Origin: Strigamia acuminata
Taxonomy: Eukaryota
Assembly (NCBI GenBank): GCA_949358305.1
Contig: OX442314.1
Span: 9,114,001-9,178,000 of the forward strand
Length of the DNA: 64,000 nucleotides
Reading direction: 5' to 3'
Shown here piece after piece: positions 1 through 64,000 of the stretch; positions within the stretch are counted from its first letter, which is position 1, and every line of letters starts with the position of its first letter. A program made the translations under genes and the position numbers. The notes below the pieces were generated by a model. That model was not told the DNA's origin. It saw only the letters and a list, made by a program, of their open reading frames with translations, and ran no database searches.

Positions 1-1060
1 TGGTAGTTTCGTACCTGCCGTAAATCGAATGTGCGCAGGAAGTGGCAGCTAACACACTCTCAGATACTGTGCACCACACTAATATTTATTTGTGGCCGGG
101 TATCCCGAGCTGTAAAACTCGGGGACAGAATGTCCGGTAGTCGCGTCTGAACCAAAACCCAACGCGTGACCCGCCAACAATCGTGTTTTCACACGAAGGC
201 AAACGAATGCACGTCTCGTAGTGGCTCATAAGCAACCCCAAACTGTCGAGTTTGAACGAGGATGGGCGATTTACTCGTGCTTATACAACGCACGGGCCCT
301 AAACCCAACTCTAAACCTGACTTAATGCTTAATTAAAGCTAAAGCCCGAATGGCAGGCGGCTAAACTAAGCTAAACGCACGCGCAAGCGAAATGAAAGAC
401 ACAAACTTCGAACTTATGGCCAACAAATCCTGTTTGGCCTTGGATAACGCGTCACGGCGATAAAACATGAACAAAAAGGAGCAGAAAAACAAATGGTGAA
501 CGAGTGGTGTAAAACCGTGAGTTAACACGCGAAATGAAATGAAAGCCTGAAACCGTGTTGCAGAATTCCAGGGCGAATGCAAAGCTACAAGTGAGCTTCG
601 GAGTTAAACCTCAGCCATGAGCACCGGCTCCAAAGGAGCACCTACGCGTTCGGGATACTGAGATCAACTGAAGAAAAAGAGGAAAAATAGGGTGAGAGGT
701 AAACTTGGACTCAACCAAGCTTGACCAATCACGGAAGAGTCAAGAGCCAATCACCACTGTCGGTGCATACTGATGAGTATGACTGATGACGACGCGTGAT
801 GACCAGAATAGATATGCAAAGAAGTTTGCATCCAAATCATAAACGAAAGAGAAAAAACTAGGAGTAGATAAGAGAAAAGTGAGAGAATGAAGAGAAAGTT
901 AGGAGTGAGTAAGGGATAAGATAGATAGAAAATGAGGAAAACTCACGAATGAACATAAACAATACAACAACACAAGGTAAAGACAAATTAAGGTTTAATA
1001 CAACACAAACACGGGTTAACAATGCGTAAACTATACGCGTAGGAAACACGGGCCGTGACA
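1..1060 (-). mobile_element. Partial LTR of a second Ty3/gypsy copy (5' LTR or solo LTR; continues off the left edge)
   Basis: Reverse complement of the LTR at 1345-2477, with scattered substitutions and indels that are densest at ~850-1010. Its TGTCACGG terminus at 1060 abuts satellite DNA rather than a PPT. Confidence 0.93.
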
Positions 1061-1344
1061 AAGAAATTTCAATAAATATCAAGAAATTTCAATAAATATC
1101 AAGAAATTTCAATAAATATCAAGAAATTTCAATAAATATCAAGAAATTTCAATAAATATCAAGAAATTTCAATAAATATCAAGAAATTTCAATAAATATC
1201 AAGAAATTTCAATAAATATCAAGAAATTTCAATAAATATCAAGAAATTTCAATAAATATCAAGAAATTTCAATAAATATCAAGAAATTTCAATAAATATC
1301 AAGAAATTTCAATAAATATCAAGAAATTTCAATAAATATCAAGA
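1061..1344. repeat. 20-bp satellite (AAGAAATTTCAATAAATATC)n, ~14 units between two head-to-head LTRs
   Basis: Perfect tandem units read directly from the sequence. Confidence 0.98.
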
Positions 1345-2477
1345 TGTCACGGCCCGTGTTTCCTACGCGTACAGTTTACGCATTGTTAACCCGTGTTTGT
1401 TCCTATTAAACCTAATTTTGTCATCTTCTTACCTTTGTTGTTTTGTTTGTGTTTGATTCGTGAGTTTTCCTCATTTTCCTTCTATCTTATCTCTTACTCT
1501 CTCCTAACTTTCTCTTCATTCTCTCACTTTTCTCTTATCTACTCCTAGTTTTTCTTCTTTAGTTTATGATTTGGATGCAAACTTCTTTGCATATCTATTC
1601 TGGTCATCACGCGTCGTCATCAGTCATACTCATCAGTATGCACCGACAGTGGTGATTGGCTCTTGACTCTTCCGTGATTGGTCAGGCTTGGTTGAGTCCA
1701 AGTTTACCTCTCACCCTATTTTTCCTTTTTTGCTTCAGTTGATCTCAGTATCCCGAACGCGTAGGTGCTCCTTTGGAGCCAGTGCTCATGGCTGAGGTTT
1801 AACTCCGAAGCTCACTCGTGGCTTTGCTTTCGCCCTGGAATTCTGCAACACGGTTTCAGGCTTTCATTTCATTTCGCGTGTTAACTCACGGTTTTACACC
1901 ACTCGTTCACCATTTGTTTTCCTGCTCCTTTTTGTTCATGTTTTATCGCCGTGACGCGTTATCCAAGGCCAAACAGGATTTGTTGGCCATAAGTTTGAAG
2001 TTTGTGTCTTTCATTTCGCTTGCGCGTGCGTTTAGCTTAGTTTAGCCGCCTGCCATTCGGGCTTTAGCTTTAATTAAGCATTGAGTCAGGTTTAGAGTTA
2101 GGTTTAGGGCCCGTGCGTTGTATAAGCACGAGTAAATTGCCCATCCTCGTTCAAACTCGACAGTTTGGGGTTGCTTATGAGCCACTACGAGACGTGCATT
2201 CGTTTGCCTTCGTGTGAAAACACGATTGTTGGCGGGTCACGCGTTGGGTTTTGGTTCAGACGCGACTACCGGACATTCTGTCCCCGAGTTTTACAGCTCG
2301 GGATACCCGGCCACAAATAAATATTAGTGTGGTGCACAGTATCTGAGAGTGTGTTAGCTGCCACTTCCTGCGCACATTCGATTTACGGCAGGTACGCAAC
2401 TACCAGGGTGTGTGAATTTACTGTTTCGCGGCGTCTTTCAAACGCTTCTAAACCACCTAGACTCGCGATCCATCACA
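1345..2477 (+). repeat. 5' LTR of the gypsy element
   Basis: TGTCACGG...CATCACA; same length as 11554-12686 and no differences seen by eye. Confidence 0.97.
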
Positions 2478-2479
2478 CT

Positions 2480-2497
2480 TGGTGCCGAAACCCGGGA
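2480..2497 (+). other. Primer binding site complementary to the tRNA-Phe 3' end
   Basis: TGGTGCCGAAACCCGGGA, 2 nt after the LTR; complement of the metazoan tRNA-Phe(GAA) end ...UCCCGGGUUUCGGCACCA. Confidence 0.92.
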
Positions 2498-2653
2498 ATA
2501 TCCCGTAGCTTTTCGATTGCTAGCCGTATAAACTGTTTCCAGTGGGCTAGTAATCATTATTCGGAAAACAAAGGTCGAGTGGTATCGTTACTCGCCTTTT
2601 TTAGAGTGGATCATCCATTTGAGTTTTGCTGCTAAATTGCTTGAGTTGACGCA

Positions 2654-4762
2654 ATGGCAGAAGGAGGGCATCCTAAAGAGGATAACTCCAAGAGTGTGTG
2701 GCCTAGCTGGATGCGTAGAGTAGGGGAGCGCTTGTGTGATGAAACTCCACGGCGTCCTCTTGATGCGCGTCCTCCGAGAACCCGCTCAGAGTATGGCTTG
2801 CCCGTGGCAAGAGGCGGTGGGCCGCCGTACCTCTTGCGACCACACGGGGATGTCACACGAGTAAAGGTAGAGGATAAATCCACTTCAACGGATAGTACCT
2901 ACTGCCCGGACACTACTCCGTCTACGCGTGAGTCTCGTGTCGATGTGTCTGCTTCGGATCTTTTAACGCCCGTGCAACCAAATCCTTCGGCGCCACCTCA
3001 ACAAAGGAGTAGTCCTGAGGATAACGTCGAGGAGGGGGATGAAGAGGCTGGTCAACGGCCTCCGGAATGGCTGCCGTATCTGCAAAATGCGGAATTGGCC
3101 ATGAATGAGCGGATGGTCCGAGCATTAAACCAGTTTGGTCAGCATGTTGACTACCGACTGGGAAATTATAGAGATGAGACTCTTGTGGGGGTGAGACAAG
3201 TGGTTAGGGCCGAAATCGTGGCATTAGCTGTACAGCCCGAGGAGGAGGTAATTCCACCAGCTCAGCAAAGACCTCATAACCCTTTGCCTGGTGATGGACC
3301 TCGTTCTGACGGTCAGAGGGAACCTGGGGGAAGTGTTCAGTCTTCACGCATTCTGACGCCTAGCGAGTTGAACAGGCAAGGAATTGCAGTAGTAGGAAGG
3401 TTACAAGGGGATGTAAATCCTCGTTTACCTTCAAAAGAGAGACCATCGGACGTGACAGCTCGCGCGGGGTCTCGAATGGGTACGCCCTCACAATGTAACA
3501 GTGAGGTGATGAGGAGTATTATACGCTCGAAGTCGACAGCTGTTAGCTTGCCGGATACAGCAAGTGTTGATCGCGCAGCAGCTGCGCGAGGGGATTCGGT
3601 AAATACGCGTTTGCAACGGGCGCGGGTCGCTCAGGCAGCGGTAACGCCGACGCCCCGGCAGCGGCCGCAGACGCGATATGATCAATATGACTTGTCGCAT
3701 GTGAGGTCGGAACATGTGCCGATATTTGATGAGGAGGATCAATCCTATAATGCGGTCGAACGATTCCTTGCAAAATTGCGCGCACATTACATTATGACGC
3801 GCATTCCGGATGAGGCGTATATTGACTTGTTCATTCCGTTGGCGCTGTGTGGGAAGCCCTTAAATTGGTACCTGCACTTACGCCATAAACCAAAAACATG
3901 GGATGAATTTGTTGTGCGTTTCCGGAAACGTTATTCCCTCAAGGAGGCCGAAGCAACGGTCTACCTAACGGATGCCTGGCAGGAAGTAGGGGATGATACG
4001 GCCGAATTTCTGTGCGAAATCAGTCGTTACCTCGAAATGATAGGTATTCGGGGGGATGGGCAACAGTGGAATATGGCGAAACATCGCCTTCAACCGCAGA
4101 TAACGGATGCAATGACTCGGTACGGAGTCCGCTTCATGTCGCAGGCCATAGAGATGGGGCAGGAGGCTGACAGCGAATTGGCGTTGCGTTCTCTTCAGCA
4201 GTATAAGTTCGATGAGCGCGGAGTGAGAAGAGGTCCGGTGCCTCGACCTCAATCCAAGGATAAGGATAAGCAAGCTGTTAAGGCGACCAAAAAGGTGGTA
4301 GAGCCTGCCAAAACAAAGGCGGCAGAGAAGCCTCCGCCTGGTCGCTTTCAGTTTGACAAACGGAAATTGGTTGCGTTGGCGGAAGTGTTTGGGGCTACGA
4401 GTGAGGACCTGCAGAGTGTTGCTGGGCAGTCCGTTGTTAGTGTTGCACCTTCGAGAGTGCCAGAGCCGCAAATAAACGCGTCTGTAAAAGTCTCGGAGAA
4501 TAAGCCGACTCCGGCTGTGGGGGCGGCACAATGTGGACATTCTGCCCACACCTTCGCCAATACGGCTAACCCCCCAACAACACCGTTGCCACCCGGAGCT
4601 GAATGGGTGCGCAATCGGAAGGACAGATGGTACATGCGTGATATTGAAAAACGCATCGCATTATGTCCCCACTGCTTTAAGCCCTGGCAGTTTCCGGGAA
4701 ACGACCAGGGTCCACTGTCCAAACCATCCAACGGAAAGGCAGTGGACCCGAAACCCAAATAA
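2654..4762 (+). CDS. gag: Gag (702 aa) with a retrotransposon capsid-like domain
   Basis: Long ORF after the PBS. Capsid-like segment VPIFDEED...LALCGKPLNWYL...TWDEFVVRFRKRY; no canonical CCHC knuckle. Confidence 0.9.
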   Translation: MAEGGHPKEDNSKSVWPSWMRRVGERLCDETPRRPLDARPPRTRSEYGLPVARGGGPPYLLRPHGDVTRVKVEDKSTSTDSTYCPDTTPSTRESRVDVSASDLLTPVQPNPSAPPQQRSSPEDNVEEGDEEAGQRPPEWLPYLQNAELAMNERMVRALNQFGQHVDYRLGNYRDETLVGVRQVVRAEIVALAVQPEEEVIPPAQQRPHNPLPGDGPRSDGQREPGGSVQSSRILTPSELNRQGIAVVGRLQGDVNPRLPSKERPSDVTARAGSRMGTPSQCNSEVMRSIIRSKSTAVSLPDTASVDRAAAARGDSVNTRLQRARVAQAAVTPTPRQRPQTRYDQYDLSHVRSEHVPIFDEEDQSYNAVERFLAKLRAHYIMTRIPDEAYIDLFIPLALCGKPLNWYLHLRHKPKTWDEFVVRFRKRYSLKEAEATVYLTDAWQEVGDDTAEFLCEISRYLEMIGIRGDGQQWNMAKHRLQPQITDAMTRYGVRFMSQAIEMGQEADSELALRSLQQYKFDERGVRRGPVPRPQSKDKDKQAVKATKKVVEPAKTKAAEKPPPGRFQFDKRKLVALAEVFGATSEDLQSVAGQSVVSVAPSRVPEPQINASVKVSENKPTPAVGAAQCGHSAHTFANTANPPTTPLPPGAEWVRNRKDRWYMRDIEKRIALCPHCFKPWQFPGNDQGPLSKPSNGKAVDPKPK

Positions 4763-7700
4763 GTCGGACGTTGGAGGCTTTAGATAGCACAAGCGGTTGG
4801 ATGGTACCCCCTGCGTTGCAGAAGACCAGTACCACCGCTCTAGCGGCTGCTAAGCCGAAAATGACAAATTTCATTATGTTGTCACCACCCGAATTTTTGG
4901 CTTCCAAAGAGCCGAAATTGATAATCGGGTTGAAGGACCGTTGTCGGCGAGACGCGGCCTTTGTTAAAATCGCCTGGATCAATATCGAGTTCATTGCAAT
5001 GATGGACAGCGGTGCACAGACGTGCATAATGACCATGGCATTGTATGAAAAACTCGCAAAAGAGATAGGCATAGAAATGGTGAAACTGGACGAAACCATC
5101 CGGACAGCCGACAATCATATTACCAAAGTGGTTGGCTGTGCACAACTAGCCGTCCGTGCTCCTACGGCGGTAGTTTGCTTTACTTGCCTCATCATAGAGG
5201 AGGGATCTCAAGAGCTCCTCTTGGGGCTGGATTTCTGCAAGGCAGTTGGTCTTTGTACCGACCACGCCAACGAATACTGGTTCCTCTTAGGGGATGGCAC
5301 GAGGCACCCCTTCCTCACAGAAGAGCAAGCTAGGGCATCTGATCCAGTGATCTTATTCCCTTTAACAAAGGAACAACCTTCCCTTCCGGAGGGAATTGCG
5401 GTTAAGGGGCCCCCTCTTTACAACCTTCCGGCTTTGCGAAATCCGCCGGTCCCCAAGCCAGAGGAAACGGCGGTGCCCGTCAAGCTGGTCGGCCAAAAGG
5501 AGCGGGAACTGACCCCCGAGGTTCCTGCAAAGGAGGAGAAGGCGGAGGAGAAGCCTGTGGTTGCTACAAAACCACCAATTAGTGAAGCTAACTGCGTCTT
5601 GCTGGGCAAACGTAATTTTGAAGTGGAGTTATTTGAGCCTCCACACGAAGACAATCCTTGTATTGTCAAAGTGGTTGTTGCTCGGAGAGGGCAAGACGCT
5701 CAAAAATGGACATTCCTATGGTCACCTAAGAGACGGGAAAAAACCGCACGAAGGAACATCGTGCGAGTTACGCGTAAACCTGGGAAAAAGGCCATGTGTT
5801 TGAGTCAGATGCGTCGAGCCATTAAGTTGCGTAAAGCAAGAGTTAAAGCGGTGGCTAAACGAACGTGGGTTGAGACTGCAGATTCTCCGAGTGGAGAGAG
5901 AAATGTCGTCAACAACGTGGAGCCCTCTTCTGCTTGTCAAAAGGCGGAAGGTACTCCAAGACAGCATGATGTTAATTTCGTCCAATACATCCCAAACAGA
6001 GATCCTACCAACCTCGCTTGGGTGTATGATCAGCTGTGTAACCAGTTGGAGCCAAAACGCATTAATCACTTAATGGATGCGTTGAAACCAGTTGCTCATA
6101 TCTTTCGTGAGGAACTGGGGCTCTGTAATAACACACAGTTTGAGGTGAATCTGAAGCCTGATTTCCGACCTATTCATGTCCCGGTACGTCCGGTGAATCC
6201 GGCAAAAAGGGAAATAATCGATGCCTATATCGACCAAAAGTTGGCGCAAGGAGTAATCAAGCGCTCCAAAAGCGACTGCGCCGTGGCGCCCGTAGTTGTC
6301 CCCAAAAAGGACGGACGCTGGCGCTGCGCAATGGATTTTAGGCCGATCAACTCCCAAACTTTGCCTGATGTTTACCCCCTCCCAGATATCGACAACATCT
6401 TTGCATATCTGGGTGGGGCAAAATGGTTTTCCATCATCGACGGAAGGGAAGCGTTCCACCAAATAGGGGTCCGACCTGGAGATGAACGATATCTCGCGTT
6501 TATCACCCACAGGGGACTCTTTGAGTATACGCGTATGCCCTTCGGTCCGATCAATGGCCCCGCCACCTTACAAAGGGCCATGAATTTGACTCTAGCTGAG
6601 CATCTCTACAAGTTCGTCTTTGTGTACATCGACGACATAATCGTGTTTAGTAAGACCTTCGAAGAGCATGTGACCCACTTGCAAAAAGTGCTCACTTTGC
6701 TCGACCAAGCGGGGTTTACAATGAACGCAGGAAAAACGGAGTTGTGCAAGACAAGTCTTGAGGTGCTCGGACATATTGTCGAGGAGGGACTTATTCGTCC
6801 TAACCCAAAGAAGACCGACGCGATCAGCAAGTACCCGGCCCCCACTAACTTGAAGGAATTACAACGCTTCAAGGGTATGATCGGGTACTACTCGTCGTTC
6901 TTTCCAGGATATTCCAAGACCTGCGAAGTCTTTCGAGTTCTTATGCGTAAAAATGCGCCATGGAACTGGACGGCGGCACACCAGGCAGCTTTCGAGTATC
7001 TCAAAAATCAAGTGTCGTTATCTACCTTGCACAGGAATTTCCCGGACTGGAGTAAACCTTACATCTTACAAACCGATGCGAGTTATTCTGGTCTGGGAGC
7101 CGCGTTGATGCAAATAAACAATAACGGCGTACGCGTCCCAATTGCCTTTGCGTCGCGGGCCTTAAACAGTGCAGAGAAAAACTATACGACGACGGAAATT
7201 GAGTGCCTGGCCGCCGTCTGGGCCGTAAAACGCTTTAGAGCATACCTCGAGTTGATGGATTTCTATCTTGAGAGTGACCACAAGTCTTTAACATGGCTGT
7301 GGGCCCAGCGCGAGCCAAAGGGCCGACTGGCGAGATGGATTCTTTCGCTGTCGGAATATCGATTCACATTCCTCCACTGTAGTGGGACAAAGAATCGGGT
7401 TGCCGATGCGTTGAGTCGGGCGCCAGTTGACCCACCGATCGAGCTGGATGACGAAGACTGTCCAGCGTTGGATGACACGTACTACTGTGCGTACTTCGAT
7501 GATTTCCACGACTGGCCAGTACTCCAAATGGAAGAGTTAGATGAGGTGACTCATTGGAAATCATCCAACTGTAAAATCGTTAGAGCGGTAACAATGCGTA
7601 AGCAGAAACGTGCGTTCCTGGCGAGATTGAACGCCTTGTCGGCTACGGCAGTGGATGTATGTCCGGTGGAGGACGAGCCCCCTCTAAAAAGAGGAAGGGG

Positions 7701-9807
7701 ACGTCCACGGAAAAATCCCATTGCAAAGGGGCCGACTCAGGCGGGACCCTTGCCGGGAGCACAGCCTGCTCTGCCAAAGTCGGACGAAGAATCTGTGGCG
7801 GTGTCTTTGCCTAAGGAAGACGTTCCTGTAAAAAGGAAAAGAGGTCGTCCGCGGAAGACTCCGGCCAGCGGGGATATGACGCAGCCTAAATCTTTACCCG
7901 TAACGCGTCCTATTCCACCAACTTCGGAAGAAGAGTCAGGTGCAGTTTCTTTGCCAATTGACGTTCCTGAGAAGAGAAAACGGGGGCGACCAAAAAAGGT
8001 TGTGGAGAAGCGACCGGTCGGAAGACCGAAGAAGAAAACTCCCATCATCCTCGATCGCTCTACGGGCTCGGAAGCCAGTGAAATGTCTTTGGACAGTGAG
8101 GAGCTGCCGGGAGACACGGACTCCGAAGAGTTTCAAATTCCTGTGATTCCACGGGACTTGGCACCGAGGACGCAACCACGGCGAGATTTGGCCTCACCAA
8201 CACCCTCTATTGATGCGGAGTTGCTTGACCACTCTGAGCACTCGTCTGACGAGAGTTTCTACTCACTTCCGGCGGATCATCCGACAATTGAGATTCTCCC
8301 AACACAGAAAGCCGTTAAAGAAGCCCAACTAGCCGATGAATGGTCTAAGGGACTTATATTATATCTCAATTCAGGGTCTCTGCCGCCAGGTGAGATGGAG
8401 GCTGCAGAACTTAAGAAACGAGCGGTGGACATGGCGTTACACCGTGGTCTGCTCTGCAAGTTTCCACCAACTAAGATCGGTCAACGAGCTCCTACGCGTC
8501 GTATTTACCTCCCTCAATCCCTTCGTTACAAGTATTTTCATTGCTTACATTTCCCACCAACCTCTGGCCATCTCGGGATCGAGAAAACACTAATGCGTCT
8601 AAAAACACGTGTGTTTTGGCCGGGGATGAAAAAAGATGTAGCAAATTGGATTAAAGTTTGTGAACCTTGTCAAAGGGCGAAGGTCGAGCGGAGGCTACCG
8701 TATGGCGAGATGGAGACCGCGAAACCGAGACGGTTGTTTCGGACCATTTACGTCGACTACTTCGGGAAAAAGTTGAAGTCCACTGGCGGACACTGCTACG
8801 CGTTCGTAATGGTGGATGCAGCCAGTCGCTGGGTGGACGTGAGACTCACCGAAAAGGCAGACGTTTCTACAACAGTGAAACAACTTAAAAAGTTCACTTA
8901 TAGATGGGCTTATCCAAAAACTATAATAAGTGATAACGCCCCAACCTTTCGCTCTGCCAAGTTCCAGGCACAGTGCGCCGAAATGGGAATGGTAAATAAA
9001 TATATTTCCGCCTATCATCCGCAAGGGAACTTGGCGGAAAGACTGAATCAATCTTTAAAAACGTGCATCCTCGCGTATATAGATGAACATACGCGTTGGG
9101 ATAAGCACATTGGTTCTTTCATTTTAGCAATTAATACTGCTTATCAGACCTCACTCAAATTTTCACCTTACATGATGGTCACAGGACAAGAAGCACGTTT
9201 TCCAGGAGATGTCGACTCTGACACTGACGACGGAGAACCCTTACCGCCAGATGAATCGCGTTTTCTTCATCGATACTTATTACGCATCCGTGAAGAGGCG
9301 AGGAAGAACTTGGATGCCGCCCATCTACGCCATAAGCGTTGGTATGACCGGAAACGGCGGCCCCATACGTTTAAACCCGGGGATTGGGTCACCGTCAAAA
9401 GTCGTGTTTTGTCATCAACTGATAAACAAATAAGTTCGGGTTTCCAACACCGGACTGAAGGCGTTTATATGATTCATCGACTCCTGGGACCAAATACCGT
9501 GCTCTTGATGGACCAGGACGGGAAGATTTCCCAACCTATTCATGTGTCGGATCTTCGCCATTGGTACCGGGCTGAAGAGCCGGAAATTGAAGTTTCCGAT
9601 GTCTCCAGTGTGGCTAGTGGGGCAGAGGATCACGAGGAATTGGATTCTGAGTTGGAAATTGATGAGGACATTCCCCAAGAAGACTTGGATGATATTTCTG
9701 CACGCGTTGTTAAATTCCAAACTGAAGTCCGTAGTATTTGCGTCGACTTCGAAGAAAGGAATAAACGCGTCAAAACATCGAAATTAGCGGCAGAAATCAT
9801 CTCCTAA
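4681..9807 (+). CDS. pol: Pol polyprotein (protease, RT, RNase H, AT-hook/acidic linker, integrase), probably expressed as a Gag-Pol frameshift fusion
   Basis: MDSGAQ protease; WRCAMDFR, RMPFG and YIDD RT motifs; QTDAS, TEIECLA and ESDHKSL RNase H motifs; HHCC (HFPPTSGH...CEPC), YVDYF, SDNA and GNLAER integrase motifs; no internal stops. Confidence 0.97.
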   Translation, partial: ALAVSGKRPGSTVQTIQRKGSGPETQISRTLEALDSTSGWMVPPALQKTSTTALAAAKPKMTNFIMLSPPEFLASKEPKLIIGLKDRCRRDAAFVKIAWINIEFIAMMDSGAQTCIMTMALYEKLAKEIGIEMVKLDETIRTADNHITKVVGCAQLAVRAPTAVVCFTCLIIEEGSQELLLGLDFCKAVGLCTDHANEYWFLLGDGTRHPFLTEEQARASDPVILFPLTKEQPSLPEGIAVKGPPLYNLPALRNPPVPKPEETAVPVKLVGQKERELTPEVPAKEEKAEEKPVVATKPPISEANCVLLGKRNFEVELFEPPHEDNPCIVKVVVARRGQDAQKWTFLWSPKRREKTARRNIVRVTRKPGKKAMCLSQMRRAIKLRKARVKAVAKRTWVETADSPSGERNVVNNVEPSSACQKAEGTPRQHDVNFVQYIPNRDPTNLAWVYDQLCNQLEPKRINHLMDALKPVAHIFREELGLCNNTQFEVNLKPDFRPIHVPVRPVNPAKREIIDAYIDQKLAQGVIKRSKSDCAVAPVVVPKKDGRWRCAMDFRPINSQTLPDVYPLPDIDNIFAYLGGAKWFSIIDGREAFHQIGVRPGDERYLAFITHRGLFEYTRMPFGPINGPATLQRAMNLTLAEHLYKFVFVYIDDIIVFSKTFEEHVTHLQKVLTLLDQAGFTMNAGKTELCKTSLEVLGHIVEEGLIRPNPKKTDAISKYPAPTNLKELQRFKGMIGYYSSFFPGYSKTCEVFRVLMRKNAPWNWTAAHQAAFEYLKNQVSLSTLHRNFPDWSKPYILQTDASYSGLGAALMQINNNGVRVPIAFASRALNSAEKNYTTTEIECLAAVWAVKRFRAYLELMDFYLESDHKSLTWLWAQREPKGRLARWILSLSEYRFTFLHCSGTKNRVADALSRAPVDPPIELDDEDCPALDDTYYCAYFDDFHDWPVLQMEELDEVTHWKSSNCKIVRAVTMRKQKRAFLARLNALSATAVDVCPVEDEPPLKRGRGRPRKNPIAKGPTQAGPLPGAQPALPKSDEESVAVSLPKEDVPVKRKRGRPRKTPASGDMTQPKSLPVTRPIPPTSEEESGAVSLPIDVPEKRKRGRPKKVVEKRPVGRPKKKTPIILDRSTGSEASEMSLDSEELPGDTDSEEFQIPVIPRDLAPRTQPRRDLASPTPSIDAELLDHSEHSSDESFYSLPADHPTIEILPTQKAVKEAQLADEWSKGLILYLNSGSLPPGEMEAAELKKRAVDMALHRGLLCKFPPTKIGQRAPTRRIYLPQSLRYKYFHCLHFPPTSGHLGIEKTLMRLKTRVFWPGMKKDVANWIKVCEPCQRAKVERRLPYGEMETAKPRRLFRTIYVDYFGKKLKSTGGHCYAFVMVDAASRWVDVRLTEKADVSTTVKQLKKFTYRWAYPKTIISDNAPTFRSAKFQAQCAEMGMVNKYISAYHPQGNLAERLNQSLKTCILAYIDEHTRWDKHIGSFILAINTAYQTSLKFSPYMMVTGQEARFPGDVDSDTDDGEPLPPDESRFLHRYLLRIREEARKNLDAAHLRHKRWYDRKRRPHTFKPGDWVTVKSRVLSSTDKQISSGFQHRTEGVYMIHRLLGPNTVLLMDQDGKISQPIHVSDLRHWYRAEEPEIEVSDVSSVASGAEDHEELDSELEIDEDIPQEDLDDISARVVKFQTEVRSICVDFEERNKRVKTSKLAAEIIS
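4696..4777 (+). other. Programmed -1 ribosomal frameshift signal (slippery heptamer plus stem/pseudoknot)
   Basis: G GGA AAC at 4696-4702 in the gag frame. The pol frame is -1 and open from 4681. Stem 4708-4719 pairs with 4738-4749; loop TCCAACG (4727-4733) is complementary to CGTTGGA (4769-4775). Confidence 0.85.
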
Positions 9808-10160
9808 TCGTGTCAATGTTTTTGTTTATTCTTTGACAATTTTTAGTGTATTTTGTTTATTTTCTCCGGTTATTGCACCTTTTCATGTTCATTCTGCGCA
9901 TGTCGGGACTCAAGTTCGCTATTTGTGATTGCTAATAAGCAATTTGCTCAAGTGGTGGCGCTGAACGTCATTGGTCAGCTGACCAATGAGTCAGTTTTCA
10001 CACATGCGTGTGACCGCCATTGTTTTTCCACTTGTTGAGCAACGCGTATGCCTCGTGTAAGCGGGCGGAGATTGAAAACGCGTCGAGGCGATACACTTGA
10101 GCGCCTGACGGTAGAGGATTTGAGCCTGTTAAGTGTGCTGGTAGCCTTTGAGATTTTATC

Positions 10161-10943
10161 ATGGCGGACCAGGACAGCAGTTCCGAGGGGGACGAATCAC
10201 TCGATTTTACATCGGATGAGGAGTTTTATGAGGATCTTAGGGGAAAGGAGTTAGCCCTTTTGGAGAAGTTGGACGCGATCGATTGGTTCCACCCGGAGGA
10301 CAACCCATATCTTGGCAGTATTACTGGATCGATCAAGGACCGAGCGATGTCCCGGCGGCTGGGTTGGTCAACAGATTTGTCGGGCCCCCAATCACAGTTG
10401 CCCATCCGACATCCGGATTTGGTGGCAACGGGTCCACGTCGACGATGTTTCGGAGACGCGTCACCTTTCAACATGCTTTCGATCCCTCGAGCCACCGACT
10501 GGGAGACGGCTATACGACACGTGGCAGCGAGGCAGCGGTCCGATGGAAACCGGATGCGATTCCTGGACTACCAGGATTTTCCAACTACATTTTGGGCGCG
10601 GAAGGGATTTAACGAAATTTTCCCCTTCGGCACCCTCGACTGGCAGTGTCCAACGCGTCGACGAGCGACGTCGTATATTCAGACAGACCCGGATTTGTGG
10701 CGGCAGTTTTTCTACGCCATCGCCCGCACCGAGCACGGATGGCCTGAATCGCAGGCCCATGCCATTTTGGAACTTCGTAACGGACAAATCCTCTTCCTGG
10801 AAAGTCTCATCGCAGACGTACTTACGCGTTACCATCCGCGTACGGAGAAGCAGATGGAGGATGTGCTGGTTTATCGCGTCGTTGGATTGGTGGAGGAGCT
10901 TCTCCAGCTGATGTTCCCGGACGGCGCCAGTGATAGTGACTAG
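10161..10943 (+). CDS. Extra ORF3 of the gypsy element (260 aa, unknown function, not env-like)
   Basis: ATG-initiated GC-rich ORF between pol and the 3' LTR. Acidic N-terminus; no visible signal peptide or transmembrane segment. Confidence 0.65.
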   Translation: MADQDSSSEGDESLDFTSDEEFYEDLRGKELALLEKLDAIDWFHPEDNPYLGSITGSIKDRAMSRRLGWSTDLSGPQSQLPIRHPDLVATGPRRRCFGDASPFNMLSIPRATDWETAIRHVAARQRSDGNRMRFLDYQDFPTTFWARKGFNEIFPFGTLDWQCPTRRRATSYIQTDPDLWRQFFYAIARTEHGWPESQAHAILELRNGQILFLESLIADVLTRYHPRTEKQMEDVLVYRVVGLVEELLQLMFPDGASDSD

Positions 10944-11540
10944 CCAGGAAGTACCATTGCGAACTTGGTGAACGGTTTCATGAACGTGACTTTTGTTTTG
11001 TGCGCAACTTCTAGGTTCAAATGGATAAGTCTCCATTTGGGCGCGTGTTTAGTTTTATTGTTTGTGTTTAGCATTTCAAGTGATATTTGTGAACATTATA
11101 TTTTACCCGACTGTGATATATAATTTATTTCGTTTGTTTTCCAGTGTTTTCCGCGCCTGTTGTACCTATCCGCGTGCCCGGGAGACGCCTCATTCCTCCT
11201 CCGAGAATCATGTGCCGGTGGAGATGACCCCCTAAATTTTCCTCTCGGTCGTGTGGATGGGTGCAATGAGCGTAGGAGTTCCAGCAATCAACGATTGCTT
11301 GGAAGAGTAAGTTTGTGTTAGTTTTAGCTTTATTCCAAGTGTCAATTTGCCTTACTGTGATTTGAGTTTATGTGTTAACGCGTCTCACGCGATTGTTTTG
11401 ATTTGCATCATGTTCATTTTTGATTTTGATTCGTTTATTTTTGATTGTGTTTAATTCGCTAATGTTGCGAGTGATTATGTTCTTGATTTTGATTTGATTG
11501 TATCGTTTCATTACTTCATCAAACAGAGTAATAAAACTCT

Positions 11541-11553
11541 GGCTGTGGGGGCG
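11541..11553 (+). other. Polypurine-tract-like G-rich element
   Basis: GGCTGTGGGGGCG immediately 5' of the 3' LTR. Confidence 0.6.
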
Positions 11554-12686
11554 TGTCACGGCCCGTGTTTCCTACGCGTACAGTTTACGCATTGTTAACC
11601 CGTGTTTGTTCCTATTAAACCTAATTTTGTCATCTTCTTACCTTTGTTGTTTTGTTTGTGTTTGATTCGTGAGTTTTCCTCATTTTCCTTCTATCTTATC
11701 TCTTACTCTCTCCTAACTTTCTCTTCATTCTCTCACTTTTCTCTTATCTACTCCTAGTTTTTCTTCTTTAGTTTATGATTTGGATGCAAACTTCTTTGCA
11801 TATCTATTCTGGTCATCACGCGTCGTCATCAGTCATACTCATCAGTATGCACCGACAGTGGTGATTGGCTCTTGACTCTTCCGTGATTGGTCAGGCTTGG
11901 TTGAGTCCAAGTTTACCTCTCACCCTATTTTTCCTTTTTTGCTTCAGTTGATCTCAGTATCCCGAACGCGTAGGTGCTCCTTTGGAGCCAGTGCTCATGG
12001 CTGAGGTTTAACTCCGAAGCTCACTCGTGGCTTTGCTTTCGCCCTGGAATTCTGCAACACGGTTTCAGGCTTTCATTTCATTTCGCGTGTTAACTCACGG
12101 TTTTACACCACTCGTTCACCATTTGTTTTCCTGCTCCTTTTTGTTCATGTTTTATCGCCGTGACGCGTTATCCAAGGCCAAACAGGATTTGTTGGCCATA
12201 AGTTTGAAGTTTGTGTCTTTCATTTCGCTTGCGCGTGCGTTTAGCTTAGTTTAGCCGCCTGCCATTCGGGCTTTAGCTTTAATTAAGCATTGAGTCAGGT
12301 TTAGAGTTAGGTTTAGGGCCCGTGCGTTGTATAAGCACGAGTAAATTGCCCATCCTCGTTCAAACTCGACAGTTTGGGGTTGCTTATGAGCCACTACGAG
12401 ACGTGCATTCGTTTGCCTTCGTGTGAAAACACGATTGTTGGCGGGTCACGCGTTGGGTTTTGGTTCAGACGCGACTACCGGACATTCTGTCCCCGAGTTT
12501 TACAGCTCGGGATACCCGGCCACAAATAAATATTAGTGTGGTGCACAGTATCTGAGAGTGTGTTAGCTGCCACTTCCTGCGCACATTCGATTTACGGCAG
12601 GTACGCAACTACCAGGGTGTGTGAATTTACTGTTTCGCGGCGTCTTTCAAACGCTTCTAAACCACCTAGACTCGCGATCCATCACA
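11554..12686 (+). repeat. 3' LTR of the gypsy element
   Basis: Direct repeat of 1345-2477. Confidence 0.97.
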
Positions 12687-14725
12687 AAGAAATTTCAATA
12701 AATATCAAGAAATTTCAATAAATATCAAGAAATTTCAATAAATATCAAGAAATTTCAATAAATATCAAGAAATTTCAATAAATATCAAGAAATTTCAATA
12801 AATATCAAGAAATTTCAATAAATATCAAGAAATTTCAATAAATATCAAGAAATTTCAATAAATATCAAGAAATTTCAATAAATATCAAGAAATTTCAATA
12901 AATATCAAGAAATTTCAATAAATATCAAGAAATTTCAATAAATATCAAGAAATTTCAATAAATATCAAGAAATTTCAATAAATATCAAGAAATTTCAATA
13001 AATATCAAGAAATTTCAATAAATATCAAGAAATTTCAATAAATATCAAGAAATTTCAATAAATATCAAGAAATTTCAATAAATATCAAGAAATTTCAATA
13101 AATATCAAGAAATTTCAATAAATATCAAGAAATTTCAATAAATATCAAGAAATTTCAATAAATATCAAGAAATTTCAATAAATATCAAGAAATTTCAATA
13201 AATATCAAGAAATTTCAATAAATATCAAGAAATTTCAATAAATATCAAGAAATTTCAATAAATATCAAGAAATTTCAATAAATATCAAGAAATTTCAATA
13301 AATATCAAGAAATTTCAATAAATATCAAGAAATTTCAATAAATATCAAGAAATTTCAATAAATATCAAGAAATTTCAATAAATATCAAGAAATTTCAATA
13401 AATATCAAGAAATTTCAATAAATATCAAGAAATTTCAATAAATATCAAGAAATTTCAATAAATATCAAGAAATTTCAATAAATATCAAGAAATTTCAATA
13501 AATATCAAGAAATTTCAATAAATATCAAGAAATTTCAATAAATATCAAGAAATTTCAATAAATATCAAGAAATTTCAATAAATATCAAGAAATTTCAATA
13601 AATATCAAGAAATTTCAATAAATATCAAGAAATTTCAATAAATATCAAGAAATTTCAATAAATATCAAGAAATTTCAATAAATATCAAGAAATTTCAATA
13701 AATATCAAGAAATTTCAATAAATATCAAGAAATTTCAATAAATATCAAGAAATTTCAATAAATATCAAGAAATTTCAATAAATATCAAGAAATTTCAATA
13801 AATATCAAGAAATTTCAATAAATATCAAGAAATTTCAATAAATATCAAGAAATTTCAATAAATATCAAGAAATTTCAATAAATATCAAGAAATTTCAATA
13901 AATATCAAGAAATTTCAATAAATATCAAGAAATTTCAATAAATATCAAGAAATTTCAATAAATATCAAGAAATTTCAATAAATATCAAGAAATTTCAATA
14001 AATATCAAGAAATTTCAATAAATATCAAGAAATTTCAATAAATATCAAGAAATTTCAATAAATATCAAGAAATTTCAATAAATATCAAGAAATTTCAATA
14101 AATATCAAGAAATTTCAATAAATATCAAGAAATTTCAATAAATATCAAGAAATTTCAATAAATATCAAGAAATTTCAATAAATATCAAGAAATTTCAATA
14201 AATATCAAGAAATTTCAATAAATATCAAGAAATTTCAATAAATATCAAGAAATTTCAATAAATATCAAGAAATTTCAATAAATATCAAGAAATTTCAATA
14301 AATATCAAGAAATTTCAATAAATATCAAGAAATTTCAATAAATATCAAGAAATTTCAATAAATATCAAGAAATTTCAATAAATATCAAAAAATTTCAATA
14401 AATATCAAGAAATTTCAATAAATATCAAGAAATTTCAATAAATATCAAAAAATTTCAATAAATATTAAGAAATTTCAATAAATGTTCAGTAATCTAAAGA
14501 AATAACAAATATTGAGAAGAAATACTAGTATTACTAAATATTGAGAAATATTGAGAAATATCAAGATATATTGAGAAATATCAAGAAATATTGAGAAATA
14601 TTGAGAAATATCAACAAATATTTAGAAATATTGAGAAATATTGAGAAATATCAACAAATATTTAGAAATATCAAGAAATATTAATAAATATTGAGAAGTA
14701 AGAAATATTAATAAATATTGAAAAA
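12687..14725. repeat. 20-bp satellite (~90 units, to ~14482) decaying into a 10-bp repeat (TTGAGAAATA/TCAAGAAATA), within intron 2 of a Star-like gene
   Basis: Read directly. The 20-mer is a dimer of two related 10-mers, TCAAGAAATT and TCAATAAATA. Confidence 0.98.
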
Positions 14726-14792
14726 TTTCAATAAAAATAGACATTTTTGATAGATGTCAACAAGAATTGGCAAATTCCAAATAATGACTTAC

Positions 14793-15156
14793 AGTTTTGA
14801 AAATTCTTGAACTCAAATTGGCTAACGCAACCGATCCTGGATCCGAAACAAATGGATCCTCTAATTTATATGGATAGGAATTAGGTTTAATCAAAACCTC
14901 ACTTCTAATGTATTCAATCAGCAATGGGTCTAGCTGCTCTCTTCCAGCCATATCAAAATCATTCCACTTTCTTTTCAATTCTCTTGAAACACAACCTGAA
15001 AACAATCCATAACAAATCATCAAAAAAAAAGAATACACATAAATATGCATTTTCCATACTAATATTTTGACTGACAATCCAAGAATACATCAAAATGGTA
15101 ACAACAAGAAGAGGTATAAATGATACCAGTATTTTCTTCTTCATTAATTTGTGCAT
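14793..15156 (-). CDS. Star-like/FkbM methyltransferase-domain gene B', exons 1-2 (15156-15060, 14995-14793); remaining exons expected beyond the left edge
   Basis: Same translation as exons 1-2 of the complete gene at 32049-35194. GT/AG boundaries are in phase and there is an N-terminal TM helix. Confidence 0.85.
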
Positions 15157-15544
15157 GATTGATTATGTTTTTCCAGGAAAGATTCAGAGTTCTAGTATTC
15201 CTGTTTGTGTGCACATCCTGCTGTGTTTGGTTTGTCTGTTAGGTGTGGATAGTATTTTATCTACATTTTATAGTCATTTTATTATGAAAATCTTTTAATA
15301 TCCCACCATAAAATGCAGACTAGGATTGATGTTGATGAACTTGGATTTGCCTTTATTTGACTTTCCCAGATATCAAGTGTCGACGGAGTGTACCGTTGAC
15401 TAAAACCTAAAACCATTACTATACAAAATAAAATCACAACTAAATCTGTAAAATGTTGTCAAGGATTCAGGATAGAAGAAATGGCAACAGCGTATGGTGA
15501 TGTTGGGAGCCTAAAATGAATTTTTTATTGCCTAAAATGACTTT

Positions 15545-15684
15545 GACACGCTAGGTGCGATGCGATTCGCGCCGCCTCGCAAAGCGATTTTGACGTCATC
15601 AAAAATGACGTTAGGTCACACCTGATTGGCTGCAATCAAAATCGCAGACCAAAAAGTACGCGCCGCCATCGCTCCTAGTGTGTC
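15545..15684. mobile_element. Short MITE-like element (duplicate at ~35583-35722)
   Basis: Imperfect terminal inverted repeat GACACGCTAGGTGCGATG / CATCGCTCCTAGTGTGTC; GC-rich island in AT-rich DNA. Confidence 0.55.
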
Positions 15685-15792
15685 TCTAGCATAATAGTGA
15701 ATCTTTTATTGTCAAATGTGAATTTTTTTGGACTAAAAAGGAAATTTTAAATACCGGTATGGTTTTTTTTTGTGCAAAAATGAAAGAAAAAA

Positions 15793-18700
15793 TTAATATT
15801 TAACATTTTTCTTTTTGAAAATAAAATCGTATGTATTTTTTTCAATCGTGATGTAACCCCTTTGTTTCATGAAATCTTCTATTTCCTTTGGTTCGTTGCT
15901 GCTGTAATGTTCAACTGCTAAAACATTGATGTTGACGTTGTGAAAGGGAATTGTCTTCAACACTGGCAACTCAATGCCTTCCACGTCCAGCACGAAGTAA
16001 TCGATAGTCGTTAAATTGGCGGCGACCAACAAAGAATAAACGGGAAAACACTCAACCCGAAACGAAGTGGAAGTTGTTTCGTTTATCAATTTACTATTCA
16101 TTCCGTTTGAACTCAAATTCATCTGTAAAACGCAACAATTTTCAATACCAACACAAATATATTTCATCATGCATTCAAAGTTTCAGTTTTTGCTATTTTT
16201 AGTGTTTCTATAAAACCATCAACAAAAGCTGTAGACTGGTTTTCCAAGTGATTTATGCAACCTGGTGTTGATTTTTAAAACCAAATTCAAAATGGCTCTC
16301 ACAGAAGTAGGATCGGGTCAAACAGCCAAATAGTTCGCCAGGTTTTCGTCTTTGCTTTTGATGTTTATGGAAACACCAAAAAAACCATAGAAACAGAAAC
16401 TTTGGATGCGCCTAAAATTTGATTATAGATGGCGTCGTCATTACTTCTTCTGACCGATTGTGAGGACTTAAGCAAGCCTCCATCAAATAGGATTTACGAT
16501 TTGAAAGCAACAACTTGGAAAAGTGAATAGGATTCGGTTCCACGAGAAGTCCTGTCCAGCCTAGGAATCGTTCCAGATAAATAGTCATTGAAAGTGACTC
16601 CGGGTTAAATGCACCGGCTTCAAAAAATGTCCCATTGCGCTTCTGTTTGATAAAAATAATTAAAATTAAAATTGACAAATTTAAAAAAAAATTACCAAAT
16701 TCCAGCAAAAACTATCATTTTCCAACAAAAATGGCCAAATTGTTGATAAATTTCAGCAAAAATTGACAAATTCTTAATAAATTTAAACAAAAATTGTCAA
16801 ATTCTTGATTAATTTCAACAAAAATTGCCAAATTCTTGATAAATTTAAACAAAAATTGTCAAATTCTTGATTAATTTCAACAAAAATTGCCAAATTCTTG
16901 ATAAATTTCAACAAAAATTGCCAAATTCTTGATTAATTTCAACAAAAATTGCCAAATTCTTGATAAATTTAAACAAAAATTGTCAAATTCTTGATTAATT
17001 TCAACAAAAATTGCCAAATTCTTGATAAATTTCAACAAAAATTGCCAAATTCTTGATAAATTTCAACAAAAATTACCAAATTCTTGATAAATTTCAACAA
17101 AAATTGCCAAATTCTTGATAAATTTCAACAAAAATTGCCAAATTCTTGATAAATTTTAATAAAAATTGCCAATTTCCAAAGAATGACTTATGTAACGTTG
17201 CACGAGCAACTTGTATAAATGAAACACTCTTTAAACTTATTAAAACTACGGATGGAGTCGGATTCGGATCGAAGGTTGTTGTAAACTCAAAGAACGATGT
17301 GGACAAGGTTACATTTGAAAAGACAGTGAAAATTTATTCAAATTTTTAGGTATATAACACAAAAGGATTAAGCTAATCCTTAAATTCCAAGAATACAGAT
17401 CCGGGTCACAAGTGAGCTTTTTTCACTTGCGCCACGGTGTTAAAAGACACAATTAAACTGGTTCACTTTGGAAACCGCCAGTTTCCACAGTCCCCCCGTC
17501 CCGGCAGACTGGGACTTCGGTTTCCACTTCGAGGTTGCATAGTCTCTGGATGGGTCTTCGTAGACGTGTCCCGTTGGACATCTGGATTTCGCAGGAGCGA
17601 ATCAAGCCGTCACGACCCTCCTTCACGGAGGTGATGCGTCCGAGCTTCCACGTAAGTCGCGGCCGGTTTTGGTCCTCGATGATCACGATGTCTCCCACGT
17701 TAAATTTCGTACGACTGGTGACGCCTCGGTGTTGGCGTAATTCGATTAAGTATTCCTTCGTCCAACGGTCCCAAAATCGTTGGATAAGCGTTTGTCGGTA
17801 TTTCCACGCTCTTAAGATGTCATCTTTTGATCCCGGATTGGTGGAATATTTCGGTGCGGTCGGCAGAAATGAAATGCGTTTTCCTAAGAGAAAATGAGAG
17901 GGGGAAAGGGGTAATTCTTCAAGAGGAGTATCATAAACATAGGTTAATGGTCTGGAGTTCACAACAGCTTCAGCTTCTGCGAGTATGGTCACAAGTCCCT
18001 CATAATCAAGTGTGTTCTTCCCAATCGTTTTCTTTAGCGCCAATTTCACGGAACGCACCATGCGCTCCCAAAAACCACCCCACCAAGGTGCAGTCTCAAC
18101 AATATATTTCCATGTAATTTGTTTCTCCGTAATAAATCCTTGAAACTGTTCTTCTGGTAAATATTTCAAAAACAAATTAATTTCCTTGTCAGTCCTTTTA
18201 AACGTTTTGGCGTTATCGGAGTATATAGTTTTGGGAATTCCTCGCCGACAAATAAAACGCTTCACACAGTCAATAAACTTATCGGTACTCAAGTTGGAGA
18301 GCAATTCCAGGTGAACTGCACGCGTCACAGCACATGTAAACAGGGCAATATACACTTTGTTACCCAATTTGGTGTAGAGAGGACCCGCAAAATCGACTCC
18401 ACATATTTTGAACGGTTCACTCGGCATAACACGATCAATGGGTAGCAACCCCCACTTTTCTTTGGCTAAACGTCCTTGTATTTTCCGACAGCAAACACAC
18501 TTGTGGATGATTCCCTTGATTGTTTTTCTCGCACGGGCGATCCAGAATCTCTCTCGAAGTCCACTCAATGTGTCGGCCAGTCCACTGTGTAAAGCTCGTT
18601 CGTGTTCGCCTAAAACAATCAATTTCGTTATAAAATGTTCGTTTGGTAATAAAAAGGGTTCGCGTGTATTGCGGTCAAGTTCGGCAGATCCCCATCGGTG

Positions 18701-21700
18701 TGTGGCTGTCAACAACCCATTGTCGTCTAATATTGGCGCCAACTTCAAAATTGATGATGATTTTTCAATTGGTTTTTGGTCAGTCAAACATCTAATTTCT
18801 CTCTGGAATCCCACTTGTTGTAAGTATTTCAGCCAATATCGTTCGCTCTGCTCGAGTTCCTCGTTTCTCAGCGGTTCTCCATCCCTGTTTTTCGTCTTCA
18901 GATTCGTAATATATCTAAAAACCCAAGCAGTAACTCTTTTTAGTTTTTTCCACGAGCTGAAACGGTTAAAATCAATGTCTGGTGTTGCTATTGCTGTCAG
19001 CGTCACGATCACGTCTTTTTCTTCATCTTCGTCGATTGGAACTGCTTTATCGTCTTCGTTTGGCCATCCGGATTCGTCGTCTGACAGCCATGTCGGTCCT
19101 TTCAGCCAGAATGGTTCCTCGGTGAGCTGCTTCACGTTTACTCCCCTCGTTACCAGGTCGGCCGGATTATCTTTCCCTGGGCAGTGGCGCCAATCGTCTC
19201 TCGATGTATTCTCGACAATTTCTCGTACACGATTGTACACGAATGTCGCTGGTCGGTTCTTGGTGTCGCGGATCCAGTGCAAAACTATCTTGGAATCGGT
19301 CCAAATTGTGAAATCTTCACACCCAAGAGTCGTTTTCAATGTTGGAATCAGTCTTGTTGCCAGTAGTGCGCCCATCAGTTCCAGCTTTGGTAATGTTAGT
19401 TCCTTTACAGGCGCCACTCTACACTTGGAAATGATAAAATCAATATTAACAGCATTTGTTTTGTCCAGAACTCGAGTGTAGGCTACTACGCCATACGCTC
19501 TCGGACTGGCATCACAGAAGATGTGAATCCTTTTCCTACAATTTCCTCCCCAATTTAACAATTTGCGCTCTAAATTTAAATTTTCGAGGTAGGGTATCTG
19601 AACATACCAATTTTCCCATTTTATCTTCACATATTCTGGAATGACGTCATCCCACCCAACATTTAATTTCCAAAGTTCCTGAAAAACAATTTTGGCAGTT
19701 ATCACAAAAGGGTTTGCCATTCCCAACGGGTCAAAAATCATAGCGGTAATCCTTACAATAAATCTTTTGGTGTATTTGGTCAAGTTAATCTCGTTAATCA
19801 ATGCACTAATGTCTAATCCCAATTTATCTAACTCAATATCCCAAACTACCCCCAAAACCTTAGTTTTCTTTTGAAAAACTGTCACGTCACAATCTGGGTC
19901 ATCTCGTATAATTTTCTCTTGTAATTTCACATCATTCGACTTCCATTTGGTTAATTTCATGTTCGCGGCTTGCAAAATCTCACGACTCTCATCATAAATT
20001 TGAATTAACTTGTTCGAATTGTCAATACTTGTTACAAAATCGTCTACATACAAGTCTTCTTTCAGCTTGTCGCATGTGTCCGGGTATTGGTCTTCAAACT
20101 TGTCGACGTGTTCTTTTACTGTTGCATTTAGTAAAAATGGACTGGGTCCTGTCCCAAATGGAACTCGAGTTTGGCGCAATTCAATTAGTTTTACCTACTC
20201 TTCACCGTTCCACCCGTCCTCAATCCAATAAAGTCGTGTGACGTCTCGTTCGTCCGTCTTGAGATGTATTCGATGGAAGGCTTTCTCGATGTCGCCGATT
20301 GCGCCGTATTTGCCGGTTCGGAACTTCAAAACAATGTTTATTAGATGAGGTAACATATTCGGCCCCTTACTCAGACAGTCGTTTAGCGATAAACATCCTT
20401 TTGCGTGCGACGACGCGTCATACACAATTCTTAGCTTTGTTGTGGCTCGAGTTTCGTCAATTACTGGTCGATGAGGGATATAATACGGGTTGTCTGGTTT
20501 CGAGTTCTTCGGAACTTTTTCCAAGATTCCGGAGGCGAGTTGTTCGTCGATCACTTTTTTATAGTCTAAATATAACTTGGGATTTTTTCGAAAACGGTTA
20601 ATTAAACTCCACAAACGCTTTTTTGCAACATCTCGATTGTCGCTCAATTCCTTGCGATCAATCTTCCACGGGAATCCCACTTCGTAATGGTCATCTACCC
20701 ACTCGATCTGCTCTTTGAATCGTTTCAACGTGTCCACTTCATCGATTCCCGGTTCCATAGTCTCGTGGCGAATCCCAATCGATTCCAAGTTCCAGAATTT
20801 TTCTAAAAGTTCATTTGTATTATCGGCAACTAAAATCTTGTTTACCCGCACTAAAGACGACACGGTTGTTTCAGTCTCTCCGGTTGAGCCGTGCAACGTC
20901 CATCCAAATATGGTTTCGATTGCCATGAGATTTTCATCGATGCGTTGCTGTTTTCCCGTTGTAACTCTCCAAAAGTTGTCGACGCCAATTAAGATGGAAA
21001 CGCCGTCGTCCCTGTGAACGCTGTTGTCGTAAGCCAGTTTGATGTTGTATTTCTTCAGTTTTTCCAATACTCGTTCGTCAGGTTTTCCTCGTAATGTCGG
21101 AGTTATCCAGGGCGACTCAAGCGCTTTGATTTCTAAATTGCAATTTCTATTTTCACAGTTATTCAAACTTAACTTCACCTGTTTCCGTTTGGCAATTGTT
21201 GGTTCAGTAGATCCGAAAGTCAAGAGGGCGATTGACTGCTCACCAATCTTCTCTAGTTGCAGTTCTCTCGACAGTTTTTCAGTTATAAAGCTTCTTTGGG
21301 ATCCCCCATCCAAGAAGCATTGGACTCTTCTCTTCTCGTTGCTCCCGTTGGCCTCCAACACGACGACCTGCAGGAACATCACGGTTTCCGTATTTGTTGA
21401 TTCTTGAACGGCCGAAGTCAAAGTTGTTTCTGTCTTCTTGTTGTCTTCCTTATCGCACAAGTACGTGTGATGTTTCTGCTCGCATTTCCTACATTTAAAT
21501 CGGGTATTACATTGACGAGCTTGGTGATTTTCTTTTAGACATCTGTAGCAGCGACGCGCTTTGAAACACGCTTCTTTCCGCTTTTCGACCGTCAATGGAC
21601 AGTCCGGGCTCTTGTGGTCTTCCTTTTCGCAAAATGTGCATTTGTAAACGATGTTGGAAAGGGCTGAAGCGGAACTGTGATTATTAGATTTGTAATTGGT

Positions 21701-23506
21701 TTTCTTCACCTCTTCTTTTTTGGTATTCGGGACTTCCGTCGATTCTTGCTGTGGTTTACTGGTTTTATCGGCGGCTTCCGTACGTTCGCGCATCGCTACT
21801 TCGAATCTAAAAAAGTCCAAAAATTCTTTAACAACCCAAGGCGCATCTCCTCGTGGACGTGCAAAATCATGTTGTATGCTGGTTGGCACAGCACGCGCGA
21901 GAATTGGGCATAACAATGGGCCAAAGGTTTCCGCCGGTACTCCGAGGTTTTCGAGGCTTTTAACATGCAGGTCGCAGAAATCATAGAGTCTCCGTAGGGC
22001 CGCCACATCTTCTACTCGTTTCACGGATGGCATTTCGAGCAGCTTGGCCATGTGCGCACCGACAATTTGTTCCTTGCGACCAAATCGATTTGTGAGGAGA
22101 GAAATGGCAGTGTCGTAATTTAACTCGGTTACAGTCAGTCCGCTGATTGCGTTCGCTGCAAGACCTTCAACTAACGAGCGTAGGTACACAAATTTGGCGG
22201 TTTTGGGCAACGCCGTATTATTGTGCACACTCAACTCAAAATCAGACCAGAAGCCCGTCCAGGTTTCCGGCGTGCCTTTAAACTTGGCGACCTCGAGCTT
22301 CGGCAGTTTCATCACTGCGCATTGTGGTTGGACTGGATTTGGGTTTTGCACAGGTGGAACGAAAAGAGGGTTAACTGGTGGTATATTCACGAGTGGTACT
22401 TGCGGTGGTTGTTGTGGTGGTGTTTGTTTCATTTGCGCGAGTTCTTTCAAGGCGACTTCGAGTGTGATTCGGGCGGCGGTCATCTCGTCTTGTAGTTCTT
22501 CCGCTTCGAATTCGTCTTGGTCCACCTCGTTCACGTCGGTGATCCCGTCGGCGATTATTGTGTCCAGTTTATCGATTTTCAAACGTTTTGTGATTAGTTG
22601 GGCTTGTATGCATAATAATCGTACCTCGTTGAGGGGATCCTCGGCCATTTCTTTTTTCAGTCTTTCAAAAAGCGCACGCACGCTTCCTCTTTGTGTTTCC
22701 CTTTGTGCACGACTTTTTGCCAAATCGTCCATTTTCGCGTTATGGTTCGTTTTCAAAAATGTTTCCCGGGTTTCGGCACCATGTAACGTTGCACGAGCAA
22801 CTTGTATAAATGAAACACTCTTTAAACTTATTAAAACTACGGATGGAGTCGGATTCGGATCGAAGGTTGTTGTAAACTCAAAGAACGATGTGGACAAGGT
22901 TACATTTGAAAAGACAGTGAAAATTTATTCAAATTTTTAGGTATATAACACAAAAGGATTAAGCTAATCCTTAAATTCCAAGAATACAGATCCGGGTCAC
23001 AAGTGAGCTTTTTTCACTTGCGCCACGGTGTTAAAAGACACAATTAAACTGGTTCACTTTGGAAACCGCCAGTTTCCACAACTTACCATTTTGAATATAT
23101 TCTGACATTGCTTGGCCAACTCAAGTGATCTTCCATTCAACACAAATGGATCCATTAAATTATATGGAGAAGTATTAGGTTTAATCAAAACCTCACTTCT
23201 AATATACTGAATTAGCAGTGGGTCCAACTGCTTTCTTCCTGATATATTAAAAAAATCCCATTGTATCTTCCAAACCTTTGAAACCTTTGAAGCAGGAGCT
23301 GAAAACAACCCAAAAAATTTCCAGCAAACAACAACAACACGAATTTTTCTTTCCATACTTATATTTTCGTCGACAATCCAAGAATATAACGCAATGGCAA
23401 CAAGAATAAGAGGTGATGATACTAGCACTATTGTTTTGATTGTTTTGCACACACCTTTTCGCTTTACCTGAGCTAAAAGGTAAGATTGATTATTGTGTTT
23501 TTCCAT
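15793..23506 (-). CDS. Star-like/FkbM methyltransferase-domain gene C' (exons 23506-23359, 23298-23087, 16642-16445, 16122-15793); Bel/Pao element in intron 2
   Basis: In-phase GT/AG exons; TM helix; motifs FFEAGA, LERFLGWTGLLVEPNP, CFPVYSLL, IDYFVLDVEGxE. Confidence 0.88.
16730..17175. repeat. Intronic 31-bp tandem repeat (AAATTCTTGATAAATTTCAACAAAAATTGCC); shorter degenerate version at ~36765-37025
   Basis: Read directly. Confidence 0.92.
17453..22732 (-). pseudogene. Bel/Pao Gag-Pol polyprotein interrupted by one in-frame TAG at 20197-20195
   Basis: KLPKLEV gag motif, three Cys/His knuckles, LDGGS protease, DIEKAF/RVPFG/YVDD RT, FCDAS RNase H, VDFAGP/SDNAKTF/GGFWER integrase. The two track ORFs share one frame. 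Confidence 0.9.
22764..22781 (-). other. Primer binding site (tRNA-Phe) of the Bel/Pao element
   Basis: Minus strand TGGTGCCGAAACCCGGGA directly after the 5' LTR. Confidence 0.9.
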
Positions 23507-23881
23507 GTTTTCACACTATCCGTATTCCTGTCTGTGTGCACATCCTGATATAGTTGGTTTGGATAATATTTCATCTATATTTTATAGTCATTTTATTATG
23601 AGTCTTTCCAGGCTTACTTTTAATATCCCTGAGTAAAATGCAGAGTCAATGTTAACACAGAATAAAACATAATGGTCGTGGGACAACCGGACAAGGCCCA
23701 CTTATCTTGCCATGTTATATGTACCACGGAAAGGTCAATTGACTCTGATCGTTAATAGATCCGAATAAGGGTCAGCTGACTCTAATCACAAGTTTTATTG
23801 GCTTTGGATGTTTATTAATTAATAAACCTTTATCCAGAGAAGGCAAAGTCTTACGAGAGTCGTTCTCGTCACGTTCTTAGC

Positions 23882-23939
<58 letters not shown>
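23882..23939. repeat. (TTAT)n microsatellite, absent from the duplicate block
   Basis: Read directly; the paralogous site at ~37797-37810 lacks it. Confidence 0.9.
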
Positions 23940-23941
<2 letters not shown>

Positions 23942-24687
23942 TCGCACTCCAAAGGAGTAAAAAGAAATGAGATACAAGTGAGGTAGGTTAGGTTTATCTT
24001 AGTTAACGGCTAGTAATATGGTAATATTATCTGCCAAAGGAAGAATCGTCACACATCATAAATAAGTCATGTTTTAATATAGTTTTTATTGAGATTATTC
24101 TAAAGTTAAAGAATAAATAATTCGTGTGTTTTGAGAATTTCAAGTGTCATTCTTGAACATTCTCACATTGTAATAGTTTTAATAATTAGTAAGTTAGTTT
24201 AGTACTTTAGTATTGAAAAGTCCCGTCATGGCAACCGTCTGTAACCTTAGTTTTAGTTTAAGATTAATTTAATGAAGATTCAGGTTTACAACTGTCTTTA
24301 TGAAAAGGAAATCATGTTTATTTTTTTCCAGTGTGATGTAATCGTTTTTATGCATGAAATCTTCTATTTCTTTGGGTTTTTTGTTGTTGTAATGATCAAC
24401 TACAAAAACATTGATGTTGATTTTATGAAAGGGAATTGTCTTCAGCACCTGCAACTCATATCCTTCCACGTCCAGCACGAAGTAGTCGATATTGGTTAAA
24501 TTAGCGGCGAACAACAAGGAATAAACGGGAAAACAGTCAGCCAGAAACGTACTAAAAGATTTCTTTTTTACCAATTTACTGTGCAATCCGTTTGAACTCA
24601 AAGGCATCTGTAAAACGCAACGATTTTCAACACCAACACAAAATATTTCATCATGCATTCAAAGTTTCAGTTTCCGCTATTTTCAGT

Positions 24688-24844
24688 AGCTGCATTCAAA
24701 AATTAAAATATTTTGTTTTACTTCAATTTTAAAACCAAAATGACATCGTTTCATGTCCTATTTATTAAATTAAACTATATTAATTATTTATTTCTAATTC
24801 TAATTATATATGTATAATAAATTTATATATTTTTGAATGCAGCT
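24688..24844. mobile_element. MITE with TIR AGCTGCATTCAAAAAT and 3-bp TSD AGT (PIF/Harbinger-like); other copies at 39413-39569 and 47089-47225
   Basis: TIRs, TSD, and an empty paralogous site at ~16195-16208. Confidence 0.85.
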
Positions 24845-24945
24845 AGTGTTTCTGTAAACAGAATGAACGCTAATAACAGCCAACAAAAGGTGCAAAAACA
24901 GAAAGCAGAACTAGAGTGATTTTCCAAGTGATTTCTCCAACCTGG

Positions 24946-25080
24946 CAGTGCTGGACTGGCTCGGCGGGTTACCGGGAGTTTCCCGGTGGCCCATGGCTGC
25001 TGTGGCCTGTCCCGACTTCATTAATTGTGGCCCAGACACCTAGATTTCCCGGCAATAAATTTGTTCCCAGTCCAGCCCTG
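24946..25080. mobile_element. 135-bp hAT-like MITE with 8-bp TSD CAACCTGG (duplicate 39671-39805)
   Basis: TIR CAGTGCTGGACTGG / CCAGTCCAGCCCTG; single CAACCTGG at the paralogous site ~16258. Confidence 0.88.
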
Positions 25081-25146
25081 CAACCTGGTGTTGAGTTTCA
25101 CAATCAAATACAAAATGGCTCCCACAGAAAATGGATGCCGGTGGCA

Positions 25147-27346
25147 TATATTTTTTTCTACAACGACACTACTGATCATCCGCCCATTACTGATCGCCAC
25201 CGCTGCACCAGACATTGTAAGCGATCAATGCCTTTTCCCACTCATACCTGTGTCTTGTACGCAAGGAGGTTTGTAATTTAGAATTTTAATATTAATCCCC
25301 TCCCACAAATAACCGAACCTAACCTAACCTAACACTCATGGTCTTCGCCAAGGTAACCCGGAGACTGGTTATCCTGGTGTGGGACACATACTCACGTATA
25401 ATGACAAGAGACTCCATATTGCTGGTTGTTGGCCTTTAATATCGTTGTCTAGGGGTTGGAGAAACCCGTCACCTGTTGCAGGGGTGCCAGTTAGGCACGC
25501 CGCACCGGCAACCGACCTGTCACACACAGGGCATGAGCCCCATGGGTGACGTGGTCGGTTCAACATAACATTCATGTCGTACTTACCTACGATCAGTGTT
25601 GGGCCCGCTAACCAAATTTCGCTATCGCTACTTTAGCGAAGCTATCGCTATTTTAGCGAAAGAAAAAATCGCTACTTTCATAAAATTAGCGATTTTTTTT
25701 TAGCGAAGCTAACAAAAAATGATAAATTAGCGAGAAAATCAGCGAAAATTTCGCTGATTGTCTCGCTAATTAATACGTTTTCACGACGTAAACTCAAAAA
25801 CGAAAAAATGTCAACCTACCGTTCCCGTCCGGTATCTTGATGCTAAATTCGTACTGTGCACCCCATTCTGTGCAGAAGATTTTCAAATTCCAGTTGTTAT
25901 TTAGCAGTATTAAGCCTAATATTTGGCTTAATGCTGCTAAAATAAAGTAAATAAACAACAATAAACTCATCATTAAAAGTAATTTACAGCGTAGTACCAA
26001 AATATTTTTGTTCATTGACTTTAGTTTTGCATTATTAGGTTGTATTATACAGTATATAAAATGTTTGGTTTAATACTGCTAAATAACAACTGGAATAAGC
26101 AAATTGTCTGCGCAGAATTAGATGTGCATTACAATTTTAGCTGCAAGATACCGGGCGGGAACTATACTGTAGGTGATGATACGGAGGAAAACGAATTCTG
26201 TTTAGATGAACCCGTGTTTTTTAATGGACACCAAAATGTTCGCCCGATACGAATTTTGATGTTTTCGGTACTAAAAAAGGATTTAAAAATTCTGAAACCA
26301 GGCTCATTCGATTGGAAATTGCATTCTGCACGAGCCTGTATATTTTTTCTTTTGATTCGGTAAAGAAAAAGTACTTTTTTTACGATTGTAACCAGCGACC
26401 GCATGGCAAATGTAGTGGGAAATTCGAATTCGACCATAAAAAAACCAAAAATATGAAAAATGAACCGATTAGAATATTTAAAATATGTTTCCTGTGCAGA
26501 ATTTGCCGCTCTTTCAAAGGGTGCCAATAATTTTTTGACCTGAACTTTAGGTTTTTTTTTAATTACTAAAAAACGATCTGTCAATTACAGATTTCAGATT
26601 ACAGATTTCGCAGGGATACAGCATAAAAGCCTTACTTGTTTAATTGTCTGTAATAGGGAAAAAAAACAAGAAATAAAAGAATAAAAAAAAATTAATTTAT
26701 TTTATATAGTTAGCGAAAAACTAGCGAAATATTAGCGATAAAATAGCTAAAATTAGCGATTTTTTAGCTAACTATTACCAGTTAGCGATAGCGACAATTA
26801 GCGAAATGTAAATTTTGGGGAAAAAGCGAAATTTTAGCGAAGCTATTCTTGTTGGTTAGCGATCCCAACACTGCCTACGATCCACGCAGCCACTCATGGA
26901 GGCTGCATTATGGAGAACGTCATGCTACTGAGCTTCGCCGTGGTGAATGGTGAGGAGAGTAGAGTCAGCACAAAGCAGGGTTGCCCTTGCTCACGTCAGG
27001 CTTGGTCGGTGGTCGCTGCTCCTCTCTGCCACCTCTCTCACATCTCTTCCTCATCACACCACTCAGCTCCCTCCTCCCCCCCCATACTGGGTCAGTCCAC
27101 CCGCAAGGGAGGACGACCTTGGAGTCGTAGGGCGGTGTGTGACAGTGAAGCAGGTCACCGTGGGTGGCCAAGCGGTCACAACCTAACCTAACCTAACCTG
27201 TCCTAACCTAACCTAACCTAGCCTAACCTGATGATCATGCATACAACGTCTGGAGAAAATTGTGATGATCTCAAGCAATGTCTGGTGCAGCGATGGCGAT
27301 CAGTAATGGGCGGATGATCGGTAGTGTCACTGTAGAAAAAAATATA
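25147..27346. mobile_element. Non-autonomous long-TIR DNA element containing (AACCT)n tracts (uninterrupted duplicate 39872-40783)
   Basis: ~70-bp inverted repeats at 25147-25217 and 27276-27346; CCTAA runs at ~25316 and 27181-27228. Confidence 0.8.
25594..26873. mobile_element. 1280-bp non-autonomous hAT element with 8-bp TSD CCTACGAT, nested in the long-TIR element
   Basis: TIR CAGTGTTGGG / CCCAACACTG; subterminal TTAGCGA repeats; empty site at 40311-40318; internal ~100-bp inverted repeat (~25825-25925 / 26060-26160). Confidence 0.92.
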
Positions 27347-28923
27347 AGCATGCTGGTGAAGTATAGACTACCAAAAAGTGAGTAAAAGCAAAATTTTGTT
27401 GAACGAAATCGGCCATAATTCGATAATTGGGTCAAAATGGTGGAATTTTAATCGTAAAATTAAAAAATTAAACTGTAAGCAGAAAGAAAAGCGAAATAAT
27501 CTTGCACACATTCGTAGTTCGCCATGATTTCGTCTTCTGCTTTTGCAGTTTGTAGAAACACCAAATACCATACAAACGGAAACTTTGTGTGCACCTAAAA
27601 GTGATTATAGATGGCGTTGTCATTACTTTTGCTGATTGATTGTTAGGACTAAGACAAGCTTTCATCATGTAGGATTTACGATTCGAACGCAATAACTTGG
27701 TGAATTGAATAGGATTTGGTTCCACAAGAAGCCCCGTCCAGCCTAGGAATCGTTCAAGAAAAATGGTCATTGAATGAGACTCCGGGTCGTATGCACCCGC
27801 TTCAAAAAAAATCCCATTGCGTTTCAATTTGATAAAAACAATTTGAATTAAGTATCAATTCACATTGCAGTTGCAGGTGTGGATCTAAGGGGAGGGCCAT
27901 GGGACCATGGCTGACTCCTTTGATTTATGAGAGTTGCGCCGTTAGTACCTAATCTGCCACCAGAGCGTGTCACAAGCACATCTGGCTCTAACCAGAGGGT
28001 CTCATTGGCCAGTGGGAATGGCTCACAATTGTGATTTTGCATTAATTTTTTTTTTAGTTTTAGTTTTTATTACATGTTTATTTTATTTTCCTAAAAAAAA
28101 AAGAAATGAAATTTCGGATCTTTATTTATTTTTATTTTTGGTTGTAACGCGGTAAAATAGAGCGTGTGATGCGATTCCAACGCCATCTAGTGGTCAAATG
28201 TGAGTCAGCCGACCATTCTTTCTATGAACTGTGGCCATGGCCACCTCCTTGAATAACAAAATTGTCATTTTTGAACAGAAATTTCATTTTTTAGATGAAA
28301 AATTCATTCTTAGGAGGAAAAATTCATTTTTCGGGTGAAAAATTCATTTTTCGGGTGAAAAATTCATTTTTCGAGTGAAAAATCATTTTTCGGGTGAAAA
28401 TTCATTTTTGGTATATTCCAACCAAAATATCAAATTCTTGTTAAATTTCAACTAAAACTTCTAAATTCCTTTTAAATTTCAAATTCAAATTTCAAAGCTT
28501 GAAAAAATCCTAAAGATTTACAAAGATACTTACTGTTTTGAACATTTTCTTACTAAAATTGGCCAATTTAACTGATTCTCTATCCAACACAAATGGATCC
28601 TCCAAATAATAGGGTAATAAATTAGGTTTAATCAAAACCTCACTCCTAATATAAAAAAAAGTTTTTTTTTTCATAAAAAATAATTTTTTTTTTACCTTAA
28701 AAAAAAATTGTTTTTTCTTCCTTAAAAAAAATTGCTTTATATTCATAAAAAATAAATTGATTTCATCTTCATAAAAAAAAAGTTTTTTTTTATAAAAAAA
28801 ATAGTCTTTTTTTTTATTAAAAATAGTCTTTTTTTTATAAAAAATAGTCTTTTTTTATAAAAAATAGTCTTTTTTTTTAGTAGTTTTTTTTTAATAAAAA
28901 ATAGTTTTTCTTTGCTAAAATTT

Positions 28924-29597
28924 TGTCACGGGCACGTCTACCCGCCTATTTTTATTTTAGAATAACCCGATCTTATTTCTTATAATATTTTCTTGTTTCT
29001 CTCACTTGTGATGATTCATCTCGCTTACTCATCTTCAGTTAATGAATGCGCAATCTGGATGATGCGCATATCATTATTCTTAACAATTGAATTCCTATTT
29101 TCACCTTTCCACCCCCTTCTCTAATTGATCTGACCAGTCACATGACTGAGTTTTCCTCTTTCCAATCATCCTAAGTTTAATCACTTCTTCTTATGCTCTC
29201 TACTGGATAACACCAATTTCCTTTAGTAACATTTAGATTTAGTCCTCTATTATTTGCGCCTTCAACAAGCGCTCCTACATCTAACCCTATTGCGCTATTT
29301 TCTAAGCCGACATCTTTTATATTATCACTGCCCGATGATATCCCCTTTCCACTCTAGGTTTATATCATCGTGCTTTCATTCTTTTACGCCTACAAACACC
29401 CGTCGTAAGCAAGGAACTGTCCAATATAAATTATGTTAGTCAAACGCGAGTATTAGGTTTCCTGAGTTTCTGGATGTCCACATTTGAAGGAAACAAGGTT
29501 TAGGGAAATCTACGAACTTTGCCCATTACTATTGCGCGAATTAGTTTTTGCGCGATATTGTTAGGAATTAATTATACCAACAGAATTAATCGTGACA
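28924..29597. mobile_element. Solo LTR (674 bp) with 4-bp TSD ATTT
   Basis: TGTCACG...CGTGACA termini, ATTT on both sides, no PBS or PPT; embedded in an A/T-tract repeat. Confidence 0.8.
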
Positions 29598-29789
29598 ATT
29601 TTCTTTGCTAAAAAATAGTTTCTCTTTGATAAAAAATAGTTTTTCTTCGATAAAAAAATGGTCATAATAATCTAAAAAATAAATAAAAATAAAAACTATT
29701 TCTCCTAGTGGTAGCAATACAGACTGGAGTTAGGAGTAATATGGCTCGGCCAATGGGAGAAGGCAATCCTTTTGAGTTGAACAAGAATA

Positions 29790-29894
29790 TATCGTACTGC
29801 CTCATTTAAACGCCCGGGCGTTTAATTTATTTTTGGGCCGACCCCCCTCCCTGCGTCTAAATGAAGCCGGGCGTTTAAATGAGACAGTACAGTA
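29790..29894. mobile_element. ~100-bp TA-flanked MITE (Tc1/pogo-like)
   Basis: TIR GTACTGCCTCATTTAAACGCCCGG / CCGGGCGTTTAAATGAGACAGTAC. Confidence 0.7.
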
Positions 29895-30317
29895 GACATT
29901 TTTGACCAGATTGAGTTTATGTCCTATAAATGGCATCTCACCTGCATTAATATTACTTATTTAGTGTAATAAATACCCGAATTGCAGCAAAATACTCATG
30001 TGCATACAACTTGTTAGGGTTAAACTGAAAATAGTTTTGTTAAGATTTTATTTGAGGTAAATACAATGAGTGCTAGGTGGCCCTTTGGCTTTACAGTTAA
30101 CCCTTGAAGGCATAAGGTTGTACAGTATACTGTACATGTTTAGGGTCAAGTACTTTACTGAATCGTAATATTTTTTTTCTATTGATTTTTTTTCGTACAA
30201 ATTTATGATTTTGTTTATGTGATAATAAACTAAATCTCAAATGTAATTTGTAGTTATTGGTCATTTATTTAATTAAATATTTAATCTGGAAATTTTCTGC
30301 CCCTTAAAGCTCCAGCA

Positions 30318-31707
30318 TACTGTATCGCCTCGTTTAATCATCCGGGTTCATAAAGACACTGGACCCATTTTAGCGTGGGCAGTTATCGACTCACAAATCT
30401 ATACCCGCCGGCAGCTCCGTATAAACGCCGGGCTTCAAATTGGCGCCGGGTAAACATGAAATAGCTAATTAATAATTATGTTCAGATAACGTTCCGAATG
30501 GTACTATTTCCGGTCAGTCAAATGTATAAAACGCCATTGTGGTTCCAATCAAAATCTCTGATTCTGATTATTTATTAGCTGAATGGGAGTTGTACACTCT
30601 TGTGAGTGGTGGACGGTTGTCTCATGCCAGGGGAGGGCCGTGGAACTATTGGACACCATTTACGATGCAAACACACCACAAAGAACACACAGTTTAGGAT
30701 TAATACTATTTATTGCCGTGGTTGTCTAGGGGTTAGTATGTCCATCGTGTTATCGCCTTGGTTGTTGGGTTGCCCTTCAGCAACCCAACCCAGACCAACC
30801 GCTGACCACGTGGCCGAGGGCCACATGGGCAGCGTGGTCGGTTCGTCTAATGCCACGCCATGCCTTGCGGCACGGCCCGACGGGTCGGCTCAAGTCCCTT
30901 CGAACTTGAGGGTGACCTCGACAGTTATTGACATTGCCTTTTCTGTCGTCGTCTCCTTCATCGTAGCAACGCGACCAGACACTCTCGTGGCTGGTGTTGT
31001 TCTGTCCCTCGTGGTCAGTCCGGACCTAGTAGGAACCTTGCAGAATCCGACGGTACGCCGTAAGAGCTGCTGAGGATCCTCTCTTTACGGTTGCCAGTGC
31101 CGACTGGCGGTGGCCAGTTGGTCACACTCTTGTCAACTCCAAGAAGAGCCCACTTCCATTGGCCTAATCTAATTACTACTAATTGTAGACTGTGAGCTGC
31201 CATCAGGAAAAGTAGTTTCATATTTATTTAATTTCTGCGAGTGTTGATGATGATTAAAATGACATACTTTTAATTGTATTTTAGAATAAAATGTGTTGTC
31301 AATTTATGAAATATACTTTTATGCTATTTTTATGTAGATATACGTGTTTGTTCCGTTTATTGGTTGCTTTGCCAGGAAAGCACACAACTTTTGATTTTTT
31401 GATCGGTTATTTTGTCTGGAGAACAATCAAAATGTCGTCAATTAAATTCTGGTGTTTGGCTCCTTTTTTTGTGTCACTGCACAAGTGAAAAGGCTCAGCC
31501 AATGAGAGTGGGGCTCTTCTTGAAGTTGACAAGAGTATAGGTTGTTATGTTGTAAGTTTTAAAAATATTATTTTCCCAATAACTAATTTTGAACTTTTAT
31601 CTTGTTAACCGTCAGGCCCGATTAAATGCTGGGTTTCATATTGCCGCCGGGTGGGTCGGCTGAAATAAAATATAAACGCCCGGGCGTTTAGACGAGGCAG
31701 TACCGTA
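30318..31707. mobile_element. Degenerate TA-flanked TIR element of the same family, with a nested MITE at 31126-31536
   Basis: Ends TACTGTATCGCCTCGTTTAA / TTAGACGAGGCAGTACCGTA; nested TIR ACTCTTGTCAACTCCAAGAAGAGCCC / GGGCTCTTCTTGAAGTTGACAAGAGT. Confidence 0.6.
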
Positions 31708-32048
31708 ACCTTCAAGCAGGCTTTGCTGCATTAGTAAAGAGCGCTTCAGTTAATAGGTTTTGGCTTTTACCAGTAGTTTAAAACCACCACCAGATGATTC
31801 AAGCATTTTTTTTTATTGTTTACATATTGCGCCCTCTATAAAATCAGTTACAAACTAAAAACAAACTAAATCGCGCTTTAACCAATTGACCTGAAAATTG
31901 TCCTTAAATGCGTAATGCCTTATACCAATAGGGATACATTTTACACTTATGCCTCCTCCGGTTAAGTGTCAACGTAGACAATCCCAATAATTTTGAATTG
32001 TCTCGAACATGAAAAAAAAAGAAAATCTTAGAAGTTTGTCCAGAGCAG

Positions 32049-35000
32049 TTAAAGATATTTAAGATATTTCTTTATGAAGATAAAATCATAAACATTCTTT
32101 TCCAACGTGATGTAGCCCATTGTTTTCATGAAAGCTTCTAGTTCCTCGGGTTTTTTGTTGTTGTAATGTTCTACTGCAAAAACATTGATGTTGACCTTTT
32201 GAAAGGGAATGGTCTTCAACACTGGCAACTCAAATCCTTCAACGTCCAGCACGAAGTAATCGATGTTCGTGAGATTTGCAGCATTCAACAAGGAATACAC
32301 TGGGAAACAGTCAACCAGATACGAACCTGAATATGTAACGTTATTTTCTCCCAATTTACTCTGCATCCCGTTTGATGTCAAAATCATCTGTAAAACACAA
32401 ATCATCGTTATGCGCATTCAAATTTCAGTTTTTTCTGTTTTTAGTGTTTCGGGAAACAGAATGGAGACCGAAAACAGCCATAAACCATCCTCAAAAAATG
32501 CATAAATATACTCCAAACCCATACAACGTGGTCCTAACTCCTATTGGTTGAGCCGGATTACGCCTAACTGTGGACTATGCTCTACTACGCGTGAAAAGTA
32601 GTTCTGTTTATTTTCAATGAATTTCAGTGTAAAAAGTGACTAGAATTGTTTCTACTGTTTACAGAAACACAACAAATTATTTAAAAAGAAACTTTATGTG
32701 GTCCCGATTGCATATTAACAAACTACAGGAGTGACTAATACATCTACCGGAATGATTAACGTAGGAAGGGCAAGTTCTGCTCAAATTGCGCTCACCTCGC
32801 TTTAACTGGGTCAAACAAAGCAAAACAAGCGAAACAAATCAAACTAACACCCAGCACACAGACGATAAATTCAAATTTTCATGGCCGTTCAAACTATTGA
32901 TGCGTTAGTCATTCCTGGCCAGGAAATCAGCACAGGGATTCCTGAAGCGCCTGCTGAAATTTGGCTGGACAATTGGCGATAAGTTTTGTAAGTCCAAGTA
33001 GAGTGCAATTGCATATAAACTATACAGTATGATGTTTGTTATTACTTTTTCTGTTTTATTGTGAGGGCTAAGACAAGCCTGCATCATGTAGGATTTACGA
33101 TTCGAAAGCACCAACGAATAGAATTGAACAGGATGCGGTTCCACGAGAAGTCCTGTCCAGCCTAGATATCGTTCGAGGTAGATGGTCATTGAATGAGACT
33201 CCGGGTGGTATGCACCAGCTTCAAAAAAAATCCCATTTTTTTTCTAATTTGATAAAACAATTTATATAAATTGCAAGAAAAGCTGATAAATCTTTGTTAA
33301 ATTTCAATAAAATCTGAGAAATTATTGATAAATTTAAAATTTTATGAAATTTTAAGAAATATCAAGAAATATCAAGAAACATCAAGAAATTTCAATAAAT
33401 ATCAAGAAATTTCAATAAATATCAAGAAATTTCAATAAATATCAAGAAATTTCATTAAATATCAAGAAATTTCAATAAATATCAAGAAATTTCAATAAAT
33501 ATCAAGAAATTTCAATAAATATCAAGAAATTTCAATAAATATCAAGAAATTTCAATAAATATCAAGAAATTTCAATAAATATCAAGAAATTTCAATAAAT
33601 ATCAAGAAATTTCAATAAATATCAAGAAATTTCAATAAATATCAAGAAATTTCAATAAATATCAAGAAATTTCAATAAATATCAAGAAATTTCAATAAAT
33701 ATCAAGAAATTTCAATAAATATCAAGAAATTTCAATAAATATCAAGAAATTTCAATAAATATCAAGAAATTTCAATAAATATCAAGAAATTTCAATAAAT
33801 ATCAAGAAATTTCAATAAATATCAAGAAATTTCAATAAATATCAAGAAATTTCAATAAATATCAAGAAATTTCAATAAATATCAAGAAATTTCAATAAAT
33901 ATCAAGAAATTTTAATAAATATCAAGAAATTTCAATAAATATCAAGAAATTTCAATAAATATCAAGAAATTTCAATAAATATCAAGAAATTTCAATAAAT
34001 ATCAAGAAATTTCAATAAATATCAAGAAATTTCAATAAATATCAAGAAATTTCAATAAATATCAAGAAATTTCAATAAATATCAAGAAATTTCAATAAAT
34101 ATCAAGAAATTTCAATAAATATCAAGAAATTTCAATAAATATCAAGAAATTTCAATAAATATCAAGAAATTTCAATAAATATCAAGAAATTTCAATAAAT
34201 ATCAAGAAATTTCAATAAATATCAAGAAATTTCAATAAATATCAAGAAATTTCAATAAATATCAAGAAATTTCAATAAATATCAAGAAATTTCAATAAAT
34301 ATCAAGAAATTTCAATAAATATCAAAAAATTTCAATAAATATCAAGAAATTTCAATAAATATCAAGAAATTTCAATAAATATCAAGAAATTTCAATAAAT
34401 ATCAAGAAATTTCAATAAATATCAAGAAATTTCAATAAATATCAAGAAATTTCAATAAATATCAAGAAATTTCAATAAATATCAAGAAATTTCAATAAAT
34501 ATCAAGAAATTTCAATAAATGTTCAGTAATCTAAAGAAATAACAAATATATGAGAAGAAATACTAGTATTACTAAATATTGAGAAATATTGAGAAATATC
34601 AAGATATATTGAGAAATATCAAGAAATATTGAGAAATATTGAGAAATATCAACAAATATTTAGAAATATTGAGAAATATTGAGAAATATCAACAAATATT
34701 TAGAAATATCAAGAAATATTAATAAATATTGAGAAGTAAGAAATATTAATAAATATTGAAAAATTTCAATAAAAATAGACATTTTTGATAGATGTCAACA
34801 AGAATTGGCAAATTCCAAATAATGACTTACAGTTTTGAAAATTCTTGAACTCAAATTGGCTAACGCAACCGATCCTGGATCCGAAACAAATGGATCCTCT
34901 AATTTATATGGATAGGAATTAGGTTTAATCAAAACCTCACTTCTAATGTATTCAATCAGCAATGGGTCTAGCTGCTCTCTTCCAGCCATATCAAAATCAT

Positions 35001-35194
35001 TCCACTTTCTTTTCAATTCTCTTGAAACACAACCTGAAAACAATCCATAACAAATCATCAAAAAAAAAGAATACACATAAATATGCATTTTCCATACTAA
35101 TATTTTGACTGACAATCCAAGAATACATCAAAATGGTAACAACAAGAAGAGGTATAAATGATACCAGTATTTTCTTCTTCATTAATTTGTGCAT
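32049..35194 (-). CDS. Star-like/FkbM methyltransferase-domain gene B (exons 35194-35098, 35033-34831, 33243-33046, 32387-32049; 278 aa)
   Basis: In-phase GT/AG exons, TM helix and FkbM-family motifs. Confidence 0.88.
33355..34765. repeat. Uninterrupted paralogue of the 20-bp satellite (~57 units) plus 10-bp repeat tail, in intron 2 of gene B
   Basis: Read directly. Confidence 0.98.
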
Positions 35195-35830
35195 GATTGA
35201 TTATGTTTTTCCAGGAAAGATTCAGAGTTCTAGTATTCCTGTTTGTGTGCACATCCTGCTGTGTTTGGTTTGTCTGTTAGGTGTGGATAGTATTTTATCT
35301 ACATTTTATAGTCATTTTATTATGAAAATCTTTTAATATCCCACCATAAAATGCAGACTAGGATTGATGTTGATGAACTTGGATTTGCCTTTATTTGACT
35401 TTCCCAGATATCAAGTGTCGACGGAGTGTACCGTTGACTAAAACCTAAAACCATTACTATACAAAATAAAATCACAACTAAATCTGTAAAATGTTGTCAA
35501 GGATTCAGGATAGAAGAAATGGCAACAGCGTATGGTGATGTTGGGAGCCTAAAATGAATTTTTTATTGCCTAAAATGACTTTGACACGCTAGGTGCGATG
35601 CGATTCGCGCCGCCTCGCAAAGCGATTTTGACGTCATCAAAAATGACGTTAGGTCACACCTGATTGGCTGCAATCAAAATCGCAGACCAAAAAGTACGCG
35701 CCGCCATCGCTCCTAGTGTGTCTCTAGCATAATAGTGAATCTTTTATTGTCAAATGTGAATTTTTTTGGACTAAAAAGGAAATTTTAAATACCGGTATGG
35801 TTTTTTTTTGTGCAAAAATGAAAGAAAAAA

Positions 35831-37461
35831 TTAATATTTAACATTTTTCTTTTTGAAAATGAAATCGTATGTATTTTTTTCCATCGTGATGTAACCCCTT
35901 TGTTTCATGAAATCTTCTATTTCCTTTGGTTCGTTGCTGCTGTAATGTTCAACTGCTAAAACATTGATGTTCACCTTGTGAAAGGGAATTGTCTTCAACA
36001 CTGGCAACTCAATGCCTTCCACGTCCAGCACGAAGTAATCGATAGTCGTTAAATTGGCGGCGACCAACAAGGAATAAACGGGAAAACACTCAACCCGAAA
36101 CGAAGAGGAAGTTGTTTCGTTTATCAATTTACTATTCATTCCGTTTGAACTCAAATTCATCTGTAAAACGCAACAATTTTCAATACCAACACAAATATAT
36201 TTCATCATGCATTCAAAGTTTCAGTTTTTGCTATTTTTAGTGTTTCTATAAAACCATCAACAAAAGCTGTAGACTGGTTTTCCAAGTGATTTATGCAACC
36301 TGGTGTTGATTTTTAGAACCAAATTCAAAATGGCTCTCACAGAAGTAGGATCGGGTCAAACAGCCAAATAGTTCGCCAGGTTTTCGTCTTTGCTTTTGAT
36401 GTTTATGGAAACACCAAAAAAACCATAGAAACAGAAACTTTGGATGCGCCTAAAATTTGATTATAGATGGCGTCGTCATTACTTCTTCTGACCGATTGTG
36501 AGGACTTAAGCAAGCCTCCATCAAATAGGATTTACGATTTGAAAGCAACAACTTGGAAAAGTGAATAGGATTCGGTTCCACGAGAAGTCCTGTCCAGCCT
36601 AGGAATCGTTCCAGATAAATAGTCATTGAAAGTGACTCCGGGTTAAATGCACCGGCTTCAAAAAATGTCCCATTGCGTTTCTGTTTGATAAAAATAATTA
36701 AAATTAAAATTGCCAAATTTGAAAAAAAATTACCAAATTCTAGCAAAAATTAACATTTCCCAACAAAAATTGCCAAATTGTTGATAAATTTCAACAAAAA
36801 TTGACAAATTCTTGATTAATTTAAACAAAAATTGTCAAATTCTTGATTAATTTCAACAAAAATTGCCAAATTCTTGATAAATTTCAATAAAAATTGCCAA
36901 ATTTTTGATAAAAATAAACAAAAACTGCCAAATTAATGATAAATTTCAACAAAAAGTGCCTAATTTTTTTATAAATTTCAACAAAAATTGCCAAATTCTT
37001 GATAAATTTTAATAAAAATTGCCAATTTCCAAAGAATGACTTACCATTTTGAATATATTCTGACATTGCTTGGCCAACTCAAGCGATCTTCCATTCAACA
37101 CAAATGGATCCATTAAATTATATGGAGAGGTATTAGGTTTAATCAAAACCTCACTTCTAATATACTGAATTAGCAGTGGGTCCAACTGCTTTCTTCCTGA
37201 TATATTAAAAAAATCCCATTGTATCTCCCAAACCTTTGAAACCTTTGAAACAGGAGCTGAAAACAACCCAAAAAAATTCCAGCAAACAACAACACAAATT
37301 TCTCTTTCCATACTTAGATTTTCGTCGACAATCCAAGAATATAACGCAATGGCAACAAGAATAAGAGGTGATGATACTAGCACTATTGTTTTGATTGTTT
37401 TGCACACACCTTTTCGCTTTACCTGAGCCAACAGGTAAGATTGATTATTGTGTTTTTCCAT
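35831..37461 (-). CDS. Star-like/FkbM methyltransferase-domain gene C (exons 37461-37314, 37256-37045, 36680-36483, 36160-35831)
   Basis: In-phase GT/AG exons, TM helix and FkbM-family motifs. Confidence 0.9.
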
Positions 37462-37815
37462 GTTTTCACACTATCCGTATTCCTGTCTGTGTGCACATCC
37501 TGATATAGTTGGTTTGGATAATATTTCATCTACATTTTATAGTCATTTTATTATGAAAGTCTTTCCATGCTTACTTTTAATATCCCTGTGTAAAATGCAG
37601 AGTCGATGTTAACACAGAATAAAACATAATGGTCGTGGGACAAGGCCCACTTATCTTGCCACTGATCGTTAATAAATCCGAATAAGGGTCAGCTGACTCT
37701 AATCATAAGTTTTATTGGCTTTGGATGTTTATTAATTAATAAACCTTTATCCAGAAAAGGCAAAGTCTTACGAAAGTCGTTCTCGTCACATTCTTAGCTT
37801 ATCTCGCGTAGGTTA

Positions 37816-38715
37816 TACCCTGTTCGCACTACATAGTCTAGATAAAACTTGAGCTAGCTTAGCTCAATCTAGATTGAGTTTAGCCTAGTTGTTGAGCCAA
37901 ACTGTTCACACTAGCACTGTTTTTGAGGCTATTCCAGACATTACTTAGCAATAAATCCAGGAATAATTAATGCAAAAAAAATGGCCGGTAAACAAGTCAC
38001 GATGTTTTTGTCCACACATTTTCAAAAGCAGTGCATTGTTTTGACGAGATTAATATCAAATGAGACTCGACTGTTGCAATTACTACAATCAAGAAGACGA
38101 AAACAACGGTATTTTCTATTTGGTTGACCACTGGTATGGAAGCCATGTTTGTTTGACCAATAATGGCGATGCATTATGGGTACCACGACATCACAAGCTA
38201 GCTTAGAACTAGCTAATCCAGTTCCCTGAACTAGATTATTTTATCTAGTTTCAAAACTGATATACTAGCTTAGGATAAGCTAGTTGTGTTCGCACTACAT
38301 TTATACAACTAGTTATAAAGAGTTAAGCTAGCTTAATACCATGTTCGCACCAGAAAGTTTGGGCTAGCCCAAAGTTTAAATCTAGTTCTGGCCTGATGTT
38401 GGCTTAAAAAGTTCAGGCTAGAGCGTTCGCACCAAAAAGCAAAAAGCCACATATCTAGGCTAGCATGCAGCCAATAGACAATCAACTGACCAGGTTACGC
38501 ATGGAATTGTGGGAAGTGACCTTGACAGTTATCTAGTTCTTTGACAATTATCTAGTTCACACAACTGGATTAGAATTATCTAGTTTAAACATTTTTAAAC
38601 TAGATAATTTTGGGCCAGATGCGTTCGCACCAAGAAAAAGAACTAGATTTAAACTTTGGGCTAGCCCAAACATTCTGGTGCGAACAAGGTATAACTCTGT
38701 AGTGCAAACGGGGTA
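37816..38715. mobile_element. 900-bp PIF/Harbinger-like non-autonomous element with TSD TTA and a nested related IR unit (~38337-38691)
   Basis: TIR TACCCTGTTCGCACTACA / TGTAGTGCAAACGGGGTA; absent at the paralogous site ~23985-23995. Confidence 0.85.
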
Positions 38716-38993
38716 TTAGGTTTATCTTAGTTAACGGCGAGTAATATGGTAATATTATCTGCCAAAGGAAGAATCACACATCATAAATAAGTCATGTTTT
38801 AATATTGTCTTTATTGAGATTATTCTAAAGTTAAAGAATAAATAATTCGTGTGTTTTGAGAATTTCAAGTGTTATTGTTGAACATTCTCACATTGTAATA
38901 GTTTTAATAATTAGTAAGTTAGTTTAGTACTTTGGTATTGAAAAGTCCCTTCATGGCAACCGTCTGTAACCTTAGTTTTAGTTTAAGATTAAT

Positions 38994-41900
38994 TTAACGA
39001 AGATTCAGGTTTACAACTGTCTTTATGAAAAGGAAATCATGTTTATTTTTTTCCACTGTGATGTAATCATTTTTATGCATGAAATCTTCTATTTCTTTGG
39101 GTTTTTTGTTGTTGTAATGATCAACTAGAAAAACATTGATGTTGATTTTATGAAAGGGAATTGTCTTCAGCACCTGCAACTCATATCCTTCCACGTCCAG
39201 CACGAAGTAGTCGATATTCGATAAATTAGCGGCGAACAACAAGGAATAAACGGGAAAACAGTCAGCCAGAAACGTATTAAAAGATTTCTTTTTTACCAAT
39301 TTACTGTGCAATCCGTCTGAACTCAAAGGCATCTGTAAAACCCAACGATTTTCAACACCAACACAAAATATTTCATCATGCATTCAAAGTTTCAGTTTCT
39401 GCTATTTTCAGTAGCTGCATTCAAAAATTAAAATATTTTGTTTTACTTCAATTTTAAAACAAAAATGACATCGTTTCATGTCCTATTTATTAAATTAAAC
39501 TATATTAATTATTTATTTCTAATTCTAATTATATATGTATAATAAATTTATATATTTTTGAATGCAGCTAGTGTTTCTGTAAACAGAATGAACGCTAATA
39601 ACAGCCAACAAAAGGTGCAAAAACAGAAAGCAGAACTAGAGTGATTTTCCAAGTGATTTCTCCAACCTGGCAGTGCTGGACTGGCTCGGCGGGTTACCGG
39701 GAGTTTCCCGGTGGCCCATGGCTGCTGTGGCCTGTCCCGACTTCATTAATTGTGGCCCAGACACCTAGATTTCCCGGCAATAAATTTGTTCCCAGTCCAG
39801 CCCTGCAACCTGGTGTTGAGTTTCACAACCAAATACAAAATGGCTCCCACAGAAAATGGATGCCGGTGGCATATATTTTTTTCTACAACGACACTACTGA
39901 TCATCCGCCCATTACTGATCGCCACCGCTGCACCAGACATTGTAAGCGATCAATGCCTTTTCCCACTCATACCTGTGTCTTGTACGCAAGGAGGTTTGTG
40001 ATTTAGAATTTTAATATTAATCCCCTCCCACAAATAACCGAACCTAACCTAACCTAACACTCATGGTCTTCGCCAAGGTAACCCGGAGACTGGTTATCCT
40101 GGTGTGGGACACATACTCACGTATAATGACAAGAGACTCCATATTGCTGGTTGTTGGCCTTTAATATCGTTGTCTAGGGGTTGGAGAAACCCGTCACCTG
40201 TTGCAGGGGTGCCAGTTAGGCACGCCGCACCGGCAACCGACCTGTCACACACAGGGCATGAGCCCCATGGGTGACGTGGTCGGTTCAACATAACATTCAT
40301 GTCGTACTTACCTACGATCCACGCAGCCACTCATGGAGGCTGCATTATGGAGAACGTCATACTACTGAGCTTCGCCGTGGTGAATGGTGAGGAGAGCAGA
40401 GTCAGCACAAAGCAGGGTTGCCCTTGCTCACGTCAGGCTTGGTCGGTGGTCGCTGCTCCTCTCTGCCACCTCTCTCACATCTCTTCCTCATCACACCACT
40501 CAGCTCCCTCCTCCCCCCCCATACTGGGTCAGTCCACCCGCAAGGGAGGACGACCTTGGAGTCGTAGGGCGGTGTGTGACAGTGAAGCAGGTCACCGTGG
40601 GTGGCCAAGCGGTCACAACCTAACCTAACCTAACCTGTCCTAACCTAACCTAACCTAGCCTAACCTGATGATCATGCATACAACGTCTGGAGAAAATTGT
40701 GATGATCTCAAGCAATGTCTGGTGCAGCGATGGCGATCAGTAATGGGCGGATGATCGGTAGTGTCACTGTAGAAAAAAATATAAGCATGCTGGTGAAGTA
40801 TAGACTACCAAAAAGTGAGTAAAAGCAAAATTTTGTTGAACGAAATCGGCCATAATTCGATAATTGGGTCAAAATGGTGGAATTTTAATCGTAAAATTAA
40901 AAAATTAAACTGTAAGCAGAAAGAAAAGCGAAATAATCTTGCACACATTCGTAGTTCGCCATGATTTCGTCTTCTGCTTTTGCAGTTTGTAGAAACACCA
41001 AATACCATACAAACGGAAACTTTGTGTGCACCTAAAAGTGATTATAGATGGCGTTGTCATTACTTTTGCTGATTGATTGTTAGGACTAAGACAAGCTTTC
41101 ATCATGTAGGATTTACGATTCGAACGCAATAACTTGGTGAATTGAATAGGATTTGGTTCCACAAGAAGCCCCGTCCAGCCTAGGAATCGTTCAAGAAAAA
41201 CGGTCGTTGAATGAGACTCCGGGTCGTATGCACCCGCTTCAAAAAAAATCCCATTGCGTTTCTATTTGATAAAAACAATTTGAATTAAGTATCAATTCAC
41301 ATTGCAGTTGCAATGGATCTAAGGGGAGGGCCATGGGACCATGGCTGACTCCTTTGATTTATGAGAATTGCGCCGTTAGTACCTAATCTGCCACCAGAGC
41401 GTGTCGCAAGCACATCTGGCTCTAACCAGAGGGTCTCATTGGCCAGTGTGAATGGCTCACAATTGTGATTTTGCATTAATTTTTTTTTTAGTTTTAGTTT
41501 TTATTACATGTTAATTTTATTTTTCTAAAAAAAGAAGAAATGAAATTTCGGATCTTTATTTATTTTTATTTTGGGTTGTAACGCGGTAAAATAGAGCGTG
41601 TGATGCGATTCCAACGCCATGTAGTGGTCAAATGTGAGTCAGCCTACCATTCTTTCTATGGACTGTGGCCATGGCCACCTCCTTGAATAACAAAATTGTC
41701 ATTTTTGAACAGAAATTTCATTTTTTAGATGAAAAATTCATTCTTAGGAGGAAAAATTCATTTTTCGGGTGACAAATTCATTTTTCGGGTGAAAAATTCA
41801 TTTTTCGAGTGAAAAATTCATTTTTCGAGTGAAAAATTCATTTTTCGAGTGAAAAATTCATTTTTCGGGTGAAAAATTCATTTTTCGAGTGAAAAATTCA

Positions 41901-42577
41901 TTTTTCGAGTGAAAAATTCATTTTTCGAGTGAAAAATTCATTTTTCGAGTGAAAAATTCATTTTTCGGGTAAAAAATTCATTTTTCGGGTGAAAATTCAT
42001 TTTTGGTATTTTCCAACCAAAATATCAAATTCTTGTTAAATTTCAATTAAAACTTCTAAATTCCTTTTAAATTTCAAATTCAAATTTCAAAGCTTGAAAA
42101 AATTCCAAAGATTTACAAAGATACTTACTGTTTTGAACATTTTCTTACTAAAATTGGCCAATTTAACTGATTCTCTATCCAACACAAATGGATCCTCCAA
42201 ATAATAGGGTAATGAATTAGGTTTAATCAAAACCTCACTCCTAATATACTGAATTAGGAGTGGGTCAAACTGCCCTCTTCCTGACATATTAAAACCATTA
42301 AATTTCATTCCCCAATCTGTTGGAGAACTACCTGAAAACAGTCCAAACCATTGCAGCTAAAAACACCACAGCCACAACTTAAACAATTTTTGTTTCCATA
42401 CTTACTTGTTTGATTTTGATTAAAAATCCAACTTAGATTTTGGTCTACAATCCAAGAATATACCACAATGGCAACAAGAATAAATGGTGATGTTAATAGC
42501 ACTATTTTTTTCATTGTTTTGCGTACACCTTTCCTCTTCACCTGAGCTAAAAGGTAAGATTGATTGGGTTTTTCCAT
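38994..42577 (-). CDS. Star-like/FkbM methyltransferase-domain gene D (exons 42577-42406, 42331-42129, 41261-41064, 39332-38994)
   Basis: In-phase GT/AG exons, TM helix and FkbM-family motifs. Confidence 0.88.
41725..42005. repeat. Intronic 20-bp tandem repeat (GAAAAATTCATTTTTCGAGT); shorter version at ~28290-28410
   Basis: Read directly. Confidence 0.93.
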
Positions 42578-43897
42578 CACAGATTCAAACTATTAGTATT
42601 CCTGTGTGTGTGCACATCCTGAAATATTTGTAATGTTCTGTTAGTTGTAGATAGTATTTCATCTATATTTTATAGTCATTTTATGAGGAAAAATTGTTTC
42701 ATGTTAACTTTTAATATCTCTGTATTAGAGTCGACTCAAAGTACGATCAAGCGGTGTAACCACGCAAGGCGCCAAGACTTCTAGGGCAAATTCAAAATGA
42801 TGAGCAAAGGGGTGTGCATTCAAAGTTTCTGTTTGTATCAAGACAGACTCTCGTAGGACTTTGTAAATGTGAATATTGATTGATTAATGAGTTTGTGTGT
42901 ACTTATACTTAGGTTTAACCCTAAGATGGACAATCTCCAAAGACGACGCTTTGGTGCCCACAATGTACCTATTTGGGTGCAAAATAATTAAATAAAAAAG
43001 GCCCGTAACTGAAGCGCTTTAGGGTAGTGCAAAAAATTGTCGCACTTGGCGCTACTGTTTTTGGCCACCCCATGCTTCGGTTTGGTTAAAAATATCAATT
43101 GTTTTGTTAAGTTTATAGACATAGTAGTGAGAACGAATTTGGAATGGAATTGAAACAGAATTGGAACGAAATTGGAACGAAATGGAAACGTAATCGAAAC
43201 GCGTAATCACTTGTGTTGGACTACTAGCGCCATACGGTGTCTGCTGGTAAAAATGGGAAGCACTAAAGTAGAAGCGCTTTTATATGGTTGGGAGAAGCCA
43301 ACTTAAATTTAAGCTGGGATTTCTAAGGAGCAGAATTTTTAAAGGTGAATAAATAAATAAATAACGTACAGATCAATCCAAAATTTTTTTTAGACAAACC
43401 TTATTGCTGTGTGAACAAAGTCAGAAATTTTCAGAAAATTATATTAAACCAAAAAAAAAGTTTTCCTATTCAAGAAGAGTGTTGCACCCAAATAGGTATA
43501 GGGTTGCCAATCTGAGGGTTAAGCACAATGCGGTACGTATAACGTGGCATATAAATAGGACTCGTCCTATGGCCATGGCTACCCACAGCTATTGATGATA
43601 AAGACGTTAAACTTCATCATTTTAAAGACAATTAAAATTTTTAAAGATTGAATTATCATTTTTAAAAACAATTTTTCTACAGAGTCATCGCTGAATTTTG
43701 TCAAATTGTTTCCGGAATATCTATCAGTGCACATTAAATTGTGTATTTTACTCTCCAAACTACATTAACGCGAGATGAAGTTAGAGAACTTTTAAGACCA
43801 AACTCACAATGCAGCGAAGCTTCGCCAACATGAATTAAAATACGAAATGCTAATTGGCAAATATCATTTTATTATGCCAAACTCAAACACAGAAAAA

Positions 43898-44541
43898 TCA
43901 ACGATGTTTCAAAATTCCTTTCTTCGCCAAAAGATCCGCAGCCTCGTTGCCCGGATTTCCGGAATGCGCCGCCACGTATTCCTAAAAAAACAAATTCAAT
44001 TTTAAAAAAAAAAAACTTAAAAATCAAATCGATTTACCCAATTTACGCGTATTCCCTTGGACGCCTCAATCAACTCCTCAAAATCCGTGCGATTTTCAAC
44101 CGGCTCGCCATTAATCGTTCTCCAGCCATATTTACGCCAGCCGTCCACCCACTGAGTCATGCCTAAAAAGTCAAAACAAAAATTAAAAAATAATTGAAAA
44201 AAAATCATATTAAGTCGCCTACTTTTTATGAGAAATTCGCTGTCGCAAATTATCGTCATTTCAGGCAAATCTTGTTCCCCGCCTTGAACAATGGCGCGCA
44301 CCGCCGCTTGAATCTCGGCCCTGTTGTTCGTTTGGCGTCCTTTCAGCGCCTCACTCACATTTCTTCAATTAAAAAATACAGTTTACTACATTAAATTGAT
44401 TAATTAACCATTTTTCACTTACCGATAATCATTCGGACCCCAATAGACTCCGATACCAGCCTTCGCGTTGTATTGACCGTTATTTTCGCAAGCGCCGTCG
44501 GTATAAACCTCGGGACCACCACTGCTTTGCCTCCTGCTCAT
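43898..44541 (-). CDS. RNase H1-like protein, catalytic domain only (exons 44541-44423, 44362-44223, 44162-44038, 43981-43898; 155 aa)
   Basis: VYTDGAC, AGIGVYWG, QTNNRAEI, CDSEFLI, W..GW, AHSGNPGNEAADLLAK; all four catalytic acidic residues present; in-phase GT/AG junctions. Confidence 0.93.
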
Positions 44542-45422
44542 TATTGCTTACCCGCGCGATACGCTCGAAATTGTAGGATGTTATGATGCAATTTTGCAAG
44601 TTTACGCAACGTTATACACCTTATTGCGACTGTGATTGGCTGTTGACCTGTCAGCAGTCATTACGTAATGGTTACAAATGCACAATTGGAAAGTAGTTCG
44701 AAAAATACAGGTTGGGTCACTTTAAATGCATTTAGCATTAATTTCATTCGGTATTTTATGTTTATTTCATATTTGGAAGTTGTTAATAATTTATTTTGAG
44801 AGTATTTTAATGGGTTTTCAACATTCATTTTAGAATTGAGCTCTTTCTCATTGGCGAGGTCGGTTATTTGTATCTTTGAGCTTGGATGCGTCACACAATA
44901 AGTGTGGTAAATTTTAAAAATTAAACAGTTGATGATTTGTTCTTGAATAAATAAATCTGATAAAAGAAATATATCTAAAAATCTTTTACACAATTTTCAT
45001 GATTAAATATCCGATAAGGTGGGACCAAATGGACACATTTCAAATGAGCACATAATTAAAAGTAGTTTCAAGTAGGCACAGACCTAAATGCGCGCACATT
45101 AAAATTAAAATTAAAATTAATCTTAAACAATTAATTAAAACAGAAGCGCACATTATTTGGATGCGTACTCTTGTATGCGCGCAAAGTATTCAAATGTGAA
45201 ATAAACATAAAATACACAATTAAATTAATGCTAAATGCATTTAAAGTGACCCGAGCTGTATTTTTCGAACTACTTTCCAATTGTGCATTTGTAACCATTA
45301 CGTAATGGCTGCTGACAGGTCAACAGCCAATCACAGTCGCAATAAGGTGTATAACTGCGTAAACTTGCAAAATTGCATCATAACATCCTACAATTTCGAG
45401 CGTATCGCGCGAGTAAGCAATA

Positions 45423-46073
45423 ATGAGCAGGAGGCAAAGCAGTGGTGGTCCCGAGGTTTATACCGACGGCGCTTGCGAAAATAACGGTCAATACAACGCG
45501 AAGGCTGGTATCGGAGTCTATTGGGGTCCGAATGATTATCGGTAAGTGAAAAATGGTTAATTAATCAATTTGATGTAGTAAACTGTATTTTTTAATTGAA
45601 GAAATGTGAGTGAGGCTCTGAAAGAACGCCAAACGAACAACAGGGCCGAGATTCAAGCGGCGGTGCGCGCCATTGTTCAAGGCGGGGAACAAGATTTGCC
45701 TGAAATGACGATAATTTGCGACAGCGAATTTCTCATAAAAAGTAGGCGACTTAATATGATTTTTTTTTTCAATTATGTATTGATTTATTTTTTTTTAACG
45801 GTATAAGCATGACTCAGTGGGTGGACGGCTGGCGTAAATATGGCTGGAGAACGATTAATGGCGAGCCGATTGAAAATCGCGTGGATTTTGAGGAGTTGAT
45901 TGAGGCGTCCAAGGGAATACGCGTAAATTGGGTAAATTGATTTGATTTTTAAGTTTTTGTTTTTTTTTAAATTGAATTTGTTTTTTTAGGAATACGTGGC
46001 GGCGCATTCCGGAAATCCGGGCAACGAGGCTGCGGATCTTTTGGCGAAGAAAGGAATTTTGAAACATCGTTGA
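45423..46073 (+). pseudogene. Second RNase H1-like copy (exons 45423-45541, 45602-45741, 45807-45931, 45990-46073) with a broken exon-3 acceptor
   Basis: Exon frames are open, but AA replaces AG at 45805-45806. The AG one base downstream would give ACA TGA (stop). Confidence 0.7.
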
Positions 46074-47604
46074 TTTTTCTGTGTTTGAGTTTGGCTTAAT
46101 AAAATGATATCTGCCAATTAGCATTTCGGTATTTTAATTTATGTTGGCGAAGCTTCGCTGCATTGTGAGTTTAGTCTTAAAAGTTCCCTAACTTCATCTC
46201 GCGTTAATGTAGTTTGAAGAGTAAAATACAGAATTTAACGTGCGCTGATAGATATTCCGGAAACAATTTGACAAAATTCAGTGCTGAATCTGTAGAAAAA
46301 TTGTTTTTAAAAATAATTCAATCTTATAAATTTAAATTGTAAATGGTGAAGTTTAACGTGTTCATTATGAAAAATTTATAAATATGGTCCAATGTTGTAT
46401 CCAACAGAACAAAAACTAAGACATAAAGGCGCGTTCAATTTCAAATCGAAAAACCGATTCTCTCTGGCGGAAATGATGCAAAACTCATCATAATTTTTCC
46501 ATAAAATAAAAGTTTCTTCGGGAAACTGAATTCTATGTGTACGAGGTAGATTTTGGGCGTTTTGTGCATTGCAAACTGCAATATAAACACATTTATATGC
46601 ATAAAAGTGCCATACTGAGCTTGATATTTCATGTACTAATTAAAAATGGCTCCAAAGTGTAAATGTAAACAATGTGTTGCTGGGTTTGATATAATTGTCA
46701 CATTGTTTAGATGGGTTTTAAAAATAATGAAAATACATGTGTGCACTTGTGCAACGATGAATAAATGAATGGCCTGCAATCCACATCAGTTGAAAAATGA
46801 GAGAACTTTTTTTTATTCAACTTAACAAAATAGTACCAAATTGTCTGATGTTTTCAATGTTTGTTTCTTTCTTTCATTGAAATATTAACAGAACAGTCCA
46901 TAATTGTATCACTTGAAATTAAGCTTACTAGTGTGTGAAGGCACTAATCTCACTGACTTAGTACAAAGGAATATTAGAACATGGCATTTCCCTAAGAAAC
47001 CAAAAGAACGCCGATTAAACAAACAATTATTTTGATAATTTCTACTCGCATGCATGTGCAGATGTTGATCTGTAGTTGCAAGATTAGTAGCTGCATTCAA
47101 AAATTAAAATAACAATTTTAGTTGAGGTGTATTTTCATTTTAACATGGAGTTAAACAGGAAATGATGTTATTTTTGGTTTAAAATTGTAGTAAAACACAA
47201 AATATTTTAGTTTTTGAATGCAGCTACTGAATTTTAATGATTTTTTTTTATTTTTATATACAATTATGCGAACAAATCGGTTTTACAAACACCTCTATCT
47301 TCCAATTAGTTCTGATAATCGACGTTCTATTGTATCGAACTTATAATTCGGTAAAGCCGTTGGTCAGGGGAATTTATCACCTTCGATACCATAATTACAT
47401 GTTTTGGTTCTTATGAAAATGCTTCTGTGCAGTGCAAGCTGCATGGTCCGCACATTGCACTTACACAGTTTCTAATATAACTTGAAATCTAATAAACAGT
47501 ATAAGAAAATTCTAGAAAAAACAAAAATAACAATTTTCATTTTCATTATTGATTTTTTTAAAAAAAAAATTAATTAAAAAAAAATCCACAAACAAAAAAA
47601 ATAT

Positions 47605-50600
47605 TTATTCTAATTGCTTAATGTCTTTGAAATTGGTTTCACCACTCGTGATTAACTCATCAGCTGCAATTTGCATCTCGCAGTTCAAATCAAGCGTCTC
47701 CATTTTAGACTCAATTGAACCATCCACCGCCGGTGAATCCCTTTCCTCCATTTTGCAATCATCTTTCAATCCAATCTCCGAAGTTTCCAAACCTGCTTTT
47801 GATTCTAATTCTGAATCTTTTTCCTCCATTTTGAATTCCGGTTTCGCTTCCAATTCTACTTCGGCTTTCACTTTCGCTTTCGTTTCCAATTCTACTTCGG
47901 CTTTCGCTTTCGCTTCCAATTCTACTTCCGCTTTCGCTTTCGCTTCCAATTCTACTTCCGCTTTCGCTTTCGCTTCCAATTCTACTTCGGCTTCCGCTTT
48001 CGCTTCCAATTCTACTTCGGCTTCCGCTTCCGCTTCCAATTCGGCTTTGGCTTCCGCTTCCGATTCTACTTCGGCTTCCGCTTCCGATTCTACTTCGGCT
48101 TCCGCTTCCGATTCTACTTCGGCTTCCGCTTCCGATTCTACTTCGGCTTCCGCTTCCAGTTCTACTTCGGCTTCCGCTTTCGCTTCCACTTCTAATTTTA
48201 CTTCGGCTTTTGCTTCGTTTTCATCCATTTTGTAATCCGGCTTCGCTTCCAATTCAGGTTTCGCTTCCTTTTCCTCCATTTTGAAATCCGACTTTGATTC
48301 CAATCCGGATTCCGCCTCCGGAATCTCCATTTTTACCTCAACCTCATTTTCCTCCATCTTGAAATCCTTTGGATTCGATTTCGCTTCCTCCATTTCCAAA
48401 TTCTCTTCCGCAACCACATCCTTTCCATTCTCCACCTTGCAATCCACTTCCGAATCCGTCTCTGCGCGCGCCGTTTCAAATCCCCCTTCCGACCCTTTCT
48501 CCGTATCCGTTTCCCCATTTTCCGCCGAACGATCCGACTTATCGTTATTCCCAGCCCCTTCTTCCACTCCATTCTCTTCCGCCTTAATCTTGCCAACTTC
48601 CGCCTGGAAAACATCGTCCTTGATCGGATCCACGTCGTGCCCGTCGTCCGTCGGACACGACAAATCCTGAGATTCATTTCCGCTTGTAGTCAAATCTTCC
48701 CACGACTCGTCGCCGCCCGCACTCTCGTCAACGGATCCTTCCGTTTCCTTTCCCAAATCCTCCATTTTTACCTCCATTTTCACCGCCACCTTCGCCTCGT
48801 CCTCCTTTATCGCTTCGCTCTTCGGGGAATACTCCTCTCCGAAGACCTTTTCGTCCTCCGACTGACTACTAGCGGACAAAACTCGTCCGCTGCCGACTCT
48901 TCGCGGTCGCTGTTGAGCGGGTTTCTTGTCGGCGAACGTTTGGTTGGTGGGGCTTGAGGTCAAATCGTTGTTCACTCGGATTTGCAAAAAGTCCCTTCCG
49001 ATGTTCACTTTCCTATCCGTAGGCGAGCGCGCCATGTCGGCGTCCGAGCTGCTGTCCGAGTATCGTTTGTTTGGTGGCGGTCTGCGAGGATTGTGGCCTC
49101 TGCCGCGGCCTGTGGATGGGAAAGGTGGCATTTCTCCGCCGTTGTTGCCGCCGCGGCCTCGATCGCGTCGGTCTCGGCCTCGATCACCTCGATCACCTCG
49201 ATCGTTGCGATCTCGATCTTGAATGGGATCTCGGTCGCGTCCGCCGCCGCGTCCGAATAAGCAACCGCGGTTGCCGGCTCGGCCTCCTCTGGGGCCGGTT
49301 TCGTGTCGCCAACCCTCGTTGTCGTCATCACTTTAAATAGATAAAAGTGAGTGGTGTTAATTTTAGAGAATGAAATTAGTGTTTACGATAGTGAATGCAT
49401 TCAACAAATTCATTTTCTTGACCAAAAATTCATTTTTTTTGACCAAAAATTCATTTTTTTGACCAAAAATTCATTTTTTTGACCAAAAATTCATTTTTTT
49501 GACCAAAAATTCATTTTTTTGACCAAAAATTCATTTTTTTGACCAAAAATTCATTTTTTTGACCAAAAATTCATTTTTTTGACCAAAAATTCATTTTTTT
49601 GACCAAAAATTCATTTTTTTGACCAAAAATTCATTTTCTTGACCAAAAATTCATTTTCTTGACCAAAAATTCATTTTTTTGACCAAAAATTCATTTTTTT
49701 GACCAAAAATTCATTTTTTTGACCAAAAATTCATTTTTTTGACCAAAAATTCATTTTCTTGACCAAAAAATCATTTTCTTGACCAAAAAATCATTTTTTT
49801 GACCAAAAATTAATTTTTTTGACCAAAAATTAATTTTTTTGACTAAAAATTAATTCTTTGAAGCACAATCAGTCAACTCTAATGTAAAAAAAAAGTACGT
49901 ACTCTTGTATGATTTTATCACGGTCCCACTCGCGTCTCCATTCACCGGAAGCAGTTTTTTGTCTCGCGAGACGCTCCTTATCGCATTGGTCCTGCACCCT
50001 CTTCCACTCCTCATACTGCGTTCGTTCATGACCGGTCATAGTTAAAGACATCTCCATTTTATTGCGCGGCGGCCCTCGAGGATGTTCCTAAAAAACCAAC
50101 CACAATTACCCACAATTCCCCAATTCTCAGTCTCCTCCCTCACCCGTTCGTGTCTCCTGCGTATCTGAATGGTGTTTTTCACGTTGGAAAAATCCTGGCC
50201 GCCGTAATTACTCGGGTGACGTCGGCTTTGAATTCGCTGCTCGTCATTTTCGATTCCGACTCGTAATCTATCGAACAAAAAATTGTAGCTTGGATCTGGA
50301 GGCGGATTTTCGTCTTCGCTCAGTCGTTGTTGTCTTCTACTCTGGTCATTCGAACTGCTCGTCTCTCTCGTCTCTCTCGGCTCTCTCGTCTCTCTCCCCC
50401 CGCCCCCGCCCCCGCCTCCGCCGGGGGAATCGGGCTTCGGTTTCCGTGGTTTCGGCGCATTCGATCTCGGACTCGATCTCGCGATGCCGCGTGGAGTTTT
50501 TTCGACCGTCCCATCCTAATGATTTTATAAAAATAAATGGAGTAATTTTTAATTTGTTAAAAAAAGCAAGTGTGAAAAATGATTGCGCACCTGTGCCAAT

Positions 50601-52086
50601 TGCTTGGCTAAAGCTGCGTTGCTGTTTTCTTCCGCATTTTGCTTGTCGGCTTCGATTTCCTGGTTTTATAAAGTACAAAATGTGGAGTAAGTAACGATTT
50701 CGGTATACATTTTAGTATTAACATGTAAGCTTAAATCACATTGAAATGAGTGGAATGAGATCTGAATCTAAATGAAATCTAAATCTGAATAAAATATGAA
50801 TCTGATTTAGGTCTAAATCAGTAAATATCAAGTCTGAATCAGTAAAAATCAAACCTGAATCAGTGAAAACAGGACTGAATCAGTAAAAATCAGGTCTAAA
50901 TCAGTAAAAGTCAAGTCTGAATCAGTAAAAGTCAGGTCTGAATCAGCAAAAACCATGTCTAAATCAGCATTGATTCAGTTAAGTCAGCTTGAAATCAGCA
51001 TTAATTCGGTTATATCAGCATTAATTCAACGAAATCAGTTCTAAATCAGCATTAATTCAACGAAATCAGCTCTGAATCAGCATTAATTCAGTTAAATCAG
51101 CTCTAAATCAGCATTAATTCAGTTAAATCAGCTCTAAATCAGCATTAATTAAGTTAAATTAGCTCTAAATTCGCATTAATTCAGTTAAATCAGCTCTAAA
51201 TCAGCATTAATTCAGTTAAATCAGCTCTAAATCAGCATTAATTCAGTTAAATCAGCTCTAAATCAGCATTAATTCAGTTAAATCAGCTCTAAATCAGCAT
51301 TAATTCAGTTAAATATCAGTTCTAAATCAGCACTAATTCAGTTAAATCAGCTCTAAATCAGCATTAATTCAGTTAAATAAGCTCTAAATCAGCATTAACT
51401 CAGCAAAATCGGCTCAAAGAAATCCGCGCAAACAATAATTAAATCAGCACAAATAATAAAATCAGCTCAAAATCAGCTATCAATTTGTTCTAAATCAGTA
51501 AAACCAGGTACAGGAACCTCTCGATGTGCATCGTTTTATTCTCCACGCTTGCATCGCTTGGTTTGCGTAGTTTCGATGCTTCGAAACTTGAATAGAGGCT
51601 TTTCCATTGCGCAGATTCAATTTACATGCTCATTCCGTGCAAATCGAGAGACAAACTATTTGCAATAAAATACACATATATACCAAATAGCGTTGTTGCA
51701 ATTCCTTATTTCTCTGCCGTATTTTTTCCATCTTACTATCCAAATACGCTTCCTTCGCCTCCCGATTATCCTATTTAAAACAAACAAACAAACAAACAAA
51801 CAAACCGATAAATAAATAAATCCAAATTTTAACTACTTAATTATTAATCCAAAATTTCAAAAAATATAAATATTTATTTATTCCATGCTGTGTTAGTAAA
51901 TACTCACATTATATTAAATTGCAGCACAAAACAGAAGAAAAAAAAGGAAAAAAAGAAGGAAAAAAAGTGCCATCAGATACGAAGTGCAATTTTCTTTCCA
52001 TTTTTATAATATTTCTCTATTTTTTTTTAGTTAAATACTGTATATTTAACCTCTATTGATATACTTACATCAGTCACTTCGGCCAT
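47605..52086 (-). CDS. CCDC9: CCDC9-like protein (multi-exon; RGG-rich, with an acidic 24-nt-repeat C-terminus)
   Basis: Exons encode EAKEAYLDSKMEKIRQRNKELQQRYL-EIEADK, PPPDPSYNFL, YGGQDFSNVK and MTGHERTQYEEWK...GEWRREWD, as I recall from CCDC9/DUF4594. The last exon ~49331-47605 carries EAEAEV repeats. Confidence 0.8.
49409..49857. repeat. Intronic 20-bp tandem repeat (GACCAAAAATTCATTTTTTT)
   Basis: Read directly. Confidence 0.95.
50755..51410. repeat. Intronic 21-bp then 31-bp tandem repeats (TCAGTTAAATCAGCTCTAAATCAGCATTAAT)
   Basis: Read directly. Confidence 0.9.
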
Positions 52087-52249
52087 GTCTTTGGCAACAC
52101 CTAAAAAAATGCATAAAATTATAATAAACGTCAATTAGTGGATTTTGTTGCGTTTTTTTTTTGATTTTGTAGCGATCGGGCGAGAAATCCGCAGGAAAAG
52201 CCGAGATAACATACCTATCCGTTGAATTAAGCTCTGGTTTTAGTCGAAA

Positions 52250-52790
52250 TCGATGGGGTTTGGCGGAAACGATGCTAAAATGTAATTGACGCCATGATAA
52301 CTAGTGCTACGCTCGTACCACCGCACGGAACAATTTATGGACGGTCACCGGCCACAGACAACTTCCAGCAATGGTATTGCGCATGCGCAGCAAGTGTTTT
52401 GTTAGAACTCGCTCGATGCCTAATGTTAAAATGGCATATAAATAAATTCAATTGTTTTTTTCGTGTTTAAAATCTTTCCCAATTTTCAATTTTTGGCTTA
52501 TTTTTTTATTGTAATTATTGGAAATTAATCGTGGAAATAATTTTAAAAATATTTAAAAATTGAATTTTTTGATTTTCAAAATATGAAAATTGCGTTTTGT
52601 TATTATATTATTTAGTTTTCCATTTTATTTCATCTAATATTTATATTTTTCATCGTTAGGCATTTAATTTAATTTAGTTTACTACATTTTTGATTTTTAT
52701 ACGCATTTTCTAGTGTTAGTATTTGCCGCTAGATGGAAGCCAACTCATGTAAACAAAGATGGCGGGCGAATTTGACTGAGGTACATGTTC
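52250..52790. promoter_or_regulatory. Probable bidirectional promoter between the CCDC9-like and coiled-coil genes
   Basis: Divergent first exons; perfect NRF1/Ewg-type palindrome TGCGCATGCGCA at 52378-52389; YY1/Pho-type AAGATGGCGG at 52756-52765. Confidence 0.6.
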
Positions 52791-52996
52791 GAATATTTTG
52801 TTCTTAATTTTTTAATTTTTTTAAAATTAAACGAATTTCCCCCGCCGCTTAAACGGCCATTAGTGTTTATTTCCAACTACAAAAACCCCGTTTCATTTAC
52901 GTTTCGTTTGAAATCGCACGATTTTAACGTCTAATTAACATTTAATTTTCTTTGTCAGAATTTCGCATACGGAACAACACTGGTGCGCATTTATTA

Positions 52997-55900
52997 ATGG
53001 AAAGCTGCAATCAATTAGTGAATTCGACGTCCAGTGAAGATCTTCACAGCTCAAATTTGTCGACTGAGGAAATCCGCGTAAAAAATCGAATTCGAAAGAA
53101 ATCGAGCAACAGAAACGGAGTCCACGGCGTCATAGACAAAAAGATTTTTATTAAATTCCAAAAACTCACACGCACGCTGAAAGTAAACGATAAAACATCG
53201 TTGCAAACTCGTATTTACCGTCACACGTTTAATATTTTGCAGGAAACGCGGTCGAATCTGTTAAATATGGACCAAATGCTCGTGAAATTTCGAGAACAAG
53301 CGAAAATGGTGTCAAATTTGTCGATTTTTGATTGGAAATTTCGATTTTAATTTGTGTAATTTTCATAATTGCAGGCCGAGTCGGTTAATTTCACCGGAAC
53401 ACGGCCGCGTGGACGGCGGACGGCTTCGGTGCCGCCTCCGTTGAGAATTTCGAATTGTCAGTTGTGCGGCGGAGACAGTTCGCAACAGCCTCGGTGTCAG
53501 TCGGTGGATAATTTTGAATCTGTGAATTTGATAAAAGCTGCGAAAATACCTCAATTGGTTAATATTTATTTAATTCAGTTGTAAATAATTTTTTTTTAGT
53601 TTTTAAATTTATTTTTATTATTTTTATTTATTTAGTCTAGTCGTCATTCTCAGTCAATGCAAGATCTCCGAGCCGCGCCGCCTTCTCCTTTGTGTGTTTC
53701 AAAGGAAACGCCATCTTTTACACCGTACCCTAAAATGTAAAATTAATTTCGGAGACCAATTGATAGTTTTCTTCCCTTTATTGCGAAATTAACTTTATTA
53801 GACCATAAAATTCATTTTTTAAGCGCTTAGTTGCACATTGACGTCTGTTTTAAAAGAAAAATGGGCAAAAAATATTCTGAAATACACTCAAACGTTATTT
53901 TACTACACGGATAGTACAAATAATGCGTTTTTAGACAAAATAATCTCCCTTTTACGTGAAAAAATGCATTTTTATGGCACATGAATGTCAATTTTACACG
54001 AAAAAATGCAAGAAATGTTGATTTTACGATTTTAAATGCACTTTAGTGTTATTTTTTTCACAAAAAAAGTGTAAAAACGATATTTTTGCTTCGATTTCAA
54101 CATAAAAATGTGCAGAAAGTCCATTTTCTTAAGTAAAATGGGCAAGAACTCCATTTGAACAAGAAGAAGTGCAAAAAAACGCCTTATTTATCTCGAATTC
54201 TACTCAAAAATCTACAAAATTGTCATATTTATGCCAAAAACTGCAAAATTTGTCATATTGATTTCAAAAAATGCAAAATTTGTCATATTTATGCCAAAAA
54301 ATGCAAAATTTGTCATTTTTATGCCAAACTGTGCAGAATTATTCATATTTATGTCGTAAAATGCCTGAAATTGTTATATTTATGCTAAAAAATGCCTAAA
54401 ATTGTCATGTTTATGCCAAAAAATGCTTAAAATTGTCATATTTATGCCAAAAAATGCCTATAATTGTCATTTTTATGCCTAAAATTTGTTATTTTTATAC
54501 GTAAAATTGTCATTTTTGTACGTAAAATTGTCATTTCTATACCTCAGTCACCCCATCATTTTACTATTTAAAAAAAAAAGTCTAACATTATAAAATAACA
54601 ATTTCAGGGAAGAGTCAACTGGCGATGCATTAAACTCTGCTAGAGGATCCGAAATATCCGTAACAAAAACCGAAATGAGAAAAAAACAATAATAAAACAA
54701 TTGAAAAAAAATCTTTCAAAGTTGGCGAGCGCAACCGTCGAAGAAATGCGATCCGACATCATCAGTTTGAAGAACCAGCTACAGAAACTAGAACTGTCGG
54801 GACAGATCCACACACAGGTTCGAATTTCCCGCCTTAAATCAAACGAAATGGAACTAATAAAAACGAAATCAAACGATTGCAGCAAAGTTTACTGTACCAG
54901 CAAGTGGAGATGAAAGACCGCGTCATATCCGACATGACGCAACATCTGCAGGATTTGTCGAGCAAGTTGGAGATGAGCGAAGAACAACGGTGTCAGCTGC
55001 TGTTGAAGTTGGAGGACACGCTGCGGACGTCGCTCGACGTGGGCTCCGAGGCGGAGAAATTCGCCGCCGAGGTGAAGCGCGTGGAGGAAATGGCGGCCGA
55101 AGTGCAGGCGGATAAGGATCGGTTGCGGAGACGGGCGAGGAAGATCGTTTTGGAGTAAGTTTGGTGGATTTTTTGGTGGATTTTTGGTTGATTTTTGTTT
55201 GTTTTTGTTTAGGTTGAAGGAGAAGTGCAAGCAGTATTTGTCGGAGACGCAGCGGTTGAAGGATAGGGAGTGGGAGTTGGAGCAGAAGTGTTCGCAGGCT
55301 TCGCAGGAGAATAATGCATTGACGAGGCAGGTGACTGGGTTGCAAGAAAGGCTGCAGGAATCGATTGTGGAGATGCAGAATTTTAAGGTTTGGGATGAGA
55401 AGATGGTGTTTTGAAACGGTTTAAGGATGGGATAATGTTTTTAAATGTTTTAAGACGAAGGAAAAAATTTTAGAAGGGTTTTGAGACGAGAGAAAAAATT
55501 TTAGAACGGTTTTAAGACGAAAGAAAAAATTTTAAAACGGGTTTAAGATGAAAGAAAAAATTTTATAATGGTTTTAAGACGAAAATAAAATTTTAAAACG
55601 GTTTTAAGACGAAACAAAAAATTTTAAAACGGTTTTAAGACAAAACAAAAAATTTTAAAACCGTTTTAAGACGAAACAAAAAATTTTAAAACGGTTTTAA
55701 GACGAAAGAAAAATTTTAAAACGGTTTTTACACGAAAGAAAAAATTTTAAAACGGTTTTAAGACGAAACAAAAAATTTTAAAACGGGTTTAAGACGAAAG
55801 AAAAATTTTAAAACGGTTTTTACACGAAAGAAAAAATTTTAAAACGGTTATAAGATGGAAAAAAAAATGAAAATGGTTTTATGATGAAAAAAGTATTTTC

Positions 55901-58900
55901 AAATGGTTTTTTAGATTACAGAATTATTATAAAATAATTTTTTTTGGATTTGAAAAACGGTAGAATGAAAAATAAATGCTAAAACCATTTTTAAAACGAA
56001 AATAAACATCGTAAAACATTTTTAAACGAAAACAATCTAGAAAAACCTTTTTAACAGAAAAATGAATGTCGTAAAACAGTTTTAAAACGGAAAAATTTGT
56101 ATAAATCACTTGTAAAATGTAAAAATTACTGTATATAGCTTATTTTTTGCAGATAAAAGCGGACGATATTCAGCAAACTTCTCAGCGAAAAGACGTTGAA
56201 CTGATTGAATTGAGAGCCGTGCATCAAGAAGTGCAGAAAACAGTACAAAATCACAAAGATGTCAACCATAAAGTACCGAAAATATGAAAAAAAAATTAAA
56301 AAAAAAATTGTTTATTAAAATTTTTTTTTTTATTAAGCTCGTGAACAACAACGAAGTTTTGAAGAACAAAGTGGAATGTTTACAAAACGAAAAAAACCAC
56401 CTCGACATGAAATTAGTAGCGATGGAAAAGGAATTGCTTTTGTCTCTCCAACGACTTGAGGAACTAAAAGTAAGAAAAATTCTAAAATTAAAAAAAAGAA
56501 GCAATTTACTGTATTTTAGTATTTTAGTTGCCCTCGTTTTGTAGCCGCACTTCAGAGAGGCGGTTTGAAATAAGAGCCGCCCTCAAATAATAGCCGCGGC
56601 TACTATTCGAGGGCTTTTGTAACCAAACAGGAAACGGTTAATGATGATAGTTATTTAGATAGAAAATTTTTAAAAAAAAGTGAAATTTTAATGGAAAAAA
56701 TTTAAATTTCACTGAAAAATACGGAGTAACATTTTAATGAAAAAAGTGAAATTTTAATCAAAAAAGTAAAATTTTTATTTAAAAAATGAAATTTCAATGG
56801 AAAAAAGTGAAATTTTAATCAAAAAAGTGAAATTTTAATAAAAAAAGTGAAATTTTAATAAAAAAAAAAGTGAAATTTTAATCAAAAAAGTGAAATTTTA
56901 ATCAAAAAAGTGAAATTTTAATAAAAAAAAAAGTGAAATTTTAATCAAAAAAAGTGAAATTTTAATCAAAAAAGTGAAATTTTAATCAAAAAAAGTGAAA
57001 TTTTAATCAAAAAAGTGAAATTTTAATAAAAAAAAGTGAAATTTTAATCAAAAAGTGAAATTTTAATATAAAAAAAAGGGAAATTTTAATCAAAATAGTG
57101 AAATTTTAATCAAAAAGTGAAATTTTAATCAAAAAAGTGAAATTTTAATCAAAAAAGTGAAATTTTAATCAAAAAAGTGAAATTTTAATAAAAAAAAAGT
57201 GAAATTTTAATCAAAAAAGGGAAATTTTAATCAAAAAGTGAAATTTTAACCAAAAAAGTGAAATTTCAATGGAAATAAGTGAATTTTCAATGGAAATAAG
57301 TGAATTTTCAATGGAAATAAGTGAATTTTCAATGGAAATAAGTGAATTTTCAATGGAAATAAGTGAATTTTCAATGGAAATAAGTGAATTTTCAATGGAA
57401 ATAAGTGAATTTTCAATGGAAATAATTGAAATTTGAATGGAAAAAAGTGAAATTTTAATGAAAGAAGTGAAATTCCAATCAAAAAATGGTAAACAATTGT
57501 AATAAGAGCCGCCCTCGATTAAGAGTGCCCGTTTTGAATAAGAGCAGTGGCTTTTATTTGGGTAAAATAAAATATGGTAATTTAAAAAAAAATGATTTAT
57601 GTAAAATCAAATTATTTTGATTTCAGATGGAAGTAAAGGGACTGCGAGCATCGAACACCGATTACCAAGCGCAGTTGTTATCCGAGTCGAACTTGCGACA
57701 AACGGTCGAACGCGCCGGTCAAGAAATGGCTGAAAAAGTGAACACGCTTGACAATCAATTATCGTCATTACAAAATAAATATTTAGACGTTATTAATGAA
57801 CACAGTAAAGTTAATGACAATTTACGGTGCGAGAACATGAGTTCGCGGGTGAGAAATGGGAAATGCCAAATTGCAAAAAAAATATGAATTTTCTAGGAAA
57901 TAATTCGAATATTTCAGCAAGACGAGGAACAGCGACACCAGGAGGCGTTGAAGTCGCTGCAGTTGCATTACGAATCGCTTTTAAGTGCCATCAAAGTGGA
58001 ACTTAACGATAATCAAAGCAAAATTCAGTCGCTGCAGCAGAGTTTGACGAAGGAGCAGGAGATTAAGGCGCAGCTGAGGAAGGAGTTGACCGAGTAAATG
58101 AGTTGATGTTGGTTCTTTTGGTTTTTATTCGCTTTTTGGGTTTGTTTTGCAGGTGCGAGCAGGAACAGACGAAGCATAAGCAGTTGGTTAAATGTTATAA
58201 TGTGAAGAAGAAAAAATTAGTAGAAAAAAACCAAAAGTAAATTGGTGTTGTTTTGTTTGTGAATAATTAGAAAAATTTCGTAATGAAATGGTGAATTTAA
58301 CGGTTTGGTAAATTTGATTAAATTCTCGTTTTGTTGTGAAATTTTTTTTTTAATGATTTCGTGTTTTCTAATGGGTTTTTGTATTTTATAAGGATTTTTT
58401 TCGTGAGTTTCGTGTTTGTTTTGGTTAAATTTGTAATGAATTTCGTGTTTTATTATGAAATTTTGTCATGAATTTTGTGTTTTATGTTGAATTTTCATGA
58501 ATTTTGTTTTATAATGAATTTTGTAATGAATTTCGTGTTTTATTACGAAATTTAGTAATGAATTTCGTGTTTTATTACGAAATTTAGTAATGAATTTCGT
58601 GTTTTATGATGAATTATCATGAAATTTGTGTTTTATAATGAATTATCATGAAATTTGTTTATAATGAATTTTTTCATGAATTTTGTATTTTACAACAAAT
58701 TATTTCATGAATTTCGTGTTTTATAATGAATTTTCTCAAGAATTTCATGTGTTATAACAAATTTTCTCATGAATTTCGTATTTTATAAAAAAAATTCTCA
58801 TGAATTTCGTATTTTCCAAAAAATTTTCTCAGAATTTCGTATTTTCTAAAAAAATTCTCATGAATTTCGTATTTTCTAAAAACATTTCTCCTAAATTTCG

Positions 58901-60659
58901 TATTTTATAAAAAAAATTCTCATGAATTTCGTGTTATAAGCATTTTGTTGGTAATAACTTCATATTCTCAGCCTTTTTTTGCTAATTTTATCTTTTCTCT
59001 CTAAATTAGGGTTAAAATACTGCACGAGAATTTCCTCGACTTACAAGACATGTTCAAAGCTATGGAAGAGAACTTCAAAGAAATCCTATACCTCATCTAC
59101 GTCGACGTAGAAACAACCGTCTCCATGCTGGCATCCGGATCTGTCGCTCCACCCCCAACATCAGTAAACAAAAACAAAACAATAATTTAAAATTTTAAAA
59201 ATTTGTCAATTTCTATTCAAAGTCGATCGACATGAAACAACCGAAACAATTTCTATCACGTGACTGGCTATCGGGCATCAAAGTAGCAAAAACAAATCCA
59301 AAATGAAACGTTTTAAATTAATATTAAATAATTTTGATAGTCACAACTACGATGGATCCAAGATGAAGTCGGACGTGCGGCGCCATCTGCAACCACAACC
59401 AAGCACCACACGGTGTCGGTTGACAGCGTGCACACGCACGTGCCTCTCCAATCGCCGAAAGTTGATTTGCGCATGACCTCGCCCCGAAAAAACTCGCCGC
59501 CCATCTATTTGATAGAGAAATCCGAACGTGGTCTGCAAGAATCGGGCGACGGCAACTCGACGCAGATCAACAACGATGAGTCGCGCAGTAATGGCGGCCC
59601 GCTCAACAGCACGGAAATACCCGAGTCGCAGAAATCGAATTGGGAAAACACGCAAACGGAGATTTTAAAACGATATCAGAGGTCGGTAAATGGAAGAATA
59701 ATTCGTTTACATTAATTTAACGTCCAGAAAATTTCTTTAATATCAAGAAATTTTATTGAAAATCAAGAAATTTCATTGAAATTCAAGAAAATTTATTGAA
59801 AATCAAGAAATTTCATTTGAAATTTAAGAAAATTTATTTGAAATATATGAAAATTCATTGAAATTTATGAAAATTTATTGAAATTTAAGAAAATTCATTG
59901 AAATTTAAGAAAATTCATTAATATTTAAGAAAATTCATTGAAATTTAAGAAAATTCATTGAAATTCAACAAAAATTTATCAAAATTCAAGAAAAATTCAT
60001 TGCAATCCAAGAAAAATTTATTAAAATTCAACAAAAATTCATTGAAATTCAACAAAAATTCATTGAAATTCAACAAAAATTCATTAAAATTCAACAAAAA
60101 TTCATTGAAATTCAACAAAAATTTATTATAATTCAACAAAAATTCATTGAAATTCAACCAAAATTTATTGAAATTCAACCAAATTCATTGAAATTCAACA
60201 AAAATTCATTGAAATTCAACAAAAATTCATTGAAATTCGAGAAAATAATTGAAAGTAAAAATAATTCACTAAAATTAATTTAAACCAAGAGAATAAAATT
60301 TTTCTTATTTTTTTTTATATTCAGATTTCAACAAATATTCGACAACATCAACGCGGATTTCAGCAAATCGAACATCCATTTTGAGGCTGAACAGAACAAC
60401 GAGGCGACCAAGGTGTCGGTTGTTCATCTTTAACGATAATGAGTATCGAGGAACGTGATTGTTTGTATTAAAATTGGGTTTTTAGGTGGCACCAACTTCG
60501 GGAGGTCTGCTGTCGTCCTCTTTGAGTTCCATCTCGGAATTTTCGTGCGACGCGGCCGCCGAGGACATCACACCGGAAGTAGCAAATAATGTTTTTAAAA
60601 ATGCCGATCAACTAGCGGTAGTGGGGACTTTGCCAGTTAATTCACCATCTTGTGACTGA
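52997..60659 (+). CDS. Multi-exon coiled-coil protein of unknown family
   Basis: Series of GC-richer AG/GT-bounded exons (e.g. ~54883-55154, 55213-55387, 57628-57848, 59340-59680, 60486-60659) encoding E/K/Q/L heptad-rich peptides. The exact model is uncertain. Confidence 0.7.
54215..54540. repeat. Intronic ~30-bp tandem repeat
   Basis: ATGCAAAATTTGTCATATTTATGCCAAAAA-like units. Confidence 0.85.
55440..55860. repeat. Intronic ~31-bp tandem repeat
   Basis: AAAATTTTAAAACGGTTTTAAGACGAAACAA-like units. Confidence 0.9.
56680..57480. repeat. Intronic 20/21-bp tandem repeats, bracketed by MITE-like ends (~56507-57579)
   Basis: ATCAAAAAAGTGAAATTTTA units, then GGAAATAAGTGAATTTTCAAT units; AATAAGAGCCGCCCTC motifs on both sides. 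Confidence 0.9.
58395..58940. repeat. Intronic degenerate ~31-32-bp tandem repeat
   Basis: TGAATTTCGTGTTTTAT...-containing units. Confidence 0.8.
59730..60240. repeat. Intronic 21-bp tandem repeat (TGAAATTCAACAAAAATTCAT)
   Basis: Read directly. Confidence 0.9.
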
Positions 60660-61634
60660 TGTTTTAATATTTTTATATGGAAAATTATTGGGGTCTTGAA
60701 ATTTATTTTTTTTTACAAAATGCACTTTTTATACAAATTGTTTATTTATTTATTTATGTATTTTTATTAACGGAAATGGTTGCACTTTTTTTTTTACAAG
60801 TTAAAAAATTGTATGCCAAATTCTAAATTGTATATAGTCTAAAAAGAATAAATGAAAGATGACCTCAGTAGTACATTGGTTGATTATTTAAGTTTTGACT
60901 GCATTTTTAAATGGAAAAATGACAATTTTAGATGGAAAATTGCATTTCTGGACAAAAACATCCATTTTTTAGAGGGAAAAATGGGTATTTAGATACCAAA
61001 AATGCAATTGTGGACAGAAAAATGCATATTTAAATCGATTACACGCTTCAAATAACACGAAAACGTATTTTATTGAATTGACAGGAAATTACATCATTTG
61101 AATTCTCCGACTTTGTCTTTCTACATTCCAGTTTTTAGATCAGAAACATGGACGAAAAGAACAATTAATGATAATTAATGAACATTTTATTGATTTCTAA
61201 AGATTTTCAACACTTTTATTTTCGTTTAAAAAACAAAATAGACATTATTTCGTTTGTAAACCGCGCGCCATTTTAATATCCACTACCAGCAAGTGGCGGC
61301 ATCTAGCACCAAATTTCCAAAACATTCCTCCGCCATTTTAACATTAGGTAAGGAAATAAATCATTCCCAAACCCCTAATTCACTTCAGTTTACAGTTTAT
61401 AATCTGTATTTACGAGCCAAGCCGGAAATGGTTTCATTATTTTTAATCAGAACATTACAAGTTACATTAATAGCCTTAAGAAATGATGATATAGTGAACT
61501 ATAAAATATTTCATGTGGTCAAAGTTTGTTGTCTACACAAGAGACAAATGACTAAATTGCATACAGGCATTGTACATATAAATTATAAGAATATAAAGTG
61601 TCAATTTATTGGTCAGGGAAAAGAAAAAACAAAC

Positions 61635-64000
61635 TCAAACCACTGACAGGTCAGTTTGGACTTGAAGTTCACTCGAAAAGTCTTCGACTTGTTCCCTTTG
61701 GGGCAGTTTTCTTTTGATTTTAATGACATTATTTGCATTTGTGATTCTTTTGACGCCTTGAATTGTTTTCTCGCACAGTTTGTTCAATTTCTTCACTTTT
61801 TCGCACTTGTCGGACATCTTAAATGCTTTGTTCTGGTTCGAAATGATGTTTTGCTCGCTCGGCGGCGGATTCGACGAATTCAGATCCTCGGTTGAGTGTT
61901 TGGGCGGAGATTCTTCGACTTCGGATGTATTTCTCTGTCTTTTCAACATGAGGTCCGAGCCCTGCTTGATCTTGAATTTTTTTGGATATGTTGGATCCGT
62001 CAGAGTCGATGGGTAAAACTGATTTGCTGGAATAAATAAATAAATTAATAAATACAGTATTGGTTGGAATTACAGGCTTGTCCAAGACCAACTCACCTTG
62101 ATTTGGTGTTGATGGCAGAAGGTATAAATACGAAAGAGATGATGCTAAAAATGGGTGACATATTGCAACTGAAGGCGTCAACCTATCACCTGTGAGTAAA
62201 AAATATATTTTTATTTATTTTTATACTTTTTTTGGTTCTAAAAATCAATTTTTGGTTCTAGAAATTAATTTTTGGTTCTAAAAGTCAATTTTTGGGTCTA
62301 AAAATCAATTTTTGATTCTAAAAATCAATTGTTGGATCTAAAAATCGATTTTCGGTTCTAAAAATCAATTTTTGGTTCTAAAAATCAATTTTTGGTTCTA
62401 AAAATCAATTTTTAATTCTAAAAATCAATTTTTCGTTCTAAGAATTAATTTTTGGTTCTAAAAATCAATTTTTGGGTCTAAAAGTCCATTTTTGGGTCTA
62501 AAAGTCAATTTTTGGGTCTAAAAGTCAATTTTTGGTTCTCAAAATCAATTTTTGGTTCTAAAAATCAATTTTGTGGTTCTAAAAATCAACTTTGTGGTTC
62601 TAAAAATCAACTTTGTGTTTCTAAAAATCAATTTTGTGGTCTAAAAATTAATTTTTGGTTCTGAAAATCAATTTGTGGTTGATCTCATAAATTTATTTTT
62701 ATCATTGGATCCACCCTTGTTTTTTAAAACTAATACTATCAAGTTAGGTCTGCTTCAGTAGCCATATTGACCTTAAGGTTTACAATTAACCTACTTATAT
62801 AATCCAAAATGATGCTAGGGTGTCAGAATAAGTATCTGTAGATTACTTGACCTAATTAATAATTTCAATCTTTTCAGAAAAAAAAATATATAATTGCATT
62901 TTAAGTGATTTTAAGAAGAAATTGCCGATAATTTCTGATAATACCAATAATCTACTGATTCATTACTGATAATCTGGACAAATACAAGTGTCAACTAATG
63001 ATGCAAATGCTGCAAATGACAACATAAAATAACACTTACCAGGTGAAAGTGTCAACAAACAAGATAAAAAATCAACAAATTTCCAATCCCAGCATCTTCC
63101 AAGTGCTTGATTTAAACTTTGCATAATTTCTTAAAAAAAAAAATTAAAATCAAATTAAATTAAAAAAAATCAAACAAATCAAATTACCACTTTTATTCCA
63201 AGGAATCCCTATGAATTGAGTAAACAATGTACTGAATTCTCCTTTGCTAAACTCCTGTGGCAAAGGTCCCAAAATTGAAGTGATCTGTAGGCAATAAAGG
63301 CAGATTACTTCCACTTTCCAATCAATTTAATCATTCCCCACCCCTCCCCCCAAGAAAAAAAATCTTCAATTTACTTTAGTGAGAACTTCATTTTTATTTC
63401 TTCCAAGAAACAAGGGCTGTCCTGAGTAGAGCTCAGCTATGATACAACCCAATGACCAAACATCCACTTGCAATCCAAAAGAGAGTCCCAGCAGAACCTT
63501 TGCAATTGGCAACCGGAAAAAAAAGTGAATTAACAAATTTGCTATTTACACACAAAAGGAGTTTGTTTTTCCTGTTTCATTCTATTTATGAACCACTTAA
63601 TCCAATCAATGTTCAAAATCAGTAAATGGGGGTCTGAAAAAAAGCTTTTTCGACACCCGAGGATTGGAAATTTCTCTCTCGGGTTCTCTCAAGTGTGAGA
63701 TCTTATGTAAACATTTCAATCCACACTTGAAACTTTTCTCTTAGCAAATTAAAAATATGAGGGCAAAATGTGTTTTTCTGCTCATAATGCAGAAATTACA
63801 TCAAATTTGAATGTTGAGTGGGGAAAATTAAAATTGTTTTTGCTTTAGTTTGTTATCTTTTTGTGTAGGGTTGATAGTCACCTCTGGAGCTCTGTAGATG
63901 AGGGTTTGCAGTTCATAATCACAGTAGTATAAAGACAGTTCTTCGTGGACACAACGGATTGCATTTCCGAAATCGACAACCCGGAGTGAGGATGAATCTT
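61635..64000 (-). CDS. 3' part of a CMGC Ser/Thr kinase (HIPK/DYRK-like); 5' end lies beyond the right edge
   Basis: Exons encode LRVVDFGNA...LQTLIYRAPE (64000-63882), VLLG...VDVWSLGCIIAELYSGQPLF (~63498-63376), ITSILGPLP and DRLTPSVAICHPFL (~62189-62097), followed by a C-terminal exon ending at 61635. Confidence 0.88.
62230..62680. repeat. Intronic 20-bp tandem repeat (AAAATCAATTTTTGGTTCTA)
   Basis: Read directly. Confidence 0.93.

What the first reader, a model, noticed from the sequence alone, without database searches (positions are those of the whole stretch)
1051..1350. Two independent gypsy insertions, in opposite orientation, at the same base of a 20-bp satellite unit
Seen: the plus element sits in ...AATATC[AAGA]-element-[AAGA]AATTTC. 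The diverged minus-strand LTR ending at 1060 is also followed by AAGAAATTTC, the same phase of the unit, only 284 bp away. The site is pseudo-symmetric (ATATC-AAGA-AATTT versus reverse complement AAATT-TCTT-GATAT). The two LTRs differ in sequence, so these are separate events. Inference: the family prefers this satellite and a specific position in it. A chance phase match is about 1 in 20 and n is only 2.
Basis: partly seen in the sequence, partly recalled or inferred. Interest (0 to 1): 0.85.

Follow-up and report, generated by a model that had tools for sequence, protein, structure and literature searches.

The report
AT-hook gypsy hits minisatellite twice
Two differing copies of one jumping gene sit back to back at the same four letters of a 20-letter repeat; most other copies appear to lie elsewhere, so the repeat is likely a hot spot that reiterates a target the element prefers, likely helped by AT-gripping 'hook' motifs in front of its integrase.

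Summary
An intact gypsy element (1345-12686, identical LTRs, AAGA duplicated at both ends) and an inverted, 96%-alike LTR (1-1060) abut the same AAGA of a 20-bp unit, 284 bp apart. A short-read contig reproduces the left junction letter for letter at about single-copy depth, so it is no assembly artefact.

The reading 'this family targets this satellite' is too strong. The repeat is a small local minisatellite (roughly 25-140 units by word depth), likely intronic. The junction accounts for about 1 in 26 LTR starts in the one run that shows it, and other LTR ends abut non-satellite DNA. Those flanks start AAG-TATTT, against AAG-AAATTT in the array, which points to a local target motif that occurs once per unit. 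The claimed symmetry is not special (13 of 20 phases score as well).

New here: the Pol linker before the integrase zinc finger carries three AT-hooks plus a partial fourth (Pfam cut-off passed), and two are kept in a diverged Strigamia relative. Their role in targeting is untested, as is the left element's far junction.

The parts
1..1060 (-). Left LTR, cut by the window start; its U3 start (TGTCAC) faces the array; the 5' LTR of a minus-strand element or a solo LTR
   Evidence: 96.4% to the plus LTR; 27 substitutions in 1,055 columns; junction contig in X2
1061..1344 (+). 14.2 perfect copies of the 20-bp unit AAGAAATTTCAATAAATATC (15% GC; two half-units 8 of 10 alike); 1061-1064 AAGA is the presumed duplication of the left element, 1341-1344 AAGA that of the plus element
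1345..2477 (+). 5' LTR of the intact element, 1,133 bp
   Evidence: identical to the 3' LTR
2480..2497 (+). Primer-binding site, 2 bp after the LTR; tRNA-Phe-like (assignment recalled, not tested)
   Evidence: sequence; no tRNA gene in the window to test against
2654..4762 (+). gag, open
   Evidence: weak Retrotrans_gag hit, E 0.0068, under the cut-off
4681..9807 (+). pol, open, -1 frame to gag; order protease, RT, RNase H, long linker, integrase (gypsy order); no chromodomain hit
7687..8034 (+). Three RGRP AT-hooks and one VGRP partial hook (Pol residues about 1003-1118) in a linker of about 360 residues between RNase H and the integrase zinc finger
   Evidence: Pfam AT_hook PF02178, 22 bits against cut-off 17.4, 4 stretches; positions; linker length; hooks 1 and 2 kept in P0251
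10161..10943 (+). Third ORF, 260 aa from ATG, no family; no envelope family hit
11541..11553 (+). G-rich tract before the 3' LTR (plus-strand primer site, inferred)
11554..12686 (+). 3' LTR
12687..14735 (+). Rest of the array: starts with the duplicated AAGA; 87 of 90 units perfect to 14486, then decayed units
14818..15115 (-). Host exon flanking the array (FkbM methyltransferase gene cluster, inferred from the paralogous block)
   Evidence: block 13300-16990 is 98.5% alike to 33337-37029; translations and GT/AG ends; Pfam PF05050 on the exon at 32052-32399
33354..34523 (+). Paralogous, uninterrupted array (58 units) between two exons of the duplicated gene: the empty site
   Evidence: flanking host DNA differs at 8 of 1,925 letters

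Best explanation
Two differing copies of one gypsy family abut the same AAGA of an AT-rich minisatellite in opposite orientations, likely as two separate integrations, because each unit likely holds one good match to the integrase's local target (AAG, then A or T, then an A/T tract) and because AT-hooks in front of the integrase likely hold the complex on AT-rich arrays. Shown: both junctions, the 4-bp duplication of the plus element, the LTR differences, the hooks, and non-satellite flanks that begin AAG-TATTT. Inferred: (1) the hooks stay on the mature integrase as an N-terminal extension; (2) they bind the minor groove of the phased AAATTT/AAATAT tracts on either side of the site, so that some 100 units in a row act as a sink; (3) the catalytic core then picks the one phase that fits; (4) a two-fold intasome uses an asymmetric site in either orientation. 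The family is not confined to this repeat: it would favour such sites wherever they occur.
For: Same phase twice, 1 in 20 by chance. AAG falls at 1 of 20 phases and on one strand; AAG[AT]A[AT]TT is 68 times denser in the array than in 41.9 kb of host DNA of the window. Loose ends: other LTR starts continue AAG then TATTT into non-satellite DNA (1 contig in X1, 2 each in X2 and X3); the unselected letters +5, +7, +8 equal the array's. Under uniform insertion only 0.001-0.03 3-kb bins genome-wide would hold two copies (12-50 elements, 150-300 Mb assumed). Hooks pass the Pfam cut-off. P0251 keeps hooks 1 and 2 at 16 of 18 residues while the rest of the linker is 53 of 196 identical. Only 6 of 393 measurable relatives have any RGRP in this linker, 1 has two, and the median linker is 82 residues against 361. 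Family-specific target motifs reaching beyond the duplication are the rule for LTR elements (PMC3276498, passages); repeat insertion at preferred sites is documented (PMC5932611, passages).
Against: n is 2 in the array and 2-3 outside it. The outside flanks were laid against a stretch starting AAG, so they are an ascertained sample; they were not counted against all flanks, and 10 of 28 loose-end rows were not shown. The X1 flank and the X2/X3 cell agree at 17 of 30 letters, so they may descend from one old insertion; one carries an LTR start with 2 differences in 39 letters. The motif is drawn from these same sites. The 7-letter motif alone gives only 3e-5 to 2e-3 for two hits in this array, so a longer motif, array-level attraction or luck is needed. 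The site is not palindromic, whereas published motifs are. 5.6 kb of other AT-rich arrays and the 58-unit paralogue are empty. No binding was tested; the basic motifs also read as nuclear-localisation signals (recalled); protease cut sites are unknown.
Confidence: 0.45

Rival explanations
1. Same two insertions and the same local target preference, but the hooks play no part in targeting: they serve nuclear import or cDNA binding, and the array is hit because it repeats the motif or is bent or nucleosome-poor.
For: Motifs such as KRKRGRPRK overlap a classical basic import signal (recalled). RGRP motifs recur at the integrase tail in 9 of 145 HMMER relatives and in unrelated clades with no known AT targeting. 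Bendable DNA alone biases integration (PMC5053271, passages).
Against: The GRP core, not only the basic residues, is conserved in P0251; three to four copies exceed what import would need (inference).
Confidence: 0.2
2. Chance in a permissive region: a redundant, duplicated gene cluster tolerates young insertions, two fell into a 2-kb array, and the phase match is a 1-in-20 coincidence picked out of a very large scan.
For: A third young element (Pao, identical LTRs, 5-bp duplication ACTTA) sits 4.5 kb away. Most family copies appear to lie elsewhere. The outside flanks are ascertained.
Against: The uniform expectation is 0.001-0.03 bins genome-wide before the phase term; the shared letters after AAG were not selected for.
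Confidence: 0.22
3. One reading: the family is a dedicated parasite of this satellite with a fixed site, like R1/R2 in rDNA or Tal1 in centromeric repeats.
For: Two of two insertions in the array share the phase.
Against: The junction contig is single-copy, about 1 in 26 genomic LTR starts in X2; non-satellite flanks exist in 3 of 3 runs; the repeat is only some 25-140 units.
Confidence: 0.06
4. The two junctions are not independent integrations: one arose from the other by inversion or conversion, or by a misjoin of haplotypes across the perfect array.
For: The spacer is a perfect repeat that could hide a join; no listed contig spans it.
Against: An inverted copy would invert the flank too, and it does not. 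The LTRs differ at 27 sites that are live variants. The left junction exists in short-read contigs. A haplotype join would still leave two same-phase events.
Confidence: 0.07

Closest known systems
Ty3/gypsy LTR retrotransposons with 4-bp duplications and family-specific target motifs (Drosophila 412/mdg1, gypsy and Idefix clades; PMC3276498, passages read)
   Same: Domain order, TG..CA LTRs, 4-bp duplication, AT-rich target reaching beyond the duplication
   Different: Site AAGA/AAGT is not the ATAT or TATA core and is not palindromic; the integrase groups only with Strigamia proteins on a long branch (100/100); multi-hook linker
Double insertion at preferred sites (McGurk and Barbash 2018, PMC5932611, passages read)
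   Same: Two copies of one family at equivalent sites, including inverted LTR pairs
   Different: Here the two sites are 14 units apart in a repeat, not one site used twice
CopiaMBD of Strigamia and spiders (PMC6673714, passages read) and chromoviruses
   Same: An LTR element carrying an extra DNA- or chromatin-reading module proposed to steer integration; CopiaMBD is from the genus that holds the nearest named relatives
   Different: Gypsy, not Copia; short AT-hooks before the zinc finger, not a methyl-CpG domain or a C-terminal chromodomain; binding untested here; 'hook' occurs 0 times in that paper's main text
Tal1 and other centrophilic LTR elements in CEN178 (PMC11735389, abstract and passages read)
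   Same: LTR elements inserted in tandem repeats, specificity set by the integrase region
   Different: Tal1 follows CENH3 chromatin in large centromeric arrays; this repeat is a 1-2 kb intron-like minisatellite and holds a small share of the copies
LEDGF/p75 tethering of lentiviral integrase (PMC5053271, passages read)
   Same: AT-hook motifs on the path between integrase and target DNA
   Different: There the hooks are on a host protein; here they are encoded in Pol

Membership tests
Ty3/gypsy LTR retrotransposon | Pol order protease, RT, RNase H, integrase | tested here: met
   Pfam hits at 104-187, 540-700, 763-893, 1278-1447
Ty3/gypsy LTR retrotransposon | Direct LTRs TG..CA, primer site, purine tract, short target duplication | tested here: met
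Errantivirus (envelope-bearing gypsy) | env ORF with a fusion-protein family | tested here: not met
   Third ORF has no Pfam hit at E up to 10 and no Atlas hit at 0.9 or more
Chromovirus | Chromodomain at the integrase C-terminus | tested here: not met
   No chromodomain among Pfam hits on residues 1278-1708 at E up to 10
AT-hook protein (PF02178) | RGRP core flanked by basic residues, score above the curated cut-off | tested here: met
   22 bits against 17.4, 4 stretches; P0251 scores 14.1, under the cut-off
AT-hook protein (PF02178) | Binds the minor groove of AT-rich DNA | not testable with these tools
   needs a binding assay
Repeat-specific retroelement (R1/R2-like or Tal1-like targeting) | Most copies lie in the target repeat | tested here: not met
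   junction at single-copy depth among some 40-55 LTRs in X2; non-satellite flanks in 3 of 3 runs; contig depth is a rough measure
Repeat-specific retroelement (R1/R2-like or Tal1-like targeting) | Fixed position in the unit | tested here: inconclusive
   2 of 2 at one phase; junctions at other phases would mostly not have been laid
LTR element with palindromic target-site motif | Motif symmetric about the duplication | tested here: inconclusive
   this site has 3 of 7 pairs, not above other phases; a family motif needs many flanks
Named gypsy clade (Osvaldo, 412/mdg1, Mag and others) | Groups with reference elements on an RT tree | not tested
   no named references were fetched; the integrase tree of 40 of 373 rows shows only a clade with Strigamia proteins

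The most novel reading that the evidence does not exclude
A centipede-type gypsy lineage has built a multi-AT-hook arm onto the front of its integrase that docks the intasome on phased A-tract minisatellites and sets the insertion register to a single base, a self-encoded DNA-shape tether; hook motifs gained again and again in other gypsy clades would make this an overlooked general targeting module beside chromodomains.
Probability: 0.25. Interest if true: 0.78.

Novelty: new variant of a known kind. Interest (0 to 1): 0.48.

Why it matters
How LTR retrotransposons choose sites is understood for a handful of tethers (chromodomains, host transcription factors, a captured methyl-CpG domain). 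AT-hooks encoded in Pol would be another, cheap to evolve and easy to spot in sequence. A perfect 20-bp array is also a natural ruler: every insertion reports its register, so a few dozen junctions from existing reads would test target choice at single-base resolution. If hooks steer copies into intronic AT-rich minisatellites, the element gains low-cost landing sites, and the host gains long inverted repeats inside introns. If not, this is an ordinary target-site preference seen twice.

Tried and rejected
No genome is held, so copies could not be tabulated directly. The LTR start gave 0 matches in metagenome contigs; the integrase alignment gave no confirmed locus among 273 and 86 pattern matches in metagenome and viral contigs. 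Symmetry of the site was tested and rejected as special. Inverted duplication was rejected because the array is not inverted. No copy of the unit (up to 2 mismatches, either strand) lies inside the element, so carrying or templating the repeat is not supported. Absences in contigs are weak and not used as evidence: no contig across the left junction was listed for X1 or X3; no contig across the plus element's 5' junction was evident (1 overrun per run, at the far end in X1 and X3, not shown for X2); the X2 contig runs unbroken through two 31-mers that a plus-type 3' junction would share. Atlas searches on the third ORF and on the linker gave only hits under 0.9. P0356 and P0316 are close relatives whose records lack the hook region, so they say nothing on it. 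No structure or complex was predicted: the linker is low-complexity and the partner would be DNA. Earlier scan notes held nothing for this place or this LTR.

Full report
What is there. The window opens inside a minus-strand LTR (1-1060), crosses 284 bp of a perfect 20-bp repeat, and enters an intact gypsy element, 1345-12686. Its LTRs are identical over 1,133 bp, AAGA stands at both ends, and gag, pol and a third ORF are open. Pfam places protease, RT, RNase H and integrase in gypsy order. The left LTR is 96.4% alike, with 27 substitutions in 1,055 columns, 14 of them in the first 220 bp. Both junctions fall at the same letter of the unit, and the array keeps its orientation throughout. The two U3 ends face each other across the spacer.

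Is the left junction real, and are the events separate? One search found three runs that hold the element, 3 of 5 listed, from two studies. Laying their contigs on 1021-1109 gave, in X2, a 56-bp piece across the junction with no difference, at depth 238.5 against 232.7 and 304 for host contigs. It is short of the tool's 31-letter rule on each side, and X2 may be the source sample, but it argues against a misassembly. At sites where the two LTRs differ, both letters occur in the runs, and the left letter is often the commoner (1449: 37,872 of 38,743 in X2; 1685: 564 of 564 in X1). An inversion would have flipped the flank. Two integrations by two current variants is the simplest reading.

Is it a satellite-targeting family? 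Probably not. Word depth of the unit over single-copy depth gives 23-46, 83-108 and 119-141 units in X1, X2 and X3, no more than the 154 perfect units in this window; AT-rich DNA may be under-read, and the tool warns that contig depth is no copy number. The repeat is thus a local minisatellite. It lies between two exons of an FkbM-type methyltransferase gene in a recently duplicated cluster, and the sister array at 33354-34523 is empty. LTR depth suggests 23-63 LTRs and 12-25 full elements, and the junction is about 1 in 26 genomic LTR starts in X2. Other LTR starts run into non-satellite DNA in 3 of 3 runs.

Is there a site preference? The symmetry argument fails: 3 of 7 pairs, matched or beaten by 13 of 20 phases. 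The better clue is: the non-satellite flanks that were listed begin AAG, as the array does, and go on TATTT where the array has AAATT (1 contig in X1, 2 each in X2 and X3; 18 of 28 loose-end rows shown). AAG occurs at one phase of the unit and on one strand, and AAG[AT]A[AT]TT is 68-fold denser in the array than in the window's host DNA, 50 against 0.74 per kb. A preference of that kind fixes the phase. The caveats are heavy. The flanks were fished with a stretch starting AAG; the X1 flank and the X2/X3 cell share 17 of 30 letters and may come from one old insertion; the motif is drawn from the same few sites. Nor is the 7-letter motif enough: it gives 3e-5 to 2e-3 for two hits in this array, against 1e-8 to 5e-7 for uniform insertion, or 0.001-0.03 such bins genome-wide (genome size assumed from contig totals). 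Something more is needed: a longer motif, attraction to the array as a whole, or luck in a region that also took a young Pao element 4.5 kb away.

A candidate for the extra pull. Between RNase H and the integrase zinc finger, Pol has a linker of about 360 residues with three RGRP motifs and one VGRP. It passes Pfam's AT-hook cut-off. The nearest named relatives are Strigamia maritima proteins at 64-88% over matched parts, which suggests a geophilomorph centipede host (inference). One of them, P0251, keeps hooks 1 and 2 at 16 of 18 residues in a linker otherwise 53 of 196 identical. Among 393 relatives with a measurable linker (of 432 proteins held), the median length is 82, 6 have an RGRP there and 1 has two; three of the four searches drew words from the query, two of them favouring such motifs, and the HMMER set alone gives 1 of 142. 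On an integrase tree (40 of 373 rows, chosen by score or by label) the element groups with the Strigamia proteins and one unnamed protein (100/100), apart from a second clade with linker hooks (P0119, P0135) and a third with tail hooks. So hooks recur in gypsy integrases, but this multi-hook arm is rare. The unit places A-tracts (AAATAT, AAATTT) 4-6 bp either side of the centre of AAGA, every 10 bp, the kind of DNA that AT-hooks bind (recalled). That the arm stays on the integrase, binds the array and steers insertion is inference; an import signal is a live alternative.

Against the literature. Family-specific, AT-rich, palindromic target motifs are the rule for LTR elements (PMC3276498, passages), and repeated use of preferred sites yields tandem and inverted pairs (PMC5932611, passages). 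Elements steered by an added reader are known: chromoviruses, and CopiaMBD in Strigamia (PMC6673714, passages). Tal1 enters centromeric repeats through CENH3 chromatin (PMC11735389, abstract and passages). A review notes microsatellites as landing pads (PMC12477314, passages). Five searches for AT-hooks with retrotransposon terms (listings only, and one search listed 30 of 166) showed no title or abstract start on hooks encoded in an LTR element's Pol; the one hit I read concerns LEDGF (PMC5053271, passages). The library lacks most subscription papers and I opened no supplements, so this is no proof of novelty. An earlier scan note reports a hook behind the chromodomain of fungal chromoviruses (unchecked).

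Verdict. The family does not live in this repeat; the repeat more likely reiterates a site the integrase likes. That much is a known kind of behaviour seen on an unusually clean ruler. The hooks are the part worth following, and a flank table from the genome would settle both questions. Interest 0.48; new variant of a known kind.

Noticed in passing
window 1-2477: The two LTRs form an inverted repeat of at least 1,060 bp at 96% with a 284-bp spacer, likely inside a host intron; a read-through transcript could fold into long double-stranded RNA and feed silencing of the family.
   Followed up: no
window about 17180-23080: Young Pao/BEL element on the minus strand with identical LTRs of about 300 bp and a 5-bp duplication ACTTA; the empty site is in the duplicated block near 37035; its coding region is split by one in-frame stop between ORFs 20195-22924 and 17453-20194.
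   Followed up: partly
window 13300-42700: Tandem cluster of FkbM-type (Methyltransf_21) genes on the minus strand with a recent duplication of about 20 kb (0.4-1.2% diverged) over older paralogues at 75-85%.
   Followed up: partly
window 16700-62700: At least 13 further AT-rich minisatellites, most with periods of 20-22 or 30-31 bp (two or three helical turns), 5.6 kb in all, none holding this LTR; a genome rich in phased A-tract arrays.
   Followed up: partly
window 10161-10943: Third ORF of the gypsy element, 260 aa with an acidic start, no Pfam or Atlas assignment; unknown accessory gene.
   Followed up: partly
window 43604-46359: Inverted repeat of about 1,170 bp at 95% with a spacer of about 415 bp; possibly a foldback or other DNA element.
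   Followed up: no
window 47605-49332: Open frame of 575 codons on the minus strand built largely of 6-bp and 9-bp repeats, no Pfam hit.
   Followed up: no
proteins P0119, P0135, P0245, P0127, P0031: RGRP motifs recur in unrelated gypsy Pol proteins, right after RNase H in one clade and at the integrase tail in another (9 of 145 in the HMMER set).
   Followed up: partly

Follow-up and report, generated by a model that had tools for sequence, protein, structure and literature searches.

Why does an animal retrotransposon carry one six-nucleotide palindrome in its terminal repeats, its spacer and its genes alike? This question is raised by the window, a 64,000-nt stretch of Strigamia acuminata DNA (contig OX442314.1, positions 9,114,001 to 9,178,000), in which an intact gypsy element at 1345 to 12686 carries LTRs, a primer-binding site, gag, pol and a third ORF after integrase, all on the plus strand. 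The paired LTRs (1345 to 2477 and 11554 to 12686; 1133 bp each, with TG...CA ends) are the same sequence, with mismatches at 0 of 1133 positions, and on this basis the element is young. The primer-binding site at 2480 to 2497 presumably matches the 3' end of tRNA-Phe, and the Pfam domains of pol run in the gypsy order, protease-RT-RNase H-integrase; together with the LTRs, these features place the element in Ty3/gypsy. The gag ORF (2654 to 4762; weak Retrotrans_gag match, E 0.007) overlaps the pol ORF (4681 to 9807), and from the slippery heptamer GGGAAAC in the overlap (4696 to 4702) we infer that gag and pol are expressed through a -1 frameshift. Beyond pol lie a spacer (9808 to 10160), a third ORF of 260 amino acids (ORF3; 10161 to 10943) and a 3' untranslated region (10944 to 11553). 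A basic candidate upstream ORF of 68 codons (10048 to 10254) overlaps the start of ORF3 in another frame. The layout is that of Ty3/gypsy elements with an additional ORF, from which this element differs in that ORF3 has no env or other Pfam match and in four GRP[RK] motifs, which we take to be AT-hook-like, between RNase H and integrase of pol (7699 to 8031); a Pfam search with these motifs gave no match. Even the nearest pol relatives share only about 43% identity over RT-RNase H. Scanning viral and metagenome contigs with a single RT protein revealed no relative, and an alignment-based query of contigs returned distant elements only (at most 42% identity).

The palindrome is ACGCGT, and it occurs 28 times in the element. 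Five sites lie in the 5' LTR (1365, 1609, 1757, 1954 and 2239) and five in the 3' LTR (11574, 11818, 11966, 12163 and 12448); the others are in gag (2924, 3605 and 4476), pol (5770, 6529, 7131, 7903, 8494, 8798, 9091, 9702 and 9765), the spacer (10042 and 10078), ORF3 (10456, 10653 and 10824) and the 3' untranslated region (11378). A preliminary description of this DNA had listed 23 of these positions, all of them exactly, and the right LTR brings the total to 28. Because the two LTRs are identical, the independent count is 23, over 10,209 bp, compared with expectations of 2.45, 2.35 and 2.87 under Markov orders 0, 1 and 2 (p about 1e-13 to 1e-15). ACGCGT ranks first among the 2080 strand-pooled hexamers in the element, with an excess of about 8- to 9-fold; the ten-fold enrichment first claimed is real in kind and slightly too high in size. 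The low counts given earlier for the rest of the window, about 2 in Bel/Pao and about 4 elsewhere, were reproduced: the Bel/Pao region has 2 sites (1.3 expected), and the remaining 40 kb, gene regions included, has 4 (3.8 expected). Across 157 other reverse-transcriptase loci, which served as the control set, ACGCGT was not in excess (98 versus 104 expected).

A CpG- and codon-aware check had been set beforehand, and the enrichment survived Markov, synonymous and strict codon-junction nulls. Markov order 3 predicts 7.7 sites against the 23 observed (p 6e-6). The three ORFs contain 15 sites, compared with a mean of 2.5 and a maximum of 9 in 3000 synonymous shuffles, and with 3.9 and a maximum of 12 in 2000 shuffles when first bases and codon junctions were held fixed. 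Under this strict null the best word of the shuffles reached log p -5.4 (500 shuffles examined), compared with -4.8 observed; taken by itself, the coding part therefore reaches only moderate family-wise significance. The non-coding DNA of the element contains 8 sites versus 0.58 expected (maximum of 4 in 1000). Thr-Arg pairs are written ACG CGT in 9 of 16 cases, where codon usage predicts 7%, and the sites in ORFs occupy all three reading frames.

Site density is 4.4 per kb in the LTR and 5.7 per kb in the spacer, compared with 1.4 to 1.8 per kb in gag and pol and 2.3 per kb over the whole body. Among the 18 one-mismatch neighbours of ACGCGT, a clear rise was found only in the ATGCGT/ACGCAT pair (14 versus 4.8), and this variant is used on both strands (9 ATGCGT and 5 ACGCAT). 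CpG decay is unlikely to be the source of ATGCGT, since ACGTGT, which decay would also produce, shows no rise (4 versus 4.8 expected). The sequences that flank the ACGCGT sites are unrelated to one another, which indicates that the sites were likely gained singly by point changes and not by tandem duplication. Spacing within gag-pol is slightly more regular than random (P 0.035), and no nucleosome-scale periodicity of the sites was detected, the best period being 325 bp (P 0.066).

Related copies offered a weak test of whether the sites are conserved. An inverted LTR of a second family copy, cut by the window start, lies on the minus strand at 1 to 1060 and is 96% identical. As described earlier, it keeps all five sites (162, 447, 644, 792 and 1035), with 29 mismatches and 11 gap bases in 1066; the chance of keeping all 30 site bases is roughly 0.4, so this retention carries no weight. 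In a diverged subfamily, recovered in three runs, site 10078 is in register within a 30-letter stretch (19/30 identical), where it may be held by a Thr-Arg of the candidate upstream ORF. A piece from contig X3 covering 9691 to 9923 has 10 substitutions, all listed, and 8 gaps, and its sites at 9702 and 9765 are intact. Over the element, 40 of about 1587 variants were listed, with differences near piece ends apparently left out; among those listed, 0 of 40 and 0 of 28 places fell in sites versus 0.5 and 1.6 expected, an under-powered comparison. Judged from these alignments, the evidence for conservation is thin, with one site in register and variant counts too small to add to it. The variants listed show no CpG hypermutability (9/27 versus a 26% background), and so give no hint of methylation that an anti-silencing factor would have to oppose.

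In plants, VANC and TnpA recognise motifs particular to their own transposon family on cognate copies (PMC5735166; bioRxiv 10.64898/2026.08.24.746577). VANDALs are described as Mutator-like DNA transposons of plants whose motifs, 8-9 nt long, lie in non-coding tandem repeats, and VANC is reported as a proven reader that removes methylation (PMC5735166, PMC6719617). The window element resembles Arabidopsis VANDAL/VANC, whose motifs vary among related families, in combining many short family-specific motifs with an accessory gene. Unlike that system, it is an animal LTR retrotransposon with a candidate reader only, and its 6-nt palindrome is dispersed singly, with 15 of 23 sites in ORFs and no tandem array over the sites; also, whereas VANC removes methylation, no methylation signal was found. 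TnpA, according to its report, is transposase-derived, binds termini through motifs that co-diversify with the element phylogeny, and needs clusters of four or more, regions with 2 per kb being unbound; the main text of that paper does not mention the word "retrotransposon" (bioRxiv 10.64898/2026.08.24.746577). The window element shares a family-specific motif with Spm/CACTA TnpA as reported there, the reader being element-encoded in TnpA and putative here, and its thin spread over the whole body is unlike the dense clusters of TnpA. As with VANC and TnpA, the word is high in the cognate element and not in Bel/Pao, the host DNA of the window or the 157 control loci.

ORF3 is a real gene under purifying selection. 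Of its 10 listed variants, nine are synonymous and fall at third codon positions (P 3.6e-4), and the element therefore has an accessory protein under selection, as VANC/TnpA-type systems do. The protein has an acidic N-terminus and a helical C-terminal domain. Pfam gave no match and no recognisable DNA-binding domain, and homologue, profile and atlas searches returned nothing usable; a weak match to a repetitive Cys-rich protein (E 5e-4) was judged spurious. The structural model has a pLDDT of 37 over the whole protein and 67 over the C-terminal 92 amino acids. A fold search with it gave no match (best Z 5.6), and sigma-factor-like helical matches, with Z up to 5.6, were within noise. With VANC (MAIN/PMD-like) and TnpA there was no Pfam, sequence or fold match, the last at the low whole-model pLDDT. 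ORF3 had been put forward as the reader of the word; the constrained gene is there, and a DNA-binding domain, homologue or matching fold did not emerge from these searches.

Two host-type readers had also been suggested. CAMTAs, which are present in animals, recognise the CG-1 box (A/C/G)CGCG(T/C/G) (PMC10417383), which ACGCGT fits. The five other classes of this box are not enriched in the element (observed/expected: ACGCGC 4/5.9, ACGCGG 4/5.7, CCGCGC 5/5.8, CCGCGG 1/2.9 and GCGCGC 1/3.0), nor are ACGTGT and CCGTGT (5/4.8 for the latter), and the raised variant ATGCGT is not a CAMTA word; CAMTA is therefore unlikely. The E2F-like words TTTCGCGC and TTTGGCGC occur 0 times each in the element. 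The yeast MluI cell-cycle box is the same hexamer, ACGCGT, and is bound by MBF/Mbp1, a KilA-N/APSES protein of fungi that works at promoters, whereas the element here has an animal host. Pfam detected no KilA-N domain in the ORFs of the element, and a factor of this kind found no support.

The control set includes 87 gypsy loci. Under the strict null, with a threshold of log p -4.6, 4 of the 87 pass, each with a different word, and close relatives of these loci do not carry the same word. Only 2 of the 157 control loci have a top word stronger than that of the window element. Three of the four tiled loci group in a single clade (support 0.996). Among its members, L086, L090, L105, L115 and L119/L120 have a small ORF that encodes a C2H2-like finger, located downstream of integrase where checked. 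Two sister elements of this clade, L115 and L141, have words that differ by one base; the L115 top word is partly a local cluster. The association of tiling with the clade is weak (3/24 versus 1/63, Fisher p 0.06), and L090, L105 and L119/L120 have the finger ORF and no dispersed coding motif. The window element is distant from this clade, at least 1.4 substitutions per site away, and its ORF3 has no similarity to the zinc-finger ORF3s. Outside the clade, L104 carries CAGGTA, presumably the Zelda word, through gag and pol (17 versus 3.5), which points to host factors. The top words of L119 and L153 were rejected as local clusters.

Our preferred reading, held tentatively, is that selection has made the ACGCGT set a binding-site code specific to this family, and that its reader is likely encoded by the element itself, as with VANC and TnpA. 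The sites in the LTRs, the spacer and synonymous positions of the three genes would be selected docking sites, accumulated individually through point changes. A single protein that binds DNA sequence-specifically would dock on them, coat cognate copies and keep those copies open and transcribed; the ORF3 product is the most likely candidate. We infer each part of this scheme, from selection on the sites and protein binding on the DNA to ORF3 as the binder and activation or anti-silencing as the outcome. The earlier description of the element as tiled with putative binding sites fits best, and the gypsy loci of the control set that are tiled with words of their own strengthen it. A host activator or pioneer factor, such as one of the germline or early embryo, might instead read this CpG-containing word and leave ORF3 with another role, which we consider possible if rather doubtful. 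The enrichment evidence applies to it equally, and the dense LTR and spacer, the CAGGTA tiling of L104 and the lack of a DNA-binding fold among the ORF3 search results all suit it. No candidate fits, however, given the CAMTA and E2F-like counts; the host DNA of the window has no excess; and in the control clade the word changes between close relatives, a change that comes more easily if the reader is inherited along with the word.

The same word could act in RNA, as ACGCGU patches for dimerisation or packaging or as export-factor sites with a possibly Rev-like ORF3, but this is improbable. Its sites do run along the entire transcript, Cer1 CERV is reportedly a retrotransposon export factor, and own words are biased to the sense strand in L096 (47/56), L141 (21/27) and L116 (14/15); since ACGCGT is a perfect 6-nt palindrome, its strand cannot speak against RNA. 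In predicted local folds, however, the single-strandedness of the sites (0.036) equals that of GC-matched hexamers (0.039; mean P 0.50, median P 0.08), so that by this prediction the sites are not in kissing loops as dimerisation palindromes would be. The ATGCGT variant, moreover, uses both strands, as do the words of L086 (22/50) and L104 (8/16). A neutral origin is very improbable, be it as a by-product of bias in codon pairs or CpG, as a mutational signature, through hidden repeats or as the mark of a genome that hosted the element in the past. The fold excess does fall from 8 to 3-4 under the tighter nulls (order 3 and strict codon), but it is significant under every null, and few control loci have so strong a top word. 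CGCG alone is barely raised (56 versus 46), the CpG observed/expected ratio is 1.06, most other palindromes that contain CG stay at background level, the flanks are unrelated, and masking repeated 20-mers leaves the count at 23.

Extending the preferred reading of an element-encoded reader, animal gypsy elements may have evolved VANC-like systems in which a fast-evolving third gene reads a family-specific word spread over the whole element, synonymous codons included, and the two change together from lineage to lineage, a generalisation that we regard as unlikely on present indications. Its two instances would be the window element, with ACGCGT and an orphan ORF3, and the separate clade (TTGCCGG, GCACCGG, CCCGTCA and CCCGCCA; zinc-finger ORF3s). 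Self-encoded sequence-specific anti-silencing is established in plant DNA transposons (PMC5735166, PMC6719617), and the VANC/TnpA literature, to the extent of the sources cited here, describes none for an LTR retrotransposon of an animal. A literature search with thin coverage of subscription journals returned no report of an ACGCGT motif or tiling in an animal LTR element. A dispersed family-specific word in gag and pol codons is a directly testable signature that specifies the probe to use and the protein to try as its reader; the four further control cases came from nothing more than a simple k-mer screen. If the reading is true, the orphan third ORFs of gypsy elements would gain a function, and readers and motifs would be available as a small natural set of pairs. 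With a host factor as the reader, the word would still show regulatory selection on retrotransposon coding DNA.

Two other words were tried and not counted as support. TGCGC of a solo LTR (8 versus 0.55 under order 1) fell to log p -2.8 when it was scored with order 2 as a hexamer, and the signal of GCGCCA in Bel/Pao likewise dropped under order 2. A 20-bp AT-rich satellite borders the gypsy element on its left (1061 to 1344) and also on its right (12687 to 14735). Both family copies adjoin the satellite repeat unit at one and the same phase.

The element at 1345-12686 is an intact Ty3/gypsy retrotransposon, and its two LTRs (1345-2477 and 11554-12686) show no difference along 1133 bp. It contains a primer-binding site at 2480, which we take to match tRNA-Phe, gag (2654-4762), pol (4681-9807; protease, reverse transcriptase, RNase H, and integrase), a GGGAAAC slippery site at 4696, and a third gene, ORF3 (10161-10943). 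A basic upstream ORF of 68 codons (10048-10254) overlaps the start of ORF3 in another frame; its Arg-rich start is seemingly kept in a diverged subfamily. The closest pol relatives share ~43% identity, and three public runs (one organism, two studies, one possibly the source of the window) contain many variants of the family. A host kinase exon in the window (one 44-aa exon) has its best named matches in Capitella, Ridgeia, and Lamellibrachia, which points to a likely annelid host. An AT-rich satellite with a 20-bp unit surrounds the element (1061-1344 and 12687-14735), and both family copies, the element and an inverted LTR copy at 1-1060, adjoin the same phase of this repeat. Together with four AT-hook-like motifs directly ahead of integrase (7699-8031), the shared phase makes satellite-targeted integration possible; a literature search on this idea found nothing relevant.

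The palindrome ACGCGT, the hexamer of the yeast MCB (Mbp1) box, occurs 39 times in the window: 28 times in the element, 5 times in the inverted LTR, and 6 times in the other 51 kb. The recount reproduced exactly the coordinates and the 28 sites of the preliminary description, and the low frequency that it reported outside the element proved to be background (Bel/Pao region, 2 versus 1.3; last 40 kb, 4 versus 3.8). Since the LTRs are identical, there are 23 independent sites in 10,209 bp, compared to 2.4 to 2.9 expected under Markov orders 0 to 2 and 7.7 under order 3. ACGCGT ranks first among the 2080 strand-pooled hexamers of the element (P = 8e-14, order 2). CGCG on its own is hardly above background (56 versus 46 expected), and ATGCGT/ACGCAT is the sole clearly raised word among the 18 one-mismatch neighbors (14 versus 4.8). 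The flanks of the sites share nothing except that C is mildly avoided in front of the word, and 23 sites remain after repeated 20-mers are masked, showing that the excess is not from tandem duplication. Spacing across gag-pol is slightly even (P = 0.035), with no period found.

The three ORFs contain 15 sites, whereas 3000 synonymous shuffles gave a mean of 2.5 and a maximum of 9. Individually, pol (9 versus 1.3; reached in 0/3000 shuffles) and ORF3 (3 versus 0.3; 2/3000) are significant, and gag (3 versus 1.0; 216/3000) is not. Nine of 16 Thr-Arg pairs are encoded ACG CGT, although codon usage predicts 7%, and the remaining six coding sites lie in the other two reading frames. The noncoding parts hold 8 sites versus 0.58. 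The tiling is real and family-specific, and the sites are likely selected.

Retention of the sites in a diverged left LTR, noted in the preliminary description, is uninformative, its chance being ~0.4 at 96% identity. No site coincides with a listed variant place (0/40 versus 0.5 expected; 0/28 versus 1.6, from a table missing some differences near piece ends), which is in the right direction but without power. Two other observations are more telling: sites 9702 and 9765 have no listed change in a contig piece that covers 9691-9923 and differs there by 10 substitutions, each of them listed, and 8 gaps, and site 10078 is kept in the diverged subfamily, where the surrounding stretch is identical at only 19/30. 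Thr-Arg in the short upstream ORF could contribute to the latter. The listed C>T and G>A changes do not cluster at CpG (9/27 versus 26%), and the CpG excess in three duplicated host segments is weak, with small counts (13/338 versus 28/1363), so that methylation is not clearly indicated. According to PMC11292947, LTR elements are upregulated in Owenia when methylation is lost, and transposon methylation differs among annelids.

We compared the element with 157 other reverse-transcriptase loci (92 gypsy-like and 65 resembling plant pararetroviruses). Across these loci ACGCGT totals 98 versus 104 expected, and only 2/157 have a stronger top word than the element. A stricter codon null, in which first bases and codon junctions are also fixed, was run on 87 of the 92 gypsy loci, the other five lacking a long ORF, and four passed log p -4.6: L086 (TTGCCGG, 46 versus 3.8), L096 (GCACCGG, 26 versus 2.9), L141 (CCCGCCA, 22 versus 1.1), and L104. 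L115, a sister of L141, carries CCCGTCA (26 versus 1.5, partly local repeats), and L126 (CGGATC), L106 (GATACG), and L116 (CGGAAA) are weaker cases. Each word, picked after the fact, is near background in almost all other loci. All of these loci except L104 belong to one clade of 25 (FastTree support, 0.996), although the association of tiling with the clade is weak (3/24 versus 1/63; P = 0.06). The clade's tiled loci lie in metagenome contigs, each with its own CpG-containing word, and the strongest surpass the window element. The pararetrovirus-like L020 has GGCCCA 22 times versus 7.1 in its long ORF (codon shuffle).

Small ORFs with a C2H2-like finger occur in this clade (L115:1925-2710, L120:7821-8678, L119:900-1478, L105:3458-4129, L090:6755-8137, and L086:7854-8075), with an Arg-rich helix after the finger in L115 and L119/L120, and are candidate element-encoded DNA readers. 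A Pfam scan of those from L115, L119, and L120 gave no match, and a dispersed word is missing from L090, L105, and L119/L120 despite their finger ORF. Apart from being gypsy too, the window element has no relation to this clade, and its ORF3 does not match the finger ORFs. Among the 40 variant rows listed, synonymous third-position changes account for 9/10 in ORF3, 14/17 in pol, and 6/6 in gag; the 9/10 indicates that ORF3 is a constrained gene. Searches of Pfam, for homologues, in an atlas, and by fold (predicted helical C-terminal domain, pLDDT 67) gave no match to ORF3. One weak match was judged spurious.

Selection for many copies of one protein's binding site would be expected to leave such a pattern, and a host silencer would presumably drive site loss rather than gain. 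Our leading but tentative reading is that a putative element-encoded protein reads the sites. A putative host activator is somewhat less probable; L104 (1-9910), whose ORFs contain CAGGTA, the Zelda word, 17 times versus 3.5 (both strands, often as CAGGTAG), would be a host-factor case. CAMTA, suggested earlier as a candidate reader, is unlikely, since the rest of its consensus (PMC10417383) is not enriched in the element. An RNA role would accord with the strand bias of the word in some parallel elements, but predicted RNA folds do not expose the sites, and parallel elements carry their words on both strands; these two points favor action at the DNA level and leave an RNA role improbable. A neutral cause appears more improbable still: the excess stays under the codon-aware nulls that the preliminary description had proposed as a check (15 versus 2.5, or 3.9 with a maximum of 12 in 2000 strict shuffles), although the best word of any strict shuffle (500 examined) reached log p -5.4 versus -4.8 for ACGCGT.

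The closest systems are Arabidopsis VANC (PMC5735166; PMC6719617; PMC13547354) and Spm TnpA (bioRxiv 10.64898/2026.08.24.746577), in which plant DNA transposons combine family-specific motifs in noncoding clusters with a self-encoded reader. The window element may work similarly. However, its sites are dispersed, 15/23 of them in ORFs, and any shared mechanism is inferred, and so we do not class it with them. A literature search of partial coverage did not turn up a description of comparable tiling in any animal LTR retrotransposon.

Elsewhere in the window, the primer-binding site of the minus-strand Bel/Pao element (17190-23080) starts like that of the gypsy element. A solo LTR of another family (28924-29597; TG...CA, ATTT duplication) contains TGCGC 8 times versus 0.55 (order 1; weak under order 2) and lacks ACGCGT. 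Translated exons revealed, by eye, an RNase H1-like gene in an inverted duplication (43604-46359; 95% identity over 1.18 kb) and a tandem array of small FkbM/Star-like methyltransferase genes, with duplicated blocks 98.5% identical (14800-42500).

What the first reader, a model, noticed from the sequence alone, without database searches (positions are those of the whole stretch)
7670..8290. AT-hook cluster in front of the integrase: candidate satellite-targeting module
Seen: the linker between RNase H and the integrase HHCC region contains KRGRGRPRK (~7687), KRKRGRPRK (~7831), KRKRGRPKK (~7972) and VGRPKKK (~8017). These partly arose by internal duplication (SDEESVAVSLP..DVPVKRKRGRP / SEEESGAVSLP.DVPEKRKRGRP) and are followed by an acidic Ser/Asp/Glu tract, an HMGA-like layout. 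Known: AT-hooks bind the minor groove of A/T tracts, HMGA and Drosophila D1 bind AT-rich satellites, and chromoviruses steer integration through a domain fused to integrase. No chromodomain is visible here. Inference: an element-encoded HMGA-like tether steers integration into phased A-tract intronic arrays, matching where both copies sit. I cannot check whether this is already described.
Basis: partly seen in the sequence, partly recalled or inferred. Interest (0 to 1): 0.9.

Follow-up and report, generated by a model that had tools for sequence, protein, structure and literature searches.

The report
AT-hooks ahead of retrotransposon integrase
A young, intact jumping gene carries three AT-hook motifs in a long linker just ahead of its integrase; they likely tether its insertion machinery to AT-rich DNA, and the three insertion sites seen fall in or likely beside one host gene family rather than only in a repeat array.

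Summary
An intact Ty3/gypsy element (1345-12686, identical LTRs, 4-bp TSD) has a 356-aa RNase H-integrase linker, predicted disordered, with three canonical AT-hooks and one partial; Pfam AT_hook passes its cut-off (25.7 vs 17.4). Related linkers have medians of 71-92 aa, and 0 of 327 anchored rows hold a hook. A Strigamia maritima relative keeps two hooks in an otherwise unalignable linker. A separate 31-member gypsy clade carries the motif at the integrase C-terminus, so hooks probably arose twice. Integration looks non-random: two independent, oppositely oriented copies abut the same position of one 20-mer array, 284 bp apart. But the only other junction recovered is not in the array; it reads as an exon of a paralogue of the host FkbM-methyltransferase family. 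The array looks like a locus-scale minisatellite, not a major satellite, and a hook-less BEL element also lies beside an array. Best reading: an element-encoded AT-DNA tether giving regional bias (0.45). NLS or generic DNA binding is the main rival. Binding, retention on processed integrase and causation are untested. Ten literature searches found no description. New variant of a known kind.

The parts
1345..12686 (+). Full-length Ty3/gypsy LTR retrotransposon (copy 1), TG...CA ends
   Evidence: best PDB sequence match Ty3 Gag-Pol, E 1.7e-93
1345..2477 (+). 5' LTR, 1133 bp, 0 mismatches to the 3' LTR (very recent insertion)
11554..12686 (+). 3' LTR, preceded by a G-rich polypurine-tract-like stretch
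2480..2497 (+). Primer binding site (the tRNA-Phe label is recalled, not tested)
   Evidence: recall
2645..4762 (+). gag ORF, 705 aa stop to stop
   Evidence: Retrotrans_gag E 0.007, below cut-off
4681..9807 (+). pol ORF PR-RT-RH-linker-IN, 1708 aa, overlapping gag by 82 nt in the -1 frame
7420..8304 (+). Expanded RH-IN linker; pol aa ~988-1198 predicted disordered
7687..7713 (+). AT-hook 1 (KRGRGRPRK)
7831..7857 (+). AT-hook 2 (KRKRGRPRK)
7972..7998 (+). AT-hook 3 (KRKRGRPKK), duplicate of the hook-2 unit
8017..8037 (+). Partial hook (VGRPKKK), lacks the RGR core
8065..8270 (+). Acidic Ser/Asp/Glu-rich tract
8305..9561 (+). Folded integrase: NED-like region, HHCC finger, DDE core, beta-rich C-terminal domain; no chromodomain found
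1341..1344 (+). Left TSD (AAGA)
12687..12690 (+). Right TSD (AAGA)
1..1060 (-). LTR of a second, independent copy (96.2% identical), opposite orientation, abutting AAGA at the same array register; cut by the window edge
1061..1344 (+). Array segment between the copies: exactly 14 perfect 20-mers plus AAGA
12687..14735 (+). Rest of the 20-mer array (87 perfect units), inferred intronic in an FkbM-family gene on the minus strand
33337..34773 (+). Duplicate copy of the 20-mer array with no insertion (53 perfect units)

Best explanation
This intact gypsy element encodes three AT-hooks in a predicted-disordered arm directly ahead of integrase, which likely stays on the processed enzyme and would tether the integration complex to AT-rich DNA, likely biasing insertion towards an array-rich gene cluster rather than strictly into the array. 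Shown: the motifs, their position, the duplication, conservation in a Strigamia relative, two same-register insertions, and a third junction outside the array. Inferred: protease cleavage near the RNase H end leaves the arm on integrase; the hooks bind A/T minor grooves multivalently (48 and 47 aa apart); the integrase core chooses the final 4-bp site; the same basic motifs probably double as NLS.
For: Pfam AT_hook passes its cut-off on the linker; 0 of 20,000 shuffles reach 3 hooks. The linker is 356 aa against medians of 76 (119 of 120 anchored), 71 (106 of 150) and 92 (102 of 120); no anchored row has a linker hook, including 8 with linkers over 200 aa. Strigamia protein P0123 has 2 hooks plus an acidic stretch ahead of IN: 18/22 identity in the hooks, and no BLAST hit better than E 2.5 once they are masked. 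One contig in run X3 rejoins the window only at 7686-7721 (hook 1) and from 7960 (hook 3), sides 30-32 nt (table 5; weak). The motif recurs at the IN C-terminus in a 31-member clade (support 1.0) that excludes this element, at the end where chromoviruses carry their tether. Two independent copies share 1 of 20 registers, 284 bp apart; rough chance 1e-5 to 2.5e-4 under assumed 15-50 copies and a 150-300 Mb genome. The third junction was found through the LTR alone and hits the same host gene family (16-nt exact match; 1 of 5,000 shuffles reached 16 or more). Precedents: LEDGF NLS plus AT-hooks tether HIV IN (PMC4176367, PMC11354804, passages); the IN N-terminal extensions of Ty3 and DGLT-A act in targeting (PMC6101501, passages).
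Against: There are no binding, localisation or cleavage data. Only 3 junctions are known. The third is 63% AT, like the window's non-array background (63%), and lies outside the array. AT-rich arrays occur all along the window (21% of non-TE sequence), so a generic AT tether does not by itself explain concentration in one gene family. A BEL element without GRP motifs inserted 14 bp from a 31-mer array. The hooks are 3 of 5 NLS-like motifs. The register used is not the most symmetric one (3 of 8 pairs; best 6 of 8). The RT tree places this element poorly (support 0.19). Copy number and genome size are assumptions. The window was chosen because of the clustering.
Confidence: 0.45

Rival explanations
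1. The motifs serve as nuclear localisation signals and non-specific DNA/chromatin binders. The clustering has another cause, such as an open or permissive gene-cluster hotspot, a host tether, or tolerance of insertions in redundant paralogues.
For: The hooks coincide with 3 of 5 K[KR]x[KR] motifs in linker plus IN. LEDGF's AT-hooks are described as enabling non-specific DNA binding (PMC11354804, passage). The third site is an ordinary-AT exon. A hook-less BEL element is in the same cluster beside an array.
Against: An NLS needs no G-R-P core, yet RGRP is kept three times here, twice in P0123 and across a separate clade. Tolerance alone would not put two copies at one register.
Confidence: 0.3
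2. The hooks bind the element's own cDNA (AT-rich patches in the LTRs) and compact or stabilise the pre-integration complex, acting on donor rather than target DNA.
For: The Sleeping Beauty GRRR AT-hook contributes to substrate recognition (PMC7827188, passage). The Ty3 NED stabilises LTR contacts (10.1101/2021.07.27.453949, passage). The LTR has short A/T runs near both ends.
Against: The LTR region is not especially AT-rich compared with the arrays (81% AT). This reading does not explain the clustering.
Confidence: 0.13
3. Strict satellite targeting: the hooks recognise this phased 20-mer and insertions fall inside it at a fixed register.
For: 2 of 2 window copies are in the array at the same register.
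Against: The third junction is not array (13/30). The duplicate array at 33337-34773 is empty. Array depth is only about 2-6 times element depth in runs X3 and X2, of the order of this one locus (contig depth is a rough guide only).
Confidence: 0.12

Closest known systems
Chromoviruses and Ty3 (IN C-terminal chromodomain tether)
   Same: Ty3/gypsy pol order and an accessory module on integrase; Ty3 Gag-Pol is the best PDB sequence match; PFV and Ty3 intasomes are the best fold matches.
   Different: No chromodomain was found. The module is on the N-terminal side, predicted disordered, and would read DNA minor grooves rather than histones or TFIIIB.
Ty3 and DGLT-A integrase N-terminal extension (NED)
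   Same: Sequence N-terminal to the HHCC finger contributes to targeting (PMC6101501, passages); an NED-like folded region is present here.
   Different: The known NED is about 70 aa and binds TFIIIC subunits; here about 280 extra aa with AT-hooks precede it.
LEDGF/p75 tether of HIV-1 integrase
   Same: An NLS plus AT-hooks linking an integrase to chromatin (PMC4176367, PMC11354804, passages).
   Different: LEDGF is a host protein and also uses a PWWP domain; here the hooks are encoded by the element in cis.
HMGA and Drosophila D1
   Same: Several AT-hooks in a disordered chain followed by an acidic stretch; these proteins bind AT-rich satellites (PMC11354804, passages and section 11).
   Different: No homology beyond the motif was shown. 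Hooks are 47-48 aa apart, arose partly by local duplication, and are embedded in a polyprotein.
Gypsy elements with a C-terminal RxRGRP[RK] motif (found here; named sources include Loxostege, Dendrolimus, Zophobas, Anthophora, Trichonephila)
   Same: The same motif on the same enzyme: 61 of 119 in the hook-biased set, 3 of 106 and 3 of 102 in the other two.
   Different: Opposite end of integrase, usually 1-2 copies, and a separate RT clade. No description was found in the searches.
Errantiviruses (gypsy, ZAM, Idefix subgroups) with sequence-specific 4-bp targets
   Same: 4-bp TSD and apparent site preference (PMC5408687, passages).
   Different: Their targets are palindromic (TATA, CGCG, ATAT); AAGA is not. 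ORF3 here has no Pfam match, env included.

Membership tests
Ty3/gypsy LTR retrotransposon | LTRs with TG...CA ends, PBS, 4-6 bp TSD | tested here: met
Ty3/gypsy LTR retrotransposon | pol order PR-RT-RH-IN with Ty3-like RT | tested here: met
AT-hook protein | RGRP core flanked by basic residues; Pfam PF02178 above its cut-off | tested here: met
   (25.7 vs 17.4 on the isolated linker; 13.2 on the whole pol)
AT-hook protein | Minor-groove binding to A/T tracts, competed by distamycin | not testable with these tools
   needs EMSA or footprinting
HMGA family | Small stand-alone protein with three hooks and an acidic tail | tested here: not met
   the module is internal to a 1708-aa polyprotein; only the layout resembles HMGA
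Chromovirus | Chromodomain at the integrase C-terminus | tested here: not met
   no Pfam chromo hit; the model shows a beta domain, an acidic loop and a long helix. A vestigial Ty3-type chromodomain can evade sequence search, but no second beta domain is predicted.
Target-specific retrotransposon | Most copies inserted in one defined target | tested here: inconclusive
   2 of 3 junctions in the array at one register; the third in an exon-like sequence of the same gene family; no genome held
Integrase-borne tether | Module remains on mature integrase after protease processing | not testable with these tools
   cleavage sites unknown; no conserved aromatic site between hooks and NED is evident in the P0123 alignment
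Errantivirus | env ORF3 and palindromic target | tested here: not met
   ORF3 has no Pfam hit; TSD AAGA is not palindromic

The most novel reading that the evidence does not exclude
AT-hooks are an unrecognised third class of integrase tether in Ty3/gypsy elements, evolved at least twice (N-terminal in this centipede-associated lineage, C-terminal in a large arthropod clade). Here they steer a whole family into one minisatellite-marked host gene cluster, with the integrase cutting at a fixed register of the repeat.
Probability: 0.25. Interest if true: 0.85.

Novelty: new variant of a known kind. Interest (0 to 1): 0.6.

Why it matters
How animal LTR retrotransposons choose their insertion sites is mostly unknown outside chromoviruses, Ty elements and errantiviruses. 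An element-encoded AT-hook tether would be a DNA-shape-reading counterpart of the chromodomain and a cis version of LEDGF. It makes a genome-scale test possible: hook-bearing versus hook-less gypsy families against the AT content and repeat content of their flanks. The common C-terminal version occurs in named insect genomes, so the test can be run on public assemblies.

Tried and rejected
No genome is held for this window, so insertions could not be mapped. The search for related loci: viral contigs gave nothing; metagenome contigs gave 16 distant loci (25-37% identity over long matches), 8 with measurable linkers of 76-106 aa and none with linker hooks. No RNA holder was listed; this says nothing about expression. 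No contig spanning the array-LTR junction was listed in X1-X3, but only 24 of 116 pieces are shown and short low-depth links can be filtered, so this was not used as evidence. Contig depth ratios (element about 13-20 times presumed single-locus contigs) are rough and are not copy numbers. Dyad symmetry does not explain the register used. The recalled idea that Ginger transposases carry AT-hooks failed: 'hook' occurs 0 times in PMC2836005. Troyka (PMC12440569, passages) and PMC6338049 (part 1 of 4) were not relevant. The 1998 Aravind and Landsman AT-hook survey (recalled) was not held under the id tried and may list retroelement hooks. The ESM Atlas gave no result for ORF3 or the linker. Three look-ups of earlier findings were blank. 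Capture of a host HMGA gene was considered and not adopted: no similarity beyond the motif, and local duplication explains hooks 2 and 3. No GyDB clade could be assigned, as no reference set is available. No supplements were read.

Full report
1. Observation. Three have the full RGRP core with basic flanks (7687, 7831, 7972); the fourth (8017) lacks the first R. Pfam places RNase H at aa 789-893 and the H2C2 finger at 1278-1335. The isolated linker passes the curated AT_hook cut-off (25.7 vs 17.4 bits, E 7.6e-6), although the whole polyprotein did not (13.2). None of 20,000 shuffles of the linker gave three RGRP[RK]. The units holding hooks 2 and 3 are a DNA-level duplication (score 104; null maximum 64 of 2,000); hook 1 versus hook 2 is weaker (77 vs 66). 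AlphaFold on a 64-row alignment gives pLDDT mostly under 50 across pol aa ~988-1198, a confidently folded integrase from aa ~1209, and no chromodomain-like unit after the C-terminal beta domain. Alignment depth over the linker is very low, so low pLDDT there is consistent with disorder but does not prove it. The best fold matches are PFV and Ty3 intasomes.

2. The element. It spans 1345-12686 with two 1133-bp LTRs (0 mismatches), a PBS, gag, pol in the -1 frame, an unassigned third ORF and a 4-bp TSD, AAGA, inside a 20-mer array. A second LTR on the minus strand (1-1060, 96.2% identical) joins the array at the same AAGA. The spacer is exactly 14 units plus AAGA. Different LTR sequence and opposite orientation point to two independent events at 1 of 20 possible registers. 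Only one side of the second junction is in the window. The family is multi-copy, and the linker is covered in runs X1, X2 and X3; X6 holds only scraps.

3. How unusual is the linker? Measured with the same anchors, it is 356 aa against medians of 76 (119 of 120 anchored, one search set), 71 (106 of 150, one search set) and 92 (102 of 120, RT/RH-only query, one search set). No anchored row has a hook in the linker, including 8 linkers over 200 aa (three proteins occur in two sets, unanchored rows were dropped). The closest relatives are fragments, six from the centipede Strigamia maritima and one unnamed JGI protein (43-77% identity), so the host is likely a related arthropod (inference). P0123 keeps two hooks and an acidic stretch ahead of integrase: 18 of 22 hook residues are identical, and with hooks masked no BLAST hit is better than E 2.5. 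One X3 contig rejoins the window only at hooks 1 and 3 (weak, short sides). This pattern suggests selection on the motif (inference). Separately, the same motif lies at the integrase C-terminus in 61 of 119, 3 of 106 and 3 of 102 rows; the first two queries contained the hooks and so are biased. In an RT-RH tree of 106 sequences (window, top 70 and 35 further hook-bearers out of 297 long matches), 31 C-terminal-hook proteins form a clade with support 1.0 that excludes this element, whose 12 nearest neighbours are hook-less; its own placement is weak (0.19). Convergent origin is the likelier reading.

4. Does it target the satellite? For: two same-register insertions 284 bp apart, with rough chance 1e-5 to 2.5e-4 under assumed copy numbers (15-50) and genome sizes (150-300 Mb) (assumptions, and the window was selected for this). 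Against the strict form: laying contigs on the 5' junction gave one other flank, in X2 as a single contig and, by the arithmetic of its two-contig cell, in X1 as well. It matches the array at only 13 of 30 positions, is 63% AT, and on the opposite strand reads through the CFPVY motif shared by five exons of the window's FkbM/Methyltransf_21 gene cluster, with a 16-nt exact match at 32294 (1 of 5,000 shuffles reached 16 or more). It is a different paralogue (16-19 of 30 identical to the five), and its location is unknown. All three known junctions thus involve one host gene family, but only two the array. The window alone holds about 149 perfect units, and array depth is only about 6 times (X2) and 2 times (X3) element depth, so the 20-mer looks like a locus-scale minisatellite (depth is a rough guide). 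The duplicate array is empty. Arrays are 21% of non-TE sequence, and a BEL element with no GRP motif lies 14 bp from one.

5. Mechanism. Most likely (0.45): the protease cuts near the RNase H end, leaving a disordered arm on integrase. Its three hooks would grip A/T minor grooves, as HMGA hooks do (PMC11354804, section 11), hold the complex in array-marked chromatin, and let the core pick a 4-bp site nearby, sometimes within the array and sometimes in a neighbouring exon. All steps beyond sequence and placement are inferred. Rivals: NLS or generic DNA binding with another cause for the hotspot (0.30; the hooks are 3 of 5 NLS-like motifs); binding to the element's own cDNA (0.13); strict satellite targeting (0.12).

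6. Known systems and literature. It is a Ty3/gypsy element; not a chromovirus, errantivirus or HMGA gene by the tests above. It would work like LEDGF's NLS plus AT-hook tether (PMC4176367, PMC11354804, passages) placed in cis, at the end where the Ty3 and DGLT-A extensions help targeting (PMC6101501 and 10.1101/2021.07.27.453949, passages). Sleeping Beauty uses an AT-hook on its own ends (PMC7827188, passages). Ten full-text searches listed no paper describing AT-hooks in a gypsy polyprotein; 'integrase + RGRP + retrotransposon' returned 0. Most hits were seen only as listings. The library omits most subscription journals, Repbase and GyDB, and the 1998 AT-hook survey (recalled) could not be read, so prior mention is not excluded.

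7. Verdict. A real, conserved and apparently undescribed accessory module on a gypsy integrase, with suggestive but thin evidence of non-random integration and no direct link yet between the two. New variant of a known kind; interest 0.6.

Noticed in passing
proteins P0001-P0120, e.g. P0013, P0060, P0079, P0083, P0101: RGRP[RK] AT-hook-like motifs at the integrase C-terminus of many arthropod gypsy elements (61 of 119, hook-biased query); 31 of them form one well-supported RT clade. No description was found in the searches.
   Followed up: partly
window 10152-10943 (+): Third ORF between pol and the 3' LTR, 260 aa from ATG at 10161, acidic N-terminus, no Pfam hit; present in runs X1-X3 by depth. 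An overlapping 218-aa ORF lies at 10255-10911.
   Followed up: partly
window 17191-23080 (-): BEL/Pao-type LTR element (label from its domain order and motifs, recalled; not scanned) with 5-bp TSD ACTTA, 14 bp from the end of a 31-mer array; gag-pol is split by one stop at 20195.
   Followed up: partly
window ~13300-28400 and 33337-41845: Recent segmental duplication (97-98.6% identity) of a tandem cluster of FkbM/Methyltransf_21 (Star-like; that name is recalled) genes; 5 exons with the CFPVY motif lie in the window.
   Followed up: partly
window-wide: About 18 AT-rich arrays with periods of 20-22 and 30-31 bp (near multiples of the helical repeat), 21% of non-TE sequence, 81% AT.
   Followed up: no
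window 43604-46359: Long inverted repeat pair (43604-44775 vs 46359-45191, 95%), possibly a foldback or TIR element.
   Followed up: no
window 47605-49332 (-): 575-aa ORF with RG/RD-rich N-terminal part and a long Glu/Ala hexamer-based repeat.
   Followed up: no
window ~5350-5970 (pol aa ~225-430): The PR-RT spacer is also unusually long and has a basic Lys/Arg-rich stretch; a second candidate nucleic-acid-binding or NLS insert.
   Followed up: no

Follow-up and report, generated by a model that had tools for sequence, protein, structure and literature searches.

A 64-kb window of DNA from a Strigamia centipede (the whole stretch analysed) holds long intronic tandem arrays whose units measured 20, 21, 30 or 31 bp in 13 of 13 cases at 11 non-redundant loci. 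We give somewhat better than even odds, about 55%, that these arrays are fast-evolving intronic VNTRs, seeded when slippage or microhomology-mediated duplication acted on a lattice of A/T tracts ~10 bp apart. The presence of PATC-like DNA in S. maritima is already known (PMC4947018); what is new here is the anatomy of the arrays.

Long arrays lie in introns and share a narrow set of unit lengths

A first-pass annotation of the window had listed arrays at twelve coordinates in four gene types. An array was present at all 12, and the hosts were indeed FkbM/Star-like genes, CCDC9, a coiled-coil gene and a protein kinase (Table 1). Measured units were 20 bp in the arrays starting at 12687, 41713, 49406, 56734 and 62229; 21 bp at 50811 and 57268; 21/20 bp at 59743; 30/31 bp at 54216; and 31 bp at 16723, 51014, 55447 and 58377 (the last with variants of 29-32 bp). 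The annotation had also named units of 10 and 32 bp, but the former occurs only as a sub-repeat or at the edges of type-A arrays and the latter only as a minority variant. Its statement that all units are multiples of a helical turn held for 17 of 18 long loci, but not for off-period short arrays or for the 17-bp repeat at 50755 (2.9 copies), an exception to the 10n rule.

Table 1 Arrays, host genes and LTR elements in the window
Position	Strand	Feature
1..1060	-	LTR of second, inverted element, same gypsy family (~96-97% identical), abutting array at same phase
1061..1344	.	Type-A array of 14 perfect 20-bp units with a gypsy LTR on either side, Star-like S0 intron 1
1345..12686	+	Ty3/gypsy element with open gag and pol; its 1133-bp LTRs are identical and its target duplication is 4 bp
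12687..14735	.	Type-A array, 20-bp units with 10-bp units at donor-side edge; remainder of S0 intron 1
16723..17176	.	Type-B 31-bp array, Star-like S1 intron 1
17190..23080	-	BEL/Pao element at the S1 intron 1 donor site, 14 bp from array B; its 300-bp LTRs are identical
28279..28482	.	Type-C 20-bp array with decayed 30/31-mers resembling B, truncated Star-like S2, intron 1
28650..28920	.	Fuzzy repeat of A-tracts and T-tracts (21-24 bp) where a break truncates S2 exon 1
33266..34773	.	Turnover series in S3 intron 1, running from decayed 31-mers through 10-mers to type-A 20-mers
36706..37029	.	Type-B 31-bp array, S4 intron 1
41713..42004	.	Type-C 20-bp array, S5 intron 1
47608..51770	-	CCDC9 gene, host of D and E; first exon further up, position approximate
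49406..49859	.	Array D, 20 bp, CCDC9 intron 49333-49900
50754..51478	.	17-bp (3 copies), 21-bp (E1) and 31-bp (E2) arrays, CCDC9 intron 50660-51683
52997..60660	+	Coiled-coil gene hosting F-J, modelled by hand with 18 exons and 893 codons uninterrupted by stops
54205..54544	.	Array F, 30/31 bp then 21 bp, coiled-coil gene intron 53737-54607
55447..56096	.	Array G, 31 bp, coiled-coil gene intron 55388-56152
56664..57486	.	Arrays H1 (20 bp) and H2 (21 bp), coiled-coil gene intron 56470-57626
58377..58935	.	Array I, 31 bp (29-32), coiled-coil gene intron 58237-59009
59743..60245	.	Array J, 21/20 bp, coiled-coil gene intron 59682-60324
60880..61040	.	Decayed 20/21/41-periodic stretch outside introns, 3' of two convergent genes
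61638..64000	-	3' part of the protein kinase gene that hosts K (model approximate)
62229..62680	.	Array K, 20 bp, kinase intron ~62191-62793

When non-coding TRF loci of at least 100 bp were merged (n = 18), 17 were intronic with a period of 20, 21, 30 or 31 bp, and the only long non-intronic array (28650-28920) was fuzzy, with a period of 21-24 bp. Shorter non-coding repeats fit 10n at only ~10 of 25 loci, the rest having periods of 4, 5, 17, 18, 19 or 22-24 bp. The array count excludes the coding-sequence repeats at 47836-48333, whose periods (6/24/30/51 bp) are multiples of a codon. Under a uniform null, the unit lengths have a chance probability of ~1e-7 for 11 loci, which becomes 2e-4 on collapsing to six families and 3-4e-3 on collapsing to four.

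All 11 non-redundant loci lie in introns (p = 2.3e-4, with hand-built gene models). The introns are predicted from open GT-AG models, Pfam hits and, for CCDC9, homology. In the coiled-coil gene, for which a homologue search with one exon found none, every long intron (5/5) carries an array, and the 12 remaining introns are 58-78 nt long; the degenerate 30/31-bp periodicity of array F continues upstream to ~53930. Subtracting the array leaves only 39-151 bp in 6 of the 11 introns, and short introns are the sites where arrays expanded. Exon CpG o/e, a crude proxy, is 0.70-0.75 in some array-bearing genes and 1.35-1.5 in others, with arrays in CpG-poor and CpG-rich genes alike and no pattern.

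A/T tracts are phased at ~10 bp inside the arrays and weakly outside them

The A/T tracts within units are phased at ~10 bp, as had been proposed. In 6 of 13 units, power at the 10.4-bp harmonic was above that of base-shuffled sequence; the combined p was 5e-8 against base shuffles and 3e-4 against run-preserving shuffles (the units are not independent), and peaks of sliding 10-bp power coincide with arrays. Predicted curvature, calculated from wedge angles, was above base shuffles (p < 0.05) in 4 of 13 units; D and F are among the units predicted to be curved, while A, G, H2 and J fell at or under the null, and the combined p for all units was 2e-4 (base) and 0.04 (run shuffle). Hairpin propensity was rejected as a general cause: array folding exceeded all 200 shuffles in only 3 of 10 arrays (A, C and K), G was borderline and 6 of 10 were not better than shuffles.

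Non-repeat non-coding DNA also carries a weak 10-bp A/T lattice. After arrays were masked, the ratio of on-phase to off-phase tracts was 1.42 in introns and 1.34 in unassigned (intergenic/UTR) DNA against a null of 1.01 (p = 0.002 each), values that decayed arrays possibly inflate; the background periodicity is thus about equal in the two compartments and not intron-specific. Microhomology at 10n lags in background DNA was enriched 1.2-1.6-fold. Because this enrichment is small and exons are similar (1.4), lattice microhomology alone cannot explain 13/13 units, and the lag test was dropped as specific support. Furthermore, the lattice is equal outside introns while long arrays are nearly confined to them, and a further cause, either transcription-linked expansion or selection, is therefore needed.

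Arrays turn over between duplicated introns

Three pairs of arrays are segmental duplicates (12687/33337, 16723/36761 and 28279/41713). The earlier description of the arrays as unrelated is not confirmed: besides these duplicates, units are partly related. Types A, B and C occupy one paralogous Star-like intron and have decayed 31-mers in common; turnover in this intron went from 31 to 10 to 20 bp with the helical phase maintained. Copy number also differs between duplicates, at ~101 versus 53 perfect units and 14.6 versus 8.7 copies in the A/B block (flanks 99.6% identical) and 6.5 versus 14.6 in the C block (flanks 98.8% identical). The most homogeneous arrays, by identity at one unit lag, are A (100%), H2 (99%) and D (96%), and their units are already 20 or 21 bp.

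Unit pairs were more similar than shuffles at p < 0.05 in 19 of 78 comparisons with base shuffles and 8 of 78 with run shuffles (~4 expected). No flanks common to different arrays were found within the window, and an Rfam search gave 0 matches.

Two gypsy insertions share one array and one phase

LTR elements are abundant in the window. The Ty3/gypsy assignment of the element at 1345..12686 follows from its TG...CA LTR ends, target duplication, primer site, and gag followed by PR-RT-RH-IN. The primer site is presumably that of tRNA-Phe. AT-hook-like motifs lie in a 382-aa linker between its RNase H and integrase. Both insertions of this family in the window (2/2) are in a type-A array at one phase, which has a chance of 1 in 20 for the second. 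An assembly artefact was rejected as the source of the inverted LTR, since 35 of 1059 aligned sites differ and the junction is also in a contig of run X1 (possibly the source sample). Array:LTR read depth was several-fold apart between runs X2 and X3; these ratios are not copy numbers and were unused, and run X4 gave no coverage. A search of metagenome contigs for the LTR-end pattern gave 0 matches.

The first-pass annotation had suggested that an AT-hook gypsy exploits phased DNA as a landing site. The shared phase of both insertions within one array is a lead in its favour, but AT-hook-like motifs are common among relatives in this gypsy group (32/120), and among the contigs listed, the 3' flanks of further copies were AT-rich in one case and mixed in the others, not type-A array. 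Because the family also has these other flanks, strict targeting is not established. Judged by title or opening lines of the abstract, none of the papers listed on AT-hook/gypsy targeting dealt with such a case.

Origin of the arrays

In the origin we favour, pre-existing A/T tracts spaced ~10 bp apart would act as the template, a unit would span two or three helical turns, and slippage or microhomology-mediated duplication would be the step of both birth and rebirth. Directly repeated tracts would yield units of two or three diverged 10-mers (A, B, E2, F, G and J), while alternation of A-tracts and T-tracts would make 20-21 bp the smallest direct repeat (C, D, K and H1). Old arrays would seed new arrays, and phase would therefore be inherited. 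Unequal exchange would alter array length, and introns would tolerate the growth. The lattice itself may be set by nucleosome-wrapped DNA, for which a mean period of 10.0-10.5 bp would fit. Microhomology-mediated tandem duplication is described as a mostly neutral process in passages of PMC13167724, and an origin by slippage or duplication would not need a chromatin-protecting role.

Such a role is central to a less likely alternative, by analogy with C. elegans, that the arrays are selected functional counterparts of PATCs, in which phased intronic A/T tracts would resist nucleosome packing or silencing and so shield germline genes that lie among repeats. The strong intron bias, the abundance of LTR elements and the retention of helical phase despite sequence turnover would all suit it, as would the PATC60 content of S. 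maritima, which at 5.1% is within the Caenorhabditis range of 4.7-10.4% (PMC4947018 Table S4). Against it stand the two-fold length change between near-identical duplicates, the low and high exon CpG o/e of host genes alike (a crude proxy), and predicted curvature that exceeds shuffles in a minority of units and is at or under the null in A, G, H2 and J. It is improbable, in our estimate, that Strigamia has an independent PATC-like protecting system built from many local minisatellites that keep helical phase as their sequence is replaced, with a gypsy family, its AT-hooks moved beside the integrase, reading phased DNA to insert at a fixed unit position.

We likewise consider it unlikely that the arrays descend from Helitron/Helentron or MITE minisatellites inserted in introns and later remodelled to a 10-bp phase. 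This route has a precedent in C. elegans and oysters (bioRxiv 10.64898/2026.08.08.743475), unit cores are common to 19/78 pairs beyond chance by base shuffling, and in the H intron a small palindrome and a direct repeat of 12+ bp flank the array on both sides. Yet only 8/78 pairs survive the run-preserving shuffle, little non-array room is left in 6 of 11 introns, the Helitron-type 3' end (hairpin plus CTRR) was found in 0/11 introns and no flanks are common among the window arrays (old copies could have lost their ends), and the youngest near-perfect arrays already have units of 20, 21 or 31 bp, versus 35 bp in young C. elegans copies. A selection of fitting cases from AT-rich repeats of assorted periods would account for the poor fit of the short repeats, and duplicates did inflate the array count; however, the long loci fit cleanly at 17/18 with none dropped, p remains ≤4e-3 even as four families, and a genome-level periodic signal is already published (PMC4947018). 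Chance or picking is thus largely refuted and very improbable.

Comparison with known systems

Like the PATCs of C. elegans (Frokjaer-Jensen et al. 2016, PMC4947018), the DNA described here has ~10-bp A/T clusters over hundreds of bases, mostly in introns; unlike them, it carries the signal in near-perfect VNTRs with discrete units. The label PATC-like was right in form and had been published for S. maritima, where PATC60 makes up 5.1% of the genome and 24.2% of soft-masked repeats, against 0.22% of scrambled sequence (PMC4947018 text, Table S4). Likeness in our window derives from our own periodicity statistics rather than the algorithm of Fire et al. (PATC score >60).

The Helitron-minisatellite origin of PATCs (bioRxiv 10.64898/2026.08.08.743475, whose main text does not name Strigamia) likewise involves intronic minisatellites that carry 10-bp periodicity, with turnover ongoing. 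In C. elegans, however, a 35-bp unit decays to the 10-bp phase with age, whereas the youngest Strigamia arrays are already helical multiples, in many unit families, with no Helitron ends or common flanks found in the window. Holocentric nematode satellites (Subirana and Messeguer 2013, PMC3634726) are similar in having many dispersed arrays, units <50 bp and species-specific peaks, but those peaks (12, 16, 34-35, 39, 54/62 and 65 bp) are not helical multiples. Microhomology-mediated tandem duplication, in passages of PMC13167724, acts between short direct repeats, which would supply the birth step, is mostly neutral and is depleted in coding DNA; the helical-period constraint proposed here is absent from those passages.

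Literature searches found none on Strigamia with PATC, though PMC4947018 names S. maritima, and none on minisatellites with helical-turn units; among the Strigamia papers listed there was no repeat analysis. Earlier work had noted PATC-like DNA beyond the nematodes, and no centipede dissection was found in the literature searched. If the window is typical, Strigamia acquired its 10-bp periodic introns by another route than C. elegans, through many local births in helical phase and not from one reshaped transposon repeat. It would then offer a natural test of whether periodic introns are a selected code or simply result from repeats turning over on nucleosomal DNA, with the series of paralogous introns and the paired gypsy insertions as test cases at hand. 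If neutral, the arrays would neatly illustrate how the birth of minisatellites can be biased towards helical periods.

Intronic arrays have units of two to three helical turns

Arrays were present at all 12 places named in a first-pass annotation, which had proposed that intronic repeats here have units that are multiples of one helical turn. Among loci obtained by merging TRF rows scoring at least 50, 17 of the 18 long non-coding ones (at least 100 bp) are intronic with periods of 20, 21, 30 or 31 bp, and the remaining one lies outside introns with a fuzzy period of 21-24 bp. The rule does not extend to every array: the one at 50755 is a 17-bp repeat, and only ~10 of 25 shorter non-coding loci have helical-multiple periods by hand count. 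Collapsing duplicates left 11 loci with 13 units. Since helical multiples make up ~1/4 of possible periods under an assumed uniform null, the chance of all-helical periods is p = 1-3e-7 with 11 loci, rising to 2-3e-4 when these are grouped into 6 families and to 3-4e-3 with 4 families. The helical-unit pattern is real and exceeds chance.

The suggested intron bias was borne out, with 11 of 11 loci intronic (p = 2.3e-4) when 6040 bp of non-array intron were compared with 6893 bp of unassigned DNA in 32001-64000, minus one RNase H copy. Each of the coiled-coil gene's five introns above 600 bp contains an array; its remaining 12 introns measure 58-78 nt. Arrays occupy 39-95% of their introns; in 6 of 11, just 39-151 bp remain once the array is subtracted, which argues that arrays grew inside ordinary short introns.

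All introns here are predicted from gene models, and boundaries of the kinase, Star-like and RNase H genes are approximate. The FkbM-domain cluster, which we take to be Star-like, contains two copies of a three-gene block (98-99.6% identity). After it come an inverted pair of RNase H copies, CCDC9 on the minus strand, a plus-strand coiled-coil gene and a minus-strand kinase represented by its 3' part. Several intron 1 acceptors are unlike between Star-like copies. One 62-residue CCDC9 exon is 100% identical to Strigamia maritima CCDC9 (3 matches, 8 candidates) and 63% identical to a millipede protein; the middle exon has many residue differences from the S. maritima protein, with which exon junctions agree. 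By these matches the window belongs to S. maritima or to a closely related species of its genus. Our hand-built coiled-coil model has 18 exons, 17 GT-AG introns, 893 codons and zero internal stops, with one acceptor shifted 5 bases; a homologue search with one of its exons found none.

Genes, mobile elements and repeats in window coordinates
Feature	Position	Strand	Remarks
Star-like (FkbM-domain) tandem cluster, six copies S0-S5	about 1-42700	-	Origin: duplicated three-gene block
LTR of second gypsy, inverted	1-1060		1024/1059 aligned sites identical to complete element's LTR
Complete gypsy element	1345-12686		Identical LTRs; 4-bp target duplication within type-A unit
Gypsy pol	4681-9807		
Gypsy third ORF	10152-10943	+	~260 aa; without Pfam match; no obvious env likeness
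BEL/Pao element	17190-23080		Young; inserted within the donor site of the first intron of S1
Short TAACC runs	25310, 27180, 40035, 40617		At both S2 and S5, found at the ends of a ~2-kb insertion lying in intron 2; presumably TTAGG telomere-type
Insertion in S2 intron 2	25594-26874		Terminal inverted repeats, internal palindrome; missing from duplicate S5; likely DNA transposon or MITE
S2 exon 1	28653		Cut off here
Long locus outside introns	28650-28920		
RNase H pair	43592-46371		Inverted duplication, 94.7% identity; short central region common to both
CCDC9 last exon	47608-49332	-	Long acidic E/A/K/V repeat, missing from 270-aa S. maritima model; 6/24/30/51-bp coding repeats
CCDC9 62-residue exon	49902-50087	-	
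Decayed arrays (examples)	53930-54205, 60880-61040		
Small palindrome and direct repeat around coiled-coil array H	56509-56625, 57500-57575		MITE-like; such features flank the array in this intron alone

Unit lengths succeeded each other within one intron

The arrays had also been called unrelated. This is overstated: at p < 0.05, where ~4 of the 78 unit pairs would be expected to pass, 19 show greater likeness than base shuffles and 8 greater likeness than run shuffles. Likeness between units may reflect convergence on AT-rich cores. Types A (20 bp), B (31 bp) and C (20 bp) all lie in intron 1 of paralogous Star-like genes, and decayed type-B 31-mers occur near splice sites in type-A and type-C introns. 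The local period of the S3 intron changes from 31 to 10 to 20 from the acceptor side, with 10/20/30 at the donor side. Together, these data show that unit lengths succeeded each other in one intron while helical phase was kept. Copy number differs ~2-fold between duplicates whose flanks are 99.6% and 98.8% identical: 101 against 53 perfect units for type A, 14.6 against 8.7 for type B and 6.5 against 14.6 for type C.

A/T phasing within units, with curvature predicted for some

The expected ~10-bp A/T phasing inside units was found. At the harmonic closest to 10.4 bp, AA/TT/AT steps had more power than base shuffles in 6 of 13 units (combined p = 5e-8); against homopolymer-run shuffles this held for four of them (combined p = 3e-4), the units being non-independent. 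Units are built either from direct 10-11 bp sub-repeats, with self-identity of 0.43-0.80 at lag 10-11 (A, B, CCDC9 array E2, and F, G and J of the coiled-coil gene), or from alternating A- and T-tracts, with lag-10 identity of 0-0.2 and a smallest direct repeat of 20 bp (C, CCDC9 array D, kinase array K and coiled-coil array H1). A wedge model predicted curvature above shuffles for just four units of the 13, namely B, D, F and H1, and values for A, G, H2 and J equalled the null or fell lower; the idea that phased tracts bend DNA thus suits some units only. With arrays masked, A/T-tract periodicity persists in introns but is nearly equal in unassigned DNA (on/off-phase A/T tract ratio 1.42 and 1.34; exons 1.14, null 1.01), and decayed arrays add to this background.

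Two gypsy insertions share one unit position

The inverted gypsy LTR adjoins a type-A array 284 bp from the complete element, at the same 20-bp unit position (chance of agreement 1/20). If the integration site is symmetric, this equal position amounts to one target for both insertions. In the gypsy pol, RGRP[RK] occurs three times and GRPK once, presumably as AT-hook cores, all in an unusually long RNase H-integrase linker (382 residues); Pfam called no AT-hook on pol, and the motif could also be a nuclear localisation signal. Among the 120 relatives listed of 512 matches, the 60 measurable linkers are at most 200 residues (median 106). An AT-hook-like motif is common in this group: 32 of the 120 have one, near the pol end in 30. 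We aligned contigs from three sequencing runs of two studies, one run perhaps from the source sample, to the 3' end of the LTR; the flanks listed comprise the inverted junction, one further AT-rich flank (27/30 A/T, containing a word also present in A and B units) and mixed non-array flanks. The proposal that this gypsy uses phased arrays as a landing site has a lead in the two same-phase insertions, but other copies also have flanks that are not type-A array. It is plausible that the element prefers phased AT-rich DNA; exclusive targeting of the array is not supported. The 5-bp target duplication of the BEL/Pao element rebuilds the donor, so S1 may still splice.

Origin of the arrays

We consider local birth on a 10-bp A/T lattice, with expansion and reseeding from old arrays, the likeliest mechanism (probability about 0.55). 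Short A/T tracts on this lattice would provide microhomology at 10n lags, slippage or duplication would seed a unit of 2-3 helical turns, unequal exchange would enlarge the array, and old arrays would seed new ones. Microhomology-mediated duplication is described in the accessible part of PMC13167724. Seeding is the weakest step, because background microhomology at 10n lags is enriched just 1.2-1.6-fold and exons are similar. Furthermore, intron bias needs an added cause, transcription or selection. That the arrays are selected anti-silencing DNA is a less likely alternative; exon CpG o/e is 0.70-0.75 in kinase and Star-like genes and 1.35-1.5 in other genes, and through this measure we saw no link of arrays to germline methylation. 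A transposon-borne origin is less likely still. C. elegans PATCs (periodic An/Tn clusters) were traced to a 35-bp Helitron minisatellite, with oyster parallels noted, in the part available of bioRxiv 10.64898/2026.08.08.743475, whereas all 11 introns here lack a Helitron-type hairpin+CTRR end, and different arrays share no flanks within the window.

The resemblance to PATCs stands, but is already published for S. maritima at genome level: accessible portions of PMC4947018 report PATC-like structures in 5.1% of the genome (3.3% in non-repetitive sequence, 24.2% in soft-masked sequence, 0.22% after scrambling), compared with 9.8% in C. elegans, 6.5% in Culex and <4% in most other animals listed. 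As far as the available text goes, nematode minisatellite unit peaks differ from those here (PMC3634726), Drosophila introns have a dense 31-bp class (PMC3152781), and PMC4244043 places its repeat analysis in a supplement. Our literature search, with most subscription papers outside its reach, found no dissection of Strigamia repeats. What is new here is the repeat anatomy, the apparent absence of a Helitron source, the double gypsy insertion, and the retention of helical phase through unit turnover in one intron.
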